Source: Candidatus Binatia bacterium
GTDB lineage: Bacteria > Desulfobacterota > Binatia > HRBIN30
Assembly: GCA_038245295.1 (NCBI GenBank)
Contig: JBBRSP010000017.1
Location: 32,001 to 96,000 of the forward strand
Length of the DNA: 64,000 bases
Reading direction: 5' to 3'
The notes under the pieces were generated by a model. It ran no database searches, was not told the origin of the DNA, and worked only from the letters and a program-made list of their open reading frames with translations. Below, in pieces: positions 1 through 64,000 of this stretch (position 1 is the first letter of the stretch; every line of letters begins with the position of its first letter). The translations under genes and the position numbers were made by a program.

Positions 1-2
1 AT

Positions 3-110
3 TCCGGCCGCATCTGGATGGAGCTTCCCGCCGGCGACTTTCCCGGAACCGTCGTCCGTTTCACGCTGCCGCTCGAAGCTCCGAGGTCCCGAAAGCGAGT
101 ATCAGCATGA
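3..110 (+). CDS. C-terminal end of a sensor histidine kinase (HATPase_c), truncated by the window edge
   Basis: Frame 3 reads SGRIWMELPAGDFPGTVVRFTLPLEAPRSRKRVSA*, a typical GxIW...GT.V.FTLP kinase end; its TGA overlaps the ATG of the next gene (ATGA 107-110). Confidence 0.75.
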   Translation, partial: SGRIWMELPAGDFPGTVVRFTLPLEAPRSRKRVSA

Positions 111-730
111 CAGCCGCGCCGACGGTCTTTGTAGTCGATGATAATGCCGCGGTGCGCGAATCTCTGCATGCACTGCTGCAATCCGTCGGAGTCGCCGCCC
201 GGACGTTTGCTTCGGGTGAAGAGTTTCTCGCGGCCTACAGCCCGGAGCGGCCCGGGTGTCTGGTGTTGGACGTGCGCCTGCGGCACGCCAACGGACTCGA
301 CCTGCAGGACGAGCTACGTCGGCGCCATGCCACGCTACCGATCCTCGTGCTTACGGGCCACGGCAATGTGCCGACCTCGGTGCGGGCGATGAAGGCCGGC
401 GCGATGGACTTTCTGCAAAAGCCCGTGCCTCCGAATGTGCTGTTGGAACGCATTCAAGCGGCGCTCGAAGCGGACCGGCAGGCACGCGAGGCAGCCGCCG
501 AGCGCCGTTCGGTGAGCGACTGCATCGCCGATCTGACGCCGCGCGAACGCCAGGTGATGGATTGCCTCGTCGCCGGTGAAACGTCGAAGGAGATTGCCGC
601 GACCCTGAAGATGAGTGTGCGTACCGTCGAGGGCCACCGCCGCCGTGTGCTTTCGAAGTTGCATGTCTCGTCGGCGTCGCAGTTGGTTGCGGTGGTGCTG
701 AGCGGGCACGGTATTACTCCACAAGCTTAG
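107..730 (+). CDS. FixJ/NarL-family response regulator (REC + LuxR HTH)
   Basis: VFVVDD, LVLDVRL, LTGHG, DFLQKP receiver motifs; LTPRERQV...SKEIA...SVRTVEGHR HTH. Confidence 0.93.
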   Translation: MTAAPTVFVVDDNAAVRESLHALLQSVGVAARTFASGEEFLAAYSPERPGCLVLDVRLRHANGLDLQDELRRRHATLPILVLTGHGNVPTSVRAMKAGAMDFLQKPVPPNVLLERIQAALEADRQAREAAAERRSVSDCIADLTPRERQVMDCLVAGETSKEIAATLKMSVRTVEGHRRRVLSKLHVSSASQLVAVVLSGHGITPQA

Positions 731-773
731 CGTCCCAGGGGCTAGCTGGAGCTTCCATCGACGATTGATACCG

Positions 774-830
774 CGTAGAACTAAATGCGTGGGTTTACGA
801 CCTACCGCGCCCGGCGCCTAGCGATAGAAG
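774..830 (+). promoter_or_regulatory. Regulon motif copy 1 plus -10-like TAGAAG, upstream of the radical SAM gene
   Basis: CGTAGAACTAAATG-CGTGGGTTTACGACC; TAGAAG at 825-830; the most degenerate of the nine copies. Confidence 0.55.
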
Positions 831-924
831 GTCGAACCCTTGCACTCGGGGTGAGTGCGGCCAGCTCGACCTTTCAAAGCCAGCGCGCCGCCGCTGTAGC
901 TGACGCGTGCGAGAGGAGTGCTCA

Positions 925-2538
925 ATGCTCGTGTTCCTGATCCATATCCGTGACCCACAATTCTACGCCCTGCCGGCGGCGACTCGCGCCGCCAATGGCA
1001 ATATCCGCGTCATGGGCTTTCCGCCGATCGGCATCATGTCGTTGTCGGCGGTGCTCAAGCGGGCTGGGCATGAGTGTGTCATGTTCGATCAGGCAAACCC
1101 CGATACTCCCGACGACACGATCATTGATGCAATCCGCCGGCAGCAGCCCGGTCTGGTCGGCCTGAGCTTCTTGAGCACTACAAGTTACCCCTACGCCAAG
1201 TTGCTGGCGCGGCGCATCCGCGCCGTTGATCCCGACGTGCCGTTGGCGTTCGGCGGCGTCTTCGCCACACTCAATGCCGAGCTCGTCAAGACGCAGTGTC
1301 CCGAAGTCAACTTCGTCTGCCGCGGTGACGGCGAGCAATTGATTCTCGACCTGGTGGACCGGATAGACGCACCGGAAACCGTCGCCGGGCTTACCTGGGC
1401 GAAAGACGGCAAGGTGATCCAGAACCCCAATCGGATGATGGACCGCCATCTCGATCAGTGGCCATTTCCCGATCGCGAAAGCCTGAAGCTCGACTTCATC
1501 GAGTCGATGCCTCTCGATGTGCCCGCGGTCCTGTCCATGGAGCGATTCACGACGATGCAAACATCGCGCGGTTGTCCATGGCCGTGTGTGTTTTGCGACA
1601 TACCGATCTTCAACGAGGGCAAATGGCGCTCGCGCAGTGCCCAACACGTGGTCGATGAGTTCAAAGAGCTACAGCGATTGGGCTACGGCGCCGTGTACTT
1701 CGTCGATGATCACTTCCTGCTGCAACCCAAACGCATCGAAGCCATCTGCAACGGGATCAATGAGGCTGGCGTAACGATTCAGTGGGGCTGTGAAGGCCGT
1801 GTCGATTCGACGGCGCAACATCTTTTTCCGGCGATGGTAAAAGCGCATTGCCGCACCATCATGTTCGGTGTCGAGAGCGGCAGTCAGACGGTGCTGGACC
1901 GACTGAAGAAAGAACAAACGTTGGCGGAGGTCGAGAACGCGGTCACCAACGCGAAACGCGCCGGCATCGAGATCGTCCACGGCTTCTTCGTCGTCGGTAC
2001 ACCGGGCGAAACGGTCGAGGACATGCGTGCGACGTTTGATTTTGCCGCCAAGCTGCGACTCGACACCTTTGCGTTCAACCGTTTGTGTGTCTACCGCGGC
2101 ACGCCGCTGTGGCACGAGTACCTGACGCGCGGTTTGGTGAACGACGCGGACGATTGGTTCAAGTACTTCAAGTGTTCGGAAATCGATCCCACGTGTTTGT
2201 CCGGTGAGGTCATCAATAACGAACGCAACGCCGGCTTCCGACGACTGTTCCGTTACAAGGTGACACACTATCCGATGCAGACGCTGCGCTTGCTGCGGCG
2301 CTTCATGCGCCACATGCCGGTGCGCGATGTGTTGTACCTGCTCTTCAAGCCCTTCTTCGGCAGCAAACAGGGGCCGACCAAGAACGAAGTCTTGTCGCGC
2401 GCTGTCGAGCATCCGCTCGTCAAGGATGCCGCGGCAAACCTTACTCAGGTATCCGATGACCTGCTCCAGCGGGTCGTCGAAGAGTCGCGCGCCGAGCGAC
2501 GGCGCATCCTCCAGGAGTCTCCCTCCAGCCAGCCGTGA
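925..2538 (+). CDS. Cobalamin-binding radical SAM protein (class B methyltransferase-like)
   Basis: N-terminal B12-binding-like region (PPIGIMSLSAVLK...FGGVFAT...RGDGE), SRGCPWPCVFC cluster motif, FVDD, GVESGS; GAGGAG before ATG 925. Confidence 0.9.
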   Translation: MLVFLIHIRDPQFYALPAATRAANGNIRVMGFPPIGIMSLSAVLKRAGHECVMFDQANPDTPDDTIIDAIRRQQPGLVGLSFLSTTSYPYAKLLARRIRAVDPDVPLAFGGVFATLNAELVKTQCPEVNFVCRGDGEQLILDLVDRIDAPETVAGLTWAKDGKVIQNPNRMMDRHLDQWPFPDRESLKLDFIESMPLDVPAVLSMERFTTMQTSRGCPWPCVFCDIPIFNEGKWRSRSAQHVVDEFKELQRLGYGAVYFVDDHFLLQPKRIEAICNGINEAGVTIQWGCEGRVDSTAQHLFPAMVKAHCRTIMFGVESGSQTVLDRLKKEQTLAEVENAVTNAKRAGIEIVHGFFVVGTPGETVEDMRATFDFAAKLRLDTFAFNRLCVYRGTPLWHEYLTRGLVNDADDWFKYFKCSEIDPTCLSGEVINNERNAGFRRLFRYKVTHYPMQTLRLLRRFMRHMPVRDVLYLLFKPFFGSKQGPTKNEVLSRAVEHPLVKDAAANLTQVSDDLLQRVVEESRAERRRILQESPSSQP

Positions 2539-2670
2539 CCTGCCCAGATTCGCGACCGGCGCAAGCCCCAGAATTTGCTCGAGGCGCCATTTTGAGGGCT
2601 GACCTCCCTGCCGTTTGCGGTACATTCTCCAACGAGGAGACCGGGCGCATGATAGGCGCCGCTACGCCCG

Positions 2671-2728
2671 CGTAGGACCACGCGCGTAGTTGCCCGAGCT
2701 TACGACCCTGTCGCACCTCCTGTACCAG
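2671..2728 (+). promoter_or_regulatory. Regulon motif copy 2 plus -10-like TACCAG
   Basis: CGTAGGACCACGCG-CGTAGTTGCCCGAGC-TTACGA-N17-TACCAG. Confidence 0.72.
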
Positions 2729-2773
2729 AGGAGTAGCAGGTGCCGCGCCTCGACGCGGCCTGGAGGTTCGTTG

Positions 2774-5074
2774 ATGATTCCGAAACGTATTGTATCTGTC
2801 TTTGCGGGACTTCTGATGGTCTCTGCCACCCTCGGTGGCGCTTTGCCGGCATTGGCTCAGGGCCGATCTGGCGGCGGGGGGACGCCGCCGCGTCTAGCCT
2901 TCCTGGATGGCGACGTGTCGTTCTGGCGCACCGGTGCCGAGGAGTGGACGCAAGCCCAATTGAACACACCGATTGCGGCCGGCGATTCCCTCTTCGCCGG
3001 TGACAACGCCAATTTTGAGCTCGAGGTCGGTCCACGTGCCTTTGTGCGCGCCGGCGCCGCCACGGAAATCGACCTCACGGCGCTCGAGCCGGACTACTTG
3101 CAACTGCGTATCCCCGGCGGACACGCGGCCCTCGATCTGAAAAGTCTGCCGCGCGGTACGACGATCGAAGTCGATTCACCGAATGCCGCGTTTACGATCA
3201 ACCGCCCGGGGTATTACCGTGTCGACATCGACGAGACCCGAACGGTATTCAGCGCTCGCCGCGGCGGTGCAGCGATGGTTGCCCCGGCGGCGTCGGACTC
3301 GCTGTCGGTCGGCGACAATCAACAGGTCATTCTCGATGGTACGGACAATGTACAGGTCAATCTCACTGCGGCGCCCGCTCCGGATGAATGGGATCGCTGG
3401 AATTACGACCGCAGCGGGCAGCTGGTTGAAGTACCCCGCAGCGCTGCCTACGTGCCGCCCACGGTTGCCGGTGTCGACGACCTCGACCGCTACGGCGAGT
3501 GGCGCGCGCAGCCGCGCTACGGCCACGTCTGGGTACCGCGCGATGTGCAGCCCGACTGGGCTCCCTACAGCACCGGCCGCTGGGTCTATGACCCGTATTA
3601 CGAGTGGACGTGGGTCGACGACTCACCTTGGGGCTGGGCTCCGTATCACTACGGGCGTTGGGTGCATCTCGATGGGTATTGGGGCTGGGCGCCCGGGCCG
3701 ATTGTGGCGCGACCGGTATATGCGCCGGCCCTCGTTGCGTTCTTCGGTTCGCCGGGCCTCGGCGTCTCGGTGAGCATCGGCCTACCGTTCGTCAGCTGGT
3801 GTGCTCTCGGCTTCGGTGAACCGATCATTCCGTGGTGGGGGAGAAGAGGGTTTGTTGGGCAGCCCTACTGGGGTGGTTGGGGTGGCCCGCGCGTCGTCAA
3901 TAATGTCGTCATCAACAACACGCGCATCGTCAATGTTACGAACATCAACCACTATGAGAATGTGAATGTCCGTAATGCCGTCTCGGGCGTCGATCGCAAT
4001 CAATTCGGTCGCGGCCGCGGCGATCACATCCGCTTGGATCCGCAGCGTGTGCAGAACCTGCGCCCGGTGCGCGGCGATCTCGGTGTCCGGCCGGTTGCGT
4101 CGAGCCTTGTCGCCCGGGAGGAACGTGGTCGACGCCCTCCGGAACAACTGCAGGCACGCCGGGTGGTAACCACCAGACCGGCGCCGGATCCGATGAATCG
4201 ATTGCGAACCAAGGGTTTTGCCCCGACGGCGAGTCCGTCGCGACCTGAACCACGCATGGCGCATACCCTGCGCCAGCCGCGCGATCCGGGCGCGCAGCCG
4301 CAAGGCGGTAATCCACCGCAGCGCCGCGGTGCCGTTCCTCAGCAGAGGCAGGCGCCTGGGGTGTCAGGACAACCACAGCCTGCCGGCGGCGAGGCCGCCC
4401 ACCCGGGTCGTCCGGAAAGGCCAGGCCGGCCGATACGTCAGGAACACACGCAACCCGGTGCTCGCGGTGAAGTGGCGCCGCCGCCGGTGCCCGGTGCCCG
4501 TCCGCGACCAAATGCGATGCACCCCGGTGTAGCGCCGCAGCCGGGTTCCCGCGAACAAGCGCAACCCCCCGTACACGATCAGGTACGCCCGCGGGAGAAT
4601 CGAGTCGCGCCGCCACCGCCGAACGAGCCACGCGCCGTCCCACGGCCGCCGGCCCACCAGGCTGATCGACAACACGAACCGGCAGCGCCACACGCCCAGC
4701 CGGCCGCACAACCGCCACCGCCGCACTCGCAGCCGGCGGCCCGGGAACCACAAGCGCCGATGCATCAGCCTGCCGCACCGCCCCCCGCGGCGCCCAGACC
4801 TCCGGCACAGCAGCCGTCGCGCCCACACGAGGAGCGGGTCGCACCACCGCCGCAAATGCATCAGCAAGCTCCGGTGCGGCAGGAGCGCGCCGCGCCGCCG
4901 CCGCAGGCGCCGCCACGGCAGGAGCGCGCCATGCCGCCGGTTCAACAGCAACAGCAACCGCGGCCGGCCCCGCCGCCGGTTCAACAGCAACAGCAACGGC
5001 AACCGCGGCCGGCTCCGCAGAATGCGCCACCGCATGCTGCACCGGCTGCCGGCGGCGACCGGCCGCCCGGGTAA
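2774..5074 (+). CDS. Secreted FecR/DUF6600-type protein with W/Y-rich repeats and a long Pro/Gln-rich tail
   Basis: Signal peptide after GGAGG; FecR-like beta region; DLDRYGEW, WAPYSTGRW, PWGWAPYHYGRW motifs; low-complexity C-terminus. Confidence 0.8.
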   Translation: MIPKRIVSVFAGLLMVSATLGGALPALAQGRSGGGGTPPRLAFLDGDVSFWRTGAEEWTQAQLNTPIAAGDSLFAGDNANFELEVGPRAFVRAGAATEIDLTALEPDYLQLRIPGGHAALDLKSLPRGTTIEVDSPNAAFTINRPGYYRVDIDETRTVFSARRGGAAMVAPAASDSLSVGDNQQVILDGTDNVQVNLTAAPAPDEWDRWNYDRSGQLVEVPRSAAYVPPTVAGVDDLDRYGEWRAQPRYGHVWVPRDVQPDWAPYSTGRWVYDPYYEWTWVDDSPWGWAPYHYGRWVHLDGYWGWAPGPIVARPVYAPALVAFFGSPGLGVSVSIGLPFVSWCALGFGEPIIPWWGRRGFVGQPYWGGWGGPRVVNNVVINNTRIVNVTNINHYENVNVRNAVSGVDRNQFGRGRGDHIRLDPQRVQNLRPVRGDLGVRPVASSLVAREERGRRPPEQLQARRVVTTRPAPDPMNRLRTKGFAPTASPSRPEPRMAHTLRQPRDPGAQPQGGNPPQRRGAVPQQRQAPGVSGQPQPAGGEAAHPGRPERPGRPIRQEHTQPGARGEVAPPPVPGARPRPNAMHPGVAPQPGSREQAQPPVHDQVRPRENRVAPPPPNEPRAVPRPPAHQADRQHEPAAPHAQPAAQPPPPHSQPAAREPQAPMHQPAAPPPAAPRPPAQQPSRPHEERVAPPPQMHQQAPVRQERAAPPPQAPPRQERAMPPVQQQQQPRPAPPPVQQQQQRQPRPAPQNAPPHAAPAAGGDRPPG

Positions 5075-5236
5075 TATTCAACTGTCTACCCGTGCCGATC
5101 ACCAGAGTGCGAGCTCGGCGTGCCGCTTGAATCCCAAAGGAGATCAGTGTTGAAAACGCCCCAACTCTTGTCCGTGCGCGAAGATGTTCCCAGTGCCGAA
5201 TGTTGTCACCCTGACATGTCATCCCGGCGAAGGAGT

Positions 5237-5369
5237 GAGCGTGTCGATTTACTCGGAAACCATATTTGAAACCGAGCAGACCTATCCGTCATACCGGCGA
5301 AAGCCGGTATCTCGCCAGCTTTCGAGGCTTCCAGCAGGGGGAGATCCCGGTTTTCACCGGGATGACGGA
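5237..5369 (-). mobile_element. Partial, degenerate copy of the ~160-bp MITE in reverse orientation
   Basis: 5287-5368 is nearly the reverse complement of the internal REP pair at 25096-25176; 5237-5286 resembles the MITE right arm; preceded by half-REP GTCATCCCGGCGAAG. Confidence 0.7.
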
Positions 5370-5414
5370 GGTAGGGCTGGTTGCCCTGAGTTGGTTCCGG
5401 CCAACGGCCGGGCT

Positions 5415-6203
5415 GTGAGGAATTCCGTTGTTCGCGTTTTACTGCGGGTTGTCGGTCTGGCCATCGTCGCGACTGTTGTCGTGGCTCGTGTCGCTGCAGC
5501 GGGCGACGCCGGAGTACCGATCAAACTTTCGTGGACAGAGGGTGACGTCGCCGGGATCTCGTCAATCTTGTCGCCGACCAGCGACAAACCGATTGGCCAT
5601 GTCGAATACCATCAGCAACGCCACGGCGATGTGATCGAGGCGGTGCGTATCGCCCATTTCAACGACGGCTCGAGTGACGAGGATCACGCCGAGGCGCGCG
5701 TCGGCGAGACACTCCGCTCTTTGCGCGGTCGCTCGATCATTCGCAACACGAAGGGTGTTGCCACCTCCGACATTACAATCGACGTTGCGGGCGGGCATAT
5801 TTCCGGATTCTCCGGTCTCGGCAAGGACAGGGTCGCTTACGACGAGCACGTCGAATTGCCCGAGGGCACCTATTGGGGACCGCTGATCTTCATGGTGATC
5901 AAATCGTTCGATGCCAACGCCGTCGACAACCGCCTCGTCTTCCGGACGGTTATCGCGACGCCGAAGCCGCGTGTCATCGATATGGAGCTGTTGAAGAAGA
6001 ACGAGACGACCGTGCGTCACGCGGGCACCGGCATCAAGGCGGTGCAGTTCGTCCTGCGGCCTACGGTGAATTGGTTGGTCGATCCTATCATTCGGATGTT
6101 CGCGCCCGACACGAACTTCTTCGTGAAGGCTGGTGAGCCACCCGCTCTGGTGCGTTTCGCTGGGCCGCGCAACTTTGCCGGCCAGAAAATTCGCATTGAA
6201 TAA
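5415..6203 (+). CDS. Hypothetical exported protein
   Basis: Probable GTG start at 5415 followed by a signal-like segment (VLLRVVGLAIVATVVVARVAAA); the upstream part of the ORF-track ORF is repeat-derived. Confidence 0.65.
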   Translation: MRNSVVRVLLRVVGLAIVATVVVARVAAAGDAGVPIKLSWTEGDVAGISSILSPTSDKPIGHVEYHQQRHGDVIEAVRIAHFNDGSSDEDHAEARVGETLRSLRGRSIIRNTKGVATSDITIDVAGGHISGFSGLGKDRVAYDEHVELPEGTYWGPLIFMVIKSFDANAVDNRLVFRTVIATPKPRVIDMELLKKNETTVRHAGTGIKAVQFVLRPTVNWLVDPIIRMFAPDTNFFVKAGEPPALVRFAGPRNFAGQKIRIE

Positions 6204-6228
6204 GCCGTCGGATGTCCCGCCGAGCCTA

Positions 6229-6300
6229 CGTAGAAGTACGCGCGTAGGAGCGCGTACGTAGTAGTCCGATCTTACGTCGCCGCCGGATGTTCCGTAAGAA
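6229..6300 (+). promoter_or_regulatory. Regulon motif copy 3 (three 14-bp units) plus -10-like TAAGAA
   Basis: CGTAG at 6229, 6243 and 6257, then TAGTCCGATC-TTACGT-N17-TAAGAA. Confidence 0.75.
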
Positions 6301-6306
6301 GTTGCC

Positions 6307-6684
6307 ATGGCGATGGAAGCAAACCCCGAACTAGCGCGTGTCTCTACTGGAATGAGGCAACTCGATATCCTCTTGCCGTCGCAACATTTCGGTCCGCACC
6401 GCAAGCAGTCACCTGAGCAGCGCCTGATGATCGCTGTGCTGCACGACGCGATCGACTGCATCGAGAAGTTTCGATTTTCTGATGATCCGCAGGGCCGCCG
6501 CATCTTTCACGAAACCAAGCAGTGGCTGGTGTCGAGCGAAACCGACTGGCCATACTCGTTTGAGTGTATCTGCGCCGTGCTCGATCTTGATTCGGATGCG
6601 GTGCGCCAACGCTTGCGGGTAACCCCCGTGCGACACCCGGTGCTGCGGGCTACGCAGGAAGCCCAGCGTATGACAGGAACCTAG
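6307..6684 (+). CDS. Conserved hypothetical protein (EQRLMIAVLHDAI...W...SFECICAVL type)
   Basis: Compact helical ORF directly behind a motif promoter; resembles a recurrent uncharacterised family (from memory). Confidence 0.7.
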   Translation: MAMEANPELARVSTGMRQLDILLPSQHFGPHRKQSPEQRLMIAVLHDAIDCIEKFRFSDDPQGRRIFHETKQWLVSSETDWPYSFECICAVLDLDSDAVRQRLRVTPVRHPVLRATQEAQRMTGT

Positions 6685-6843
6685 TCGTAAACATCAATGT
6701 TGTAGGGCTCTGTGCGTCGCAAGACCGCACCTCTACACGCCTGGCCCCGGCGCTTGCCTCCTGGCCCACCTTGGTTGCTGTCGCCGGGGCCCCCTCAACC
6801 AACGTAAAGAATTGGTCGTGAGACATTTCCCTGGAGGAACTCT

Positions 6844-7164
6844 ATGAGTACTTGGAATCGCTTTGCCACTCTGTCGGTCGCAGTCCTGTTGTCGTCGCTT
6901 GTCGGATGCGCCTCGACGGCCAAACACGAAGGTACCGGTGAGTACATCGACGACACGGTCCTGACGACCAAAGTGAAGGCGGAAGTGTTGGCCGAAGACT
7001 CTCTGAAGTCGAGCGAGATCAACGTCGAGAGCTTCAAGGGTGTTGTTCAATTGAGCGGCTTTGTCTCTTCACAGGCGGACATCAACAAGGCCGTAGAGAT
7101 TGCGCGCCACGTGAAGGGTGTGAAGTCAGTCAAGAATGACATGCGTGTAAAGGGCCAGCAGTAA
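6844..7164 (+). CDS. BON-domain (OsmY-like) lipoprotein
   Basis: Lipobox LVGC; GEYIDDTVLTTKVKA...INVESFKGVVQLSGFV...VKGVKSVKNDM; GGAGG RBS. Confidence 0.92.
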   Translation: MSTWNRFATLSVAVLLSSLVGCASTAKHEGTGEYIDDTVLTTKVKAEVLAEDSLKSSEINVESFKGVVQLSGFVSSQADINKAVEIARHVKGVKSVKNDMRVKGQQ

Positions 7165-7167
7165 AGT

Positions 7168-7211
7168 GGTTGGTGGCTGATCGCCGAGCCGGGGCAATCA
7201 GCCACCCAGCC
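7168..7211 (+). terminator. Stem-loop after the BON gene
   Basis: GGTGGCTGATCGCC...GGCAATCAGCCACC inverted repeat; no clear U-tract. Confidence 0.4.
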
Positions 7212-7238
7212 TATGTACTCTTTGACGTGAGTTGAAAC

Positions 7239-7859
7239 GTGGCTGCGCCTACCGTCTTTGTCGTAGACGACAACATAGGCGTGCGCAGGTCGGTGCGGGC
7301 GTTGTTGGAGTCCGCGGGACTGAACGTCGAGACATACGGCGAGGCGGACGAGTTTCGCGCCTCATTCGACCCGCAACGATCCGGTTGCCTGTTGCTTGAT
7401 GTCCGCTTACGAGACAGTTGCGGTCTCGACCTGCAAGACGAGCTGCGGGCGCGCAAGGCGTCGCTTCCGGTCATCGTAATGACCGGTCACGGCAACGTGG
7501 CGATTTCGGTGCGAGCCCTCAAGGCTGGCGCCTTCGACTTTCTGCAGAAGCCGGTGCCGCCGAATATGCTGCTTGAGCGCATCCGTGCGGCAATCGAATA
7601 CGATCGCAACACGCGAACCTCCAGCAGTCAACGTGCCCCTGTCATGAGTGATCTGGCGGGGCTGACACCCCGCGAGGGCGAAGTCATGGAACTACTGGTC
7701 GCGGGTAAGCCATCCAAGGAAATCGCCGAGACCCTGCATGTCAGCGTGCGCACGATCGAAGGGCATCGACGTATGGTGTTGGCCAAGATGAACGTGTCCT
7801 CGGCGGCACAACTCGTCCGCACGGTGCTGAGTGTTCGGGACGCGGCACTGCGGCTCTAG
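7239..7859 (+). CDS. FixJ/NarL-family response regulator, paralog of 107..730
   Basis: Same receiver motifs and near-identical HTH (SKEIA...SVRTIEGHRR). Confidence 0.93.
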   Translation: MAAPTVFVVDDNIGVRRSVRALLESAGLNVETYGEADEFRASFDPQRSGCLLLDVRLRDSCGLDLQDELRARKASLPVIVMTGHGNVAISVRALKAGAFDFLQKPVPPNMLLERIRAAIEYDRNTRTSSSQRAPVMSDLAGLTPREGEVMELLVAGKPSKEIAETLHVSVRTIEGHRRMVLAKMNVSSAAQLVRTVLSVRDAALRL

Positions 7860-8758
7860 GTCTCACGTTGCAGGGGTGGCGGCTCTTGCGCAGCCTTTGT
7901 CGAAGCCATGAAGTCGACCAACACTTTGATAAACCGCTCAGGAGCTTCGCAGTGCGGGTAGTGGCCTATATCTTCGAAGATTTCGAGGCGACTGCCGGGA
8001 ATGGCCTCGTGGGCGGTGATGGCATGGCTGACTGGAATGAACGGATCCTGCGCTCCCCAGATGATCAACGTCGGCACGTGGGCGGCCCGGTACAGTCGAC
8101 TAAGAGCACTCACCGCCTGCCCACCCACATCGACTACCTCGCGCAGACTGCGGAAAAACGCTCGTCGGCTGTCGCGGTCGGCGAGCGACGTATAGCTGCG
8201 CCAAATCTCTTCCTTGGCAGGGGTCGACGGGATGCCGAGGCGACCGAGCCATGTCGCGATGACGTCGCCCGCCTGGCGCACGGGCATGGCGCCGAACACC
8301 GGGAACACCGACTCAAAACCAGGAAGCGTCAACATCCTCAGGTAACGGGTCAACTCGCGTCCCAGCCCGCCGCTGCCGACCAGCACCAGACGCTCGCAGC
8401 GCTCGGGGAACTGATAGGCCAGCTGCATCACGACACCGCCGCCGAGCGACTGGCCTACAAACGTCGCCCGTGTGTAACCGAGCGCCTCCAACAGGTCGCG
8501 CAGCATATTGGCGTGCGAGCCGAGCGAGTAGTCGCCGGGCGGTTTGTCCGACTCGCCTTGGCCGAGAAGATCGGGGGCAAGCACGGTGAAGCGCTCGGCC
8601 AACTCAGGCATGACATAGCGCCACGTCACCGAGCTCCCAGCCATGCCGTGCACCAGGAGCAGCAACGGTCCTGTGCCGGCGATGCGGTAAACGATCGTGT
8701 TGCCGTTGAGTGTTACTTGGCGTGGTCTGATATGTGCCCAACTCGTTGCGACAGACAT
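7856..8758 (-). CDS. Alpha/beta fold hydrolase
   Basis: LLVHG, PDLLGQGES, GQSLGG nucleophile, WGAQD, GHYPH; likely start MSVATS at 8758. Confidence 0.9.
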   Translation of the reverse strand: MSVATSWAHIRPRQVTLNGNTIVYRIAGTGPLLLLVHGMAGSSVTWRYVMPELAERFTVLAPDLLGQGESDKPPGDYSLGSHANMLRDLLEALGYTRATFVGQSLGGGVVMQLAYQFPERCERLVLVGSGGLGRELTRYLRMLTLPGFESVFPVFGAMPVRQAGDVIATWLGRLGIPSTPAKEEIWRSYTSLADRDSRRAFFRSLREVVDVGGQAVSALSRLYRAAHVPTLIIWGAQDPFIPVSHAITAHEAIPGSRLEIFEDIGHYPHCEAPERFIKVLVDFMASTKAAQEPPPLQRET

Positions 8759-8975
8759 AGTAGTCGGATCCTCTTGTTGCGGGACACGCCGGCCGGACAT
8801 ACACGCGAATCGCGCGTTGCCGAGTCGCCCCTGGTCGTCGTGATCGTAGTCAATGCGGCCGTCTCTAGCGAGGTGGCCGCGATGAATTCCTATTCGAGCG
8901 AAGCGACGCAGTCGCGTGCATTGGCAATGAGAATCAGCGGCAATGAGCGGGCTTCTCAACAATTCGCGTCGGCGT

Positions 8976-8991
8976 CGGCATGAGGGTTGCA
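8976..8991 (+). promoter_or_regulatory. Putative sigma-54 (-24/-12) promoter of the csbD cluster
   Basis: CGGCATG-AGGG-TTGCA fits GG-N10-GC (consensus TGGCACG-N4-TTGCW), about 30 nt before ATG 9021. Confidence 0.6.
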
Positions 8992-9020
8992 CAAGCCAAT
9001 GTCAGTAGGGAGGAGACATC

Positions 9021-9188
9021 ATGACAAGTGGAAAAGCGGATGAACTGAAGGGGCGTGTCAAGGAAGCCGCGGGCGCTCTGCTGGGCGACAAAGAGCTCAA
9101 GCAGGAGGGCAAGGCCGACCAGACTGTGGGCAAAGTGAAGCAATCGGTTGAGAAGATGATTGATAAGGTAAAGGACGCGCTCGATTGA
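9021..9188 (+). CDS. csbD: CsbD-family stress protein (55 aa, not in ORF track)
   Basis: MTSGKADELKGRVKEAAGALLGDKELKQEGKADQTVGKVKQ...; GGAGGAG RBS. Confidence 0.9.
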   Translation: MTSGKADELKGRVKEAAGALLGDKELKQEGKADQTVGKVKQSVEKMIDKVKDALD

Positions 9189-9222
9189 AATGAGCTGACG
9201 CTCACCTGCCGAGGAGAATCTC

Positions 9223-9393
9223 ATGTTGCACTACGCTGTAGTCTTTTTCGTCATCGCGCTGATCGCCTCGGTGCTTGGCTTCCGCGGCATAGCCGGGATG
9301 TCGGCGCAGATTGGTTGGATCTTCGCGGTCATCGCCATCGTCTTCTTGGTTGTCGCCTTACTCGGCAGTCGCGGACCGATTGGAATTCCCTAA
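9223..9393 (+). CDS. DUF1328-family small membrane protein (56 aa, not in ORF track)
   Basis: MLHYAVVFFVIALIASVLGFRGIAGMSAQIGWIFAVIAIVFLVVALL...; GAGGAG RBS. Confidence 0.88.
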   Translation: MLHYAVVFFVIALIASVLGFRGIAGMSAQIGWIFAVIAIVFLVVALLGSRGPIGIP

Positions 9394-9450
9394 GCAGAGT
9401 GTGCCTTCGATGGCTTTGCACGTAGCTTCGACGATCACGCATTCAGCACG

Positions 9451-9529
9451 CCGCAGGCTGAAGCCTGCGCCTACCATGCTGGATACACCGGCGGATTGGA
9501 AACCGGTAGGCGCAGGCTTCAGCCTGCGG
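9451..9529. repeat. GTAG-type REP doublet (REPIN)
   Basis: CCGCAGGCTGAAGCCTGCGCCTACC...GGTAGGCGCAGGCTTCAGCCTGCGG; six such doublets in the window. Confidence 0.85.
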
Positions 9530-9654
9530 CGTGGTCGCGAAGGTAATCTGCAAAGCCGCCTTCGAGCACACGGCACGGCATTGTGCCGTTAAGCGCGGTA
9601 GTGAGGCATCATAAAATGAACCCAGCCTTCTGGCAGAACTCGGAGACCACGCTC

Positions 9655-9882
9655 ATGACGAAAACAAGGATGATCACAAGGGCACATCGGATAGCGGCAC
9701 CGGCGGCGGCAACACTGCTTCTCGCCGCGACTCTCGGCCTCACCGGCTGTCCGCAGAAGCAGGGGCCGGCTGAGAAGGCCGGAGCGGCGCTTGATCGCGC
9801 CAAAGACAAAGTAGCCGACACGTTGGACCCGAAGGGTCCTGGGGAGAAAGCCGGTCGCGCCATCGACCGAGCAACGGAGTGA
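9655..9882 (+). CDS. Small lipoprotein
   Basis: Hydrophobic stretch plus lipobox LTGC; two GPAEKAG/GPGEKAG repeats. Confidence 0.75.
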   Translation: MTKTRMITRAHRIAAPAAATLLLAATLGLTGCPQKQGPAEKAGAALDRAKDKVADTLDPKGPGEKAGRAIDRATE

Positions 9883-9896
9883 AAGGAGAGATGACC

Positions 9897-10085
9897 ATGG
9901 CAACTGGGAAGGTGAAGAAGCTGAAGGGCCGCGTAAAGGAAGCCGCCGGTGCGTTAACCGGTGACAAGAAGCTGAAGCACGAGGGAATCGCCGATCAGGT
10001 TGTCGGCAGCATCAAGCAGATGGTGCAGGACCTGATTGAGATGGTCGAAAACGCAATCGACTGGGTCAAAGGTCTGGTGGCGTAG
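9897..10085 (+). CDS. csbD: CsbD-family protein
   Basis: KLKGRVKEAAGALTGDKKLKHEGIADQ; AGGAG 8 nt before ATG 9897. Confidence 0.85.
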   Translation: MATGKVKKLKGRVKEAAGALTGDKKLKHEGIADQVVGSIKQMVQDLIEMVENAIDWVKGLVA

Positions 10086-10177
10086 GGCTGATTGGCGCGG
10101 CGGCGCGGCACCACGCCGTCGCACGCCGCGCCCGTTGCTCGACGCGACGCCTGTGCCTCGGGCGCAAGGAGATCATC

Positions 10178-10327
10178 ATGTCTCTGCTTGTCTTGATCAT
10201 ACTGTTGATCCTGGTCTTCGGAGGTCTGCCGACCTGGGGTTACCATCAATACGGTTACGCCCCATCGGGATTGCTCAGCGTCGTGCTGTTCATCCTGCTC
10301 ATCCTGTTCTTGACGGGGCGACTGTAG
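10178..10327 (+). CDS. DUF3309-family small membrane protein (49 aa, not in ORF track)
   Basis: MSLLVLIILLILVFGGLPTWGYHQYGYAPSGLLSVVLFILLILFLTGRL; AGGAG RBS. Confidence 0.88.
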   Translation: MSLLVLIILLILVFGGLPTWGYHQYGYAPSGLLSVVLFILLILFLTGRL

Positions 10328-10351
10328 CTGACGCCTCGTGAGCGACGTACG

Positions 10352-12187
10352 GTGGGGGTGCGGCGGCGGTCATTCATGGCCGACATCTGGTCGCTGTCGC
10401 GACCGTACTGGGTGTCGGAGGAAAAGTGGGTGGCGCGGAGCCTGCTGGCGCTCGTCGTCGGTCTATCGTTGAGCTCGATCTACATCAGCGTGCTCATCAA
10501 CCACTGGAACGCCGCCTTCTACAACGCGCTGCAAGAGTTCGATGCCAGAGAGTTCTTTCGCCAGCTGTTGGTGTTCGTCGTTTTGACCGCGGCGAACGTC
10601 GTCTGTGCCGTCTACCAGGTGTATCTCAGCTCTATTCTGCAGATCCGTTGGCGCCGCTGGCTGACCGAATCCTTTCTCGCCGGCTGGCTCGATCACCAGG
10701 CGTATTACCGCGCCGGCCTCGGTAGCGCCGCCTTCGAAAATCCCGACCAGCGCATCAGCGAGGATCTCGGACTGTTCGTGGTCTACACGGCGAGTATGAC
10801 ACTTGGGTTGATGACCTCGGCTCTGACCCTGGTTTCTTTCATTGCCATCCTTTGGGGCCTTTCCGGCTCGCTGGTTGTGCGCTTCGGAGCGCTGGGCGCC
10901 GTGACGGTCCCGGGGTACATGGTGTGGGCGGCGCTGCTGTATGCGTCTGCCGGCACCTGGCTGGCGCTCCGTATCGGCGCGCCTCTGGTACGCCTCAACT
11001 TCGATCTGCAGCACTATGAGGCGGATTTCCGGCTGAGCATGGCGCGCGTGCAGGAGAATGCCGAGAGTGTCGCCGTGACGGGCGGCGAGGGCAACGAACG
11101 TGTTCGCTTCCGCGAACGCTTTGCGCACATCATCCGCAACTATTGGGCGATCATGCGCCGCCAAAAGGGCTTGAGCGCGTTTACGTGGATCTATGGTCAA
11201 CTGGCGATAGTCTTCCCGCTACTCGTCGCCGCACCGCGCTACTTTGCGCACGAGATCCTTCTCGGCGGACTGATGCAGACCGCGCAGGCCTTCGGACAAG
11301 TGCAGAACGGCTTGAGTTTTATCGTCAATAGCTATCCGGACATCGCGCGCTGGCGGGCCGCCGTCGACCGGGTCATCGACTTCCAACGCGTCCTGCTCGC
11401 CGCCACCCCCGTCGCACCGGGAGCGCGCGGCATCACCATCGTTCGCGGCCCGGGCTCGGGGCTGCGGGTCGGCGGACTCGACGTCGATCTGCCCAGCGGC
11501 GAGCCACTCCTGCGCGGCCTGCGCTTCGATGTGCCACGCGGCGGTTCTCTGCTGATCATGGGGCCTGCCGGCACGGGCAAAACGACCCTTCTCCGCGCCA
11601 TTGCCGGTATTTGGCCGTACGGCAACGGCAGGATCGAGATGCCGGAGGCAGCGCTCGCCGTGGTCATGCCCGAATCGCCCTATCTTCCTGTCGGCTCGCT
11701 GCGGCGGGCTCTGCGTTATCCCGAGATCGACCCCCGGCGGGTTCGCAACGGTGTGCATTGGGATGCTGCTCAGATCGACGCGACGGCACGCGCCGGCCTG
11801 CCGGAGGCGGAAGTGACCGCCGTTGATGCGGCGGCGGCGGCGGTTGATGCCGGTGATCTGCCGAGCGACGCGGACCTGCTGCGGGCTCTCGATCTCTGCG
11901 GGTTGTCGCACCTGACGGGGCGGTTGGATGAAGAACAGAACTGGTCGCAGCGTTTATCCACCAATGAACAAAAGCGGGTGGTGTTCGCGCACCTCCTGGT
12001 GCAGCGGCCTGATCTCATCTTTCTCGACGAAACGGTTTCGGGTCTCGACGACGAAGCGACGACCGAGCTGTATTGTACCCTGCGTGCGGAGCTTCCCAAC
12101 GCCGTGATCGTCACGGTTGGGCACAAAGGCGCATTGGAGGCGTTGCATACGCAGCACTTCGATCTGCAGCGCGCACCGCATGGCTAG
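10352..12187 (+). CDS. Fused ABC permease/ATPase (YddA/ABCD, SbmA-BacA-like TMD)
   Basis: NPDQRISED, EADFR, GPAGTGKT Walker A, IFLDE, VGH; signature degenerate (LSTNEQKR). Confidence 0.88.
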   Translation: MGVRRRSFMADIWSLSRPYWVSEEKWVARSLLALVVGLSLSSIYISVLINHWNAAFYNALQEFDAREFFRQLLVFVVLTAANVVCAVYQVYLSSILQIRWRRWLTESFLAGWLDHQAYYRAGLGSAAFENPDQRISEDLGLFVVYTASMTLGLMTSALTLVSFIAILWGLSGSLVVRFGALGAVTVPGYMVWAALLYASAGTWLALRIGAPLVRLNFDLQHYEADFRLSMARVQENAESVAVTGGEGNERVRFRERFAHIIRNYWAIMRRQKGLSAFTWIYGQLAIVFPLLVAAPRYFAHEILLGGLMQTAQAFGQVQNGLSFIVNSYPDIARWRAAVDRVIDFQRVLLAATPVAPGARGITIVRGPGSGLRVGGLDVDLPSGEPLLRGLRFDVPRGGSLLIMGPAGTGKTTLLRAIAGIWPYGNGRIEMPEAALAVVMPESPYLPVGSLRRALRYPEIDPRRVRNGVHWDAAQIDATARAGLPEAEVTAVDAAAAAVDAGDLPSDADLLRALDLCGLSHLTGRLDEEQNWSQRLSTNEQKRVVFAHLLVQRPDLIFLDETVSGLDDEATTELYCTLRAELPNAVIVTVGHKGALEALHTQHFDLQRAPHG

Positions 12188-12238
12188 ATCAATCTACCCT
12201 GTTTGCTGCAAGGCGACTCATTCCTCCGGGAGGTACTC

Positions 12239-12931
12239 ATGCCACAGACGCCCCACCTCGAACGTCACTTTACCGGGTCGGCGATCGTCCGAGACATTGT
12301 CATTGGCATGTCCGACGGACTGACCGTGCCCTTTGCTCTCGCCGCGGGGCTCTCGGGCGCCGTCGACAACACGAGCATCATCCTGACCGCCGGCCTTGCC
12401 GAGATTGCGGCCGGCTCCATTGCCATGGGGTTGGGCGGTTATCTGGCGGCGCGCAGTGACGCTGAGCACTACCAGGCCGAGCGTGGGCGCGAAGAATCCG
12501 AAGTGCGGGAGAAGGCCACCGTGGAACTGGACGAAGTGGCGGAGGCCTTTCGGGCCTATGGCTTCACGACGGAGGAGATCAAGCCTGTGGTCGACGCGTT
12601 TTGTAAACGGCCGACGGCGTGGGTTGATTTTATGATGCGATTCGAGCTCGGGCTGGAGAAGCCGGATCCGCGGCGGGCCCTGGCTAGTGCGGTTACCATC
12701 GCCGGCGCCTACATCGTCGGTGGATTCATCCCGTTGGCGCCATACCTTGCGCTACCGGCAAGGCAAGCTCTTGGCGGCTCGGTCGCTGTGACCCTCGTGG
12801 CCCTGGCGATCTTTGGATACGTGAAAGGACACTTCACCGGTGCATCGCCGCTGCGTAGCTCGGTGCAAACGGTAGTGATCGGCGGCCTAGCAGCGGCGGT
12901 TGCGTTTGCCATCGCGCGGGCAATTTCATGA
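12239..12931 (+). CDS. VIT1/CCC1 Fe/Mn transporter
   Basis: VRDIVIGMSDGLTVPFALAAGL, GSIAMGLGGYL, FMMRFELGL. Confidence 0.93.
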   Translation: MPQTPHLERHFTGSAIVRDIVIGMSDGLTVPFALAAGLSGAVDNTSIILTAGLAEIAAGSIAMGLGGYLAARSDAEHYQAERGREESEVREKATVELDEVAEAFRAYGFTTEEIKPVVDAFCKRPTAWVDFMMRFELGLEKPDPRRALASAVTIAGAYIVGGFIPLAPYLALPARQALGGSVAVTLVALAIFGYVKGHFTGASPLRSSVQTVVIGGLAAAVAFAIARAIS

Positions 12932-12958
12932 CTCCGCCGAATCGCGTTGTGGAAGCGC

Positions 12959-14053
12959 TTAGATGGTGGGCGTCGAGGGCGGGGCCTGCTTCGGTAGATC
13001 AATCGTGAAGACACATCCCTTGCCAGGCATGTCGATGACACGAAGCTCGCCGGCGATCGCCCGCACCGCCTTCACGCAAATGGAGAGACCGAGGCCCAGG
13101 CCCGTTCGATCAGTACCGCGCTGAGTGAATGGTTGCAGCAGCGTCTCTGCGTGCCCTGGGGGGAGCCCGCCGCACTCGTCTTCAACTTCAAGGAGCACCC
13201 GGGTCGGGGTTGTGCGCGTCCTGAGCAGAACCGTTCCAGCTGGATGGGTAAACTTCATGGCGTTCTGCACCAGGTTGGCCAGAGCCGCACAGAGGATCTG
13301 TCTGTCCGCCTCGACGATCGCGCTACGATCGTCGCACGAAACAACGAACCGCAAGCCGCGCTGCCTGGCCACCAGGGCGGCGCCGATCTCGACCTCTCTC
13401 AGAATCTTCCAGGCAGGAACGTGCTCGAGATTTTGCATCGCCGCGTCGAGGCGCACTTCCGCCATCGACCGATCGATGAGCGCCAGTAGGCTGAGCAAGC
13501 TGCGTTCGTGCATGGCGCCGGTACTACCACCGGGGGCCACAACACCGTCGCGGATGCTGGCGAACGACAGGATGGCGACGTTGAGCAGGTTGCGCATCTC
13601 GTGGGCGAGCACGCCGAGCCGCTCCGTGCCCTCGTTGTTGATCGCGCGTTCGCGCTGACGGCCGAACTCCGTCACGGCCGCGGCGATGGCGTCGTCGAGG
13701 CAGAGATTGAGTGTTCGGAAGTCTTCGGCGGCGATTCCGGCGTCCTTCTCAACGGCGAGACTGGTAATCGATTGACAGAGGTGGCCGTACTCGCGAACGA
13801 CCTGCTCGATAGTCACCCCATGATCAAAGAGTAGGTGGCCATGCAGCGCGGCACTGTCACTGATCGCCTCGTGGTCGGGGGCTTGGAGCGGTGTCGCCCT
13901 ATGCAAGGCGACGCAGAGCTGTTCGACAAACAGGGGTAGTCCAGTGGTCGGCTCTGGCTCCGTCACAACCGGGGTCTCTCCCGTCGAGACGCGAGAGCGG
14001 GCGCGATCGAGAACCTGATCGCGGTGCTCCCAGATAAAATCGCAAAGTAACAC
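12959..14053 (-). CDS. Cytoplasmic sensor histidine kinase
   Basis: AHEMRN H-box, NLVQNAMKF N-box, VEDECGG, GLGLGL; helical N-terminal sensor region. Confidence 0.9.
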   Translation of the reverse strand: MLLCDFIWEHRDQVLDRARSRVSTGETPVVTEPEPTTGLPLFVEQLCVALHRATPLQAPDHEAISDSAALHGHLLFDHGVTIEQVVREYGHLCQSITSLAVEKDAGIAAEDFRTLNLCLDDAIAAAVTEFGRQRERAINNEGTERLGVLAHEMRNLLNVAILSFASIRDGVVAPGGSTGAMHERSLLSLLALIDRSMAEVRLDAAMQNLEHVPAWKILREVEIGAALVARQRGLRFVVSCDDRSAIVEADRQILCAALANLVQNAMKFTHPAGTVLLRTRTTPTRVLLEVEDECGGLPPGHAETLLQPFTQRGTDRTGLGLGLSICVKAVRAIAGELRVIDMPGKGCVFTIDLPKQAPPSTPTI

Positions 14054-14198
14054 CTTGTGAAAATAAGCCGTTTAGCCGGCCGAAGCAATGCGCTGTTTCG
14101 AAGCGACGTGTGCGAGGATCGGCGCGACAGAGTTGCGCGCCCCGAACTCCGATTGCCGGCGGAGCGCAGTGCTCCGCCGCAATGGGATGTTACCTGAC

Positions 14199-15596
14199 CT
14201 ACTCTCTTTGTGCTGCGCTACGCCGTAGCGCGACGATCATGGCGACTGTCAGGAAACCTATGAGCGCCAACCCGGCGCCTGAGGTCGGTGACGCGATCAA
14301 CGGGACCGGCGCCGCTGTCAGGGTTGGCGTGGTGCTCTGCGTGCTGCTTGGCGATGGCGTCGGCGTTGCGGTTGCCGCGGCCGTGCTTGCTGTAGGCGTC
14401 TGCGTGGCCGAAGGTGTAACGGTCCCTGTCCGGGTCCCTGTCAGCGTCACTGTTTGTGTCGCTGTTTGTGTCGCCGTCGGCGTCGGCGATGCCGTCGCGC
14501 TGCTGGTCGTGGTTGCCGTGGCCAGAGCGATGACCAACGTCGATGTCGGTGTCCCCGTGATCGTTGCCGTCGGCGTCATGGTGGGTGTGTTCGAACCAGT
14601 CTGCGTTGGTGTAGTGGTCGGTGTCTGGCTCGGCGTAGCGCTTGGCGTTTGCGTCGCCGTGTTGGTCGGCGTGGGTGTTGTGGTGAGCGTTGAGGTCTGT
14701 GTCGGCGTGTTGCTTACCGTGGCGGATGGTGTCTGAGTCCCGGTGCTGGTCGGGGTTTGCGTTGCCGTATTTGATGGCGTGTCTGTAGCCGTGCTGGTCG
14801 GCGTTGCGGTGGGCGTGTCGGTCGACGTTTGTGTCGGAGTATGACTCGCCGTACCCGTCGGCGTCTGTGTCGATGTGTCGGTAGGTGTTGGAGTCGCCAG
14901 TGCGCTACAACCGCCAACAGTGTTCGTGCCAGCCAGCGTAACGGCACCAGTCGGTGTAGTCAGAGCTCGACCTTGCAACATTGCGCCGACGCCGAGATCG
15001 ACGCCCGCCTGCGCGACGACCGTTCCGACGAAGTTGACCCCGTTGAGAGTTGCCGCACTCGTAACCTGCCAGAATACACTGCAGGCATCGGCGCCATTGA
15101 TCAGGGTTACCGTCGATAGGACGTTGGCGGTGAGTGAGCTGCCGACCTGGAAGATGTAGGTTCCGGCCCCATCTAAAGTGAGATTTCCCGTCGATGCCAA
15201 ATCGGCGGTTGACGAAAAACAATAGACGCCAGGGCCGACCGTAACGCCGTTGAGCTGGGCTGCCAAAGAGGTGCAAGATCCGGCTGTGGCCAACGATGTG
15301 TACAACGCCCCCGTCGATGTCTGCGCCGCGATCGCGGCTCCGTCGTTGTTGTGCACGGCAAACGGTGGAACCACCGTCGCCGCGGCGGGAAAGCCCGTAA
15401 TCGACGTGCCCGGTGACACGCCGACATCTCCGGTAATGGTTGAGCCAGTGCCGGCGGCGGTGACACTCGAGCCACCCAGCACCGCGAAGCTCTGAGCTGA
15501 CCCCAGTGATTGCGCGGTTGCCGAACAGGCATGGGCAAGAGCTGCCAACCCAACGAGCGCCGAGATACGTCGATTTCTACCGAAAAGTCTATTCAT
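14199..15596 (-). CDS. DUF3494 ice-binding-like protein with Thr/Pro stalk and C-terminal membrane anchor
   Basis: FAVLGGSSVT, ITGDVGVSPG, PGVYCF, IFQV, VFWQV, GRAL..TGAVTL; TPTxT repeats; terminal hydrophobic helix plus RR. Confidence 0.88.
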   Translation of the reverse strand: MNRLFGRNRRISALVGLAALAHACSATAQSLGSAQSFAVLGGSSVTAAGTGSTITGDVGVSPGTSITGFPAAATVVPPFAVHNNDGAAIAAQTSTGALYTSLATAGSCTSLAAQLNGVTVGPGVYCFSSTADLASTGNLTLDGAGTYIFQVGSSLTANVLSTVTLINGADACSVFWQVTSAATLNGVNFVGTVVAQAGVDLGVGAMLQGRALTTPTGAVTLAGTNTVGGCSALATPTPTDTSTQTPTGTASHTPTQTSTDTPTATPTSTATDTPSNTATQTPTSTGTQTPSATVSNTPTQTSTLTTTPTPTNTATQTPSATPSQTPTTTPTQTGSNTPTMTPTATITGTPTSTLVIALATATTTSSATASPTPTATQTATQTVTLTGTRTGTVTPSATQTPTASTAAATATPTPSPSSTQSTTPTLTAAPVPLIASPTSGAGLALIGFLTVAMIVALRRSAAQRE

Positions 15597-15690
15597 AACG
15601 GATCCCCTAACTCGTGGTTTTAGCCTTGCATTTACCACCGCCCGATGGTGCGGACAAGGCACGTTGCCAACTCCATGACCCCGACTAGAC

Positions 15691-15747
15691 GCTTTATCAC
15701 GAACGCCCAAAAGCACGACCCAGGAGAACTGCGCGCGTAGTTCTACG
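15691..15747 (-). promoter_or_regulatory. Regulon motif copy 4 facing the ice-binding gene
   Basis: Minus strand CGTAGAACTACGCG-CGCAGTTCTCCTGGG; TAAAGC at the -10 position; first unit has perfect 5-bp inverted arms. Confidence 0.65.
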
Positions 15748-15784
15748 TGCATCCGCGATGACGAGGGATGCGTGTTTCCACGCG

Positions 15785-15842
15785 CGCAAAAACACGCGCG
15801 TAGTTGTCCGAGCTAACGGTGGCAGGATGCCGCGGGTAGAAA
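15785..15842 (+). promoter_or_regulatory. Regulon motif copy 5 plus -10-like TAGAAA
   Basis: CGCAAAAACACGCG-CGTAGTTGTCCGAGC-TAACGG-N17-TAGAAA. Confidence 0.68.
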
Positions 15843-15902
15843 TCATATGTGGAAATTTCAAACCTGGTACGAACAATGGAATCTCGCTTCGCCTCGCATA
15901 CG

Positions 15903-17450
15903 ATGCGCTGGGCGGTGCTGAACGCAGCGTTGATCAGGGTGCTCCCTCTCTTATTGCTCCCTTTGGGTATGCAAGCATTGTGGACGTCGGCGGCCGAAGC
16001 GCAGTTCGACATGAGCCGCGGTCAACGAGCCGCCGATGGCACCGTCTACGAAGTGATCGCGGTGCCCGACACAATGCTCTCTTCCGGCATCGACTTCATG
16101 CGCGTGACCACGGTTGCCGGAAGCGTCAACGGACTCAGTGCCTGCTCCAATGGCGGATCCGGACCGGGCCAGGAGACGTCGGCTCTCAGCGGCGCCGATC
16201 CGCTGGTGCCGCAGAACCTGCATGCTTACACGTCGATCACCCGCACCGGGATCCTGACCCCCAACACCTTGGCCACTGTGACCTTCGATCCGACCAATGG
16301 TGGCCGCTTGATCATCGGCACGGGCGGCGGGGCGATCACCGTCTGTCGAGACCCTGCCGACTGCAGTGCCGCTTCGAATGTCGCCTCGACGTTCTTGCTG
16401 TCGCAAAGTGGCGGTGGTGTGCCGAGCGCGTGTATCGCCACTGGTGCTGCGGCGCCGTGCGCCGGTAGCGACCCGCTGCAAACGCTCGCTTTCGGCTTGC
16501 CGACTTCCGGGTTTCCGCCCAACTGCACCGCGGTGCCGACGACGGTGACTCATATTTGTGACCCGACACCCGCCGACGGTTTCAGTATTGGTCGCGGCCA
16601 ATTTATCGTCTTCGTCTACAATCACAGCCTGGGTCGTTCCGGCTTCACCAGCGCGGCGGCCGGATTCGGGGTCGAGCGCGATGCCGGTCCGCTGTGTGGC
16701 GCAAATCAAGTTGTGACCGCGGACGGCCAGGCGCTGAGCGCGCCGCCACCGCTGGCCCCTTCCCTGACACCTACCGCGACGGCGACGCCGACACCGACCC
16801 CGGTCCCGACGCTGGTTCCAACAGCGCTCGCGACCCTACCGCCGACGGCAACCGCTACGATCACACCGACGCCGACGATCACCCCAACCGCGACAGCGAC
16901 CGCACTGCCGGAGATCTGTACCGACGGAATCGACAACGACGGCGACGGCCTGGTCGATTGCGACGACGTCCTCGATTGCCACTGCCAGCCAATCATCCGC
17001 GACCCGGCCCATCTGTGTCCGGCGGCCCATCAGCAACTCTTCCGCTACACGCTGCATGCGCGCGCCTATCCGACGAGCGCGATCAACAGCATCGAAACAG
17101 ATGGTCTAACCGTGGCCTTGCAATACCACGCCTCAGCGCCTTGGTTCCGTGTCCACCTTCCGGCCAGCGCCCTGCGCATCACGACGGCGGCGCACAACGG
17201 CGTCAAGTATCGCTTCGTCGATACGTCGCCTGGACCCGGCATCAAGAAGTGGTCAGTGCGCAAGATCTACAAGTACGGCCAGCTCCAGTATCTCATCAAC
17301 GGCCATGGTTTGGTGCCGGCGCCTCCGACCGCAGGGCGGTACGATATCCTACAGCAGATTACGCTCGGCGATGTCCCGTTTGTGTCGACGCAGACGTGGC
17401 AGCGCAACGGTCGCTGCCTGGTGCTGACGGATCAAAAGCTTCCGAAGTAG
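15903..17450 (+). CDS. Secreted Cys-rich protein with TP linker and EICTDGIDNDGDGLVDC motif
   Basis: Signal peptide ending AEA; PT repeats; Asp-rich putative metal-binding loop; start uncertain (15849-15903). Confidence 0.75.
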   Translation: MRWAVLNAALIRVLPLLLLPLGMQALWTSAAEAQFDMSRGQRAADGTVYEVIAVPDTMLSSGIDFMRVTTVAGSVNGLSACSNGGSGPGQETSALSGADPLVPQNLHAYTSITRTGILTPNTLATVTFDPTNGGRLIIGTGGGAITVCRDPADCSAASNVASTFLLSQSGGGVPSACIATGAAAPCAGSDPLQTLAFGLPTSGFPPNCTAVPTTVTHICDPTPADGFSIGRGQFIVFVYNHSLGRSGFTSAAAGFGVERDAGPLCGANQVVTADGQALSAPPPLAPSLTPTATATPTPTPVPTLVPTALATLPPTATATITPTPTITPTATATALPEICTDGIDNDGDGLVDCDDVLDCHCQPIIRDPAHLCPAAHQQLFRYTLHARAYPTSAINSIETDGLTVALQYHASAPWFRVHLPASALRITTAAHNGVKYRFVDTSPGPGIKKWSVRKIYKYGQLQYLINGHGLVPAPPTAGRYDILQQITLGDVPFVSTQTWQRNGRCLVLTDQKLPK

Positions 17451-17474
17451 CCACCAGCGAGAGAGATGTGCATA

Positions 17475-18530
17475 GTGAAAGCACTCGTTTATAAAGGCCC
17501 TGGCGAAAAAGCCTGGCAAGACGTCCCGGCGCCGCGCCTGCAACATCCTACCGACGTGATCGTTCGCATTGATACGACGACGATCTGCGGCAGCGATCTG
17601 CATATCCTGAAGGGCGACGTGCCGGCGGTGAAAGTCGGCCGAGTCCTCGGCCATGAGGGCGTTGGGGTGATCACCGAAGTCGGTAGCTCGGTGACCACGT
17701 TGGCGGTCGGCGACAACGTCATCCTCTCGTGCATCAAGTCGTGCGGCCGCTGCAAGTTCTGCAAACAAGGCATCTTCGCCCACTGCCTAGGCGACGAGGG
17801 TGCCGTCGGCATAGGCTGGGTGTTCGGCCACCTCATCGACGGCACGCAGGCCGAGTTTGTGCGTGTGCCGTATGCCGAGAACTCCGTTTACAAGGTCCCG
17901 GCCGGCGTCACCAACCAGCAAGGCGTATTGCTCAGCGATATCCTGCCGACCGGTTTCGAGATTGGCGTTCAATATGGCCAGACCAAGCCTGGTGATGTAG
18001 TCGCGGTGATTGGTGCCGGCCCGGTGGGTCTGGCGGTGATCATGACCGCCGGTTTGTATGGCGCTGCGAAAATCATCTCCGTCGACCTCGACGCCAACCG
18101 GCTCGAGCAGGCCCGGAAGTTTGGCGCCACCGACGCCGTCAACTCCGGCGATGCGGACTGGAAGCAGAAGGTCATGGCTTTGACGGACGGTTGGGGAGTC
18201 GACGTGGCTGTCGAAGCGGTCGGCATTCCGGCAACCTTCGAGATGGCGACGCAGATCGTGCGACCCGGTGGTCATGTGGCCAACGTCGGGGTGCATGGCC
18301 AACCGGTGTCTTTACGCCTCCAGGATCTGTGGATTCACAACATCACCATCAGCATGGGTTTGGTGAACACCAACACGACGCCCATGCCTCTCAAGCTCGT
18401 CGCCGAGGGCAAGCTCAAGGTCGATCAGTTCGCCAGTCATCACTTCAAGCTGCACGACATGATGGCCGCCTACGACACGTTTAGTCGGGCCGCCGAGACC
18501 AAAGCCCTCAAGGTGATCATCGAACGCTAG
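17475..18530 (+). CDS. Zn-dependent alcohol dehydrogenase (MDR family)
   Basis: ICGSDLH, GHEGVG, CGRCKFC...C, GAGPVG; GTG start at VKALVY. Confidence 0.93.
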   Translation: MKALVYKGPGEKAWQDVPAPRLQHPTDVIVRIDTTTICGSDLHILKGDVPAVKVGRVLGHEGVGVITEVGSSVTTLAVGDNVILSCIKSCGRCKFCKQGIFAHCLGDEGAVGIGWVFGHLIDGTQAEFVRVPYAENSVYKVPAGVTNQQGVLLSDILPTGFEIGVQYGQTKPGDVVAVIGAGPVGLAVIMTAGLYGAAKIISVDLDANRLEQARKFGATDAVNSGDADWKQKVMALTDGWGVDVAVEAVGIPATFEMATQIVRPGGHVANVGVHGQPVSLRLQDLWIHNITISMGLVNTNTTPMPLKLVAEGKLKVDQFASHHFKLHDMMAAYDTFSRAAETKALKVIIER

Positions 18531-18648
18531 CCCAGGCGCTTACCGCGGGCAGTCCGCCGGGTTGCGGTTCTCGGGGGTGAATGCTTCTGCGCCTGCTCCT
18601 GTGCCCACAAACCAAGAGAACCTGCGACCCGCAAAGCGAGCGGGCCGG

Positions 18649-19950
18649 ATGAGTAAGCAGGCGAAGCCTTTACCGCCGGATGCGACGAGCGTCCCGGCGC
18701 GCGTCGAACAGTTCTTTGCTGATCTGGGTCCAGGGCTTGTCACCGGCGCTGCCGACGATGATCCGTCCGGCATCTCTACCTATTCGGTAACCGGCGCCTC
18801 GTTTGGCTACGCGACGCTGTGGATTGCCTTGTTCTCGTTTCCGCTGATGGTCTCGGTGCAGCTCATGTGCGCCCGGCTAGGGATGGTTACGGGGCGGGGG
18901 CTCGCCGGGGTTGTGCGCAAGCGGTACTCGCGTTGGGTGCTCTGGGGTGCCTGTCTGCTGCTGATTGTTGCCAATGTCATCAACATCGGCGCCGATCTTG
19001 GTGGAATGGCCGAAGCGACGGAGTTGGTGACCGGTATCGATCGGCGAATCCTGATGCCGCTTTACGGCGGGTTCATCATTTCGCTGCTGTTCTTCTCTTC
19101 GTACCGGCAAATCGCCCGCGTCTTCAAATGGTTGACGCTGGTACTGTTCGCCTATGTCGGGTCGGGGATTCTAGCCAATCCGGCATGGGGGACGGCGTTG
19201 CGCGCTACCTTCATCCCGCACATGGAGTGGTCGGCGCGTTACTTTTCGGTTCTCGTCGGTGTGCTCGGTACGACAATCTCACCCTACCTGTTCTTCTGGC
19301 AGGCATCGGTCGAAGTCGAGGAAGAGCGCGCCATGGGGCGGCGCACCCTGAGGGAGCGACAGGGGGCAACCGACGTCGAGCTGCGCACCTCGTTCATCGA
19401 CGTGGTCACAGGAATGTTCTTCTCGAACTTCATTATGTACTTCATCATCCTCACCACGGCGGCGACGTTGCACGCCAACGGCCAAACGCAAATCACCACG
19501 GCGCGCGAGGCGGCCGAGGCGCTACGTCCACTGGCCGGACCAGCCGCCTATTGGCTGTTTACGCTCGGGCTCCTGGGTACCGGAATGCTCGGTGTGCCGG
19601 TGCTGGCGGGCTCGTGCGCCTATACGATCGGTGAAGCGTTCGGGTGGCACGGCTCGCTCGAAGATAGGCCGAACGGCGCGCGCCGATTCTACGCGGTGGT
19701 CGCGGCAGCCATTGTGTTCGGCCTGTTGCTCGACGTGATCGGCATCAATGCCGTCAGCATGCTGTTCTGGTCGGCCGTGGTAAACGGTGTGCTGGCACCG
19801 CCACTGATCGTTTTGGTCCTGTTGCTGACCAGCGATCAGACTATCATGGGGAAACGCACCAACCCGCCGCTGCTGCGTTGGACCGGCTGGATCACTGCCA
19901 TCACCATGACCGGGGCGGCCGTGGCTATGCTGGTGACCGCGCTGCTGTGA
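18649..19950 (+). CDS. NRAMP-family divalent metal transporter
   Basis: LGPGLVTGAADDDPSGI, GTTISPYLFFWQ, multiple TM helices. Confidence 0.9.
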   Translation: MSKQAKPLPPDATSVPARVEQFFADLGPGLVTGAADDDPSGISTYSVTGASFGYATLWIALFSFPLMVSVQLMCARLGMVTGRGLAGVVRKRYSRWVLWGACLLLIVANVINIGADLGGMAEATELVTGIDRRILMPLYGGFIISLLFFSSYRQIARVFKWLTLVLFAYVGSGILANPAWGTALRATFIPHMEWSARYFSVLVGVLGTTISPYLFFWQASVEVEEERAMGRRTLRERQGATDVELRTSFIDVVTGMFFSNFIMYFIILTTAATLHANGQTQITTAREAAEALRPLAGPAAYWLFTLGLLGTGMLGVPVLAGSCAYTIGEAFGWHGSLEDRPNGARRFYAVVAAAIVFGLLLDVIGINAVSMLFWSAVVNGVLAPPLIVLVLLLTSDQTIMGKRTNPPLLRWTGWITAITMTGAAVAMLVTALL

Positions 19951-19979
19951 ACGCCCTCGCCGCGAGGCCAGGCTTCTTG

Positions 19980-20037
19980 CGTAGAACTACCTGCGTAATT
20001 CCCCGACCTTTAATCGGCGTTGCGGCGCTTGTATCAA
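19980..20037 (+). promoter_or_regulatory. Regulon motif copy 6 plus -10-like TATCAA
   Basis: CGTAGAACTACCTG-CGTAATTCCCCGACC-TTTAAT-N17-TATCAA. Confidence 0.68.
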
Positions 20038-20039
20038 CT

Positions 20040-21629
20040 ATGTCGATGACTGATACGCCCACCGCAGCGCAGATCTTGGCTGACTATCGCAATACACAGG
20101 CAGCGCTGGCGGCGTCGGAGTTGCGTTACCGGCGGCTATTTGAAACCGCTCAGGATGGCATCCTCATCATCGACGCGACCACCGGATGCGTCATCGACGC
20201 CAACCCGTTCATGACGAAGCTCCTGAACTACCCGCTCCAACACTTTCTCGGCAAGGAATTGTGGGAGCTCGGCTTGTTTGCCGATGCAGCAAGCTGCCGA
20301 GAAAACTTCGAGACCCTCCTGCGCGATGGCTACGTCCGCTACGAGCACCTGCCGCTGAGCCGCGAGTCTGGTTCACCCATCGCAGTGGAGTTCGTCAGCA
20401 ACGTGTACCAGGTGGCCGATGCGAAGATCATCCAGTGCAACATCCGCGACATCAGCGCCCGGCGTGTCACCGAGGAGCAGGAACACAACCATTTGACCGC
20501 CCTCGCCGAGCTCGATCGGCGCAAGAACGAGTTCCTCACCATGTTGTCGCACGAGCTGCGCAACCCTCTAGCGCCGATCTTGAACGCGGTGCATCTACTC
20601 GCCACCCAAGGCGGCGAAACACCGGTCCAGAAGCAAGCGCGGCAGATCATTGAACGGCAGGTGGGGCAGCTCAAGCGGCTGGTCGATGACCTCCTGGAGG
20701 TATCGCGTCTCAACACCGGGCGGCTCGAGCTGCGACGCGAGAATATCAGCCTCAACGCGGTTGTCAGTCTCGCCGCCGAGACGGTGCGCCCGTTGATGGA
20801 GGCGCGGCAGCATAAGTTCACCGTTTCCGTCCCCGAGCGCGAACTGTGGGTGAATGCCGATGCCGTTCGGCTGCAACAGGTTTTGCTCAACCTTCTCATG
20901 AACGCCTACAAGTACACCGACGTCGGCGGCCAGATCAGCGTAACCCTCGATGGTGCATCCGATGAAGGCGTCGTGCGAGTGCGCGATACCGGTCGTGGCA
21001 TCTCCGCCGAGCTACTACCGCGCATCTTCGATCTCTTTGCACAGGCCGAGCAGACGCTTGATCGCGCCGAGGGGGGACTTGGTGTCGGCCTGACCGTCGT
21101 ACGCCGGTTGATGGAGCTACACGGTGGCACGGCGACGGTGACGAGCACGCCGGGGCAGGGCAGCGAGTTCGTCGTGCGTATGCCGCTAACGGTGCTTTCG
21201 GCCCCGGGGCCAGAACTCTTTCCGCCAGTCGTCGTCGAGCCGGCGTTCCGCAGTGTCCGCGTCCTGGTCGTCGATGACAATGTCGACGCAGCAGAATGTC
21301 TAGCTCTCCTTTTGCGCATCGCGGGCCATGAGGTCAGCGTCGCCGCTACGGGGCCGACAGCCTTGTCGTCGGCGATCGAGGCGAAGCCGGAAATGGTGTT
21401 CCTTGATATTGGCTTGCCGGGGATGGATGGTTTCGAGGTGGCCGAGCGGATTCGCGCCGAACCAACGCTGTCCCGGACGGTCCTTGCCGCCCTGAGCGGC
21501 TACGGTCAGCCGGAGGATCGCCAGCGCGCGCGCACCGCCGGCTTCAATCACTATCTGGTAAAACCGGTACCCTTCGCGGAGATCGAACAGCTTGTCGAGA
21601 CGGTCGGGCGCGCCGGAGCGGCCGCCTGA
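20040..21629 (+). CDS. Hybrid PAS sensor histidine kinase / receiver
   Basis: YRRLFETAQDGIL PAS; SHELRNPL; NAYKYT; DTGRG; GLGVGL; VVDDN...LDIGLPGMDG...KP. Start 20040 or 20046. Confidence 0.93.
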   Translation: MSMTDTPTAAQILADYRNTQAALAASELRYRRLFETAQDGILIIDATTGCVIDANPFMTKLLNYPLQHFLGKELWELGLFADAASCRENFETLLRDGYVRYEHLPLSRESGSPIAVEFVSNVYQVADAKIIQCNIRDISARRVTEEQEHNHLTALAELDRRKNEFLTMLSHELRNPLAPILNAVHLLATQGGETPVQKQARQIIERQVGQLKRLVDDLLEVSRLNTGRLELRRENISLNAVVSLAAETVRPLMEARQHKFTVSVPERELWVNADAVRLQQVLLNLLMNAYKYTDVGGQISVTLDGASDEGVVRVRDTGRGISAELLPRIFDLFAQAEQTLDRAEGGLGVGLTVVRRLMELHGGTATVTSTPGQGSEFVVRMPLTVLSAPGPELFPPVVVEPAFRSVRVLVVDDNVDAAECLALLLRIAGHEVSVAATGPTALSSAIEAKPEMVFLDIGLPGMDGFEVAERIRAEPTLSRTVLAALSGYGQPEDRQRARTAGFNHYLVKPVPFAEIEQLVETVGRAGAAA

Positions 21630-21686
21630 CGCCGAGTACCTTGGTTCGCAAACTCGGCCACGTATCGCGCTCGTGCTGAGCCTGTT

Positions 21687-21710
21687 CTAGGGGCGGTTCG
21701 GGAACCGCCC
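21687..21710. repeat. Second GTAG-type REP family, single copy
   Basis: CTAGGGGCGGTTCGGGAACCGCCC; near-identical copy at 63082-63105. Confidence 0.65.
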
Positions 21711-21794
21711 GCTTCTGTCTGAGCTTATCGAAGGATGAACGGCGAGCCTAAGTACTATTCGGCGCAGGTACGGTGACGTACCCGCAACCGCCCT

Positions 21795-21867
21795 CCGCAG
21801 TCTAAAGCCTGCGCCTACCCGTCCGCTTCAGGGTGCGCACTCAGTCTGGTAGGCGCAGGCTTTAGCC
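21795..21867. repeat. GTAG-type REP doublet (degenerate)
   Basis: CCGCAGTCTAAAGCCTGCGCCTACC...GGTAGGCGCAGGCTTTAGCC between convergent genes. Confidence 0.8.
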
Positions 21868-21869
21868 GT

Positions 21870-22037
21870 TTAGTCGACGGCGTCCTTGATCTTGTCGATC
21901 ACCTTCTCGGCATGTTGCTTCACTTTGCCGATGGACTGATCGACACGTCCTTCGTGCTTCAGCTTAGCATCGCCGGTGAGGGCGCCGGCCGCTTCTTTTA
22001 CACGTCCCTTGAGCTCATCAATTTTTCCACTGGTCAT
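21870..22037 (-). CDS. csbD: CsbD-family protein (55 aa, not in ORF track)
   Basis: MTSGKIDELKGRVKEAAGALTGDAKLKHEGRVDQSIGKVKQHAEKVIDKIKDAVD; AAGGAG RBS. Confidence 0.9.
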   Translation of the reverse strand: MTSGKIDELKGRVKEAAGALTGDAKLKHEGRVDQSIGKVKQHAEKVIDKIKDAVD

Positions 22038-22082
22038 GTGCGTTACTCCTTTGTTTGCGTTGTGACGTTACGTTCAAAAACC

Positions 22083-22139
22083 ACTCTAAGGTGGGCCATC
22101 CATGCGGCAAGATCGGATTACCACGCGCGTAGTTTCACG
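22083..22139 (-). promoter_or_regulatory. Regulon motif copy 7 plus sigma70-like TTGCCG-N16-TAGAGT
   Basis: Minus strand CGTGAAACTACGCG-CGTGGTAATCCGATC-TTGCCG-N16-TAGAGT. Confidence 0.7.
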
Positions 22140-22162
22140 CGGCGTGGATATCCGCAGTTGCA

Positions 22163-23881
22163 CTAGTGCCGCACGCGCCCTTTCAGGATGTTGTGTTCGA
22201 TGGTCGGGATGAGGTCCTGGAGGATTACGTCCTCGTAACGTCCCGACGTCGGGTTCGTCAGATCAGGCACCTGCGATTCTGACACCCGGTGGTTCACGTA
22301 GAACGAGCCCTTGCGTCCGCCGGCGCCAGGAAGGACAACGACGAACATGTTCTGCATCTGCTTCGACACCATCAGTGGGTCGAGCATGTCGCCGAGGCGC
22401 TCGTAGTCGTTTGGCGACTGGCCATAACCGGGCAGGATATACAGTACAGGAAAGCTCCTTGTCGTATGGAAGTATGCCGGTGGGCGATAGATCAGCACCG
22501 CCTCGTTCGGGGTCGCACCGCTCCCCAGACGCAGTGAGGGGGCGGCGATCATCGACTTCATGATATCACCGCGCGGATCGAGGTCGGTGATATCGATGTC
22601 GCCGGGCCCGTGAAATCCGTCGGCGAAGCTTGAGTCGACGTACGCGAACAGCGTCAAGAGACGCTGCCAGACGACCAACTGGCCGCAGACGTTGCCGTGT
22701 AACAACTGGTCGGTTGTATCATCGGCTTCCGGCACGCCGACGTGACCGCCGGTGTACTGAACCATCAGGAATTGCTGTGACAGGGTGGGGAACTGCGTGC
22801 AGTTGCCGGGAAAGTCACCGAGGCTGTCGACGGTAAGTCCTTTGGAACGCAGCAGCGCCACGAAGTTCTCATAGTGACGTCCGAAGCCGAATTGGTCCTC
22901 GCTGCCGACATCCATGTAGATGCGCTGCGTCGCGATGTCGGTTGCCGAGCGCGCCGCGGTGCGCGTCAGCGGATCCTCGGCCAGCCAGTTGGCGCGATCG
23001 GGATCGTAGTCGAATTGGCCGTTGCCCTCGCCGAAGTCGCTGGTTCCGGCAACGCCGTCGAGGCCGACATCCTGAAACGTCTCGCCCAATTCCGGCTCGT
23101 AGACGAGATTGTCGTTGGTGTCGGTAAACGGCTCGGAGAAGTTGACGACGATACCTTCACCGACATCGTAGACACCGTCGCTGTCCAAGTCAGCCAGCTT
23201 GCGCCCACCGACATCCACCGCGGTGGCGCCGCTGACGATCATCGGGAGTGACCCGACGGCAAGCAGGGCAACGTCGGCCGACTGGGTCGGTGTCTCGCTG
23301 ATTTGGCGAGCCCCGTCCTGGTTGGCATCGCCGCCATCGAGAAACTGCATCGGGTTGGCCGACAGGGTGAAGGTCCCAAAGGCGTCGTCCCGCAGCAGAT
23401 GTGCCGGCTGCGAGTCCATCGCCAGATATTGACGCGTCGGATCGGTATGGTGCAGGACCGGATTGCCGAAGGCGATGACCAGATCCTTATTCATTGCCAG
23501 TCGCAGATCACGCCCGGGATAGGGGGCCTGATGGTCGAAGGTGAAGTCGTCGCCGACGTTGAGCGGGCGCGTTGTTTGCGCCTTCACTTCGAGGTTGTCG
23601 TGGACAACGTCGCGCAGCAGTTGCCGCATGTCGACAGGGCCGCCGAGCGAGGCAATCGTGCTGAAGGTGTCGGCGTGTTTGGTGCCGAGGTTCATGGCGC
23701 CAAAGGCGCCCATCGAAACGCCACTGATGGCGCGGTACTGGCGCTCGATTGTCAGGGACCCGCCGGGAGTCGGGCTCGGCCCGACATCAGGCCCGCTGCC
23801 CCCATGCCCCCCACACGCGGCGAGGGCGGTAAGGGTAAGAGGGAGAACGCGGCTCAGGAAACTCTTGGTTAGGGATAACAT
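22163..23881 (-). CDS. Lipoprotein esterase (PF00756-like alpha/beta hydrolase), apparently circularly permuted
   Basis: Lipobox LAAC; RAISGVSMG near the N-terminus; YMDVGSED; GGH; then IYRPPAY...FPVLYILPG...SFY...DLIPTIE at the C-terminus. Confidence 0.75.
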   Translation of the reverse strand: MLSLTKSFLSRVLPLTLTALAACGGHGGSGPDVGPSPTPGGSLTIERQYRAISGVSMGAFGAMNLGTKHADTFSTIASLGGPVDMRQLLRDVVHDNLEVKAQTTRPLNVGDDFTFDHQAPYPGRDLRLAMNKDLVIAFGNPVLHHTDPTRQYLAMDSQPAHLLRDDAFGTFTLSANPMQFLDGGDANQDGARQISETPTQSADVALLAVGSLPMIVSGATAVDVGGRKLADLDSDGVYDVGEGIVVNFSEPFTDTNDNLVYEPELGETFQDVGLDGVAGTSDFGEGNGQFDYDPDRANWLAEDPLTRTAARSATDIATQRIYMDVGSEDQFGFGRHYENFVALLRSKGLTVDSLGDFPGNCTQFPTLSQQFLMVQYTGGHVGVPEADDTTDQLLHGNVCGQLVVWQRLLTLFAYVDSSFADGFHGPGDIDITDLDPRGDIMKSMIAAPSLRLGSGATPNEAVLIYRPPAYFHTTRSFPVLYILPGYGQSPNDYERLGDMLDPLMVSKQMQNMFVVVLPGAGGRKGSFYVNHRVSESQVPDLTNPTSGRYEDVILQDLIPTIEHNILKGRVRH

Positions 23882-23890
23882 AAGAAACCT

Positions 23891-24298
23891 TTACGGGCCG
23901 ACTTCGGTGAAGCCGGTAACTTCCAGCGTACTCATGAAACGACCGTCGGTGCGGTCGGGGAGCTGCGGGAAGGTGAAGTGGAAGGCAGTGCTGGCGTGCG
24001 GCGCCAGATCGTTGGCCAGCTCGAACGGTACGGCGCGACCGGGGTTGTCGGCGCTCGGGTGTAACTCATCGGTCCATAGAAACTGTTGCCGCAGCTCCAA
24101 GTGAATACCGTGCAACGTCGAGCCCGACTTGTTGATGAGTGTGCCCGATACCGAGGTGCCGGCAATCGCGACATCGCTGAGCGTCACCGTGCGTTCGGCG
24201 TCACCCGGTTGCAGCACGGTCGCCGCTAGGGTCGCGCCGGGGCGCGAGACGAGAGGTAGCCCGAGGAGGGCAACAAATAGAAAAATGCGTGGGGTCAT
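23891..24298 (-). CDS. Hypothetical secreted beta-rich protein
   Basis: Signal peptide MTPRIFLFVALLGL; short gaps to both neighbours on the same strand. Confidence 0.65.
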   Translation of the reverse strand: MTPRIFLFVALLGLPLVSRPGATLAATVLQPGDAERTVTLSDVAIAGTSVSGTLINKSGSTLHGIHLELRQQFLWTDELHPSADNPGRAVPFELANDLAPHASTAFHFTFPQLPDRTDGRFMSTLEVTGFTEVGP

Positions 24299-24314
24299 GA
24301 TCGAACTCCAGTGT

Positions 24315-24929
24315 TTACAGTCCAAGATCGAGCGTGCGCACCTTCTTGAAGCGTTGCGCTACGTCTTGCCAGTTGACGATCTTCCAGAACGCCGTGACCC
24401 AGTCGGCTTTGACGTTCTTGTATTGCAGGTAATAGGCGTGCTCCCACATATCGAGAACCAGCAACGGAACGGTCCCATTGCCGATGTTGCCCTGGTGATC
24501 GTAGACCTGCTCGACGACCAGCCGCTGGCCGACCGGCTCCCAGGCCATGGCGCCCCATCCGGAACCCTGAACGTTGAGCGCCGCCTGGGTCAGCTGACTC
24601 TGCAGCCCGTCGACGGAACCAAATGATTCCTTGATGGCGGCACCCAGGTCGTCCGGAGGCGCTCCACCGCCCTTGGGGCTCATATTGAGCCAGAACAGGG
24701 AGTGCAGGACGTGGCCGGAGACGTGAAAGGCGAGATTCTTCTGCAGTTGGTTGATGGCGTCGAAGTTGTTCTGCTCACGCGCCGCGGCAAGTTTGTCGAG
24801 CGTCGCGTTGGCGCCTGTGACATATGCGGCGTGGTGTTTGGTGTGGTGCAATTCCAGGAGGGCCGCGGAGTAGTGCGGCTCCAAGGCGGCGTAGTCGTAA
24901 GGTAGATCGGGAAGGGTGTATTTCTTCAT
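24315..24929 (-). CDS. sod: Fe/Mn superoxide dismutase
   Basis: YTLPDLPYDYAALEP, HHTKHH, GHVLHSLFW, QGSGW, DMWEHAYYLQYKN; GGAGG RBS. Confidence 0.95.
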   Translation of the reverse strand: MKKYTLPDLPYDYAALEPHYSAALLELHHTKHHAAYVTGANATLDKLAAAREQNNFDAINQLQKNLAFHVSGHVLHSLFWLNMSPKGGGAPPDDLGAAIKESFGSVDGLQSQLTQAALNVQGSGWGAMAWEPVGQRLVVEQVYDHQGNIGNGTVPLLVLDMWEHAYYLQYKNVKADWVTAFWKIVNWQDVAQRFKKVRTLDLGL

Positions 24930-25065
24930 AGGGACCTCCATCGTCCATAGGATGCGCCCTGGAAGAGGTGCCGCCAATATACGAAATGCAAGAAGTGAAT
25001 CTGCGAGCGCTCACGTAAGTGTGGAGACACGGCGCAAGAGTGTCCGGCACTGGATACCGGCTTCC

Positions 25066-25225
25066 GGGACCGTCGATAAACTGAAATGGAGCAACGTCAT
25101 CCCGGCGAAAGCCGGGATCTCCCCCTGCTGGAAGCCTCGAAGGCTGGCGAGATACCGGCTTTCGCCGGTATGACGGAGGTGTTTGCGCAGTTGCAAACGA
25201 TGAATCAGAGAAAATCGATAGTCTC
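25066..25225 (+). mobile_element. ~160-bp MITE-like element with internal CGTC-type REP pair
   Basis: GGGACCGTCGAT...ATCGATAGTCTC imperfect terminal inverted repeats; homologous copies at 50654 and 59920. Confidence 0.8.
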
Positions 25226-25258
25226 TTCTTCAGCCTGCGCTCGCTTGTTGGTCGAGCG

Positions 25259-25408
25259 TTACAATCGACCGGTAAGCAACAGCACAACCAGCACGAGCAA
25301 GATGATCCCGCCGACGCCGGAGGGAGCATAGCCGTAGTTGTGATAACCCCAGTTCGGCAGACCGCCGAAGACCAATAGCAACAAGACGACGAGTAGAATG
25401 AGAGGCAT
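25259..25408 (-). CDS. DUF3309-family small membrane protein (49 aa, not in ORF track)
   Basis: MPLILLVVLLLLVFGGLPNWGYHNYGYAPSGVGGIILLVLVVLLLTGRL; paralog of 10178..10327. Confidence 0.88.
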   Translation of the reverse strand: MPLILLVVLLLLVFGGLPNWGYHNYGYAPSGVGGIILLVLVVLLLTGRL

Positions 25409-25437
25409 GGGAGTTCTCCTTTGGATGGCTCCGAGAG

Positions 25438-25725
25438 TTAGGTCCGCGGTGCTGCAGCGGTGCTTGGCGCCGTCGCATGAGTCGTCTGGGCCCGGAGGTG
25501 CTCACCTAGTTCGCTGGCTTTCTCGGCCAGGTCGTGGCGAATCTGTTGGCCTGCCTTCGGGGCGAACAGCAACGCCAAGCCGGCTCCCAGCATGATGCCG
25601 GTGCCAAAGACTCCGAACACGCCAAGCGTCGAAGCGACCCGGCTGGTCGACTTGGTCTGTAAACCGATGGCGTTTGCCAACTCTTCCTTTGATGGAAGGG
25701 CCTCGAGAAGATCTTCGAGTTTCAT
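25438..25725 (-). CDS. YtxH-domain protein
   Basis: FGTGIMLGAGLALLFAPKAGQQIR. Confidence 0.82.
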   Translation of the reverse strand: MKLEDLLEALPSKEELANAIGLQTKSTSRVASTLGVFGVFGTGIMLGAGLALLFAPKAGQQIRHDLAEKASELGEHLRAQTTHATAPSTAAAPRT

Positions 25726-25746
25726 GATGGCTGCTCCTTTGGGTCG

Positions 25747-26118
25747 CTAGACCCGTTCAACCGCCACGCTACGCGGCGGGGTGTTGCTGGAAGGAAAAAG
25801 TCGGGCGCTGATTTCGCGTGTTGCCAGCACGGTGGCAAATCGGGTCGCCGCACCAAGCAGGACAACGGTCAGTCGCGAGTTGAGCCCGCCGCCGAGAACG
25901 TAGCCAATGCCGAGGGCGGCACCCAATGTTACGTAGGGCCGCTGTTTAAGCTGGTGCGTCAGGGTCTGTTGCGCCGCGCTGGAAGCGTCGCGCACTGCTT
26001 CGGCGAGGGCCGTCGCGTCATGTTGGATCTCGCGCGCGTGTTGGCGCAGCGAGCGCTCGTCGACAAATTCGGCGTTTGCGGCACTCCAGGCGCCGTTAAC
26101 GTGCGTGGCGTGGGTCAT
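25747..26118 (-). CDS. ElaB/YqjD/DUF883-like membrane-anchored protein
   Basis: Helical region then QRPYVTLGAALGIGYVLG. Confidence 0.65.
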   Translation of the reverse strand: MTHATHVNGAWSAANAEFVDERSLRQHAREIQHDATALAEAVRDASSAAQQTLTHQLKQRPYVTLGAALGIGYVLGGGLNSRLTVVLLGAATRFATVLATREISARLFPSSNTPPRSVAVERV

Positions 26119-26351
26119 CGCCGAGCCCGCCTAAGGCTGGAGACGATGCGTCCCATCACAAACCCGAAAGCGACGGCGCCCAGGATTGCGACGACGGGCC
26201 GTTGGCGAACGCCGCGGCGCGTCCGTTCCTGTAACTCCGTGAGTGTCGTGCCGACGGTGTCGATATCGGCTCCGACGGCATCAACGAGGGGCGCGATAGA
26301 TTCGTCGGCAAGGATGGTGTCGGTGGTCATCGTGGTCTCCTGTGTCTCCAT
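26115..26351 (-). CDS. ElaB/YqjD/DUF883-like small protein
   Basis: VRQRPVVAILGAVAFGFVMGR plus basic tail; ATGA overlap with the next gene. Confidence 0.68.
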   Translation of the reverse strand: METQETTMTTDTILADESIAPLVDAVGADIDTVGTTLTELQERTRRGVRQRPVVAILGAVAFGFVMGRIVSSLRRARR

Positions 26352-26372
26352 GCAATGAAACAGTCACGCTTC

Positions 26373-26430
26373 TTTCTATCGGCATGTCAGGTAAGCAGTA
26401 AGCTCGGAGTACTACGCGCGTGCTTCTACG
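26373..26430 (-). promoter_or_regulatory. Regulon motif copy 8 plus -10-like TAGAAA
   Basis: Minus strand CGTAGAAGCACGCG-CGTAGTACTCCGAGC-TTACTG-N17-TAGAAA. Confidence 0.78.
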
Positions 26431-26545
26431 CGGCGACGGCGTTGCGGCGCTCATGGAGTGGTCTGTGCCGGTGTGTTGCCAGCGGGATGGGCCACGAAAT
26501 TACGTGGCTAGTGCAGCGCCGCGGTGGTCAGTATAAGTGCCCGCC

Positions 26546-27532
26546 ATGAACGCCGCGGAGAAGCCGTTGAGTCTGTCCCCGGCGCCGCTGATCGATGTCG
26601 AGGAGTTGGAAGTGCGCTACGGCACACGCGCCGCTCTGCGTGGTCTTAGTTTTACAGTGAAGGCCGGCGAGGTCGTCGGACTGCTCGGACCAAACGGCGC
26701 CGGAAAGACAACGACGTTTTCGGTCCTCGCGACGCTACGTAAGCCAGATGCGGGGCGCGTCACCGTCGCCGGCCTGTCGGTGGCCGACGCCCCCAAACAG
26801 GTGCGCCGAATGCTCGGCGTCGTTCCACAATCTCTCGCTCTGTATCCGACGTTCAGCGCCCGCGAGAATGTGGTTCTCTTCGCGCGGTTGGCGGGGTTAC
26901 GTGGCCGGGCGGTACACGTCGCCGCGACGGCGGCCCTGCAACTCGTCGGTCTCGAGGATCGCGCCGACGATCGCGTCGGGTCGTTTTCCGGCGGTATGCA
27001 ACACCGGCTTAATTTGGCCTGTGGCATCCTGCACGCGCCGCGTGTCGTACTGCTCGACGAACCTACCGTCGGCGTCGATCCGCAGTCGCGCGAGCGCATC
27101 GGCGAGGCGGTGCGCGATCAAGCCCGGCGCGGCGCCGCGGTTCTTTACAGCACTCATGATCTCGACGAGGCCGAGCGCGTTTGCGACCGCGTAGTGCTGA
27201 TCGACGAAGGACACGTGGTGAGCGACGGCACGCCGGAGGAGTTGATTCGCCGCTCGGGTGGCGTGCTGCGCCTCGAGGTCGTCACCCGCGCGCCGCTGCC
27301 CGTCGGTTGGTTTGAGGGGGTGGACGGAGTTGTTCCGATCCACGCCGCAGCGGTGGCGCCGCTATTGAGCCGGGGCCCGACTGTCCATGTCGGACTCACT
27401 GACCTGAGCAGCGCGTCGCGCGTTCTCGAGCGCGCCACGGCGTGTGGTGGGGGAGTGCTCGAGTTTCATGTCCACCAACCCAGCCTGCAGGACGTGTTCA
27501 TGGCGCTGACCGGGCGGGCGCTGCGCGATTGA
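26546..27532 (+). CDS. ABC-2 exporter ATP-binding protein
   Basis: GPNGAGKT, FSGGM, LLDEPTVGVD, STH, PSLQDVF. Confidence 0.93.
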   Translation: MNAAEKPLSLSPAPLIDVEELEVRYGTRAALRGLSFTVKAGEVVGLLGPNGAGKTTTFSVLATLRKPDAGRVTVAGLSVADAPKQVRRMLGVVPQSLALYPTFSARENVVLFARLAGLRGRAVHVAATAALQLVGLEDRADDRVGSFSGGMQHRLNLACGILHAPRVVLLDEPTVGVDPQSRERIGEAVRDQARRGAAVLYSTHDLDEAERVCDRVVLIDEGHVVSDGTPEELIRRSGGVLRLEVVTRAPLPVGWFEGVDGVVPIHAAAVAPLLSRGPTVHVGLTDLSSASRVLERATACGGGVLEFHVHQPSLQDVFMALTGRALRD

Positions 27533-27539
27533 GGATTGT

Positions 27540-29219
27540 ATGTCATCGCTGTTGACCCTCATCGGCAAGGACTTGCGCTTGCTCGGGCGTGACCGAGCCG
27601 CGCTGGTGTTCATTCTGCTGGCGCCGCTGATCGTAATCTGTGTGGCGGGCTTGTCTCTGGCCAACCTCTATGGCGCCGACCCGACCGGGCAAACGGCCTA
27701 CGACTTGCCCCTGTTCGATGAGGACGGCAGTCGCCTATCGCAAGAGATTCGTGAACGCCTGGCGCAGGAGCCGGCGGTGCGTCTGCGCGACGTCGGCAGC
27801 CGCGCCGAAGCGCAAGAACTGGTGCGCGACAAACAGGCCGGCTCAGCGCTCATCATTCCGCGCGGCACGGCGGCAGCGTTGACCGCCGGCGCAGGCGCCA
27901 AGATCATCCTGTTCAACGATCCGGTGAAGTATCTGGAACGCATCAATCTGCGGACTCGGATTCTCGAACTGCGTGATGCGATCAGTACGGAGCAGGGCGC
28001 CGCTGTGCGACAGGGGGCCGCGGCGGAACGAGCCAAGGCCGAAGAGAAGATTGCCGCCTTCAAGGCGGTCGTGGTGAACCAGCGCGCCAAGCTCGAGGCG
28101 GCATGGAGTGAGGCGAGACGGATTCGTGCCGCGGTCTTGGAGGCAGCCCGACGTGATGCGGTGCAGGCGCGCGGCGAGGCGACTCGCGTGATCAAGAACG
28201 AGTGGCAGCAGCACTCGGCGCGTGTGCAGAAAGATGTTCAGAGCCAGGTCGAGCAACTGCGCCAGGAGTTTCGGGCGTATGTCGAAGCCTTGGCGACGGC
28301 GCGGCAGGGCTTTGAAGCATGGCTGGAAGATCTCAAGACGCGCGCCGGCAGCCATGCCAGCGACATCCCGCCGCCGCCGTCGTTTCCGGAGTTGCCTGTG
28401 TCGCTCAAGCAGATCGTTGACGGCAGTCGGGCTCCTGTGGAACTGCGCCTGCCGGAGGTAGAGCTTGCGTTGCCGACCCCCAGAATGCCTGATCTGCCGG
28501 CGCTGCCGGACCTGCCTGAAATTGAGCTTCCGGAGATCGTTTTGCCGCCATTGCCGCCGGCGCCGTCGAGTCTCGAGATCGAAGTGGTCAGTCTCGCCGG
28601 CGTCCCAACCTACATCAATACCTTCGATCAGAACGTGCCCGGGTTCGCCGTGACCTTCCTGATGCTCGGTATGTTGCTGGGCATCTCGCTCGGACTCCTG
28701 GATGAACGTGAGTGGGGCACCATGCAGCGCGTGCGCGCGTTGCCGGTAGGGCCGTCGCAGTTCCTGTTGGCCAAACTATTGACGCGCTTCCTGGTGGGTG
28801 TGGGGCAGATGATCGTGCTGCTGACGATCGGTTGGCTCGCCTTCGGTGTGTCGCTCGGACCACAACCTGTGGCGCTGCTGTTGCCGATCGTCGGGATCGC
28901 ATATGCCGGAACGGCCTTCGGCTTGATCGTCGCAGCCGTGGCAACGAGTCGCGAGGCGGTCTTCTCGGTCGGATCGGTGGTGATGGTGACAATGTCCGCC
29001 GTCGGCGGTTGCTGGTGGCCGATCGACCTGGAACCGCGTTGGATGCGCAGTGTCGCTCTGGCCTTTCCAACGACCTGGGCGATGGATGCCTTCAACGATC
29101 TCATGATCCGGCGGCGCACCATCGATGCGGCATATCTGCCGACGGCGGTCATGCTCGCCTACGGCAGCCTCTACCTGCTGATTGGTCTGATGATCTTTCG
29201 CCGCCGCGCCGAGGGATGA
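27540..29219 (+). CDS. ABC-2 permease with long coiled-coil and Pro-rich insertion
   Basis: KDLRLL.RD start, DEREWGT, GGCWWP, PTTWAM; helical insertion followed by LPxLP repeats. Confidence 0.85.
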   Translation: MSSLLTLIGKDLRLLGRDRAALVFILLAPLIVICVAGLSLANLYGADPTGQTAYDLPLFDEDGSRLSQEIRERLAQEPAVRLRDVGSRAEAQELVRDKQAGSALIIPRGTAAALTAGAGAKIILFNDPVKYLERINLRTRILELRDAISTEQGAAVRQGAAAERAKAEEKIAAFKAVVVNQRAKLEAAWSEARRIRAAVLEAARRDAVQARGEATRVIKNEWQQHSARVQKDVQSQVEQLRQEFRAYVEALATARQGFEAWLEDLKTRAGSHASDIPPPPSFPELPVSLKQIVDGSRAPVELRLPEVELALPTPRMPDLPALPDLPEIELPEIVLPPLPPAPSSLEIEVVSLAGVPTYINTFDQNVPGFAVTFLMLGMLLGISLGLLDEREWGTMQRVRALPVGPSQFLLAKLLTRFLVGVGQMIVLLTIGWLAFGVSLGPQPVALLLPIVGIAYAGTAFGLIVAAVATSREAVFSVGSVVMVTMSAVGGCWWPIDLEPRWMRSVALAFPTTWAMDAFNDLMIRRRTIDAAYLPTAVMLAYGSLYLLIGLMIFRRRAEG

Positions 29220-29448
29220 GTGGATCGATTGTGCGAGTCGCGGGTAGCCGCAGGCTTTAGAGGTTGGCGCAAAACTCGCTGAGCCGGCTTCGACAGGCTC
29301 ATGGTTCGACGAGCTCACCATGGGAGGGTGTTTGGTTGATTCCGAAGGCAGTTTTCCGCTCGCCCTGATCTAGTCGAAGGGTGAGCGTAGGTTTTGAGAT
29401 ACCCTCTTTTGCCTGCGCTGTAGGTCAATTGTGCGAGAAAGGGGGGGC

Positions 29449-29488
29449 CCCGGCGGCGAGAGAAGGGCGATCGTTACCCGCCGCCGGG
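29449..29488 (-). terminator. GC-rich hairpin after ompA
   Basis: CCCGGCGGCG...CGCCGCCGGG inverted repeat about 20 nt past the stop; weak U-tract. Confidence 0.35.
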
Positions 29489-29509
29489 TTGTGTGTAGAG
29501 GTGAGGCGG

Positions 29510-30517
29510 CTACTCTACTCGAAGCTCTACACGACGGTTCTGGGCGCGGCCGTCATCGGTATCGTTCGAGGCAACCGGCTTTGATTCGCCGAAACCTTCG
29601 GTCTTGATCCGATCAGCTGGCAGGCCGCGCTTTACGAGGTAATCACGAACCGCGCTAGCGCGGCGCTCGGAGAGTTTCTCATTGTACGAATCGGAGCCTT
29701 TGCTGTCGGTGTGGCCTTCGACGATTACCAGGACACCGCCTTCGGCTTTCAACGTCGCTGCCGCTTCGTCGAGAACGGGGGCAGCGTCTTTACGGATATT
29801 CGACTTGTCGAAATCAAAATGCACGCTGCGCAGCACCAGCTTCTTCTTGACGGGCGGCGCCGGGGCTGGGGCCGGAGCTTGTGCGACGACCGGAGCCGGA
29901 GCTGGACGCGGTGCTTCGGCCGGGCCGTTGAAGGCGTACTTCACACCGATACCAACCGTGGCCCACTGGGCGTCGGCCGGACCCTGGTCGTCTTGCGCCT
30001 GGTTGGACAAGGTTGTCGGGCGTGGCGACATGTAGGTTCGATTCCAGCGCCCGAAGACACCCAGGGCGACCTGAGGTGTGATGTTGAAGTCGATACCACC
30101 GCCAACGGAGAAGCCTGGCGCCGTGTGGTTCAAGCGTCCGCTGAGCCCGGTGAAGGCACCACCCTGACCGGTTGCATAAATGTCGACCATCTCACCAAGC
30201 GGCACGGAAAGGCGCGGACCAATGGTCCCGCCAAGCATGGTGGTGGTTTGGTTCTCGTGGCTGAAGCCGCGGTGATCGTTGTCCGGCAGCTGCCCCGTAA
30301 AGTGCAGTTGGCCTTGCAGGCCGAGGTAGTCGTTGAACATGTAACCCACATAAGGGTTGGCGGTCGCTCCCTCATGGACGTGGGCGCGGTAGTTCTTATT
30401 GGTCGGCAGCGACGCACCGAGGTCGATACCAACGAAAGCACCATCCGCGTGAACGGTGGTGGCGGCCCAGAGCAGCAGCGGCGGAGTTACCAGCAGGAAG
30501 CGTTTACGCAGGTTCAT
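29510..30517 (-). CDS. OmpA-family outer-membrane protein
   Basis: Signal peptide, beta-barrel, PAPAP linker, VHFDFDKS, EGHTDS, LSERRA, NRRVEL. Confidence 0.93.
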   Translation of the reverse strand: MNLRKRFLLVTPPLLLWAATTVHADGAFVGIDLGASLPTNKNYRAHVHEGATANPYVGYMFNDYLGLQGQLHFTGQLPDNDHRGFSHENQTTTMLGGTIGPRLSVPLGEMVDIYATGQGGAFTGLSGRLNHTAPGFSVGGGIDFNITPQVALGVFGRWNRTYMSPRPTTLSNQAQDDQGPADAQWATVGIGVKYAFNGPAEAPRPAPAPVVAQAPAPAPAPPVKKKLVLRSVHFDFDKSNIRKDAAPVLDEAAATLKAEGGVLVIVEGHTDSKGSDSYNEKLSERRASAVRDYLVKRGLPADRIKTEGFGESKPVASNDTDDGRAQNRRVELRVE

Positions 30518-30592
30518 TGTCATATCCTCTTTTCCGTTCATGGTGGCCCGGGCACTGGCGATCGGTTGATCGGTGAGCTGACCACGAGTCCT

Positions 30593-30649
30593 GTTATAGG
30601 TTGTCGGCCCTGCTCCATAAGCTCGGAGTACTACGCGCGTGGTTCTACG
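30593..30649 (-). promoter_or_regulatory. Regulon motif copy 9 plus -10 TATAAC
   Basis: Minus strand CGTAGAACCACGCG-CGTAGTACTCCGAGC-TTATGG-N16-TATAAC; nearly identical to copy 8. Confidence 0.8.
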
Positions 30650-30716
30650 TGCCGGGTTGGGTCGACGCAGGGCGTTTTGGGTAGGGTGAGACGTGTGTTG
30701 GGGCGACGCGTGTCGA

Positions 30717-31535
30717 TCAGCGGCCGGTGAGCTCGCGGCGTAGGCTGCGGGTCATCAGCCGCTCGTACAAAGCGGGTGCAAGGCGACTGAGCCACATGGT
30801 CGTCTTGCCGACCGCCGTGAGCACAACGAGATCGCGGCCGCGGCTTGCCGCGTCGAACACCGCGTCGGCCACACTGGCCGGCTCTGCCAGGCTGCCGACG
30901 GTCGACTGCGGGTGTCGCGTGACGCTGCCGTCGCCATCGAGCGCCGAAGTGCTGAGGCCGGTGCGGGTGAATCCGGGACAAACCAGCAGGACATCGACGC
31001 CCGTGTCGCGCAACTCGCCGCGCAGCGAACCGAACAGGCCCATACACGCGTGTTTACTGGCGGCATAGCCGGTGCGCCCATACAGGGGTGCGATGCCCGC
31101 GATGGAGCTGACGGTGACGATCAGGCCACGGCGCCGAGCCAGGCTCGGCAGGGCGGCCTTGGTGCAGTAGAGGGGACCAAAGAAGTTGACGTTCATCACC
31201 TTGCGGTAGACGGCGGTCGCGGTGTCGACGAAGGCGCTGCGGTGGGTGATGCCGGCGTTGTTGATCAGTACGTCGATGTCGCCGAAGCGTGCGACAATTC
31301 CAGCCATAACGCCGACGCACTGCGATTCGTCGGTGATGTCGCACGGTAGCGCCAAATAGGGGACGCCGAGTTGGCGCAGCTCAGCGGCGACGGGCTCGAG
31401 CCGGTCCTCGCTGAGGTCCAAGAGTGCGACGTTGGCGCCGGCCTGGGCGAAGCGTCGACAGAGCGCCGAACCGATGCCGCCGGCGGCGCCGGTGACGACG
31501 ACAGTGCTGCCGGCAAAGGTACGTCGGCGGCCCAT
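30717..31535 (-). CDS. Classical SDR oxidoreductase
   Basis: TGAAGGIG, NNAG, SS, YAASK. Confidence 0.93.
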   Translation of the reverse strand: MGRRRTFAGSTVVVTGAAGGIGSALCRRFAQAGANVALLDLSEDRLEPVAAELRQLGVPYLALPCDITDESQCVGVMAGIVARFGDIDVLINNAGITHRSAFVDTATAVYRKVMNVNFFGPLYCTKAALPSLARRRGLIVTVSSIAGIAPLYGRTGYAASKHACMGLFGSLRGELRDTGVDVLLVCPGFTRTGLSTSALDGDGSVTRHPQSTVGSLAEPASVADAVFDAASRGRDLVVLTAVGKTTMWLSRLAPALYERLMTRSLRRELTGR

Positions 31536-32503
31536 CAGCGATGCGCCTCCACGTACGTGTCAAACACCTCCGACGTCGTCTTACGTGGCACGAAGCCGAA
31601 CTCTTCCTTGAGGCGTCGGTTGGCGAGGACAGGGCGATATCGCAAGAAGCCAACCTGTTCCGGGCCATACCGCGTCAGGTGTAGCCGTTTGAGCAGTCCG
31701 AGCACGGCGATGACGATCGCCGGAGGCAAGGAGACGTACGGCTTGCACAAACGCTCGGCCATCTCGCGCAGCGTGATGGCCCCGTCGGCGGCCAAATTGA
31801 AGATACCGCGGCCGCCGACATGGATGCCGCGCAGGATGGCGGCGACCACATCCTGATCCCAAATGAGGACGAATGGTGTCGTGGCGCCGCCGATTCCAAG
31901 CACGTACGGATGATTGAACATGGCGGTGATCTGGTTGTCGGCGCGCGCCCCGAGGATGGTGCCGGGGCGGAATACAAGTTGCTCGAGCTCGGGATGGTTC
32001 TTGCGCCACTCGGCGAGCACTTCTTCGACCAGGCGTTTGTGATCGGAGTAGGCAAACTCGGGGTTGCCACGTAGCTCGTCGCTCTCATCGAGGCACTCGG
32101 GATTGTCGGCGTAATAACCATAGGCGGCACCGCTACTCGTATAGACCAGCTTTCTTACATGCGCGGCGAGGCAGGCGCGCAGCACGTTGCCGGTGCCGAT
32201 TACATCGACTTTGTACTCGTGATCGCGGCCCATGTTCGGATCAGGTGTGACGATGGCCGCCAGGTGAACGACGAGATCGACAGCGTAGTGGCCGAACAAG
32301 GCCGCGAGATCGTCTTCGCAGATGTCGGCGACGACATATTCGACGCCGCTTAGACGCTGCGCCGCCGGCACGGGTCGGATGTCGGCGGCGACGATTGTCT
32401 TGACGGCACGGCGATCGCCCGCCAGTGCCTCGATGAGTTGGCGGCCGATGTAGCCGCCGGCACCGGTGACAAGGACGGAATGATACGGGTCTTCGACAGC
32501 CAT
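31535..32503 (-). CDS. Extended SDR (NAD-dependent epimerase/dehydratase)
   Basis: TGAGGYIG, HLAA, TSS, YSDHK. Confidence 0.9.
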   Translation of the reverse strand: MAVEDPYHSVLVTGAGGYIGRQLIEALAGDRRAVKTIVAADIRPVPAAQRLSGVEYVVADICEDDLAALFGHYAVDLVVHLAAIVTPDPNMGRDHEYKVDVIGTGNVLRACLAAHVRKLVYTSSGAAYGYYADNPECLDESDELRGNPEFAYSDHKRLVEEVLAEWRKNHPELEQLVFRPGTILGARADNQITAMFNHPYVLGIGGATTPFVLIWDQDVVAAILRGIHVGGRGIFNLAADGAITLREMAERLCKPYVSLPPAIVIAVLGLLKRLHLTRYGPEQVGFLRYRPVLANRRLKEEFGFVPRKTTSEVFDTYVEAHR

Positions 32504-32521
32504 CGTCGGGCTCCTTTTCTA

Positions 32522-34273
32522 TTACTCGCCGGCCGGCTCCTGATGCATGTCCTTGAACGACTGCAGTCCTGGCGCAAACAGATGCGCTGTTGGCTCGACG
32601 TCGACGTGAATGACGCTGCACCGCTTCTCCGCCAGGCAACGCCGCAGCGCTGGTTCGAGCTCGTCCGGGTCAGACACCCGTTCGCCATACGCGCCCATCG
32701 AGTCGGCGAGGCGATCCCAGGCGATCTCTCCCAGATCGGTGTTGATCGTGCGGCTGCGATCCGGCCCGAGAGCGTGCTCGAACATGTCCTTGAAGGGCTC
32801 CAAGGCAAACATCTGATTGATCTTCACCATGCCCCACTGACGATCGACGCAAACCAGGAAGATCACCGGCAGGTTGTGGCGTACGGCAGTCTCGATCTCC
32901 TGCATATGGAAGCCCATCGCCCCATCGCCGATCAGGCAGTAGACCTGAGTGCCTGGCCGAGCGACGGCGGCGCCGAGAGCTTGACCAATACCGGCGCCAA
33001 GATGGCCGAAGTGAGATGTTGAGAGCTGGGTGTTGGGTCGGCGCAGCTCGGTGAAAGACTGGCCCCAGACGGCGGTGTTGCCGCCGTCGAAGACTACGAC
33101 GGCGTCGTCGGCGAAGACGCTGCGGCAGATCGTCGGCACGTGCCCGGTGATCATCGGTGCCGTGCGGTTGTCGAGGGCGGCATTGAGCTCGAGGCGGTGT
33201 GCCGCCTTGAGAATTGCGAGTTGCTCAACCAGCGCCCGGCGTGCGGCGGGCGCCGGCGAACCGCCGCGCAGCTTGGCGGCGAGTGCGGCGAGGAAGGTCC
33301 GCGCGTCGCTGACGATGGCGAGGTCGACTGGGCGGTTGTGGCCGAGTTGCTGTTCGTCGACGTCGACCTGGATCCATTGTTGTTTGCTGGGCGGTGCCCA
33401 GTATGGGACCTTACCCCACCAGTCGGTTTCACCAACCTCGCAGCCGAGGCAGAGGACCACGTCGGCCTCGTTGTGCAGGCGGGTGCAGGCATCCATGTGC
33501 ACCATCGGCCAGGCCAAGGCGGAAGTCTCGGCAATGGCGCCGCGGGCACTCCATGAGGTGGTTACGGGTGCGCCCAGCAACTCGGCGACCTCCAACAGTT
33601 CGGCGGAAGCGGTGGCGTGTAGAATACCGCCGCCGGCGTGCAAAATCGGCAGGCGTGCCTTGGTGAGCATCGTCGCCGCGGCGTCGACCAGGGTGGCACT
33701 GGGTGCCGGTGGTTCGAGGCAACGGTATTGGTGCGGGTCGAGCAGCGGCGCCGTCGCGCATCGGCTGTTGATGATGTCTTCCGGAATGTCCAAGTGCACA
33801 ACCCCTGGTCGGCCGATGAAGGAGACGCGCAAGGCTTCACGTAGCAACTCGGGCAGACGGTCAACCGACGGCACGGCGCGCGACCACTTGCTGATGGCAC
33901 CGACGGCACGCACCTGGTCGAAAGATTGATAGCCGCCGCCGCGATCCGGGTAGACGATGCCGTGACGTCGACAGCTGGTGAGCAAGAGGACACGGTTGCC
34001 TTCGCCATTCTCGACGGCGATACCGGAGAGCATGTTGGCGACACCCGGGCCGTTGCTGGCGATGCAGACGCCGAGTTTGCCCGTCAGCCGCGCGTAGGCG
34101 CCGGCCATGTGGGCGGCCACGGATTCGTGCCGCGGCGAGATCATCTTCATGCCGAGCTCGACACAGTGAGCGAACAGCTGCAGATAGGTCCCGTCGATGA
34201 TGCCGAAGAAGTTCTCGACTCCTTCGCGCTGCAGCATCGCCGCGATGATGGCTCCACCGGTCGTCTCCGCCAT
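32522..34273 (-). CDS. ThDP-dependent enzyme (acetolactate synthase/lyase superfamily)
   Basis: RHE catalytic Glu, GPGVAN, PGVVHLDIP, GDGA motif. Confidence 0.9.
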   Translation of the reverse strand: MAETTGGAIIAAMLQREGVENFFGIIDGTYLQLFAHCVELGMKMISPRHESVAAHMAGAYARLTGKLGVCIASNGPGVANMLSGIAVENGEGNRVLLLTSCRRHGIVYPDRGGGYQSFDQVRAVGAISKWSRAVPSVDRLPELLREALRVSFIGRPGVVHLDIPEDIINSRCATAPLLDPHQYRCLEPPAPSATLVDAAATMLTKARLPILHAGGGILHATASAELLEVAELLGAPVTTSWSARGAIAETSALAWPMVHMDACTRLHNEADVVLCLGCEVGETDWWGKVPYWAPPSKQQWIQVDVDEQQLGHNRPVDLAIVSDARTFLAALAAKLRGGSPAPAARRALVEQLAILKAAHRLELNAALDNRTAPMITGHVPTICRSVFADDAVVVFDGGNTAVWGQSFTELRRPNTQLSTSHFGHLGAGIGQALGAAVARPGTQVYCLIGDGAMGFHMQEIETAVRHNLPVIFLVCVDRQWGMVKINQMFALEPFKDMFEHALGPDRSRTINTDLGEIAWDRLADSMGAYGERVSDPDELEPALRRCLAEKRCSVIHVDVEPTAHLFAPGLQSFKDMHQEPAGE

Positions 34274-34550
34274 GCGATAGTCTCCTCGCCAGGAAGCTTA
34301 TGCAGCGACCACGCCAGACGAAGTGGACTCCTAGGACTTCATCTGCACCGCCGGCGGATTCTCAGATGTAAGAAGGCGGGGAGGGCGATTCCTGGATGAG
34401 CGGTTTCGAGATGGCCCGACCTCGCACACCGCCACCCCTCGTGTCGCCATCGCCCACTACGCGCCATAGGCGGTCTCCACTCTTGGCGCATGCGGATGTT
34501 CATTGGACCAGGCGTTGTGCGTCGGCCCCGGAGTTGGTGTAGAGGAGGCT

Positions 34551-35033
34551 ATGATTAGCGTTGAGGACTTGACCGTCATCCTGCCGCGCGTCTTGAGCGC
34601 ACTGTTCGTTGGTGTGGCGCTCGGACTCAATCGGGATCTGCACAACAAGTCGGCTGGCGTCCGCACCCACGCGCTCGTCACGTTGGGCGCGGCGTTCGCC
34701 GTTCTGGCGCTCGTCGACCCGCATGCTGCTTCCGGGTATCCCGTTCCCGATTCCATCAGCCGCGTCGTGCAAGGCGTCGTCACCGGAGTTGGGTTCCTTG
34801 GTGCGGGAGTCATCCTGCGTGACCCGGAAGGACACGTCTATGGACTGACCACAGCCGCAACGATCTGGGTGGCGGCGACGCTCGGGATGCTGTGCGGCCT
34901 TGGCCACTGGCCTCTGGTCGCCAGTGGAACCGTGCTCGTGTTACTCGTGCTCATCCTGGGGGGGCCCTTCGAGCATTGGGTCGAGCGGATCATCAAGGGG
35001 AAGAAGAAGCCGCACCCCGTCGCACCGCGTTGA
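34551..35033 (+). CDS. MgtC/SapB-family membrane protein
   Basis: AGVRTHALV, GVGFLGAGVI, GLTTAATIW; GAGG RBS. Confidence 0.92.
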   Translation: MISVEDLTVILPRVLSALFVGVALGLNRDLHNKSAGVRTHALVTLGAAFAVLALVDPHAASGYPVPDSISRVVQGVVTGVGFLGAGVILRDPEGHVYGLTTAATIWVAATLGMLCGLGHWPLVASGTVLVLLVLILGGPFEHWVERIIKGKKKPHPVAPR

Positions 35034-35081
35034 GCGGTCCCCCCCGCGCCAAGGCGCGAGAGGGAGACAACTCTCTACCGT

Positions 35082-37505
35082 CTACTGCACGTTACGCTGC
35101 AGGAACGCCGCCAGCGGTGCGATGACGTTGTTGTTGGCATCGTCCTGTGAAGCCAGCACGTCGACGTGCGCGAAGCCTTCACTCATGTAGACCTCGTAGC
35201 CGCCGGCGATGCCGCCGAAGGTGGGGAAGGCGGCGCTCGGCATGCTGGTGTTGACGACGCGTGGCGTTGAGCCGTCGCAGCTCGGCGCCGTGCAGATCCC
35301 GATGGTGGTGCCGAACGGCACGTAGCCGCCAGGCACCGGCACCAAGCCGTTGCTGCCGCCGAATGCGATCACCGGCACGTTGATGTTGGCCGACTGCGTC
35401 AGGTTCTCGATATCGCGGCGGCCGCGACCGATCGACAAGGCGGACGAATCGAGACCGATCGATTGCGAACACGAACTATCCGCGGCGGCCTGGGTGGCGC
35501 CGCTGCAAACTGCTCCGACATTGCCGACGGTGCAGGTTCCAGGATTCGCCGAGCACTTACCGGCCACCGAAGTAACGCTCGGTCCGGCCGTCGGATAGTA
35601 CCAGTCGACGAAGTTCGTCTTGCCTTCGTAGAACGTCGGCAGCAGGCGCGCGAAGCTGGTCACTTCCTTCTCTTGTCCCCAGACGTTGCCGGGCAGCGTG
35701 GTGGGCGGAGCGCCGTTGAACGGCGTGACGCAGCCGATGCCTGGGCAAGGCGGGAACGAGGCGCTCTCGGTGATGTCGAGCCATGTGGTCAAGCCACTGA
35801 CGATCGGGCCCGGTGATCCGACCGACGTCGAGATGAACGTCGCAAACGAGGCGATTAAACCGTCGTCATCAATGAAGCTGCCGATGCCGCCGAGCACCGT
35901 TGCCTGCGGCAGGGCACTGAGGCTGCCCAGGTCGGGAACGGCCTGGATCGGCGTCGAACCACCAAACAGTTGCTGTAGGATGATCTGCCCGCTGTCCGGA
36001 TCGCCGATCCCCTGAATCGCCGCCGGCTCAACCGCGGCCAGCAAACGCGGGTTCAAAAGGCCGCGCGCATAGGCCGTCGTCGGCGGCGTGCACTTCGCCG
36101 GTGTCTTGCCGGCGCAATCGGCGTCGCTCTGGCAATCCGTGCCGTCGACGCACTTGGCGAAATTCTCACGCACAGCGGCATACAGGCCGCCGTCGAATTT
36201 GGCGATCATACGATCGAGCGAGTCGCTCGTGAGTGGTGTGCCACTGTTGGAGCCACCGCCACCTTCGAGCAAGACAAGACCGCGCACCTTGGCGTAGCCG
36301 GGATTCACCGGGCCGATTCCGGTCAGATCGAAATCGGTGGAAGCGTAGCGTGCCGCGAAGCCGGTGCCGGCCGAGTGGCCACCTAGGAAGACGTTGTTGT
36401 GCAACGCCTGGCCGCGGGCCTTGGTAACGACGGCGTCGACGTCGCGCGAGAAGACGAGATTGGTCCAGTTGGCCATGAACGCCGTGTCGGCCTGGGCATC
36501 GTAGAACACGGCGCGCCGCTTCAGCTCCGGCGACAGCGGACTGAGGTTCAGCTCGGCGCCGAACAACCAGTCGAGTCCAAGCAGCGGGTCCTGATCGATC
36601 TCGGCGACATCGAGCCCGTAGCTGTCCTCGAGTTGATTGGTGCGGCGATCGATGGCCCACACTTCGATCTGACGGCTGTAGTCGTTTCGCATGCGGGTGA
36701 TCAGATTGTCGGCGAGGATCTTAAATCCGCTGGCGCCGCCTTCGAAGCCGGGGACAACCACGAGAATCGCGTCCGGGGTGCCGCGTAGGCGGGTGTAGCG
36801 GTAGCGCGTGTAGCGCGCGTTATTGAGGCTGAACTTCTTGCCGAACTGTGTTTGCAGCAAGGGGTTGGTGACCACGACCCCCGGGCTGCCGGGTGAGTTC
36901 GCCGGCTGTGCCGCGCTGGGGATGTCGAATGTCGCACCGGCGACCGTGCCGATGCCACCGGAGCAGGCGCCGGAGTCGCTCGCATCGATCAGCAGATCGG
37001 CGTTCGAGTCGGAGGCATCGAGGCAAAAGAAGGAGCTCGCACACTGTGTTTGCGTGAACTTCCCGGCCGATCCGACACACGTGAGGGCCGGTTTAATCGC
37101 GCAGGTCACCTTGCCGGTGGCGGCGACCTTCTTGACGCAGGCCACCTTGTCGCCCTTCGGCGTCGTCTTGAACCCGCAGGTCGATTGCGCCGCAACCTTG
37201 CTCAAGAAGCCCTGACACTGGGTGCGTAGTTTGCCGCCGGCGACGGCGATCTTCACCACGTCCTTGGCGCACTTCGTGTACTTGCCGTGTGTGGCTGCGG
37301 AGCTCAGGCCATCGAACGAGGCGCAGTCGCACATGACGTCGATGACATTGCGCAGCGAGTTGATCTGCGTCGTGTCGGTCGCCAAAGAAGCCCCGGCGAG
37401 GCACTTGTCGGCCGGCACCGCGTGCGCGGTAACAACTAGAAGTGGCAGCACGGCGAGCGCCAGGGCTGGGGTGCGGAACCGCAGGGAAAATAGACGTCGA
37501 ATCAC
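35082..37505 (-). CDS. Large secreted Cys-rich alpha/beta-hydrolase-like protein
   Basis: GGAGGA plus GTG 37505; signal peptide ending AHA; VVPGFEGG, WAIDRR, LGGHSAG, C-terminal GFAHVD. Confidence 0.75.
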   Translation of the reverse strand: MIRRLFSLRFRTPALALAVLPLLVVTAHAVPADKCLAGASLATDTTQINSLRNVIDVMCDCASFDGLSSAATHGKYTKCAKDVVKIAVAGGKLRTQCQGFLSKVAAQSTCGFKTTPKGDKVACVKKVAATGKVTCAIKPALTCVGSAGKFTQTQCASSFFCLDASDSNADLLIDASDSGACSGGIGTVAGATFDIPSAAQPANSPGSPGVVVTNPLLQTQFGKKFSLNNARYTRYRYTRLRGTPDAILVVVPGFEGGASGFKILADNLITRMRNDYSRQIEVWAIDRRTNQLEDSYGLDVAEIDQDPLLGLDWLFGAELNLSPLSPELKRRAVFYDAQADTAFMANWTNLVFSRDVDAVVTKARGQALHNNVFLGGHSAGTGFAARYASTDFDLTGIGPVNPGYAKVRGLVLLEGGGGSNSGTPLTSDSLDRMIAKFDGGLYAAVRENFAKCVDGTDCQSDADCAGKTPAKCTPPTTAYARGLLNPRLLAAVEPAAIQGIGDPDSGQIILQQLFGGSTPIQAVPDLGSLSALPQATVLGGIGSFIDDDGLIASFATFISTSVGSPGPIVSGLTTWLDITESASFPPCPGIGCVTPFNGAPPTTLPGNVWGQEKEVTSFARLLPTFYEGKTNFVDWYYPTAGPSVTSVAGKCSANPGTCTVGNVGAVCSGATQAAADSSCSQSIGLDSSALSIGRGRRDIENLTQSANINVPVIAFGGSNGLVPVPGGYVPFGTTIGICTAPSCDGSTPRVVNTSMPSAAFPTFGGIAGGYEVYMSEGFAHVDVLASQDDANNNVIAPLAAFLQRNVQ

Positions 37506-37618
37506 AGAGTCCTCCTCCGGCTCGCTGCAGGGGCACGAGCCGACACAAACGATCACTACGTGGATAGGCGGCGGAGTATCTCTTCCTTGGCGTACTGAGG
37601 CAATAGGCCCACCGCGCC

Positions 37619-39388
37619 CTAGCGAGATTGTGTGCGCCCGACTGCCAGTGTGCCGGTAGCCGGCAACTCCGCACTGGCGCCAACCGCCGGCAAGTGGAAG
37701 GGGCCACCGCCGGCCTCCGTCCACGCAAACCAACGGTACTCTGGGCTTTCGAGGGGCGCGTGGAAACGGAAGGCGACCTGTTGCGGCCGTCCGTCTTCGG
37801 TGATGCGGCGGATCTCGGCTGTGAAGTCGGCACGCTCGATCTGCTCGCCAACCGTGAATGGCTGATCCGGACGGCGCAGAAGCTGTTCGACCGTGGTGCG
37901 GATGAACCCGCGTGCCGCGGTGATGACCAGGGTGTCGCCGCTTTCGCGCGCGACGTGGTTGTCGCTGAACATGGAGGTGAGCACGGCGACGCGCCGTGTC
38001 GTCAGAGCCGGAGTTTCCAGCGCCTGGACAATCGGCAGATAGCCGACGAGCTCGACGGCATTGACGAACACCATCGTTTGGTGAGGCGTGGCGCTGTCGA
38101 CCGGGGCGGTGGCGACGATGGCTTCTATCGGCGCATTGAAAACCGGCAGCGCGACGACGCGCACCACCAGAAGCAGCGCCGCGAGCGGGGCGTGCAGCAC
38201 GATCATTACTGTGGCCAAACGCGTGCCGGCCGCCGGCGTGGGCGCGTCGACGCGGCCCTCGCGGTTGAACAGCATCGCGAGTAAGGCGGCGACGCCAACG
38301 CCGGAGAAGGGCAACAGACGATCCATCGGAAACCCGGCGCAGAAGGGTACCAGTGCCAGCGACAGGCCGACCGCCCAGAAGCGCGCCTCGCGGCGGGCTC
38401 GCAACAACGGCAGCAGCCAGCGCAGCAGTTGGATGCATGCGGCGATTCCCAGCACCGTCAGGGCGATCTGCCCGACGCGGGGTAAGACGACGAAGAGATC
38501 ACTGGGGATCTTGAACCACTGAGCCAACTGCAGGATCGGCCAGCGGTCGGCGAGAGCCACGGCGAACTCGACGGGCCGGTGCGCCGGATCGATGTAGAGG
38601 CCGCTGCCGGTGGTGCCATACCCGAGGTGCTCGTAGAGCAGCCGCCACGCCACGAGGAGCACCGCATAGGGAAGCAGCGCCGCCAGCCGATGGTGTCGTG
38701 GTGAGGTGTCCATCGTCAGCTGCCACGCCGCCAAGTAGCCGACGGTTGCCAATCCAGCCTCGCTGCACGAGAGAGCGGCCGCAAAGAGGAGAGACGCGGC
38801 GGCGGCCCAGGCGCTGGAGCCGCTACTGCGCCAATGCCGATGTGCTTCAAGGGTGAGAACCGCCAGGACCAGAGCGATCAGCACGTGGCGGTTGGCGAGC
38901 CAACCGACGGACATGGAGTGTGCGTCGTCGACCGCGAAGAATAGAGCGGCCAATCCGGCTACCGCTGTGGCGCCGTGCAGCCGGCGATAGAACCGGGCAA
39001 CCACGAAGATGGCGAGGCCGTACCATAGGACGCTCTGCAGATGTTGGAGCGGAAAGTTGTCCGGCCACAACGCATAGTCGAGCATGTGGGACAGAGCGGT
39101 GAGCGGACGTAGAAACGCCAGGGTGATCTGCGGATCCGCCCACCACGTCAACAACCCGGTCGGCAAAATCGCGGCGCGGCGCGGGCCGTTGGGTATGAAC
39201 GCGAAAAGGTCCCACAGTGGTCGAGCCCCTTTACCGATCGAACCGCTGCCCTGCAGAATGGCACGCTGGAAGTAATCGTCGATGATCAAGCCGGTACCCA
39301 ATGCCGGTAGCGTCAGCATCATTCCGAGCAGCGCGGCTGTGATCGGTGTCCAGGGGCGCGCGAGTTGGTCGAACAGACGTTGGAGCAT
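37619..39388 (-). CDS. Polytopic membrane protein (possible GT-C glycosyltransferase-like)
   Basis: DDY in the first loop, FLRPL, WLANR, many TM segments, soluble C-terminal region. Confidence 0.6.
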   Translation of the reverse strand: MLQRLFDQLARPWTPITAALLGMMLTLPALGTGLIIDDYFQRAILQGSGSIGKGARPLWDLFAFIPNGPRRAAILPTGLLTWWADPQITLAFLRPLTALSHMLDYALWPDNFPLQHLQSVLWYGLAIFVVARFYRRLHGATAVAGLAALFFAVDDAHSMSVGWLANRHVLIALVLAVLTLEAHRHWRSSGSSAWAAAASLLFAAALSCSEAGLATVGYLAAWQLTMDTSPRHHRLAALLPYAVLLVAWRLLYEHLGYGTTGSGLYIDPAHRPVEFAVALADRWPILQLAQWFKIPSDLFVVLPRVGQIALTVLGIAACIQLLRWLLPLLRARREARFWAVGLSLALVPFCAGFPMDRLLPFSGVGVAALLAMLFNREGRVDAPTPAAGTRLATVMIVLHAPLAALLLVVRVVALPVFNAPIEAIVATAPVDSATPHQTMVFVNAVELVGYLPIVQALETPALTTRRVAVLTSMFSDNHVARESGDTLVITAARGFIRTTVEQLLRRPDQPFTVGEQIERADFTAEIRRITEDGRPQQVAFRFHAPLESPEYRWFAWTEAGGGPFHLPAVGASAELPATGTLAVGRTQSR

Positions 39389-39651
39389 TGTGCAGCCAAA
39401 TCAGAGTTGCTCGTGGGAAAGCAACGGCGCTCGGGTGCTCTGTCACTTTCATTTGGAATTCTCGAAGAATGAGCTGTTGCGAAACCGCGGCGCCACTCTC
39501 AAAGGCGTAAGTGGGCGTGGGCTGCCCCCCCACAAGTGAATGGTCCACGTCTACCGCCGGCCTTGGTCCCCCCGGGGCCGGCGGTCCTCCCTCGGGCACT
39601 TCACGCTCCTATGCGATTCTGGTAACCGGACTACCCACGAAGCCACACCCT

Positions 39652-40716
39652 ATGGAAGTGCCCACCGAATCCACCACATCGTCGCCGCGCGGCGAGTTCG
39701 CCGACGCGCTCGCGCGGCTACGTATTCCGCCGTTTTATGCCGAGCCGCGCGCCGAATGGAGCGCTCTGCGCGGCAACGCCGGGTTGATCGACGGGCATTG
39801 TGCCGATCTGCTGCGTCTCAACGGTGGCGATCGCGCCACCTTCCTGCAGGGCATGATCACCAATGACATTCTGAAGACGCCGGTCGGCGCCGGTGTCTAT
39901 GCGGCGCTGCTGACGATCCAGGGGCGCATCGTCTCTGATATGCGTGTGCTTCAACTGGCCGACGAGATCTGGCTCGACCTTCCCCCGGGCGCCGCACCGA
40001 TCGTTCGCGCCGCCCTGGAAAAGTACATCATCGCCGACGATGTCGAGTTTGCCGAAGACGAAGCCTGGCGGCCGCTGCTGAGTATCGAGGGACCTAAGGC
40101 GGCGCGTGTTGTGGTCGCGGTTCTCGGGGAAAGCTTCGATGATTTGGCGCCGCTCGCACACCGCGAAGGTTTGTTCGAAGGTCACGTCGTGCGCGTCGTC
40201 GCCGCCGCGCGCAGCGGTGCCGCCGGGTTCGTTGTCTTTGGCGCGCCGGAGATGCGCGGCGACCTGTGGGCACGCTGTTGCGCCGCCGGAGCGGATCCGG
40301 TCGGTGCCGAAGCGCTCAACGTCTTGCGTATCGAAGCCGGCATTCCGTGGCTCGGCGTCGACATCGACGACTCGGTTCTCAGCGGCGAAGCGGAGATTGA
40401 AACGGCGATCAGCTTCCGCAAGGGCTGCTACCTCGGCCAGGAAGTCGTCGAACGCGTTGCGGCGCGAGGGCAGGTACAACGCAAGCGTGTTGGGCTGCGC
40501 TTTGGCGGCTCTGACGTTCCGGCGCGTGACTCGAAGCTATTTGCGGCCGACAAGGAAGTGGGTCGCGTGACCAGTGCCGTCTTCTCCTTCGCAGCCGAAG
40601 CGGTGATCGGCATGGGCTACGTGCGGCGCGAGGCCTGGGAGCCGGGGACGGCACTGCGCTGTGAGTCGGTCGCCCGGGCAATTGACGCAACGGTGGCACC
40701 TCTAAGACTAACCTGA
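39652..40716 (+). CDS. ygfZ: YgfZ/GcvT-family folate-binding protein
   Basis: GGDRATFLQGMITND, LRIEAG, KGCYLGQE signature, GRVTS. Confidence 0.88.
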   Translation: MEVPTESTTSSPRGEFADALARLRIPPFYAEPRAEWSALRGNAGLIDGHCADLLRLNGGDRATFLQGMITNDILKTPVGAGVYAALLTIQGRIVSDMRVLQLADEIWLDLPPGAAPIVRAALEKYIIADDVEFAEDEAWRPLLSIEGPKAARVVVAVLGESFDDLAPLAHREGLFEGHVVRVVAAARSGAAGFVVFGAPEMRGDLWARCCAAGADPVGAEALNVLRIEAGIPWLGVDIDDSVLSGEAEIETAISFRKGCYLGQEVVERVAARGQVQRKRVGLRFGGSDVPARDSKLFAADKEVGRVTSAVFSFAAEAVIGMGYVRREAWEPGTALRCESVARAIDATVAPLRLT

Positions 40717-40846
40717 CTGCGACGCAGTCAGACGCAGTCCGACCGGTCCGACGGATCCATCACTGCGGCGATATTCCGGGGGCGCCGGAGGGGTTTGTAT
40801 CGCGGCCTTGAAAAGTCTAGTTGCCAGCGACACGAGGAGGAGGAAC

Positions 40847-40990
40847 ATGCCGAATCAGTTGGGTAAGCGTTACATCTGTGATGCCTGCGGCACGGAAGCG
40901 CTGTGCAACAAGCCGGGCGCCGGCACCATTGAGTGTTGCGGCGCCGAAATGAAGCTGAAGGAAGCCAAGCCGGTTCCGTCGAGCGACTGA
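40847..40990 (+). CDS. Desulforedoxin-like mini-protein 1 (47 aa) with C-terminal KPVPSSD tail
   Basis: MPNQLGKRYICDACGTEALCNKPGAGTIECCGAEMKLKEAKPVPSSD; CxxC-x15-CC; GAGGAGGAGG RBS. Confidence 0.85.
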   Translation: MPNQLGKRYICDACGTEALCNKPGAGTIECCGAEMKLKEAKPVPSSD

Positions 40991-40994
40991 GCCC

Positions 40995-41714
40995 GTGTCG
41001 GCGGTTCTGTACGACAAGCGCGGTGCCGTCGGCATCGTCACCCTGAATCGCCCGGACAGCCTGAATGCCTACGACGTCGCGATGCGCGACGCCCTGCACG
41101 AGGCGTTGTGCGCCGTGCGCGACGACGACGAAGTCCGTTGCGCCATTCTTCAGGGCAACGGCGCGGCATTTTGCACGGGCGGTGACGTGCGCGAGTTCGG
41201 CACCGCACCCTCGCCGACGGTTGCTCGCCAGGCGCGCTGGCGGCGTGATAACTGGGGCCTCATGCGGCGCTTGTCGAAGCCGTTGATCGCCGCTGTTCAC
41301 GGCTACGCCGCCGGCGGTGGCTTTGAGATGGCGCTGTTGTGCGACCTTTGTATCGCATCACCCGACGCGACCTTCTGGTACCCGGAGACGGCACTCGGGA
41401 TGATCCCCGGTGTTGCCGGAACACAGACGACGACGCGCCAGCTCGGCCAGGCGAGAGCACTGGAATTGATCCTGACCGGGCGCCGTCTGAACGCCACCGA
41501 GGCGCTGTCCTGGGGTGTGATCACCCGTGTCGTACCGCGCCGCCGTCTGCGTCACGCGGCGCTGCAGCTGGCAGGGCGCCTCTCGATCTTGCCAAGACAA
41601 CTGGCCGCGGCGACCAAGCGTGCGGTGGACGAAGGTATGGACGTCGATCTTTCGACGGGGCTGCGGCTCGAACGTCGACTGGGTGCGTTGGTGGAACAGA
41701 GGAGTAGAGCGTGA
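40995..41714 (+). CDS. Enoyl-CoA hydratase/isomerase-family protein
   Basis: TLNRP, FCTGGD, GGGFE, PE...GMIPG; C-terminally short. Confidence 0.9.
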   Translation: MSAVLYDKRGAVGIVTLNRPDSLNAYDVAMRDALHEALCAVRDDDEVRCAILQGNGAAFCTGGDVREFGTAPSPTVARQARWRRDNWGLMRRLSKPLIAAVHGYAAGGGFEMALLCDLCIASPDATFWYPETALGMIPGVAGTQTTTRQLGQARALELILTGRRLNATEALSWGVITRVVPRRRLRHAALQLAGRLSILPRQLAAATKRAVDEGMDVDLSTGLRLERRLGALVEQRSRA

Positions 41715-43273
41715 ACACTTCCAATTTTCTCAGCATCCCCGCTTCCATGTTCGATGAGCAGGAGATGATTGTCTTCGATGAGGCGCGCTTGACCTACGGA
41801 CAACTTTGGTCCGAGGTGCAACAGCTCGCCAACGCCCTGCGCAGCCTCGGTGTCGGCACAGGGGATACTGTCGCGGTGCTGCAAACGAACTCGCATCGCT
41901 TCGTGCAGGCCTACTATGCCGCTGCCTTGATGGGGGCTGTGTTCTTGCCCGTGAACTATCGCGCCAAGCTTCCCGAGCTCGAGTACATGCTCAATGCCGC
42001 CAACACCAAGGTCCTGCTGCTCGGCGATCGCTACCTCGGCGCGATTCAAGAGCTACGCCCGAAGCTGACGACGATTCAGCACTACATCACGCTGGAGAGC
42101 CCGCATGCCGATGCCAGACACGTCGACGAGATTCTTGCTGGGCAAGCGAGCGAATTCGAGCCCGTCGAAGTCGAAGACGAAGACACGACAATCCTCATGT
42201 ACACCAGCGGCACCACGGCTCTGCCGAAACAGGTGCTGCTGACGCACAACGACTTCACCGCTTACGTTACCGCCAACGTCGAGATGGCCGACGGTACGCC
42301 GCGCGGCACCTCACTCATCTGTGTGCCGCTATACCACATCGCCGGCGCCACCAACGTGATGTCCAACATGTGGTCCGGTCGCAAGATGGTGCTGCTGCGC
42401 CAGTTCGATACGCTCGAGTGGCTGCAGGCGGTCGAGCGCGAACGGGTCACCCACGCCTTCCTGGTGCCGACAATGGTCAAGCAACTCCTTGATCATCCCG
42501 ACTTCGCCAAGTTCGATCTGAGCAGCCTGCAGAATCTCTCCTACGGCGGTGCCGCCATGCCGTTCCCGGTGATCCGGCGCGCCATCGAGATGTTCCCGAA
42601 GACCGTCGGCTTCGTGAACGCCTTTGGGCAAACCGAAACGACCTCGACGCTGACCGTCCTCGGCCCTGACGATCATCGGCTCGATGGCACACCGGCGGAA
42701 GTCGAAGTGCGACTCAAGCGCCTGAAGTCGATCGGCCTGCCGCTGCCCGATGTTGAGCTCAAGGTTGTCGACGATGACGGCAACGACGTTGCGCCGGGCG
42801 CGGTGGGCGAGCTGTGGGTGCGCACACCGCGCGTCATGAAGGGCTACGGCTCGGCCGGTGGCACAACTTCACCGCTGGTGCAGGACGGTTGGCTGCCGAC
42901 ACGCGACATGGGCTGGATTGACGAAGACGGCTACGCCTTCCTGGCGGGGCGCAAAGACGACATGATCATCCGCGGCGGCGAGAACATCGCTCCGGCGGAG
43001 GTCGAAGCGGTGCTCTATTCGCATCCCGGGGTCGACGAGGCGGCGGTCATCGGCATCCCGGATGTCGAGTGGGGCCAACGGGTCGCCGCCGTCGTCGCAC
43101 CGCGACCGGGTGTGACTCTCACCGAGGCGGAGATCATCAGCTTCTGCCAGCAGCGCCTGGCGAGCTTCAAGAAGCCGGAGGTCGTGCGCTTCATGGAGTC
43201 GTTGCCGAAGAACCAAATGGGCAAGGTCCTGAAAAAGGATTTGCGCGCCGAATTTGGGGGCGCGGCGGCGTGA
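41711..43273 (+). CDS. AMP-forming acyl-CoA ligase (ANL superfamily)
   Basis: YTSGTTALPK, FGQTE, GELW, GRKDDMIIRGGENI, LPKNQMGKVLK. Confidence 0.92.
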   Translation: MNTSNFLSIPASMFDEQEMIVFDEARLTYGQLWSEVQQLANALRSLGVGTGDTVAVLQTNSHRFVQAYYAAALMGAVFLPVNYRAKLPELEYMLNAANTKVLLLGDRYLGAIQELRPKLTTIQHYITLESPHADARHVDEILAGQASEFEPVEVEDEDTTILMYTSGTTALPKQVLLTHNDFTAYVTANVEMADGTPRGTSLICVPLYHIAGATNVMSNMWSGRKMVLLRQFDTLEWLQAVERERVTHAFLVPTMVKQLLDHPDFAKFDLSSLQNLSYGGAAMPFPVIRRAIEMFPKTVGFVNAFGQTETTSTLTVLGPDDHRLDGTPAEVEVRLKRLKSIGLPLPDVELKVVDDDGNDVAPGAVGELWVRTPRVMKGYGSAGGTTSPLVQDGWLPTRDMGWIDEDGYAFLAGRKDDMIIRGGENIAPAEVEAVLYSHPGVDEAAVIGIPDVEWGQRVAAVVAPRPGVTLTEAEIISFCQQRLASFKKPEVVRFMESLPKNQMGKVLKKDLRAEFGGAAA

Positions 43274-44013
43274 AACGCCGGTCCGCGCCGCTGCATGTCG
43301 CCATCGATGCCACTGGCGTGGCCAGGGTCACCTTTGCCGTGCCTCGCCTCGACGAGTCGCTCGCGGCGGCCTTGTGTGATGCGGCATTGGAGCTCGAAGC
43401 GGATGCGGCCGTGCGCGTCGTCACTCTGTCGGGAAGCGGAGCGGATTTCTGCGTCGGTGCACCGTCCCACGCACCGTGGTTGCAACGGCTCGACTGTGTG
43501 CGCGCCTTCGGGGCCGTGTCGAAGCCGATCATCGCCGCGTTGCACGGCAAGGTCATCGGCGAAGGGTGCGAGCTGGCGTTGGCGTGTGATCTGCGAATCG
43601 CCGCGAGCAATGTGACCTTGGCGATGCCACAGGTGGCCCGTGGCTATCTGCCGCGCTGCGGCGCAACGCAGCGGCTGCCAAGGTTGATCGGACGCATGCG
43701 TAGTCTCGAGTTGCTGCTGAGCGGACGCCCTGTCGCGGCGAAGGAAGCGTTGACGATCGGCCTGGTGACTCAGGTGCAACCGTTGTCGCGGCTCGACTCG
43801 GCATTGCGGCGGATGGCGGCGGAGCTGTCGCGTAAAGGTCCGCTTGCCTTGCGCTATGCGAAGGAAGCGATAGGGAAGGGCGCCGACATGACATTCGAGC
43901 AGGGGATGCGGTTGGAAGAAGATCTGTACGTGTTACTGCAGACGACCGAGGATCGACGCGAAGGCATCGACGCGTTTTTGCAGAAGCGGTCGCCGCGGTT
44001 TGTTGGGCGCTAG
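43270..44013 (+). CDS. Enoyl-CoA hydratase-like protein with degenerate active site
   Basis: KPIIAA, GEGCELALACD, PQ in place of PE, EDRREGIDAFLQKRSPRF; GTGA coupling to the ligase. Confidence 0.85.
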   Translation: MKRRSAPLHVAIDATGVARVTFAVPRLDESLAAALCDAALELEADAAVRVVTLSGSGADFCVGAPSHAPWLQRLDCVRAFGAVSKPIIAALHGKVIGEGCELALACDLRIAASNVTLAMPQVARGYLPRCGATQRLPRLIGRMRSLELLLSGRPVAAKEALTIGLVTQVQPLSRLDSALRRMAAELSRKGPLALRYAKEAIGKGADMTFEQGMRLEEDLYVLLQTTEDRREGIDAFLQKRSPRFVGR

Positions 44014-44039
44014 GGAAGAACGAAACCAGGGAGGGTGAG

Positions 44040-44159
44040 ATGGCAAACCAGTTGGGCAAAATGTACCTGTGCAGCAAGTGCAGCTCGCAAGTGATCGTCA
44101 CCAAGGGCGGCAATGGCACGCTCAAGTGTTGTAGTCAGGACATGGAGCAGAAGAAGTAG
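44040..44159 (+). CDS. Desulforedoxin-like mini-protein 2 (39 aa, not in ORF track)
   Basis: MANQLGKMYLCSKCSSQVIVTKGGNGTLKCCSQDMEQKK; CxxC-x15-CC; GGAGGG RBS; paralog of 40847..40990. Confidence 0.85.
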   Translation: MANQLGKMYLCSKCSSQVIVTKGGNGTLKCCSQDMEQKK

Positions 44160-44163
44160 GCCG

Positions 44164-44970
44164 ATGCTCTCACACGCACAGGTCGCCGAGCATGCCGACC
44201 GTGTCGGGCGCGATGGCTACACGATCGTCGAGAACGCCATCGAGCCCGAGATGATCGACGCCATCGCCGAGGATCTGCTGCGCCTCGAGCACAAACACAA
44301 CATCCGGCCGGCGAACAACCCGTTCGAAGGGAACAAGACGGTTCGGATCTACAACTTGCTGGTCTTCGGCGAGCTGTACGAACGCATCCCGGTGCACGAG
44401 AATGTGTTGCCGGTAGTCGAGAGTGTGCTCGACCCTGGCTGTCTCATTTCATCGCTTTCGTCGATCTCTATCTGTGCCGAGGAGCGGGCTCAGCCGATCC
44501 ATGCCGACGATCAGTTGATCCCGCTGCCGCGTCCGCATCCGCCGTTGGTTTGCAACAGCATGTGGGCACTCACCGACTTCACAGAAGAGAATGGAGCCAC
44601 CCGTCTGGTTCCCGGCTCGCACAAGCTGGATCACGCGCCCGACTATTCGAAGCGCATCGAGACGATTCCTGCCGCGATGGCGAAGGGCAGCGTGCTGGTG
44701 TGGAACGGCAGCCTGTGGCACGGCGGCGGCGCCAACAAAACCGCCGAGCGGCGTGTCGGGATCGCCATGAACTACTGCGCCGGCTACATGCGCCAGCAGG
44801 AAAATCAGCAGCTTGGCATTCCGCGCGACATCGCCAAAGGATTCTCGCCGCGCCTGCGCGAGCTCGTCGGCTATGGCGTCTACAACGGCCTCATTGGACA
44901 CATCAACAAGAAGAGCCCGGTCGGCTTGCTCGACGGGGACGGCGAGCAGCGGCTTACTTGGGATGTCTGA
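44164..44970 (+). CDS. Phytanoyl-CoA dioxygenase (PhyH)-family Fe/2OG oxygenase
   Basis: DGY, QPIHAD (HxD), NGATRLVPGSH, LWHGGG, distal Arg. Confidence 0.9.
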   Translation: MLSHAQVAEHADRVGRDGYTIVENAIEPEMIDAIAEDLLRLEHKHNIRPANNPFEGNKTVRIYNLLVFGELYERIPVHENVLPVVESVLDPGCLISSLSSISICAEERAQPIHADDQLIPLPRPHPPLVCNSMWALTDFTEENGATRLVPGSHKLDHAPDYSKRIETIPAAMAKGSVLVWNGSLWHGGGANKTAERRVGIAMNYCAGYMRQQENQQLGIPRDIAKGFSPRLRELVGYGVYNGLIGHINKKSPVGLLDGDGEQRLTWDV

Positions 44971-44975
44971 TGGCA

Positions 44976-45055
44976 CCGCAGGCTGAAGCCTGCGCCTACC
45001 ACGTTGAAGTATACAGCCCGAATGTAAGCCGGTAGACGCAAGCTTTAGCTTGCGG
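44976..45055. repeat. GTAG-type REP doublet
   Basis: Second REP reads CGCAAGCT-TT-AGCTTGCG, a compensatory stem change. Confidence 0.82.
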
Positions 45056-45133
45056 TGATGGTCCGTCCGACCCGATGCGCCGAGCCGTCTCGCGTTTGGC
45101 ATCGGCGAGCATCGTCGCTATGAGCCGACGCGG

Positions 45134-46528
<1,395 letters not shown>

Positions 46529-46537
46529 CGCAGCAAC

Positions 46538-46609
46538 CCTTAGCCTTAGCCTTAGCCTTAGCCTTAGCCTTAGCCTTAGCCCGAGCCCTAGCCTGCGCCT
46601 TTGCCTAGG
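46538..46609. repeat. Hexanucleotide microsatellite (CCTTAG)7 plus degenerate units
   Basis: Seven perfect units at 46538-46579, then CCCGAG CCCTAG CCTGCG CCTTTG CCTAGG. Confidence 0.95.
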
Positions 46610-46742
46610 CCCGCGTCGCTGCGATGCGACCGATGCGACGGTCCGACGGATGCGACGGATCGCCCATTGGGGCACTCTGATTGACTGAGCGTTACCCCTG
46701 GGGTTTTACGCCGAAGACCAAGACACTCAGAAGGAGGTCCAC

Positions 46743-47390
46743 ATGCCCACTGTACTCGGAGCCGGTGTTTCACCGTTTGTGCGTAAGGTTCGCGTCGCGT
46801 TGGCGGAGAAGGGGATTGCTTACGAGCATGATCCGGTGATTCCGTTCGGCGCGCCGCCGGAGTTCAGGAAGATCAGCCCGCTTGGGAAGATCCCCGCCTA
46901 TCGCGATGGCGACAAAGAGCTGTGCGACTCGTCGGTCATCTGCGCCTATCTCGAGAAGACACACCCATCGCCATCGCTCTATCCGTCCGATGCCTACGAC
47001 TACGCTCGCGCCTTGTGGTTCGAGGAGTATGCCGACGGCGGCATGGTGAGCGTCGTCGGTCCGAAGATCTTCATGCAGAAGGTGCTCAATCCGTTGTTCT
47101 TCCAGAAGGCGACGGATGAGGCGGTCGTCAAGAAAGCCGTCGAGGAAGAGTTGCCGGTGTTCTTCGACTATCTCGAAAGCCAGTTGGGCACCGCGCCGTT
47201 TCTGGTCGGCAATCAGTTCAGCATCGGCGACATTGGCGTCGGCTCGCAGTTCGTGAATCTCAAGCACGCTGGCGTGTCGGTGGACGCCAAACGCTGGCCC
47301 AAGCTGGCGAAGTACGTTGCCGGGCTGTTCGCGCGACCGTCGTTCAAGGCGTTGATCGACGAAGAGTCGGCGCAATTCGGCGGAGCCTAG
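46743..47390 (+). CDS. Glutathione S-transferase
   Basis: SPFVRKV, SPLGKIP, DSSVICAYLE, FSIGDI. Confidence 0.93.
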   Translation: MPTVLGAGVSPFVRKVRVALAEKGIAYEHDPVIPFGAPPEFRKISPLGKIPAYRDGDKELCDSSVICAYLEKTHPSPSLYPSDAYDYARALWFEEYADGGMVSVVGPKIFMQKVLNPLFFQKATDEAVVKKAVEEELPVFFDYLESQLGTAPFLVGNQFSIGDIGVGSQFVNLKHAGVSVDAKRWPKLAKYVAGLFARPSFKALIDEESAQFGGA

Positions 47391-47393
47391 ACT

Positions 47394-47487
47394 CCGCACG
47401 CTGAAGCTTGCGCCTACCTCGCTCGGGCAGCACGTCGTTCCTGACACCCACCGTGTGCGAGTTGGTAGGCGCAGGCTTCAGCCTGCG
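47394..47487. repeat. GTAG-type REP doublet
   Basis: Begins just after the GST stop; same consensus as 9451. Confidence 0.8.
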
Positions 47488-47558
47488 ATGGAATGCCGGG
47501 CGGCGGCCATTGAATCCAGTGGGTAGCGCGCTTCGCGAGAAGGAAATAAAGAGGGGGC

Positions 47559-48794
47559 ATGAAGTTCCCGCAATCCGGCCGCGCCGCCGTAGATATTCTC
47601 GAAGATCTCGATGTCCTCAAACGCCGCGACATCGACTGGAAGTCCGGTCGTGCTTTCAGCCTGGCGTATTTTGCCGGCCAGGATGTTCTCGACCTGGCGA
47701 CCGACGCCTACGTCAAGTTCCTCTCCACCAATGCTCTGAATCCCGCCGCCTTCCCCAGCCTGGCGCGCATGCAGCGTGATGTCGTGGGTTGGATGATCGA
47801 TCTCCTCAACGGCGGACCCGAGGCTGCCGGCTTCATGACTACCGGTGGCACCGAGAGTATCCTCATGGCCGTCAAAGCGGCGCGCACGCGTGGTCGCAAA
47901 CGCGGCATCGCGCATCCCGAGATGGTCCTTCCGGCGTCGGCGCATGCCGCCTTCGAGAAGGGTGCCGAGTACTTCGGCGTCAAGTCGGTGCGGATCCCGG
48001 TGCGCGCCGACTACCGCGCCGACGTCGACGCGATGTCTGCGGCGGTGAACGCCAATACCGTCCTGCTGGTCGCTTCCGCTCCGCAATACCCGCAGGGGGT
48101 GATCGATCCGATCGCCGCAGTGGCGGCAATCGCCTCGCACCACGACATCAATTGCCATGTCGATGCCTGTATGGGCGGCATCACGTTGCCGATGCTTGAG
48201 CGTCTTGGGTACCCGATCGCCGCTTTCGATTTCCGTGTTCCGGGGGTGACGTCGATCTCGGTTGATCTCCACAAGTATGGCTACACCGCCAAGGGCGCTT
48301 CGGTGATCTTGCATCGCAACAAGGAGCTGCGGAAACATCAGACGTTCGTTACCGAGAACTGGCTCGGCGGCGCCTACGGCAGCTCCGGTGTGATGGGTAC
48401 CAAGGGTGGCGGCTCGATCGCCGCGGCGTGGGCCGTCATGCAGTATCTGGGAGAAGAGGGCTATCTGCGTCTCACCAAACAGGCCCGCGATGCGACCGAA
48501 GCGCTGCGCGACGGCCTAGGCGGCGTGCCCGGCGTGCGGCTTCGGGCCGAGCCCGACGCCACCTTGCTGAGCTTTTCCTTCGACGACGTGGATGCCTTCG
48601 CTGTTGGCTCGGCGCTGCGGGCGCGCGATTGGCTGGCCGATGAGCAGAAACCGCCACCGAGTCTGCATTGCACCGTCAACGCCGTGCACGGACCCGTCAT
48701 CAACGAGTTTCTCGAGGCTCTCACCGAGTCGATCGAAGAAGTGCGCGCCGCTTCTTCGCCGGGCGTGCAGAAGGCGTACGCCGGCGTCGAGTAG
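47559..48794 (+). CDS. PLP-dependent group II decarboxylase, sphingosine-1-phosphate-lyase-like
   Basis: TTGGTESILMA, SAHAAFEK, SAPQYPQGVIDP, HVDACMGG, SISVDLHKYG. Confidence 0.85.
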   Translation: MKFPQSGRAAVDILEDLDVLKRRDIDWKSGRAFSLAYFAGQDVLDLATDAYVKFLSTNALNPAAFPSLARMQRDVVGWMIDLLNGGPEAAGFMTTGGTESILMAVKAARTRGRKRGIAHPEMVLPASAHAAFEKGAEYFGVKSVRIPVRADYRADVDAMSAAVNANTVLLVASAPQYPQGVIDPIAAVAAIASHHDINCHVDACMGGITLPMLERLGYPIAAFDFRVPGVTSISVDLHKYGYTAKGASVILHRNKELRKHQTFVTENWLGGAYGSSGVMGTKGGGSIAAAWAVMQYLGEEGYLRLTKQARDATEALRDGLGGVPGVRLRAEPDATLLSFSFDDVDAFAVGSALRARDWLADEQKPPPSLHCTVNAVHGPVINEFLEALTESIEEVRAASSPGVQKAYAGVE

Positions 48795-48849
48795 GAACCC
48801 TCACCCCGGCTTTGCAAATACGATCAATGGTCCGGCAGCGATCAGCTGT

Positions 48850-48929
48850 CCGCAGGCTGAAGCCTGCGCCTACCGCGCTGGAATTCGCGGTGGGAGTGGA
48901 GATTGGTAGGCGCAGGCTTCAGCCTGCGG
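48850..48929. repeat. GTAG-type REP doublet
   Basis: Two perfect inverted 25-mers. Confidence 0.87.
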
Positions 48930-49023
48930 ACGAGGCGAATTCCTGCGCGAAGCCGAGTGAGGGCCCGCACTTGCTTTCCTCCCACCGAAGCAGGCAATCT
49001 CCGCGGCGCATGCGAGATCAACG

Positions 49024-50181
49024 ATGAGTACTTCCATCCGTGACCGCACCGCCATCGTCGGCATCGGTCAAACCTCTTTCGGCAAGGGTCTGGAAGACAG
49101 CGAGCTGTCGCTCGCCTGCCAGGCCATCGTCATGGCCCTTGCGGATGCCGGTTTGGAGCCGAGTCAGGTCGACGGCCTGGCGATGTTCTCCATGGAGAGC
49201 GGCCGCGAGGTCGAGGTGGCGCGCAACGTTGGCCTCGGCGACATTACCTACTTCGGCGAGATTGGTTATGGCGGCGGCGCCGGTTGTGCCGCCGTCGGCC
49301 ACGCGTCGATGGCCGTCGCCACCGGGCAATGCAAAGTCGCCGTTGCCTGGCGGGCCCGTAAACGTTCGGCCAAGGCCAGCCGACCGTGGGCCAATGTCGC
49401 GGCGCGTGTCGGCGGGGCGCATCAATGGACCCGCCCGTTCGGCTTGCTGCGGCCGGTCGACGAGATCGCCATGCTGACACGGCGCTACATGCACCAGTTC
49501 GGCGCGACACGCGAACACCTCGCCAATGTCGCGCTCGCTTTCCGCAAACACGCCAACCGCAACCCCAACGCGACGATGTACGAGAAGAAGATGACGCGCG
49601 ACGACTATCGGAAGGCGCGCTGGGTTTCGGAGCCGCTGTGCCTGTTCGACAACTGCCTCGAAACCGATGGTGCGCTCGCGGTGGTCATCACCTCGGCGGA
49701 GCGGGCCAAGGATCTGCCGCAGAAGCCGGTTTATCTCCACTCGTTCGCCCAGGGTATCCCGCGGCAGCATCAGGTTATGACCAATTACTTCAATGATGAT
49801 CCGCTGCTTGGTCCATCGTACGCCTGCGCCAAACTGCTGTGGCAGAACAGCGACTTCAAGCCGAAGGACGTCCGTGTGGCACAACTCTACGACGCCTTCA
49901 GTCCGCTCATCCCACTGTCACTCGAAGGCTACGGCTTCTGTGGGCGCGGCGAAGGCGCGGCATTCACCGACAACGGTGCCCTCGAGTGGCCGAATGGTCG
50001 GCTGCCAACCAACACCGCCGGTGGCGGAATGTCGGAAGCCTATGTGCACGGATTCAACCTTGTCATCGAGGGCGTGCGGCAGATGCGTGGCACCTCGACC
50101 TCGCAGGTGGACGCCGCCGAGTCCTGCCTGGTGACCAGCGGCGAAGGTGTGCCCACCAGCGCCTTGTTGCTGCGGAGGTAA
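49024..50181 (+). CDS. SCP-x thiolase-like protein (Ltp2-like)
   Basis: AIVGIGQT, A.RNP.A, DNCLETDGA, AQLYDAF, NTAGGGMSEAYVHG. Confidence 0.88.
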   Translation: MSTSIRDRTAIVGIGQTSFGKGLEDSELSLACQAIVMALADAGLEPSQVDGLAMFSMESGREVEVARNVGLGDITYFGEIGYGGGAGCAAVGHASMAVATGQCKVAVAWRARKRSAKASRPWANVAARVGGAHQWTRPFGLLRPVDEIAMLTRRYMHQFGATREHLANVALAFRKHANRNPNATMYEKKMTRDDYRKARWVSEPLCLFDNCLETDGALAVVITSAERAKDLPQKPVYLHSFAQGIPRQHQVMTNYFNDDPLLGPSYACAKLLWQNSDFKPKDVRVAQLYDAFSPLIPLSLEGYGFCGRGEGAAFTDNGALEWPNGRLPTNTAGGGMSEAYVHGFNLVIEGVRQMRGTSTSQVDAAESCLVTSGEGVPTSALLLRR

Positions 50182-50184
50182 GTT

Positions 50185-50622
50185 GTGGAAAGCGCCTTTC
50201 TTCTCCCTGATCTTGAAGATCCTGAAGGTGCCCCGTTCTGGGAGGGCACAGCGCGCGGCGAATTGCGCGTTCAGGCTTGCGCCGCCTGCGGCCAATGCCG
50301 CATTCCGCCGCGGCCGATGTGCCCGAGTTGTCACTCGACCAAGCAGCGCTGGGAGATTCTCAGCGGCCGCGGTCGTATCTGGTCGTTTGTCGTGCCGTAT
50401 CCGCCGCTGTTGCCGGCCTATCAGGCTTTGGCTCCCTACAACGTGATCGTCGTCGAGCTCGAGGAAGATCCGCGGCTACGTCTGGTGGGTAACCTCGTGG
50501 CGCGCGCGGACGGGCCGATCAACGAGGTGGATCCGACGACGATCCGCATCGGCCAGGCAGTCCGCGTCGTGTTTCAACCCGAAGGCGATGTGGTGTTTCC
50601 TCGGTGGATAGCGATTGTGTGA
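50185..50622 (+). CDS. DUF35/ChsH2-type Zn-ribbon OB-fold protein
   Basis: PFW, CAAC...PPRPMCPSC, SGRGRIWSF, VELEE; directly after the thiolase-like gene. Confidence 0.9.
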   Translation: MESAFLLPDLEDPEGAPFWEGTARGELRVQACAACGQCRIPPRPMCPSCHSTKQRWEILSGRGRIWSFVVPYPPLLPAYQALAPYNVIVVELEEDPRLRLVGNLVARADGPINEVDPTTIRIGQAVRVVFQPEGDVVFPRWIAIV

Positions 50623-50653
50623 CGTATCGCTTGCGGTCGTCGTTCCGGCCAAG

Positions 50654-50811
50654 GAGACTGTCGATAAACTGAAATGAAGCAACGTCATCCCGGCGAAAGC
50701 CGGGATCTCCTCGAGTGGAAGACCAAGAATGCTGGGGAGATACCGGCTTTCGCCGGTATGACGGGGGTTTGCGCTGTTTCAAACGATGAATCAGAGAAAA
50801 TCGACAGGCTC
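50654..50811 (+). mobile_element. MITE copy inserted in the loop of a CGTC-type REP
   Basis: GAGACTGTCGAT...ATCGACAGGCTC flanked by CGTCGTTCCGGC-CAAG and GAAG-GCCGGAACCCAG. Confidence 0.82.
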
Positions 50812-50857
50812 GAAGGCCGGAACCCAGTGATGGGGTCGAAGCGCCAGGGCTAAACGC

Positions 50858-50885
50858 CTGGATCCCGGCTTTCGCCGGGATGACG
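50858..50885. repeat. CGTC-type REP (partner of the interrupted REP)
   Basis: CTGGATCCCGGCTTTCGCCGGGATGACG. Confidence 0.8.
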
Positions 50886-50926
50886 GGCTTGACGGGTCGG
50901 GAGCACGATGGTCGCGCGGAGCACCT

Positions 50927-52105
50927 ATGACAAACGAAGTCGTCTACAACCCATTCGCCTACGAGATCCACGAGGATCCTTATCCAACGTACAAACGCCT
51001 GCGCGACGAGGCGCCAGCCTACTACAATGCACAGCACGACTTCTGGGCTCTGTCGCGTTACCAGGATCTCTACGAGGCGATGCACGATTGGCAAACCTAC
51101 TCGAACCTCGGGGGCGTCGCTCTGGAGAAGGGTAGCGGCATGGCGCCGCCGATGATCATCGCCATGGACCCGCCGCGCCAGACCAAGCTGCGCAAGATCA
51201 TCAGCAGCGCCTTTACCCCACGCCGCATCGCCATGCTGGAGCCGAAGGTGCGCGAGCTGACGCGGAAGTATTTGGCGCCGCTCGTTCATCGCGGTGAATT
51301 CGACTTCATCCAGGACTTCGCCGCAAGGCTACCCATGGACGTGATCAGCACGATGATGGGTGTGCCGGAAGCCGACCAGGACATGTTGCGCGGCTGGGCC
51401 GATGCTTTATTGCACCGCGAGGAAGGCAATCCGGAAGTCCCTAAAGAAGGCATCGAAGGCGCCACCAATCTGGTGCGTTACTTCGCTACCGACATTCGCA
51501 AACGCCGAGGCAACCTGGGCGACGATCTGATCAGTGCCCTGATCACCATCGAATCCGACGGCGAGAAGCTCAGTGATGACGAGATCTACGGGTTCTGCTT
51601 TCTGTTGGTGATCGCCGGGAATGAAACGACCACCAAGATGCTCGGCAACGTCCTGCTGCAACTGCACCGCCATCGCGATCAACGCGATCAGGTCGTCGCC
51701 GATCCGCGGCGTGCTGCCGATGCGGTGGAAGAGATCGTGCGCTTCGACAACTCGACGCAGATGTTGGCGCGGGTGTTGACCCGTGACGTCGAGATGCACG
51801 GTCGGAGGATGCAGGCCGGCAAGAAGCTTCTCTTGTTGTTGGGTGCGGGCAACCGCGACGAGCGTGTCTTCGATAATCCCGACAAGTTCGACATAAACCG
51901 CAAACCGCAACAACATCTCGGCTTCGGCTTCGGGACTCACGTCTGCCTCGGTGCGGCATTGGCACGTCTCGAAGGCCGCGTGGCGCTCGAGGAGATCCAC
52001 GCGGTCATTCACGATTACGAGGTGGATGAGGCGGGTATGGAACGTGTGCACTCAACCAACGTACGCGGCTACTCGCGCATGCCGATTCGCTTCCGCGCCG
52101 GCTAA
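50927..52105 (+). CDS. Cytochrome P450
   Basis: AGNETT I-helix, EEIVR ExxR, FGFGTHVCLG heme Cys. Confidence 0.96.
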   Translation: MTNEVVYNPFAYEIHEDPYPTYKRLRDEAPAYYNAQHDFWALSRYQDLYEAMHDWQTYSNLGGVALEKGSGMAPPMIIAMDPPRQTKLRKIISSAFTPRRIAMLEPKVRELTRKYLAPLVHRGEFDFIQDFAARLPMDVISTMMGVPEADQDMLRGWADALLHREEGNPEVPKEGIEGATNLVRYFATDIRKRRGNLGDDLISALITIESDGEKLSDDEIYGFCFLLVIAGNETTTKMLGNVLLQLHRHRDQRDQVVADPRRAADAVEEIVRFDNSTQMLARVLTRDVEMHGRRMQAGKKLLLLLGAGNRDERVFDNPDKFDINRKPQQHLGFGFGTHVCLGAALARLEGRVALEEIHAVIHDYEVDEAGMERVHSTNVRGYSRMPIRFRAG

Positions 52106-52123
52106 CCGCCGCTATTTGTACCG

Positions 52124-52211
52124 CCGCAGGCTAACGTCGGCTAAAGCCTGCGCCTACCCGTGTGCGTTTTCACTCGGAACGGGAGCCGGTAGGCGCAGGC
52201 TTCAGCCTGCG
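52124..52211. repeat. GTAG-type REP doublet
   Basis: First REP carries a ~10-bp insertion in its loop; lies between convergent genes. Confidence 0.8.
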
Positions 52212-52294
52212 CCGTTTGTGCCGCGACGGCAGGGGCAAAACCCGATGGGCTCGATGCGGACCACCCGGCTTTGCCCTGGGCAAAGCCGGCGCCC

Positions 52295-52957
52295 CTAACG
52301 ACCCAGAAGTAGACCGAGGATCACCACCGCGCCGACGAGCGCGACGATGAGCAGGGTCATCGAGCTCGACGACGAGGACGCCGGATCGGCGGCGTTGTCG
52401 ATGAACGGCGCTTCGGTGTCATGCTCGGCTGGGCGAACGGCGTGGGGCTCGTCCGTATGCTGCACCGGCACATCCAGCGGCTCCGCCGCCGCCATTGCCT
52501 CGCGCTCCAGCTCGTCTTCGTCGATGGCGCCTTCGGTCGGGTCCTTGATCTCGCCGTCCGATTGCAACTCGGCCAGCATCTCTTGAGCCGTCTCGAGGTC
52601 GGCGTGTGCCACATAGATCTGCACGATCATCGAGCGCGCCAGGGCGCCGCGGTCGGGGAGTCCGGGGCCGCAGAACAGCTCTTCGCCCTTGCATCGTTGC
52701 GCCGTGAAGATGCCGGCGCCGGCGAGGCAGGCGGCTACCACGTGGGCTTGCTGGCCGGGTAGGGTGGCGAGCACGGTATCGAGACGGATCTCGAGCTCCG
52801 CCTCCTCAGACTGTTCGTGTTCGTCGTCGACTTCTTCGCCGCGTCGAGCCCCGCGCGCCGGCGGCGGGCCCGCCTTGAGGGCTCCGCCGCACTCGGCGCA
52901 CGTCTTGGCCTGGGCGACGTACTCGCCGCCGCAGTCTGGGCAGTGTTGAACTTGCAC
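52295..52957 (-). CDS. Hypothetical Zn-ribbon protein with acidic linker and C-terminal TM anchor
   Basis: CPDCG...CAECG; AGGGAG plus GTG 52957; terminal hydrophobic helix. Confidence 0.65.
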   Translation of the reverse strand: MQVQHCPDCGGEYVAQAKTCAECGGALKAGPPPARGARRGEEVDDEHEQSEEAELEIRLDTVLATLPGQQAHVVAACLAGAGIFTAQRCKGEELFCGPGLPDRGALARSMIVQIYVAHADLETAQEMLAELQSDGEIKDPTEGAIDEDELEREAMAAAEPLDVPVQHTDEPHAVRPAEHDTEAPFIDNAADPASSSSSSMTLLIVALVGAVVILGLLLGR

Positions 52958-52974
52958 GCTGCGCTCCCTGCGGC

Positions 52975-53478
52975 TTAGCCGCCGTAGAAGGTTTTCTCGC
53001 CGAGATCCTTCATCCACAGCGTCGCGTCGTCGGCGCGGCCTTCCGGCTGTTGGCGCACCGACACGTCGACTACTTCACCGATCATGACACTGTGGTCGCC
53101 GCGCTCGATGCACTCGACCAGCTTGCATTCGATGACCGCCGGAGCCTTGTCGAGAAGCGGCGCGCCCGTGCTTCCCGTCTTGTAGGCCTCTCCCGAGATC
53201 GTGTTGCCGTCCTTGGTGGCCGGTTTGAAGAAGGCGAATGCCATCGCCTGTTGGCCTTTGCCGAGAACATTGAGCGCGAAGGTTTTCGTTTCCTTGATCA
53301 TCGCATGGGTCCCGGAGTCGGCTTTGACGCCGACGACGACGAGCGGCGGCTCGAACGACGCCTGGGTTACCCAGTTGACCGTCGCGGCGGCGACTTGTCC
53401 GGCCTTGTTCTCGGCGGTCAGGACGTAGAGTCCGTAAGGGATCATGCGCAGCGCCGTCTTCTTTTCAGCAGCATCCAT
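52975..53478 (-). CDS. Flavin reductase-family protein
   Basis: ALRMIPYGLYVLT, SFEPPLV, FALNVL, TGAPLL, GDH. Confidence 0.92.
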   Translation of the reverse strand: MDAAEKKTALRMIPYGLYVLTAENKAGQVAAATVNWVTQASFEPPLVVVGVKADSGTHAMIKETKTFALNVLGKGQQAMAFAFFKPATKDGNTISGEAYKTGSTGAPLLDKAPAVIECKLVECIERGDHSVMIGEVVDVSVRQQPEGRADDATLWMKDLGEKTFYGG

Positions 53479-53575
53479 GGTCAGAGTCTCCTTCTTCACG
53501 GGCTTCGGTTCGCCGTTACTCGGGGGTTGCGGCCTCGAAGTCAAGACGCCGCCCCGACGGGCGCACGTCGGATGA

Positions 53576-54175
53576 TCAACGTGCGGCGTGGATGGAGTGC
53601 ACGCCCTCGGCAATTTCTCCCGCCAGATCGTCGAGCGCCGCGCTCATCGCGGCGACCGCTGCCTCGGTGTCGCCACCGGCGCTCTGTTTCACGATTGTGC
53701 TCTCGTGCCAAAGGACAGTGTCCTTGCCGCGCCGTACTACCCAGTGCGCCGCCAGCTCGGCGACGCCCGAGGCATCCACTTCGAAGTGGGTGATGTCGAC
53801 CTGGACGCCGAAGTCGACACCGCCGGGCGGCCACGGATAGTTGGCGACGCGCCCGATACGCTCACGATTCTCGATATCCTGTGCCAGTACACGCGGCACG
53901 GCGCTGCGCAGGGGTTCGGCCCAGCGTTCGTACTCGGCGACGCGCACACGGTTGCTGCCGTCGCGGCGAACCATCTGCGGCCGGTCCAGATAGGACGGCA
54001 GCGAGATGGGTCCGAGGCCAACCGTGAGCTTGGCGGTGGCGGCGTCGGTGTTGCGCTCGACCGGGCGCAAGACGAAGTATTGTGTCGGGTCGGGACGCGG
54101 CTCGAGAACCGAACAGCCGGCGACGAGGCACGAGAGAAGCAGGACGACAACAAGACGAAGCGGCGAAAGGGTCAT
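53576..54175 (-). CDS. PqiC-family ABC auxiliary lipoprotein
   Basis: Lipobox VAGC; LPSYLDRPQMV, RWAEPL. Confidence 0.88.
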   Translation of the reverse strand: MTLSPLRLVVVLLLSCLVAGCSVLEPRPDPTQYFVLRPVERNTDAATAKLTVGLGPISLPSYLDRPQMVRRDGSNRVRVAEYERWAEPLRSAVPRVLAQDIENRERIGRVANYPWPPGGVDFGVQVDITHFEVDASGVAELAAHWVVRRGKDTVLWHESTIVKQSAGGDTEAAVAAMSAALDDLAGEIAEGVHSIHAAR

Positions 54176-55143
54176 GGGTTCTTCTCCTGCGGAATGGGCT
54201 TGCCGCGCAGCAACCCACCCGGGTTGTGCTCGATGGAATCGGCAAGAATGCGCACCGCCTGGGCCGCCTCGCTGACGTCACGCAGAGCTGTTTGTATGTC
54301 GTGCCACATGGGGGCGTCGGCTCCCAAACTCTGCTGCACATCTTCCAGGGCGGTGTTGGCCGTACGCAAGGTCACGTCGAGCTGGCTCGCGCTCTCCTGC
54401 AAGCTGGTGCGTAGGGGAACGACCTGACCATCGAGGTTGTCGATCAGCTTTCCGAGACGATCGGAAGTCGCTTGCAGGCTGTGCATGGTGCCGCCGAGCG
54501 ACTCGATGGTGTTCTTCAGTTCCATCGAGGTGGTGAGCGTCTCGATGCCATTCGCGGCGCCGACGATCGCCCGGATCAACCCTTCGAAGTCGACCTTATC
54601 GAGGCGGCCAATGAATTCCGAGGCGCGCATCTGCACTTGTTCAAATTCGGTCGGCACGGTGGGGATCTGTGGGTAGTTGACGCCGGTGTTGAACGTGTAG
54701 CGCTCTTGCGTGCCGGGGAAGAGATCGAGGCGGACATACAACACGCCGGTCACGATGCTTTCGATCGATAGTTGGCCGCGCAGGCCGGCGCTGATGACCT
54801 GCTTGAAGACCTCCGGATCCTGCAAGCGGATCTCGGCGCCATGCTCCTTCAGCTTGTCGTTGTCGATGCTGATGATCACTGGGATGCGCACGCTTTCGGT
54901 GTGCCCCTTGGTCGACACGTTCAGGTTGAGCTGAACGGCCTGCACCGAGCCGACCTCGACGCCGCGGAACTTGACCGGTGCGCCGGTTCGCAGGCCGCTG
55001 ACGTCGCTGTCAAAGAACAGTACGAACATCTGGCGATTGGCGCGCAGCAGGCCCGAGCCGAACAACGCAAGGCTGACGACGGCGAGAGCCAAGGCGCCGA
55101 CAACGAAGGCGCCGATGGCGGCTGGACTGGCACGTTTGCTCAT
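54172..55143 (-). CDS. mlaD: MCE/MlaD-family protein
   Basis: IGAFVV TM; GLRTGAPVKFRGVEVGSV; helical C-terminus. Confidence 0.9.
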   Translation of the reverse strand: MSKRASPAAIGAFVVGALALAVVSLALFGSGLLRANRQMFVLFFDSDVSGLRTGAPVKFRGVEVGSVQAVQLNLNVSTKGHTESVRIPVIISIDNDKLKEHGAEIRLQDPEVFKQVISAGLRGQLSIESIVTGVLYVRLDLFPGTQERYTFNTGVNYPQIPTVPTEFEQVQMRASEFIGRLDKVDFEGLIRAIVGAANGIETLTTSMELKNTIESLGGTMHSLQATSDRLGKLIDNLDGQVVPLRTSLQESASQLDVTLRTANTALEDVQQSLGADAPMWHDIQTALRDVSEAAQAVRILADSIEHNPGGLLRGKPIPQEKNP

Positions 55144-55150
55144 AGGCTCC

Positions 55151-55927
55151 TCATCGTTTCTTCTCCGCGCCGCGCGTCAGAAACTCCAACACCTTGGGAT
55201 TGTCGGAGTGCGCCAGAAGCTCCTTCGGATCACCACCGGCGATCATCGTGCGAGTTTCGGCATCGAGAAAAACACTGTTGTTGGCGATGTTGAAGATGCT
55301 CGCGAGCTCATGCGTCACCACCACGACGGTGGCGCCGAGGCTGTCGCGTAGCTCGAGGATCAGGCGGTCGAGGAGATACGAGCTGATCGGGTCGAGGCCG
55401 GCCGATGGCTCGTCGAAAAACAACACTTCGGGATCGAGCGCCATGGCTCGTGCCAGAGCGGCACGCTTCTGCATGCCGCCGCTGATCTCCGATGGGTAGT
55501 AGTCCTCGAAGCCCTTGAGACCGACGAGCGCCAGCTTGAGCGAGGCAACCTGACGGATGTCGTGCGGCTTCAAGTCGGTGAACTCACCGAGCGGCAAGGC
55601 GACATTCTCGGCCAGGGTCATCGAGCTCCACAAGGCGCCGCTTTGGTACATGACGCCGCAGCGCCGCAGGATCTGCTCGCGCAGCTTGGGATCGGCACGT
55701 GTGAAGTTGTCGTCGCCGTACCAGATTTCGCCGCGTGCCGGATCGTTGAGGCCGACGAGATGGCGCAGCAGAGTACTCTTGCCGCAGCCGCTGCCACCCA
55801 TGACGACGAACACGTCGGCGCGGCGAATGGTGAAATCGAGGTCGCGCTGCAACACGAAGTTGCCGTAGGCCATCGTCAGCTGATCGACACGGATGTGAGC
55901 ATCGGAATCTGTCGTGCTTGTCGCCAT
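55151..55927 (-). CDS. mlaF: MlaF-type ABC ATPase
   Basis: GGSGCGKS, ISGGMQKR, FDEPSAGLDP, VTH. Confidence 0.92.
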   Translation of the reverse strand: MATSTTDSDAHIRVDQLTMAYGNFVLQRDLDFTIRRADVFVVMGGSGCGKSTLLRHLVGLNDPARGEIWYGDDNFTRADPKLREQILRRCGVMYQSGALWSSMTLAENVALPLGEFTDLKPHDIRQVASLKLALVGLKGFEDYYPSEISGGMQKRAALARAMALDPEVLFFDEPSAGLDPISSYLLDRLILELRDSLGATVVVVTHELASIFNIANNSVFLDAETRTMIAGGDPKELLAHSDNPKVLEFLTRGAEKKR

Positions 55928-55929
55928 CG

Positions 55930-57069
55930 TCAGATCCCCAAGAGGTAGAACAACACGGCGAAGATGCCGCAGGCGGTGATGATCCACACGATGCTGGTGA
56001 CCACCGCCGATGTTGTCGCCTCACCGACCGCCGCCGAGCTCTTGCCGGCCTGGATGCCGCGCAGGCAGCCGGCCAGAGCGATCAACACGCCATACACCGA
56101 CGCCTTGAAAACGCCGCCGACGAGATCACCCAGACTGATCGCACTGACGGTCTGCTGGTAGTAACGGATCGGCGACAGGCCGAGCAGCCCGACCGACACC
56201 GTTGCGCCACCGAGGATGCCGAGCAGGTCGGAGTAGAGGCAGAGCAGCGGCATCATCAGGAACAGGGCGATCATCCGAGGCAATACGAGGAACTCGAGCG
56301 GTGAGATGCCCATCGTCGTCAGCGCGTCGAGCTCTTGTGTGGCTTTCATACTGCCGAGTTGCGCCGCGTAGGCCGCGCCTGTGCGACCGGCCATGACAAT
56401 CGCCGTCATCATGGCGCCCATCTCGCGCACGGTGGCGATACCGACGAGGTTGGCGACGTAGATGGTTGCGCCGAATTGCTGCAGCTGCACGGCGCCAACG
56501 AAGGCGAGGATGAGGCCCACCAGGAAACTGATCAACGTGACGATGGGTAGGGCCTCGGCGCCCGCTTGTTGCACCAGCAGCAGCAGGTCGGACGTGCGGT
56601 AGCGGGCCCGGAACGCCAGGAGTTTCCCAAACGCCAGCGTCGCCTCGCCGATGAAGCCGAGTACGGCGCGCGCCGAATCGGCGCTGTCGATGACGCGGCG
56701 GCCAATCGCGGTGAACATGCCGACGCGGCCCGCGTCGTGTCGCGCATCGGCCTTTTCCGGGACGGCCTCGACCAGGGCCAGCAGCCGCTGCACGCCTTGC
56801 GGCAAACCGCCGCGATCGACGTCGAGGTGGTGTCGCCCCGCCGCGGCGAGGAGCTCCACGAGATAAGTGATGAAGCCGGTATCCCATTCGGTCAGTTTAC
56901 TCGTGTCGAAGCTCACGTGCGCGATACCGTCCGTCGTAAAGGGCAACTCGTAGGTGTGAGCCGCCGGCATCGACGCACCGAGCGTCCAGGGGCCGACGAA
57001 GCGCAAGCGGACCTGGCTGTCGTGGCGCGCGGCGGAGAGCTCAGGATGCGGACGGCGAGAGACAGTCAC
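55930..57069 (-). CDS. mlaE: MlaE-family permease with N-terminal STAS-like domain
   Basis: REMGAMMTAIVMAGRTG, ELDAL..MG, VGEATTSAVV. Confidence 0.92.
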   Translation of the reverse strand: MTVSRRPHPELSAARHDSQVRLRFVGPWTLGASMPAAHTYELPFTTDGIAHVSFDTSKLTEWDTGFITYLVELLAAAGRHHLDVDRGGLPQGVQRLLALVEAVPEKADARHDAGRVGMFTAIGRRVIDSADSARAVLGFIGEATLAFGKLLAFRARYRTSDLLLLVQQAGAEALPIVTLISFLVGLILAFVGAVQLQQFGATIYVANLVGIATVREMGAMMTAIVMAGRTGAAYAAQLGSMKATQELDALTTMGISPLEFLVLPRMIALFLMMPLLCLYSDLLGILGGATVSVGLLGLSPIRYYQQTVSAISLGDLVGGVFKASVYGVLIALAGCLRGIQAGKSSAAVGEATTSAVVTSIVWIITACGIFAVLFYLLGI

Positions 57070-57151
57070 GGCGCGCCAAGATAGGCGGTCTTGCGGACGA
57101 AGGAAAGCAAGGAGGCAGGGTGTTACGGAGTAACATCCAAACGGCCTGCCT

Positions 57152-59167
57152 TTACGGCGTGCGGTCGCGAAACCGTTGATCGGTGGAGTTTACCGCCGGA
57201 CTGGGAAACACGGACTCCCAGCATTCGGCGCTGGCGCTGCGCCGCAATTGGGCGCGCACTTCCGTGGTGGCCGTCAGCGGCAACGGGAGTTGCAGGTAGG
57301 CGCCGCCGCCACTTACCTGGATGAACGCCATTTCGCTTCCGGAGCGCAGGCGCACGCGTGACACGCCGATGCCGTTACCGCCGCGTTGGCGGTAGTCGTA
57401 GCCAACGATGCCGAGCTTCTTCCAACAGGTGCCTCCATCGCATAGGCCACCGGCGAGGACCGGGTAGGAGCTAACCAGCGCGTCGTCACGATAGAGGCAC
57501 ATGGAGTAGCTCGTATCGACCATGGGATTGCCAAAGTCACCCAGCGTCGCGAGGCCACGGCTCCATGTCCACTCCAGCCGCCGCCGTCCAACCACCGGTG
57601 AAGATCGCAGGAACAGTGTTGATTGAGCCGCACCGTGACAGTCCGGACTGGGTGTCGGCGGACAGGGCGGTGCGGCAGCCAGCGGGCACAGGCGAAGACC
57701 CCAGGCATCGAGAACACCGGTGTCTTGGGGCGCCCGGTCGAAGACCGTCAATCGCCACGGCCCGTCGGCGGATTCGCCGATGAACGCCGTCAGCCCGCTG
57801 CTCGGCAGATGCGGGAAACCATCGGTGGGCGGGCACGGGAGTTGTGTCGAGCCGAAGTCGGAGAGGGAGAAGTCGAACGCGTCCTCGGCGCCGCACGATT
57901 GTCCGAGCACCTTGACCTCGTGTCCGGACGGCGAAGTCAGATGAAACTCCAGATCGTGCACGTAGGTGTGATGCCCTTGCACCCCAATCAGTTCGACCCG
58001 TCCCACGGCACCCGTCCCGACGGGGACGCGGAGAAACGACGTCGTACTGCTGCCGTCCGGGATGCTCTTGGGCAAATCAGTGGAGGCCAACGAGGCGGCG
58101 ACAACACACGCGGGCTTGGTGCAAATATCGAGTTGCCAACTCTGCAAGGTACCACTGTTGCCGCTGGCGCGGTCGACGATCTGCAACGTCCACAATCCAG
58201 CCGCCGGCTGCCCGGCGAGCGGCGCCAGGCTGCCGCTCGGATGAACCACCGTTGCTCCGGTGGTCGGGCAGGGCAGCGGCACCTTGCTAGCGTTGTCAAA
58301 GCTGAGATCGATGTCGGCGCTCCTGCAGCCGGCGCCGTCAAAGATCAGTAAATCGATGCCAGCCGGGCTGAAGAGGTGGATGGTGAGTTCGCTCACGTCG
58401 GCATGTTGGAGGCGCAGGTTGCTGAGGCTGATGCGGGTGATGTCGCCCGGATCACTTACGAGCAGGCTCGAGTACGTCGCGCCGTTATCGCCGACGGCAA
58501 CCGGGACGCTGGCCGAAATCGTCGGCGGGCAGTTGCTGGTCGCCGCGGTAATGATCACCGGGGCGGTTGCGACGTTGTTACTCTCGTTCGCTTCGGGAAG
58601 TACATTTTGTGGGTCGAGCGTGACGCGCAGCGTGTACGTGTCGGGAGCGAGATCGAGGCCCGTCAGGTCGATGTATTGGCACGGTAGGCCGGTGTCGTAG
58701 ATATCGGCGCAGCCGGCGCTGATGCCCTGATTGTTGCAGTCGAACTTGGTCTGGCCGCACTCGTAGTCGAGCAAACAAAATCCATACTTGCGGCTCTGCG
58801 CCACGACGGTGCCGTGGCCATCGACCAACTCACCGACGGCGAAGCCTTCGAAATGCGCGTGCCCGTGGGCCGGGCTGCAAACGTAGAGCGGGTTCGTACA
58901 CGCGGCGCCCGGGTTGCCTTGGCAGTCGGGGCAACCGGGGTCGCCCAATACCAGGTCGTCCGGCCCCAGGTTACGCGCCCGCAGAGAATAACGCAGCAGC
59001 CGTTGGCCGGTGAGTCCCGCGGCGCAACCCTCGGCTACATCGCCCGCGTCGACGTCACCGGTCGATACCGAGACGTCGGTGATCTCCGGGACCAGGTCCG
59101 GCAACGCTGCCGCGCCACGGGCGATCAGCAGGGCCGCCACCGCGGCGGCGAGAATCAATCGGCGCAT
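57152..59167 (-). CDS. Secreted lysyl-oxidase-like protein with two proprotein-convertase P-like domains
   Basis: Signal peptide; RLLRYS, HGHAH, KYGFCLLD, GISAGCADIY, CQYIDLT, EANESNN; two H....L...L.SP.G...G.W.L...D....G.L..W.L modules. Confidence 0.78.
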   Translation of the reverse strand: MRRLILAAAVAALLIARGAAALPDLVPEITDVSVSTGDVDAGDVAEGCAAGLTGQRLLRYSLRARNLGPDDLVLGDPGCPDCQGNPGAACTNPLYVCSPAHGHAHFEGFAVGELVDGHGTVVAQSRKYGFCLLDYECGQTKFDCNNQGISAGCADIYDTGLPCQYIDLTGLDLAPDTYTLRVTLDPQNVLPEANESNNVATAPVIITAATSNCPPTISASVPVAVGDNGATYSSLLVSDPGDITRISLSNLRLQHADVSELTIHLFSPAGIDLLIFDGAGCRSADIDLSFDNASKVPLPCPTTGATVVHPSGSLAPLAGQPAAGLWTLQIVDRASGNSGTLQSWQLDICTKPACVVAASLASTDLPKSIPDGSSTTSFLRVPVGTGAVGRVELIGVQGHHTYVHDLEFHLTSPSGHEVKVLGQSCGAEDAFDFSLSDFGSTQLPCPPTDGFPHLPSSGLTAFIGESADGPWRLTVFDRAPQDTGVLDAWGLRLCPLAAAPPCPPTPSPDCHGAAQSTLFLRSSPVVGRRRLEWTWSRGLATLGDFGNPMVDTSYSMCLYRDDALVSSYPVLAGGLCDGGTCWKKLGIVGYDYRQRGGNGIGVSRVRLRSGSEMAFIQVSGGGAYLQLPLPLTATTEVRAQLRRSASAECWESVFPSPAVNSTDQRFRDRTP

Positions 59168-59292
59168 CACGTGCCGCAAGTTATCCAAGCGTGTGGGGGG
59201 TACCAAGGGGAAAAGTTGCTCTCGTCGTCGCGACGAAAGTCGGGACCGCGAGAGCTTCCCGTGCCACGCCGGCTGTGTCAGAAACCAGGGCG

Positions 59293-59850
59293 ATGAACGG
59301 CCACGGTATCGACACCACACGCCTGTGCCTCGATCCGCTCGAGGCGGCGGATGCCGAGGCGTTGCATGAGTTGTTCACCGCGCCAGGCGTGCGTCGCTTT
59401 CTGTGGGGCGATCAGACCATTCCCTTCGAGCAGGCGATCGAAGTGATCGAGATCAGCCGCGGCCTGCTTGGCAAGGAAGGTAGCGGGTTGTGGGGTGTGC
59501 GGCTCAAGCGCAGTACCAATCTCGTCGGGGCATGTGGCTATTGGTACTTTCGCAACCCGCCGGAACGCGAAATCCTCTATGCCATGGCGCCGCAGTATTG
59601 GGGCCGCGGGTATGCCTCGGAGGCTGCGGCGGCCGCGCTGCGTTATGGGTTCGAAGAGTTACGCTTTACGGAAGTGCGCGGCAGCACCGATGCTCCCAAT
59701 GTGGCGTCGGTGCGCGTGATGGAGAAGATCGGCATGCGCTGCGAGCGCCGGCAGACGGCCGCCGGGCTAGATACGCTCTTCTTCAGCATCAGTCGCGGCG
59801 TCTTCGAGGCACGCGCCGCTAACTATACCCTGCGTCCGCCGCTCTCCTAG
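59293..59850 (+). CDS. GNAT (RimJ/RimL-like) N-acetyltransferase
   Basis: TTRLCL, YWGRGYASEA, NVASVRVMEKIGM. Confidence 0.9.
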   Translation: MNGHGIDTTRLCLDPLEAADAEALHELFTAPGVRRFLWGDQTIPFEQAIEVIEISRGLLGKEGSGLWGVRLKRSTNLVGACGYWYFRNPPEREILYAMAPQYWGRGYASEAAAAALRYGFEELRFTEVRGSTDAPNVASVRVMEKIGMRCERRQTAAGLDTLFFSISRGVFEARAANYTLRPPLS

Positions 59851-59919
59851 CCCGCCGCGTTTGTCGGTATAGGGTCCATTTGAAAACCGCGGCGGCGAGG
59901 ATTCGTGATTCCGGCGAAA

Positions 59920-60079
59920 GAGACTGGCGATAAACTAAAAGGAAGCAACGTCATCCCGGCGAAAGCCGGGATCTCCTCGAGTGGAAGGCCAAAAATGCTT
60001 GGGAGATACCGGCTTTCGCCGGTATGACGGAGGTGTTTGCGGAGTTTCAAACGATGACTCAAAGAAAACCGACAGCCTC
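59920..60079 (+). mobile_element. MITE copy flanked by two half-REPs
   Basis: GAGACTGGCGAT...ACCGACAGCCTC between CGTGATTCCGGCGAAA and TTTCGCCGGGATGACG. Confidence 0.8.
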
Positions 60080-60186
60080 TTTCGCCGGGATGACGTTGCC
60101 TACCCCTTGGGAATCAAACGGGCCCACTACCCGTTTGTCAAAGACGCTTGCGACAGAGCGGCGCTCCTAGTAGCCAGTTTAGACGG

Positions 60187-62385
60187 ATGACGACGAGCGC
60201 CGACAGTCAGGATCTGCGGCGTGCTACCGAGCGCGCCCTGATCGCGTCGATCCTGGGGACCGTGGTCATGGCCACCGGCGATCCGATCGTCCGGATCTTC
60301 CTGGACTGGCGCATTCCGCTCATCCGCGGCGTCACGCTGGGGTTGCTGTTCGGACTGCTCTACGTGGTCCGCAAACGCACGCTGCCCGTCAACTACTTGG
60401 TCATCGCGCTCGGCGGCTTGACCGTTCTCGCCGTCGCTGGCGCCTCGATTGTCGCCGTAACGCATAGTACCGCCGTCCTGGCCCTGCTCTATGTCGCCGT
60501 GGCGATGACGGCCGCGGCCTTCATTCCATGGGGCATGGGCGGACAGTTCTACGCCGTTGGCCTGATGCTCGCTCTCTACCTTGGTGCGGCCTATGCCACC
60601 TCCGGCATCGAAACGCGCGAAGTGCTCGGTGTCGTCGTCAGCCTGTGCGCCTCGTTGTTCGTCATGTCGCAGCTCGATCGCGTCCGCGCCGCCAGCGCCA
60701 AAGAGGAGCAGGAACGCCGCCTGCGTGAGGAACAACTGCGCCGCGAACGCTCCTTTTTCAAACAGGTGATCGATACGAATCCGCATCCGGTCTTCGCCAA
60801 GGATAAGGACGGGCGCTTCCGCCTGGTCAACGAAGCCGTCGCCGAGCTCTACGGCACCACGGTCGAAGCCCTGGTCGGGCGCACCGATGAGGATTTCAAT
60901 CCGAAGACCGCCGAGGTCGCGCACTTCCGCCGCGCCGATCTCGACGTCCTCGAGTCGCGGCGCGAGACCATCACCCCGGAAGAGGTCATCACCGATGCTC
61001 GCGGTCGCATGCACTGGTTGCGCACCATCAAGCGGCCCATTGTCGACGTCGATGGCGAAACCACTCTGGTGCTTGGCGTCTCGACCGACATCACCGAACA
61101 GAAGGCGGTGCGCGAGTTCATTCAGGAGGAGGCACGCATCGCCTCGATCCTGGCGCGCGTTGGAGAGCAAATCATCGGTGGTCTCGGGCAAACGAATCTG
61201 CGCCGCCGTCTGTGTGAGGTGACGCGCGAAGCCACCGGCTGCCGCGAATCCGAGATGTGGGCTCTTGATCCGGGCGATCAATGCCTGAAGGCCATCGAGC
61301 ATAGCGGGACTGCCCCGGAAATCTGGGAAGCGATCCGCGTCCTCGCTGTTCCTCTGTCGATGGCCGACGCCGTCAAGACACCGACAGTCTACGACGACGT
61401 GCAACTCGTTCTGCCCGATGAGATTGCCCAGATGGTCCAGGCCGCGCACCTCGGTGCGGCGCCGCCGCTTGGCTGCACTGTGCTGATGTGGTTGCGCCGC
61501 GGCGATCAGATTACCGGCTTGCTGAGCGCCGTGTTCGATGCCGGCGCCGGCGGCTCCGAGGCCTGGCGACTACGCGTCGCCCATGGCTTGGCGCAGCTGG
61601 CGTCCCTGGCAATCGAAAACGCCGTCTTGTTGGACCAACTGGATCGCGCCAATCGTTTGAAGTCGGAGTTCGTCGCCACGATGTCGCACGAGCTGCGCAC
61701 CCCGCTCAATGTGATCCTTGGTTACGGCGAGTTGCTCATGAACGGCGGCATCGGCACGCCGTGCCCCGAGCAGAGCGAGGCATTGGGCCGCATGCGCGAG
61801 AACGCATTGCACCTCCTCGACCTGGTCAATACGACCCTCGATGTGAGCCGGCTCGAAGCCGGACACGTGGCGCTCGACGTCGAGACGGTCACGCCGGCCG
61901 ACCTTTTGGCCACCATCGAGCACGAGACACGCGATCTGCCCCGTGCCCCGGGTGTGTCTGTCGAATGGGAGACGGTCGGCGAGCTGCCGGAGCTGCGCAC
62001 CGACCCGGTCAAGGTCAAGGTTGTGCTCAAGAACCTGGTCGGCAACGCGCTCAAGTTTACCAAGCAGGGCGGTGTCTACGTCCTTGCCGAACCCAGCCAC
62101 GGCGGCGTCGTCGTGAGTGTGCGCGACACCGGCATCGGCATTTCACCAACCCAACAGGAGTCGATCTTCGAGGCCTTTCGCCAGGGTGACGGATCGATTG
62201 CCGTCGAGTACGGCGGTGTTGGGCTCGGGTTGTTCATCGTTCGCCGCCTGGTCGACGCGATCGGCGCCACGATCAGCCTGGAAAGCGCCTTGGGAGCGGG
62301 CTCGACGTTTCGCGTCTGGCTGCCGCCCGAACCGCCGCTCACGACGGCGAGTGCAACAGAGCCACTACCCATGGCGCGTAGATGA
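60187..62385 (+). CDS. Membrane-bound PAS/GAF sensor histidine kinase
   Basis: N-terminal TM helices, PAS (FAKDKDGRF..VN), GAF (AIENA), SHELRTPL, NALKFT, DTGIG, GVGLGL. Confidence 0.92.
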   Translation: MTTSADSQDLRRATERALIASILGTVVMATGDPIVRIFLDWRIPLIRGVTLGLLFGLLYVVRKRTLPVNYLVIALGGLTVLAVAGASIVAVTHSTAVLALLYVAVAMTAAAFIPWGMGGQFYAVGLMLALYLGAAYATSGIETREVLGVVVSLCASLFVMSQLDRVRAASAKEEQERRLREEQLRRERSFFKQVIDTNPHPVFAKDKDGRFRLVNEAVAELYGTTVEALVGRTDEDFNPKTAEVAHFRRADLDVLESRRETITPEEVITDARGRMHWLRTIKRPIVDVDGETTLVLGVSTDITEQKAVREFIQEEARIASILARVGEQIIGGLGQTNLRRRLCEVTREATGCRESEMWALDPGDQCLKAIEHSGTAPEIWEAIRVLAVPLSMADAVKTPTVYDDVQLVLPDEIAQMVQAAHLGAAPPLGCTVLMWLRRGDQITGLLSAVFDAGAGGSEAWRLRVAHGLAQLASLAIENAVLLDQLDRANRLKSEFVATMSHELRTPLNVILGYGELLMNGGIGTPCPEQSEALGRMRENALHLLDLVNTTLDVSRLEAGHVALDVETVTPADLLATIEHETRDLPRAPGVSVEWETVGELPELRTDPVKVKVVLKNLVGNALKFTKQGGVYVLAEPSHGGVVVSVRDTGIGISPTQQESIFEAFRQGDGSIAVEYGGVGLGLFIVRRLVDAIGATISLESALGAGSTFRVWLPPEPPLTTASATEPLPMARR

Positions 62386-63070
62386 TGCCCATCTGTCCGG
62401 CCAGGTAGGTAATCCAGATCGCGTCGCGCGAGCCGCGGATCTCTTCGTGGGCAATTTCAGTCAGCGCGATCAGCCCGTCGGACACCACAAAGAGGATGCT
62501 ACCCGCTGCCGCCAACCACCAGCCGCCGCCGGCGCCAAGCGCCAGTAGGATGGCCGTCGTCGACATCGCGGCGATGAGCGCACCATAAGCAGCCGCTCCA
62601 AGGCGCAGCGCTACTTTCGCGTGTGGGCTGCGCGCCATGCGCCACCAGGCCCAGGCGATTGCTAGGGCGTAGACCGAGGCGATGGCGTACAAGGCCGGCT
62701 GCAGTAAGGCCACGTCGTTGGGGATCGCTGCGGCATGGTACGCTTCGATGTAGAAAACGTGGCCGATACCAAAGGCGATCATCCCGGCGATGAACCGGCT
62801 GGGAACCGGGATGAGGTTGGCCATGAACAGATCGCCGATAAACGAGAATGCCATGCCCCACAGCGCCGTGCGCGCGTAGGCGGCGATCTCGCGCTGTTGC
62901 AGATTCCAGATGAGCCAGGCGGAGAGGATCAGCGAAGCGCTCACGCCGATGCGAATCGGCCACCAGACGCGCCCTGGACCATGCGCATCCGGCGCGTCGC
63001 GCCAGCCAAACACCATGGCGCCGGCAAAGAGGCCAACCTGCATCACCCAAAGAATCCCGATCAACGGCAT
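62339..63070 (-). CDS. YhhN/lysoplasmalogenase-family membrane protein
   Basis: SFIGDLFM, GMIAFGIGHVFY, LFVVSD, IWITYLAGQ. Confidence 0.85.
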   Translation of the reverse strand: MPLIGILWVMQVGLFAGAMVFGWRDAPDAHGPGRVWWPIRIGVSASLILSAWLIWNLQQREIAAYARTALWGMAFSFIGDLFMANLIPVPSRFIAGMIAFGIGHVFYIEAYHAAAIPNDVALLQPALYAIASVYALAIAWAWWRMARSPHAKVALRLGAAAYGALIAAMSTTAILLALGAGGGWWLAAAGSILFVVSDGLIALTEIAHEEIRGSRDAIWITYLAGQMGIIYAPWVVALLHSPS

Positions 63071-63081
63071 ACTGTTCCTTA

Positions 63082-63105
63082 GTAGGGGCGGTTCGAGAAC
63101 CGCCC
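63082..63105. repeat. Second GTAG-type REP family, single copy
   Basis: GTAGGGGCGGTTCGAGAACCGCCC. Confidence 0.65.
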
Positions 63106-63159
63106 AGTTGCTTCGGTACGCCTCCGACGGCTGCATCCACCGCGACGCAGGACGACGCC

Positions 63160-64000
63160 TCAGAGTTTGCGCAGCTCCGGCATCACATCCGACGCAAACA
63201 GCCGCATGCTCGCCTCGGCCTCCGCCGCCGGCATGCCGGCGTAGCTGAAGACGCCGATGAACGTCTCGCTGCCGACACGTGACCGGATATCGACGATCTT
63301 TTCGTAACACTGCTCGGGCGTGCCCCAGACCTGCAGGTCGACGAAGAAGTCGGTGACGCCCTGCGCCCCGTGCTCGTGGACCACCTGTTGCACGCGGCCG
63401 TAGTATTCGTAGCCCGGCATCTGGCTCAGATGATCGGCCGAGAATTCATAATGGTCGATCACACTCTGCCAGTACCCGCCGATGTAACGCCGTGCCATGT
63501 CGCGGGCGCGTTCTGGATCGCGATCGCAGAAGGTCCACCCGGCGGCAATCGGCGCTAGCGGATCCGTGCCGTTGATCTCGCGAAAGATGCTGCGGTACTC
63601 AACCAACTCGGCCGCCACCGTGTCCCACGGCTTCTGCGGGATGATGAGAATTCCGACCCCAAGCTCGGCCATGATGCGGATCGATTCCGGCGATACAGCG
63701 GCGGCGTAGGTGCGACCGCGGAAGGGTTTGAACGGCGCCGGCCGCAGGTCGCGCCGCGGTTGTTGGATGAACTTGCCGTCGTACTCGCAGTAGCCCTGGT
63801 CGAGGCCACGCAGGATCATCTCCGCCGATTCGACAAAGCGGCCGCGCGACTCCGGCATCGGCACGCGGAAGCCGTCGAATTCGACGCGCCCCAGGCCGCG
63901 TCCGATGCCGAAGGTCATGCGGCCGTTCGACATCGCGTCGAGCATCGAAACCTGCTCCGCGACTCGCATCGGGTCGTGCCACGGCAACACCACGACCATC
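63160..64000 (-). CDS. LLM-class flavin-dependent oxidoreductase, N-terminus outside the window
   Basis: VLPWHDPMRVAEQ..LD.MSNGR..FGIGRG, GTPEQ, SMRLFASDVMP. Confidence 0.9.
   Translation of the reverse strand, partial: MVVVLPWHDPMRVAEQVSMLDAMSNGRMTFGIGRGLGRVEFDGFRVPMPESRGRFVESAEMILRGLDQGYCEYDGKFIQQPRRDLRPAPFKPFRGRTYAAAVSPESIRIMAELGVGILIIPQKPWDTVAAELVEYRSIFREINGTDPLAPIAAGWTFCDRDPERARDMARRYIGGYWQSVIDHYEFSADHLSQMPGYEYYGRVQQVVHEHGAQGVTDFFVDLQVWGTPEQCYEKIVDIRSRVGSETFIGVFSYAGMPAAEAEASMRLFASDVMPELRKL

Follow-up and report, generated by a model that had tools for sequence, protein, structure and literature searches.

A tandem palindromic operator that abuts the -35 box of a sigma70-type promoter recurs throughout the genome and within the window, i.e. 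the whole stretch of 64,000 nucleotides analyzed here. We consider it probable that this composite element, likely bound by a clade of FixJ-like response regulators and likely switched by a kinase, activates some 25 transcription units for stress protection and the cell surface. Binding, signal and the stress role of the regulon are what we infer from sequence. In our judgement the operator and its regulon are new, and of the DosR/FixJ kind.

Operator copies in the window

The sequence-only reading had proposed nine operator sites, at 774+, 2671+, 6229+, 15747-, 15785+, 19980+, 22139-, 26430- and 30649-, and all of them were recovered at these coordinates and strands. The array is built of 14-bp palindromes (RCGTAG-WW-CYACGY) arranged head to tail, two or in some cases three of them. 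The proximal palindrome is degenerate and runs into a CTTACG -35 box, which is followed by a variable spacer of 17–18 bp and a TA(C/G)AA -10 box; the sharp operator measures 33 bp. An extra upstream unit is present in 28 of 115 pooled sites, versus 2 of 575 off-register. A degenerate pattern with at most three mismatches matched the window 9 times, whereas 100 shuffles gave an expectation of 0.08. These matches represent 8 of the 9 sites, 6229 being matched twice and 774 missed. With a matrix derived from the 16 non-window sites alone, 8 of the 9 window sites score 25.9–51.2, and no additional window match scoring at least 8 was obtained. The lowest score is that of 774 (17.2 in reverse orientation with this matrix, 16.0 in a leave-one-out); a score of 17 was never reached in 10 Mb of Markov sequence. 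As the reading had also stated, there are no copies beyond 31 kb: none was found in the rest of the window.

The weak copy at 774..830 (+; -10 TAGAAG at 825-830) would drive the gene for a B12-binding radical SAM protein (925..2538, +), which is also located behind a site in locus L006. Its -35 box is degenerate, as is that of the 15747 site. The copy at 2671..2728 (+; -35 CTTACG at 2699-2704, -10 TACCAG at 2723-2728) precedes the predicted start of a secreted DUF6600 protein with a Pro/Gln-rich tail (2774..5074, +). The three-unit copy at 6229..6300 (+; units at 6229, 6243 and 6257, -35 CTTACG at 6271-6276, -10 TAAGAA at 6295-6300) has its predicted +1 at 6307, the A of the next ATG, which suggests a leaderless transcript. 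This ATG opens the gene of a small helical Binatia-family protein (6307..6684, +), and co-transcription of the following BON (OsmY-like) lipoprotein gene (6844..7164, +) is likely. Two divergent copies come next: 15691..15747 (-; -10 TAAAGC), predicted to drive an ice-binding-like gene (14199..about 15596, -), and 15785..15842 (+; -10 TAGAAA), whose predicted +1 at 15849 is the first base of the GTG of a secreted Thr/Pro-rich ORF (15849..17450, +). Further along, 19980..20037 (+; -10 TATCAA) would drive a PAS-HisKA-HATPase-REC hybrid kinase gene (about 20046..21629, +), and 22083..22139 (-; -10 TAGAGT) a csbD gene (21870..22037, -). Behind 26373..26430 (-; -35 CTTACT, -10 TAGAAA) lies a four-gene operon (25259..26351, -) encoding proteins of 78 aa and 123 aa (no Pfam match), YtxH and DUF3309; the earlier label ElaB for 26115-26351 was not retained, as this gene has no Pfam match. 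The best-scoring copy, 30593..30649 (-; -10 TATAAC), faces the gene of an OmpA-family outer-membrane protein (29510..30541, -). For three genes the motif overlaps the start of the longest ORF (2690, 15752 and 19878), and the true starts are likely downstream, at about 2774, 15596 and 20046.

Distribution in the genome

Besides the 9 window sites, 16 others were found on 11 other contigs. The resulting 25 sites score 22.3–52.5 in the matrix scan and the next best match 10.8. The proposal of an island regulon thus holds for the clustering, with 9 of 25 sites within 31 kb (binomial 2e-15), but not for a restriction to the island: because of the 16 sites on other contigs, the regulon is genome-wide. 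The reading had named an equal frequency of the motif inside genes as an observation against it; none of the 25 sites lies mostly within a called gene, though genes cover 86%. It had also claimed that every copy points at the adjacent gene, and orientation towards the next gene holds throughout the set of 25. A same-strand gene is faced by 16/16 non-window sites and by 81/91 sites in relatives. The island was considered as a foreign insertion; it shows no compositional sign of this, because the GC content along the contig (0.61–0.65) is like that of the genome (0.627). Patchy presence within genera points to gain or loss.

Promoter geometry

The TA hexamer noticed earlier is present at motif position 52-53 in 9/9 window sites, and TA occurs at positions 52-54 in 103 of 115 pooled sites; 4 of the 25 own-genome sites have no TA at positions 51-55. 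Among flanked metagenome sites collected with a pattern devoid of the -10 box, TA was found in 61/61, versus 2–11 of 61 in control windows. Among housekeeping TTGAC promoters of the same genome, TA follows at 17 bp in 110/715 cases and at 18 bp in 106/711, against 14–34 of about 710–723 for other spacers. The spacing of the operator promoters matches this housekeeping spacing. The missing sixth T of the -10 box was considered as a sign of an alternative sigma factor and ruled out, because the sixth T is not conserved in these housekeeping promoters either. An ATG is located 5–7 nt after the hexamer at 56 of 183 sites, versus 0–9 per position elsewhere, and start codons thus peak at the predicted +1. 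For window positions 21700-31000, a search for RNA data sets covering the stretch listed none. The promoter geometry argues for the proposal of an activator operator placed directly against the -35 of sigma70-type promoters, and the tandem sites with the proximal one overlapping the -35 are a DosR-like trait.

A palindromic motif in islands whose gene order differs strongly could also be a dispersed repeat, a recombination site or a small structured RNA. We hold this to be extremely improbable, given the constant distance to the TA of the -10 box over an unconserved spacer in all 61 held-out sites and the accumulation of ATG codons at the predicted +1. The motif is upstream of the predicted start and therefore would not be transcribed, and an Rfam search of window positions 1-32000 gave no match. 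No recombinase was found among the recurrent neighbors.

Sigma factors were considered as well. The genome contains 14 sigma70-family genes, and no cut-off for RpoS, SigB or EcfG was passed among the five best matches listed. A group-2-like sigma could be a partner. It was rejected as sole determinant, since 12 family members devoid of the motif have this sigma and none was found in genome G165 despite its 12 motif matches.

Regulators and adjoining kinase

The candidate operator binder is RR1 (107..730, +), a FixJ-like protein with a receiver and a LuxR-type HTH. RR2 (7239..7859, +) is 64% identical to RR1 and has the same recognition helix. In both, the receiver (PF00072) and the GerE HTH (PF00196) are above the Pfam cut-offs, and D55, T83 and K105 are conserved across the regulator clade. 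FixJ is their best NCBIfam match, with 202 and 182 bits versus an equivalog cut-off of 255; the "two local FixJ paralogs" of the reading are thus FixJ-like and fall below the level of FixJ itself. The clade forms a monophyletic group (support 99, 46 rows) with its own recognition helix, SKEIA..SVRTVEGHRR versus NKLIA..SPRTIEVYRA in FixJ. Two other FixJ-like genes of the genome (C4, C8) are outside the clade and have no adjoining site. Thiobacillus-type FixJ-like proteins share SVRTVEGHR, and their loci are without the motif. Since the 6229 promoter lies upstream of RR2 here, with the same arrangement in L003, L006 and L011, RR2 is likely a target as well as a regulator, a candidate feedback.

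The first 110 nucleotides of the window (1..110, +) are the 3' end of a kinase gene that overlaps the RR1 start. This gene starts outside the window (G000:C17:28382) and was absent from the first reading. Its product of 1242 aa comprises CheB (40-215), CheR (301-493), two PAS domains (745-849 and 866-976) and HATPase (1122-1232). It is of cytoplasmic type, with a maximum hydropathy of 1.38 and no clear membrane helix. It contains GASAGG, QHL, GTDG and CATGEEAYS, which we take to be catalytic-type motifs. A coiled coil with NEEL heptads (687-727; six E/Q-E-x-x-x-type heptads) is a candidate methylation region. With CheB, CheR, coiled coil and kinase in one chain, the protein is of the MAC1 class. 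The FixL model gave 161 bits versus a cut-off of 850, over the kinase part only, which corresponds to a FixL-like core. Adjoining RR1, this kinase is likely the sensor for the regulator. Of 36 distinct loci, 20 have a full-length CheB-CheR kinase next to the regulator; the remaining 16 have the PAS-kinase part only, a truncated kinase or none.

Co-occurrence of motif and regulator

The motif was detected in 18/19 loci around orthologs (61–75% identity), versus 1/60 around other FixJ-like genes. Specificity outside Binatia was assessed with these 60 control loci and reversed-pattern controls. In a class sample, at least two matches were found in 15/20 genomes with the ortholog versus 3/130 without, and among close relatives the motif is present in 13/13 with the regulator (2–41 matches) versus 2/27 without; these counts include kin and are not independent. 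Within one genus, G157, G165 and G168 have 20, 12 and 7 matches versus 0 for G166, and in a further within-genus contrast G162 has 20 and G151 has 0. The regulator (67–77% identity) is held by 8/74 metagenome loci retrieved with the motif only. Among the 20 ortholog genomes, 5 have 0–1 pattern matches (G089, G060, G052, G018, G068), and weak sites in G052 and G018 were found by the matrix. In the family, csbD is present in 9/9 members with the regulator and 1/15 without. The co-occurrence partly reflects co-inheritance, because regulator and targets are gained or lost as a module.

The operator could thus belong to another factor, alone or together with an alternative sigma, which is passed on with the same module, the FixJ-like regulators being passengers or targets. 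RR2 is downstream of a site, the first target in relatives is most often the small helical protein, which is as closely linked, and in two genomes (G128 and G064) near-perfect sites occur although no ortholog was detected. We nevertheless consider this explanation unlikely. Among 48 cluster representatives of neighbors, the commonest clusters being scanned in separate profile searches, a small LuxR HTH, present in 4 loci, is the only other recurrent DNA-binding family. The small helical protein has 12 paralogs in this genome, of which one alone has a site, and the group-2-like sigma has the distribution given above. Moreover, the half-sites resemble some of those selected by FixJ. The published SELEX class I site is GTAGTTTCCC and class II GTACGTAG (PMC4999443). 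The former fits unit 2, with 36 of 20000 shuffles as good, and the latter the unit junction, with 146 of 20000; the 16-bp fixK site and GTAAGTAG fit no better than chance (1445 and 1615 of 20000). Co-occurrence, phylogeny and this partial fit support the assignment of the operator to the clade of both local proteins, as the reading had put forward.

Predicted targets and their function

Genes recurrent across relatives are csbD, BON, DUF1328, DUF3309, YtxH, YflT, SOD, encapsulin/ferritin and secreted proteins. In the genome itself, classical general-stress markers account for about 6 of the 25 targets; the remainder consists mostly of secreted or envelope proteins, such as OmpA, TRL-like and BON lipoproteins, a DUF11 giant protein, a LolA-like protein and an acyltransferase. 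A "dormancy" regulon, as first suggested, is therefore unsupported. The 6307 protein has no Pfam, NCBIfam or PHROG match, belongs in the Atlas to unnamed Binatota clusters only, and has an uninformative predicted fold (pLDDT 74, best Z 5.7). The operator is absent from the island cluster csbD/DUF1328/csbD/DUF3309 (9021-10327), which is preceded instead by a sigma54-like -24/-12 site (8976..8991, +; 1 match versus 0.17 expected). Three of the six csbD copies are without a site, and no weaker or half sites were found before stress genes devoid of a full site.

With more than half of the own-genome targets secreted or envelope, the regulators may bind the motif to run a surface, biofilm or developmental programme; or they may repress, as the last half-site overlaps the -35 and binding there could block polymerase. 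Both appear rather improbable. The recurrence in relatives of the stress genes listed above speaks against the former. Against repression, the -35 is a poor match to the TTGAC consensus of the genome, as in activator-dependent promoters, and DosR activates from a like geometry in the part of that work available (PMC3029386).

Proposed mechanism

For the preferred reading, activation by the FixJ-like clade, we propose that the soluble kinase would autophosphorylate in the His1019 region and pass the phosphate to Asp55 of RR1, its CheR and CheB domains tuning it through methylation of the NEEL coiled coil. Phosphorylated dimers would occupy the distal palindrome (centered near -58) and, by cooperative binding, its proximal counterpart (near -44), bringing RNA polymerase to the weak -35 in a DosR-like manner. 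Since RR2 and further kinases are among the predicted targets, feedback would result. The output would be a programme resembling a general-stress or stationary-phase response. It is a serious though tentative possibility that many Binatia control general stress by a self-adapting MAC1 kinase and a FixJ-type activator at a tandem CGTAG operator, and not by a stress sigma.

In the literature, the motif 12-mer was found in a crystallography oligonucleotide only. No description of the regulon was found in listings of the openly searchable literature, and a term search of the Binatota genome paper returned no passage on regulators or promoters. This appears to be the first regulon for uncultured Binatia; no earlier one was found in the literature. 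With the motif, candidate stress genes can be picked out from the many proteins of these bacteria that are annotated as hypothetical.

Comparison with known systems

MAC1 proteins are widespread and have been proposed as links from two-component to chemotaxis signaling. The consulted portion of one report describes MAC proteins as experimentally uncharacterised as of 2022; the kinase shares with MAC1 the presence of CheB, CheR, coiled coil and kinase in one protein, and that portion gives no regulator, operator or regulon, whereas all three are proposed here (bioRxiv 10.1101/2022.05.07.491037). If true, a MAC1 protein would for the first time have a defined output, with its operator and regulon. 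The cognate regulator and the 33-bp operator would then constitute a reporter for MAC1 sensing and for adaptation based on self-methylation.

DosS and DosT are haem-GAF kinases, and the sensor proposed here differs from them as a CheB-CheR-PAS kinase. For DosR/DevR of M. tuberculosis, the available part of the source describes two or more sites in close succession, of which the proximal is weaker and extends over the -35 (PMC3029386). To that extent, the likeness consists in a LuxR-type HTH response regulator, tandem sites and a stress/dormancy-type regulon that includes regulatory genes. The site sequence and the targets are different, and the regulator here is FixJ/StyR-like, not NarL-like.

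With FixL-FixJ of rhizobia, for which structure 5xso was consulted, the regulator family (best NCBIfam match) and the FixL-like kinase core are shared. As far as the accessible text goes, FixJ covers -69 to -31 at fixK, a span similar to that of the array here (about -64 to -31), and has 1–4 direct targets (fixK, nifA) versus about 25 predicted here (PMC4999443). Among the first-downstream genes scanned here, no Crp/Fnr or NifA family match was seen. The kinase also differs from FixL, the haem-PAS oxygen sensor cognate to FixJ, being far below the cut-off of the model (161 versus 850) and carrying CheB and CheR. The architecture of tandem sites over the -35 is already known from DosR and FixJ.

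The RpoS, SigB and EcfG regulons rely on an alternative sigma factor, and their markers are csbD, BON/OsmY, DUF1328, YtxH, YflT and SOD. These marker genes are common to the regulon described here. In contrast to those regulons, control appears to lie with a DNA-binding response regulator at promoters of housekeeping type, so that general-stress genes would depend on an activator and not on a stress sigma factor.

Distribution and promoter context of the motif

All nine sites described in the sequence-only reading (774+, 2671+, 6229+, 15747-, 15785+, 19980+, 22139-, 26430- and 30649-) were found. A degenerate 29-letter pattern matched the window nine times against 0.08 expected, covering eight sites, one counted twice, and missing that at 774. 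The matrix derived from the nine sites, refined in one round, detected 25 sites in the 6.63-Mb genome (scores 22.3–52.5; next-best score 10.8), and a score of 17 was never attained in 10 Mb of Markov sequence. A matrix built from the 16 non-window sites alone recovered eight of the nine window sites (25.9–51.2), the 774 site being weak (17.2) and in reverse orientation. As to frequency inside genes, which the earlier reading had raised, none of the 25 sites lies mostly within called genes, two having a 15% overlap, although such genes make up 86% of the genome. Nine of the 25 fall in 31 kb of the window (binomial 2e-15). The motif is therefore real, genome-wide and strongly clustered in the window, so that the proposed island regulon holds for its clustering but not for its confinement. 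Two back-to-back operators (15691–15842), 37 bp apart, are predicted to drive divergent genes for secreted Thr/Pro-rich proteins; divergent pairs also occur in four other loci.

The consensus over 115 pooled sites, cRCGTAGAACYACGYRCGTAGTWNTCCGAKCTTACGG, consists of head-to-tail 14-bp palindromes (RCGTAG-WW-CYACGY), with a good distal and a degenerate proximal unit, followed by CTTACG. An extra upstream unit is present in register at 28 of the 115 sites, including 6229, versus 2 of 575 off-register positions. The spacer after CTTACG is poorly conserved, and TA occurs at motif positions 52–54 in 103 of the 115 sites and in 20 of the 25 own-genome sites. In a held-out test, an exact pattern lacking the -10 retrieved 74 metagenome loci, and all 61 sites with enough flank carried TA at 52–54, versus 2–11 of 61 in five control windows. 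In the same genome TTGAC promoters show TA after 17 bp (110/715) or 18 bp (106/711), other spacers giving 14–34, and the sixth T of their -10 is not conserved (24/110 and 17/106, respectively). With the same spacing, CTTACG-17/18-TA(C/G)AA corresponds to a promoter of the housekeeping type whose -35 is poor. Genome-wide, housekeeping-type promoters take the form TTGACN-17/18-TA with a -10 box lacking a conserved sixth T, a trait known from Alphaproteobacteria.

That the sites point at the adjacent gene was borne out: the gene that follows has the same orientation as the site at 16/16 non-window sites, 81/91 sites in relatives (nine opposite, one without a gene) and 54/64 metagenome sites. An ATG lies 5–7 nt past the -10 hexamer at 56 of 183 sites, versus 0–9 per position elsewhere, a pattern expected if messages are leaderless and begin at +1; two window examples are the start codons at 6307 (ATG) and 15849 (GTG), on which the predicted +1 falls. 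The motif is very probably an activator site at sigma70-type promoters.

Probable regulator and putative sensor kinase

The response regulators RR1 (107–730) and RR2 (7239–7859) share 64% identity and are FixJ-like, yet fall under the FixJ model cut-off. The closest relatives of RR1 (61–75% identity) are in Candidatus Binatia and uncultured delta proteobacteria records. In a tree of 46 rows (three duplicates), RR1, RR2 and their orthologs form one clade (support 99; recognition helix SKEIA..SVRTVEGHRR), outside which fall two further FixJ-like genes on other contigs (44–49% identity). The own-genome matrix found sites in 18/19 ortholog loci versus 1/60 loci around other FixJ-like genes, and in 17/20 further ortholog regions. 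Among 150 genomes of the class (orthologs at least 59% identical), at least two pattern matches occurred in 15/20 with an ortholog versus 3/130 without; the reversed pattern reached this in 3/151. Among 40 close relatives, 16 of them shared with the class sample, 13/13 with an ortholog had 2–41 matches, versus 2/27 without. Congeners split likewise (G166, 0 versus 20, 12 and 7; G151, 0 versus 20). Eight of the 74 metagenome loci retrieved by the motif alone, most of which are short, also carry the regulator. Fisher values for this co-occurrence overstate it since kin are not independent. Recurrent neighbour families included no other DNA-binding family, except a small LuxR HTH in four loci. 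FixJ SELEX sites quoted in the portion of PMC4999443 consulted were scored on the operator matrix against 20000 shuffles: GTAGTTTCCC fits unit 2 (equalled by 36/20000) and GTACGTAG the unit junction (146/20000); GTAAGTAG and the 16-bp fixK site did not fit.

Against this link, 5/20 ortholog genomes have 0–1 matches, and two genomes (G128, G064) have strong sites with no ortholog found. Moreover, csbD is present in 9/9 family members with the regulator versus 1/15 without, so regulator and targets are gained and lost together as one module, which counts against the assignment. However, six of eight relatives with csbD and without the regulator show at most one match; this speaks for a motif tied to the regulator rather than to csbD. 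We consider it likely that the operator belongs to the RR1/RR2 clade; of the proposed control by FixJ paralogs, the association stands, but with discordant genomes and not under the FixJ name. Two motif-like sites, L041:5658 (-) and 10818 (+), flank a FixJ-like gene outside the clade (46% identity) in a Pseudomonadota record and might represent a related operator of a different lineage. A stand-alone LuxR-HTH protein stands behind the operator in four loci.

The gene ending at 110 encodes 1242 residues with CheB, CheR, a coiled coil (six E/Q-E heptads), two PAS domains and a FixL-like kinase core; no clear membrane helix was found. By its predicted domains this is the architecture of MAC1, the methyl-accepting coiled-coil type, whose members are called not experimentally characterised in the part consulted of bioRxiv 10.1101/2022.05.07.491037. 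A full-length ortholog adjoins the regulator in 20/36 distinct loci; ten others show the PAS-kinase part alone or a kinase truncated where the contig ends, while six show none. Some regulator copies adjoin a PAS-kinase without CheB/CheR. In five loci of relatives the alignment to the CheB-CheR kinase is split in two, which may reflect a frameshift, an insertion or an assembly error. The island also holds, at 12959–14053 (-), a 364-aa sensorless histidine kinase without operator, whose helical N-terminal region may be RsbRD_N-like, judging from its appearance.

Predicted targets

First genes in the own genome include csbD (twice), a YflT-domain protein, DUF302, the YtxH/DUF3309 operon and the unit of the 6307 protein, BON lipoprotein and RR2, besides OmpA, a TRL-like lipoprotein, an acyltransferase, a LolA-like protein, two kinases, a radical SAM enzyme and several large secreted proteins. 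In relatives the 6307 family is commonest (15/106 downstream proteins), followed by kinases (6), DUF1328 (5), csbD types (4 + 4), BON (4) and a holin-X-like membrane protein (4); DUF3309 and SOD also occur. Such csbD/BON/DUF1328-like sets resemble the RpoS, SigB and EcfG regulons. Classical stress markers make up only about a quarter of own-genome targets, and 3/6 csbD copies lack the operator; a general-stress role is slightly favoured. Of the 14 sigma70-family genes, none passed the RpoS, SigB or EcfG cut-offs among the five best hits listed, and a group-2-like sigma is present also in 12 motif-free family members.

Sigma54-like -24/-12 sites precede three stress-type clusters without operator: csbD/DUF1328/DUF3309 (9021–10327; site 8976–8991, +, weak, as 17/100 shuffles give one), DUF1328/BON and holin-X-like/YtxH (contigs C2 near 362493 and C3 near 293548). 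They suggest that genes of this type may also be reached by a second route.

The 6307–6684 product is a predicted small three-helix protein of a Binatia-expanded, often leaderless family (12 paralogs here, one with operator); it gave no family match or informative fold match, and was placed in Binatota clusters (Atlas). Between the SOD and DUF3309 genes (about 25050–25190) lies an inverted-repeat, REP-like stretch, CGTCATCCCGGCGAAAGCCGGGATC..., recurring as ...GATACCGGCTTTCGCCGGTATGACGG.

Proposed mechanism and comparison with known systems

Operator structure, promoter geometry, orientation, co-occurrence with the regulator and kinase architecture are established from the sequences. In the mechanism proposed on top of them, the CheB-CheR-PAS kinase would transfer phosphate to RR1, whose dimers may bind cooperatively at about -58 and -44 and activate at the weak -35, as DosR does according to the portion of PMC3029386 consulted. 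RR2, downstream of an operator in this genome and three other loci, could provide feedback, the CheR/CheB domains may adapt signalling, and the output would be a stress role.

The sequence-only reading did not recognise the operator as described; in agreement, searches of the open literature found the motif words only as a crystallography oligonucleotide, and the listings examined showed no such regulon. A term search of the Binatota genome paper gave no passage on regulators or promoters. The operator system probably works like DosR/FixJ regulons. It is not FixLJ, since the scores fall below the cut-offs, the sensor is different and the regulon is larger.
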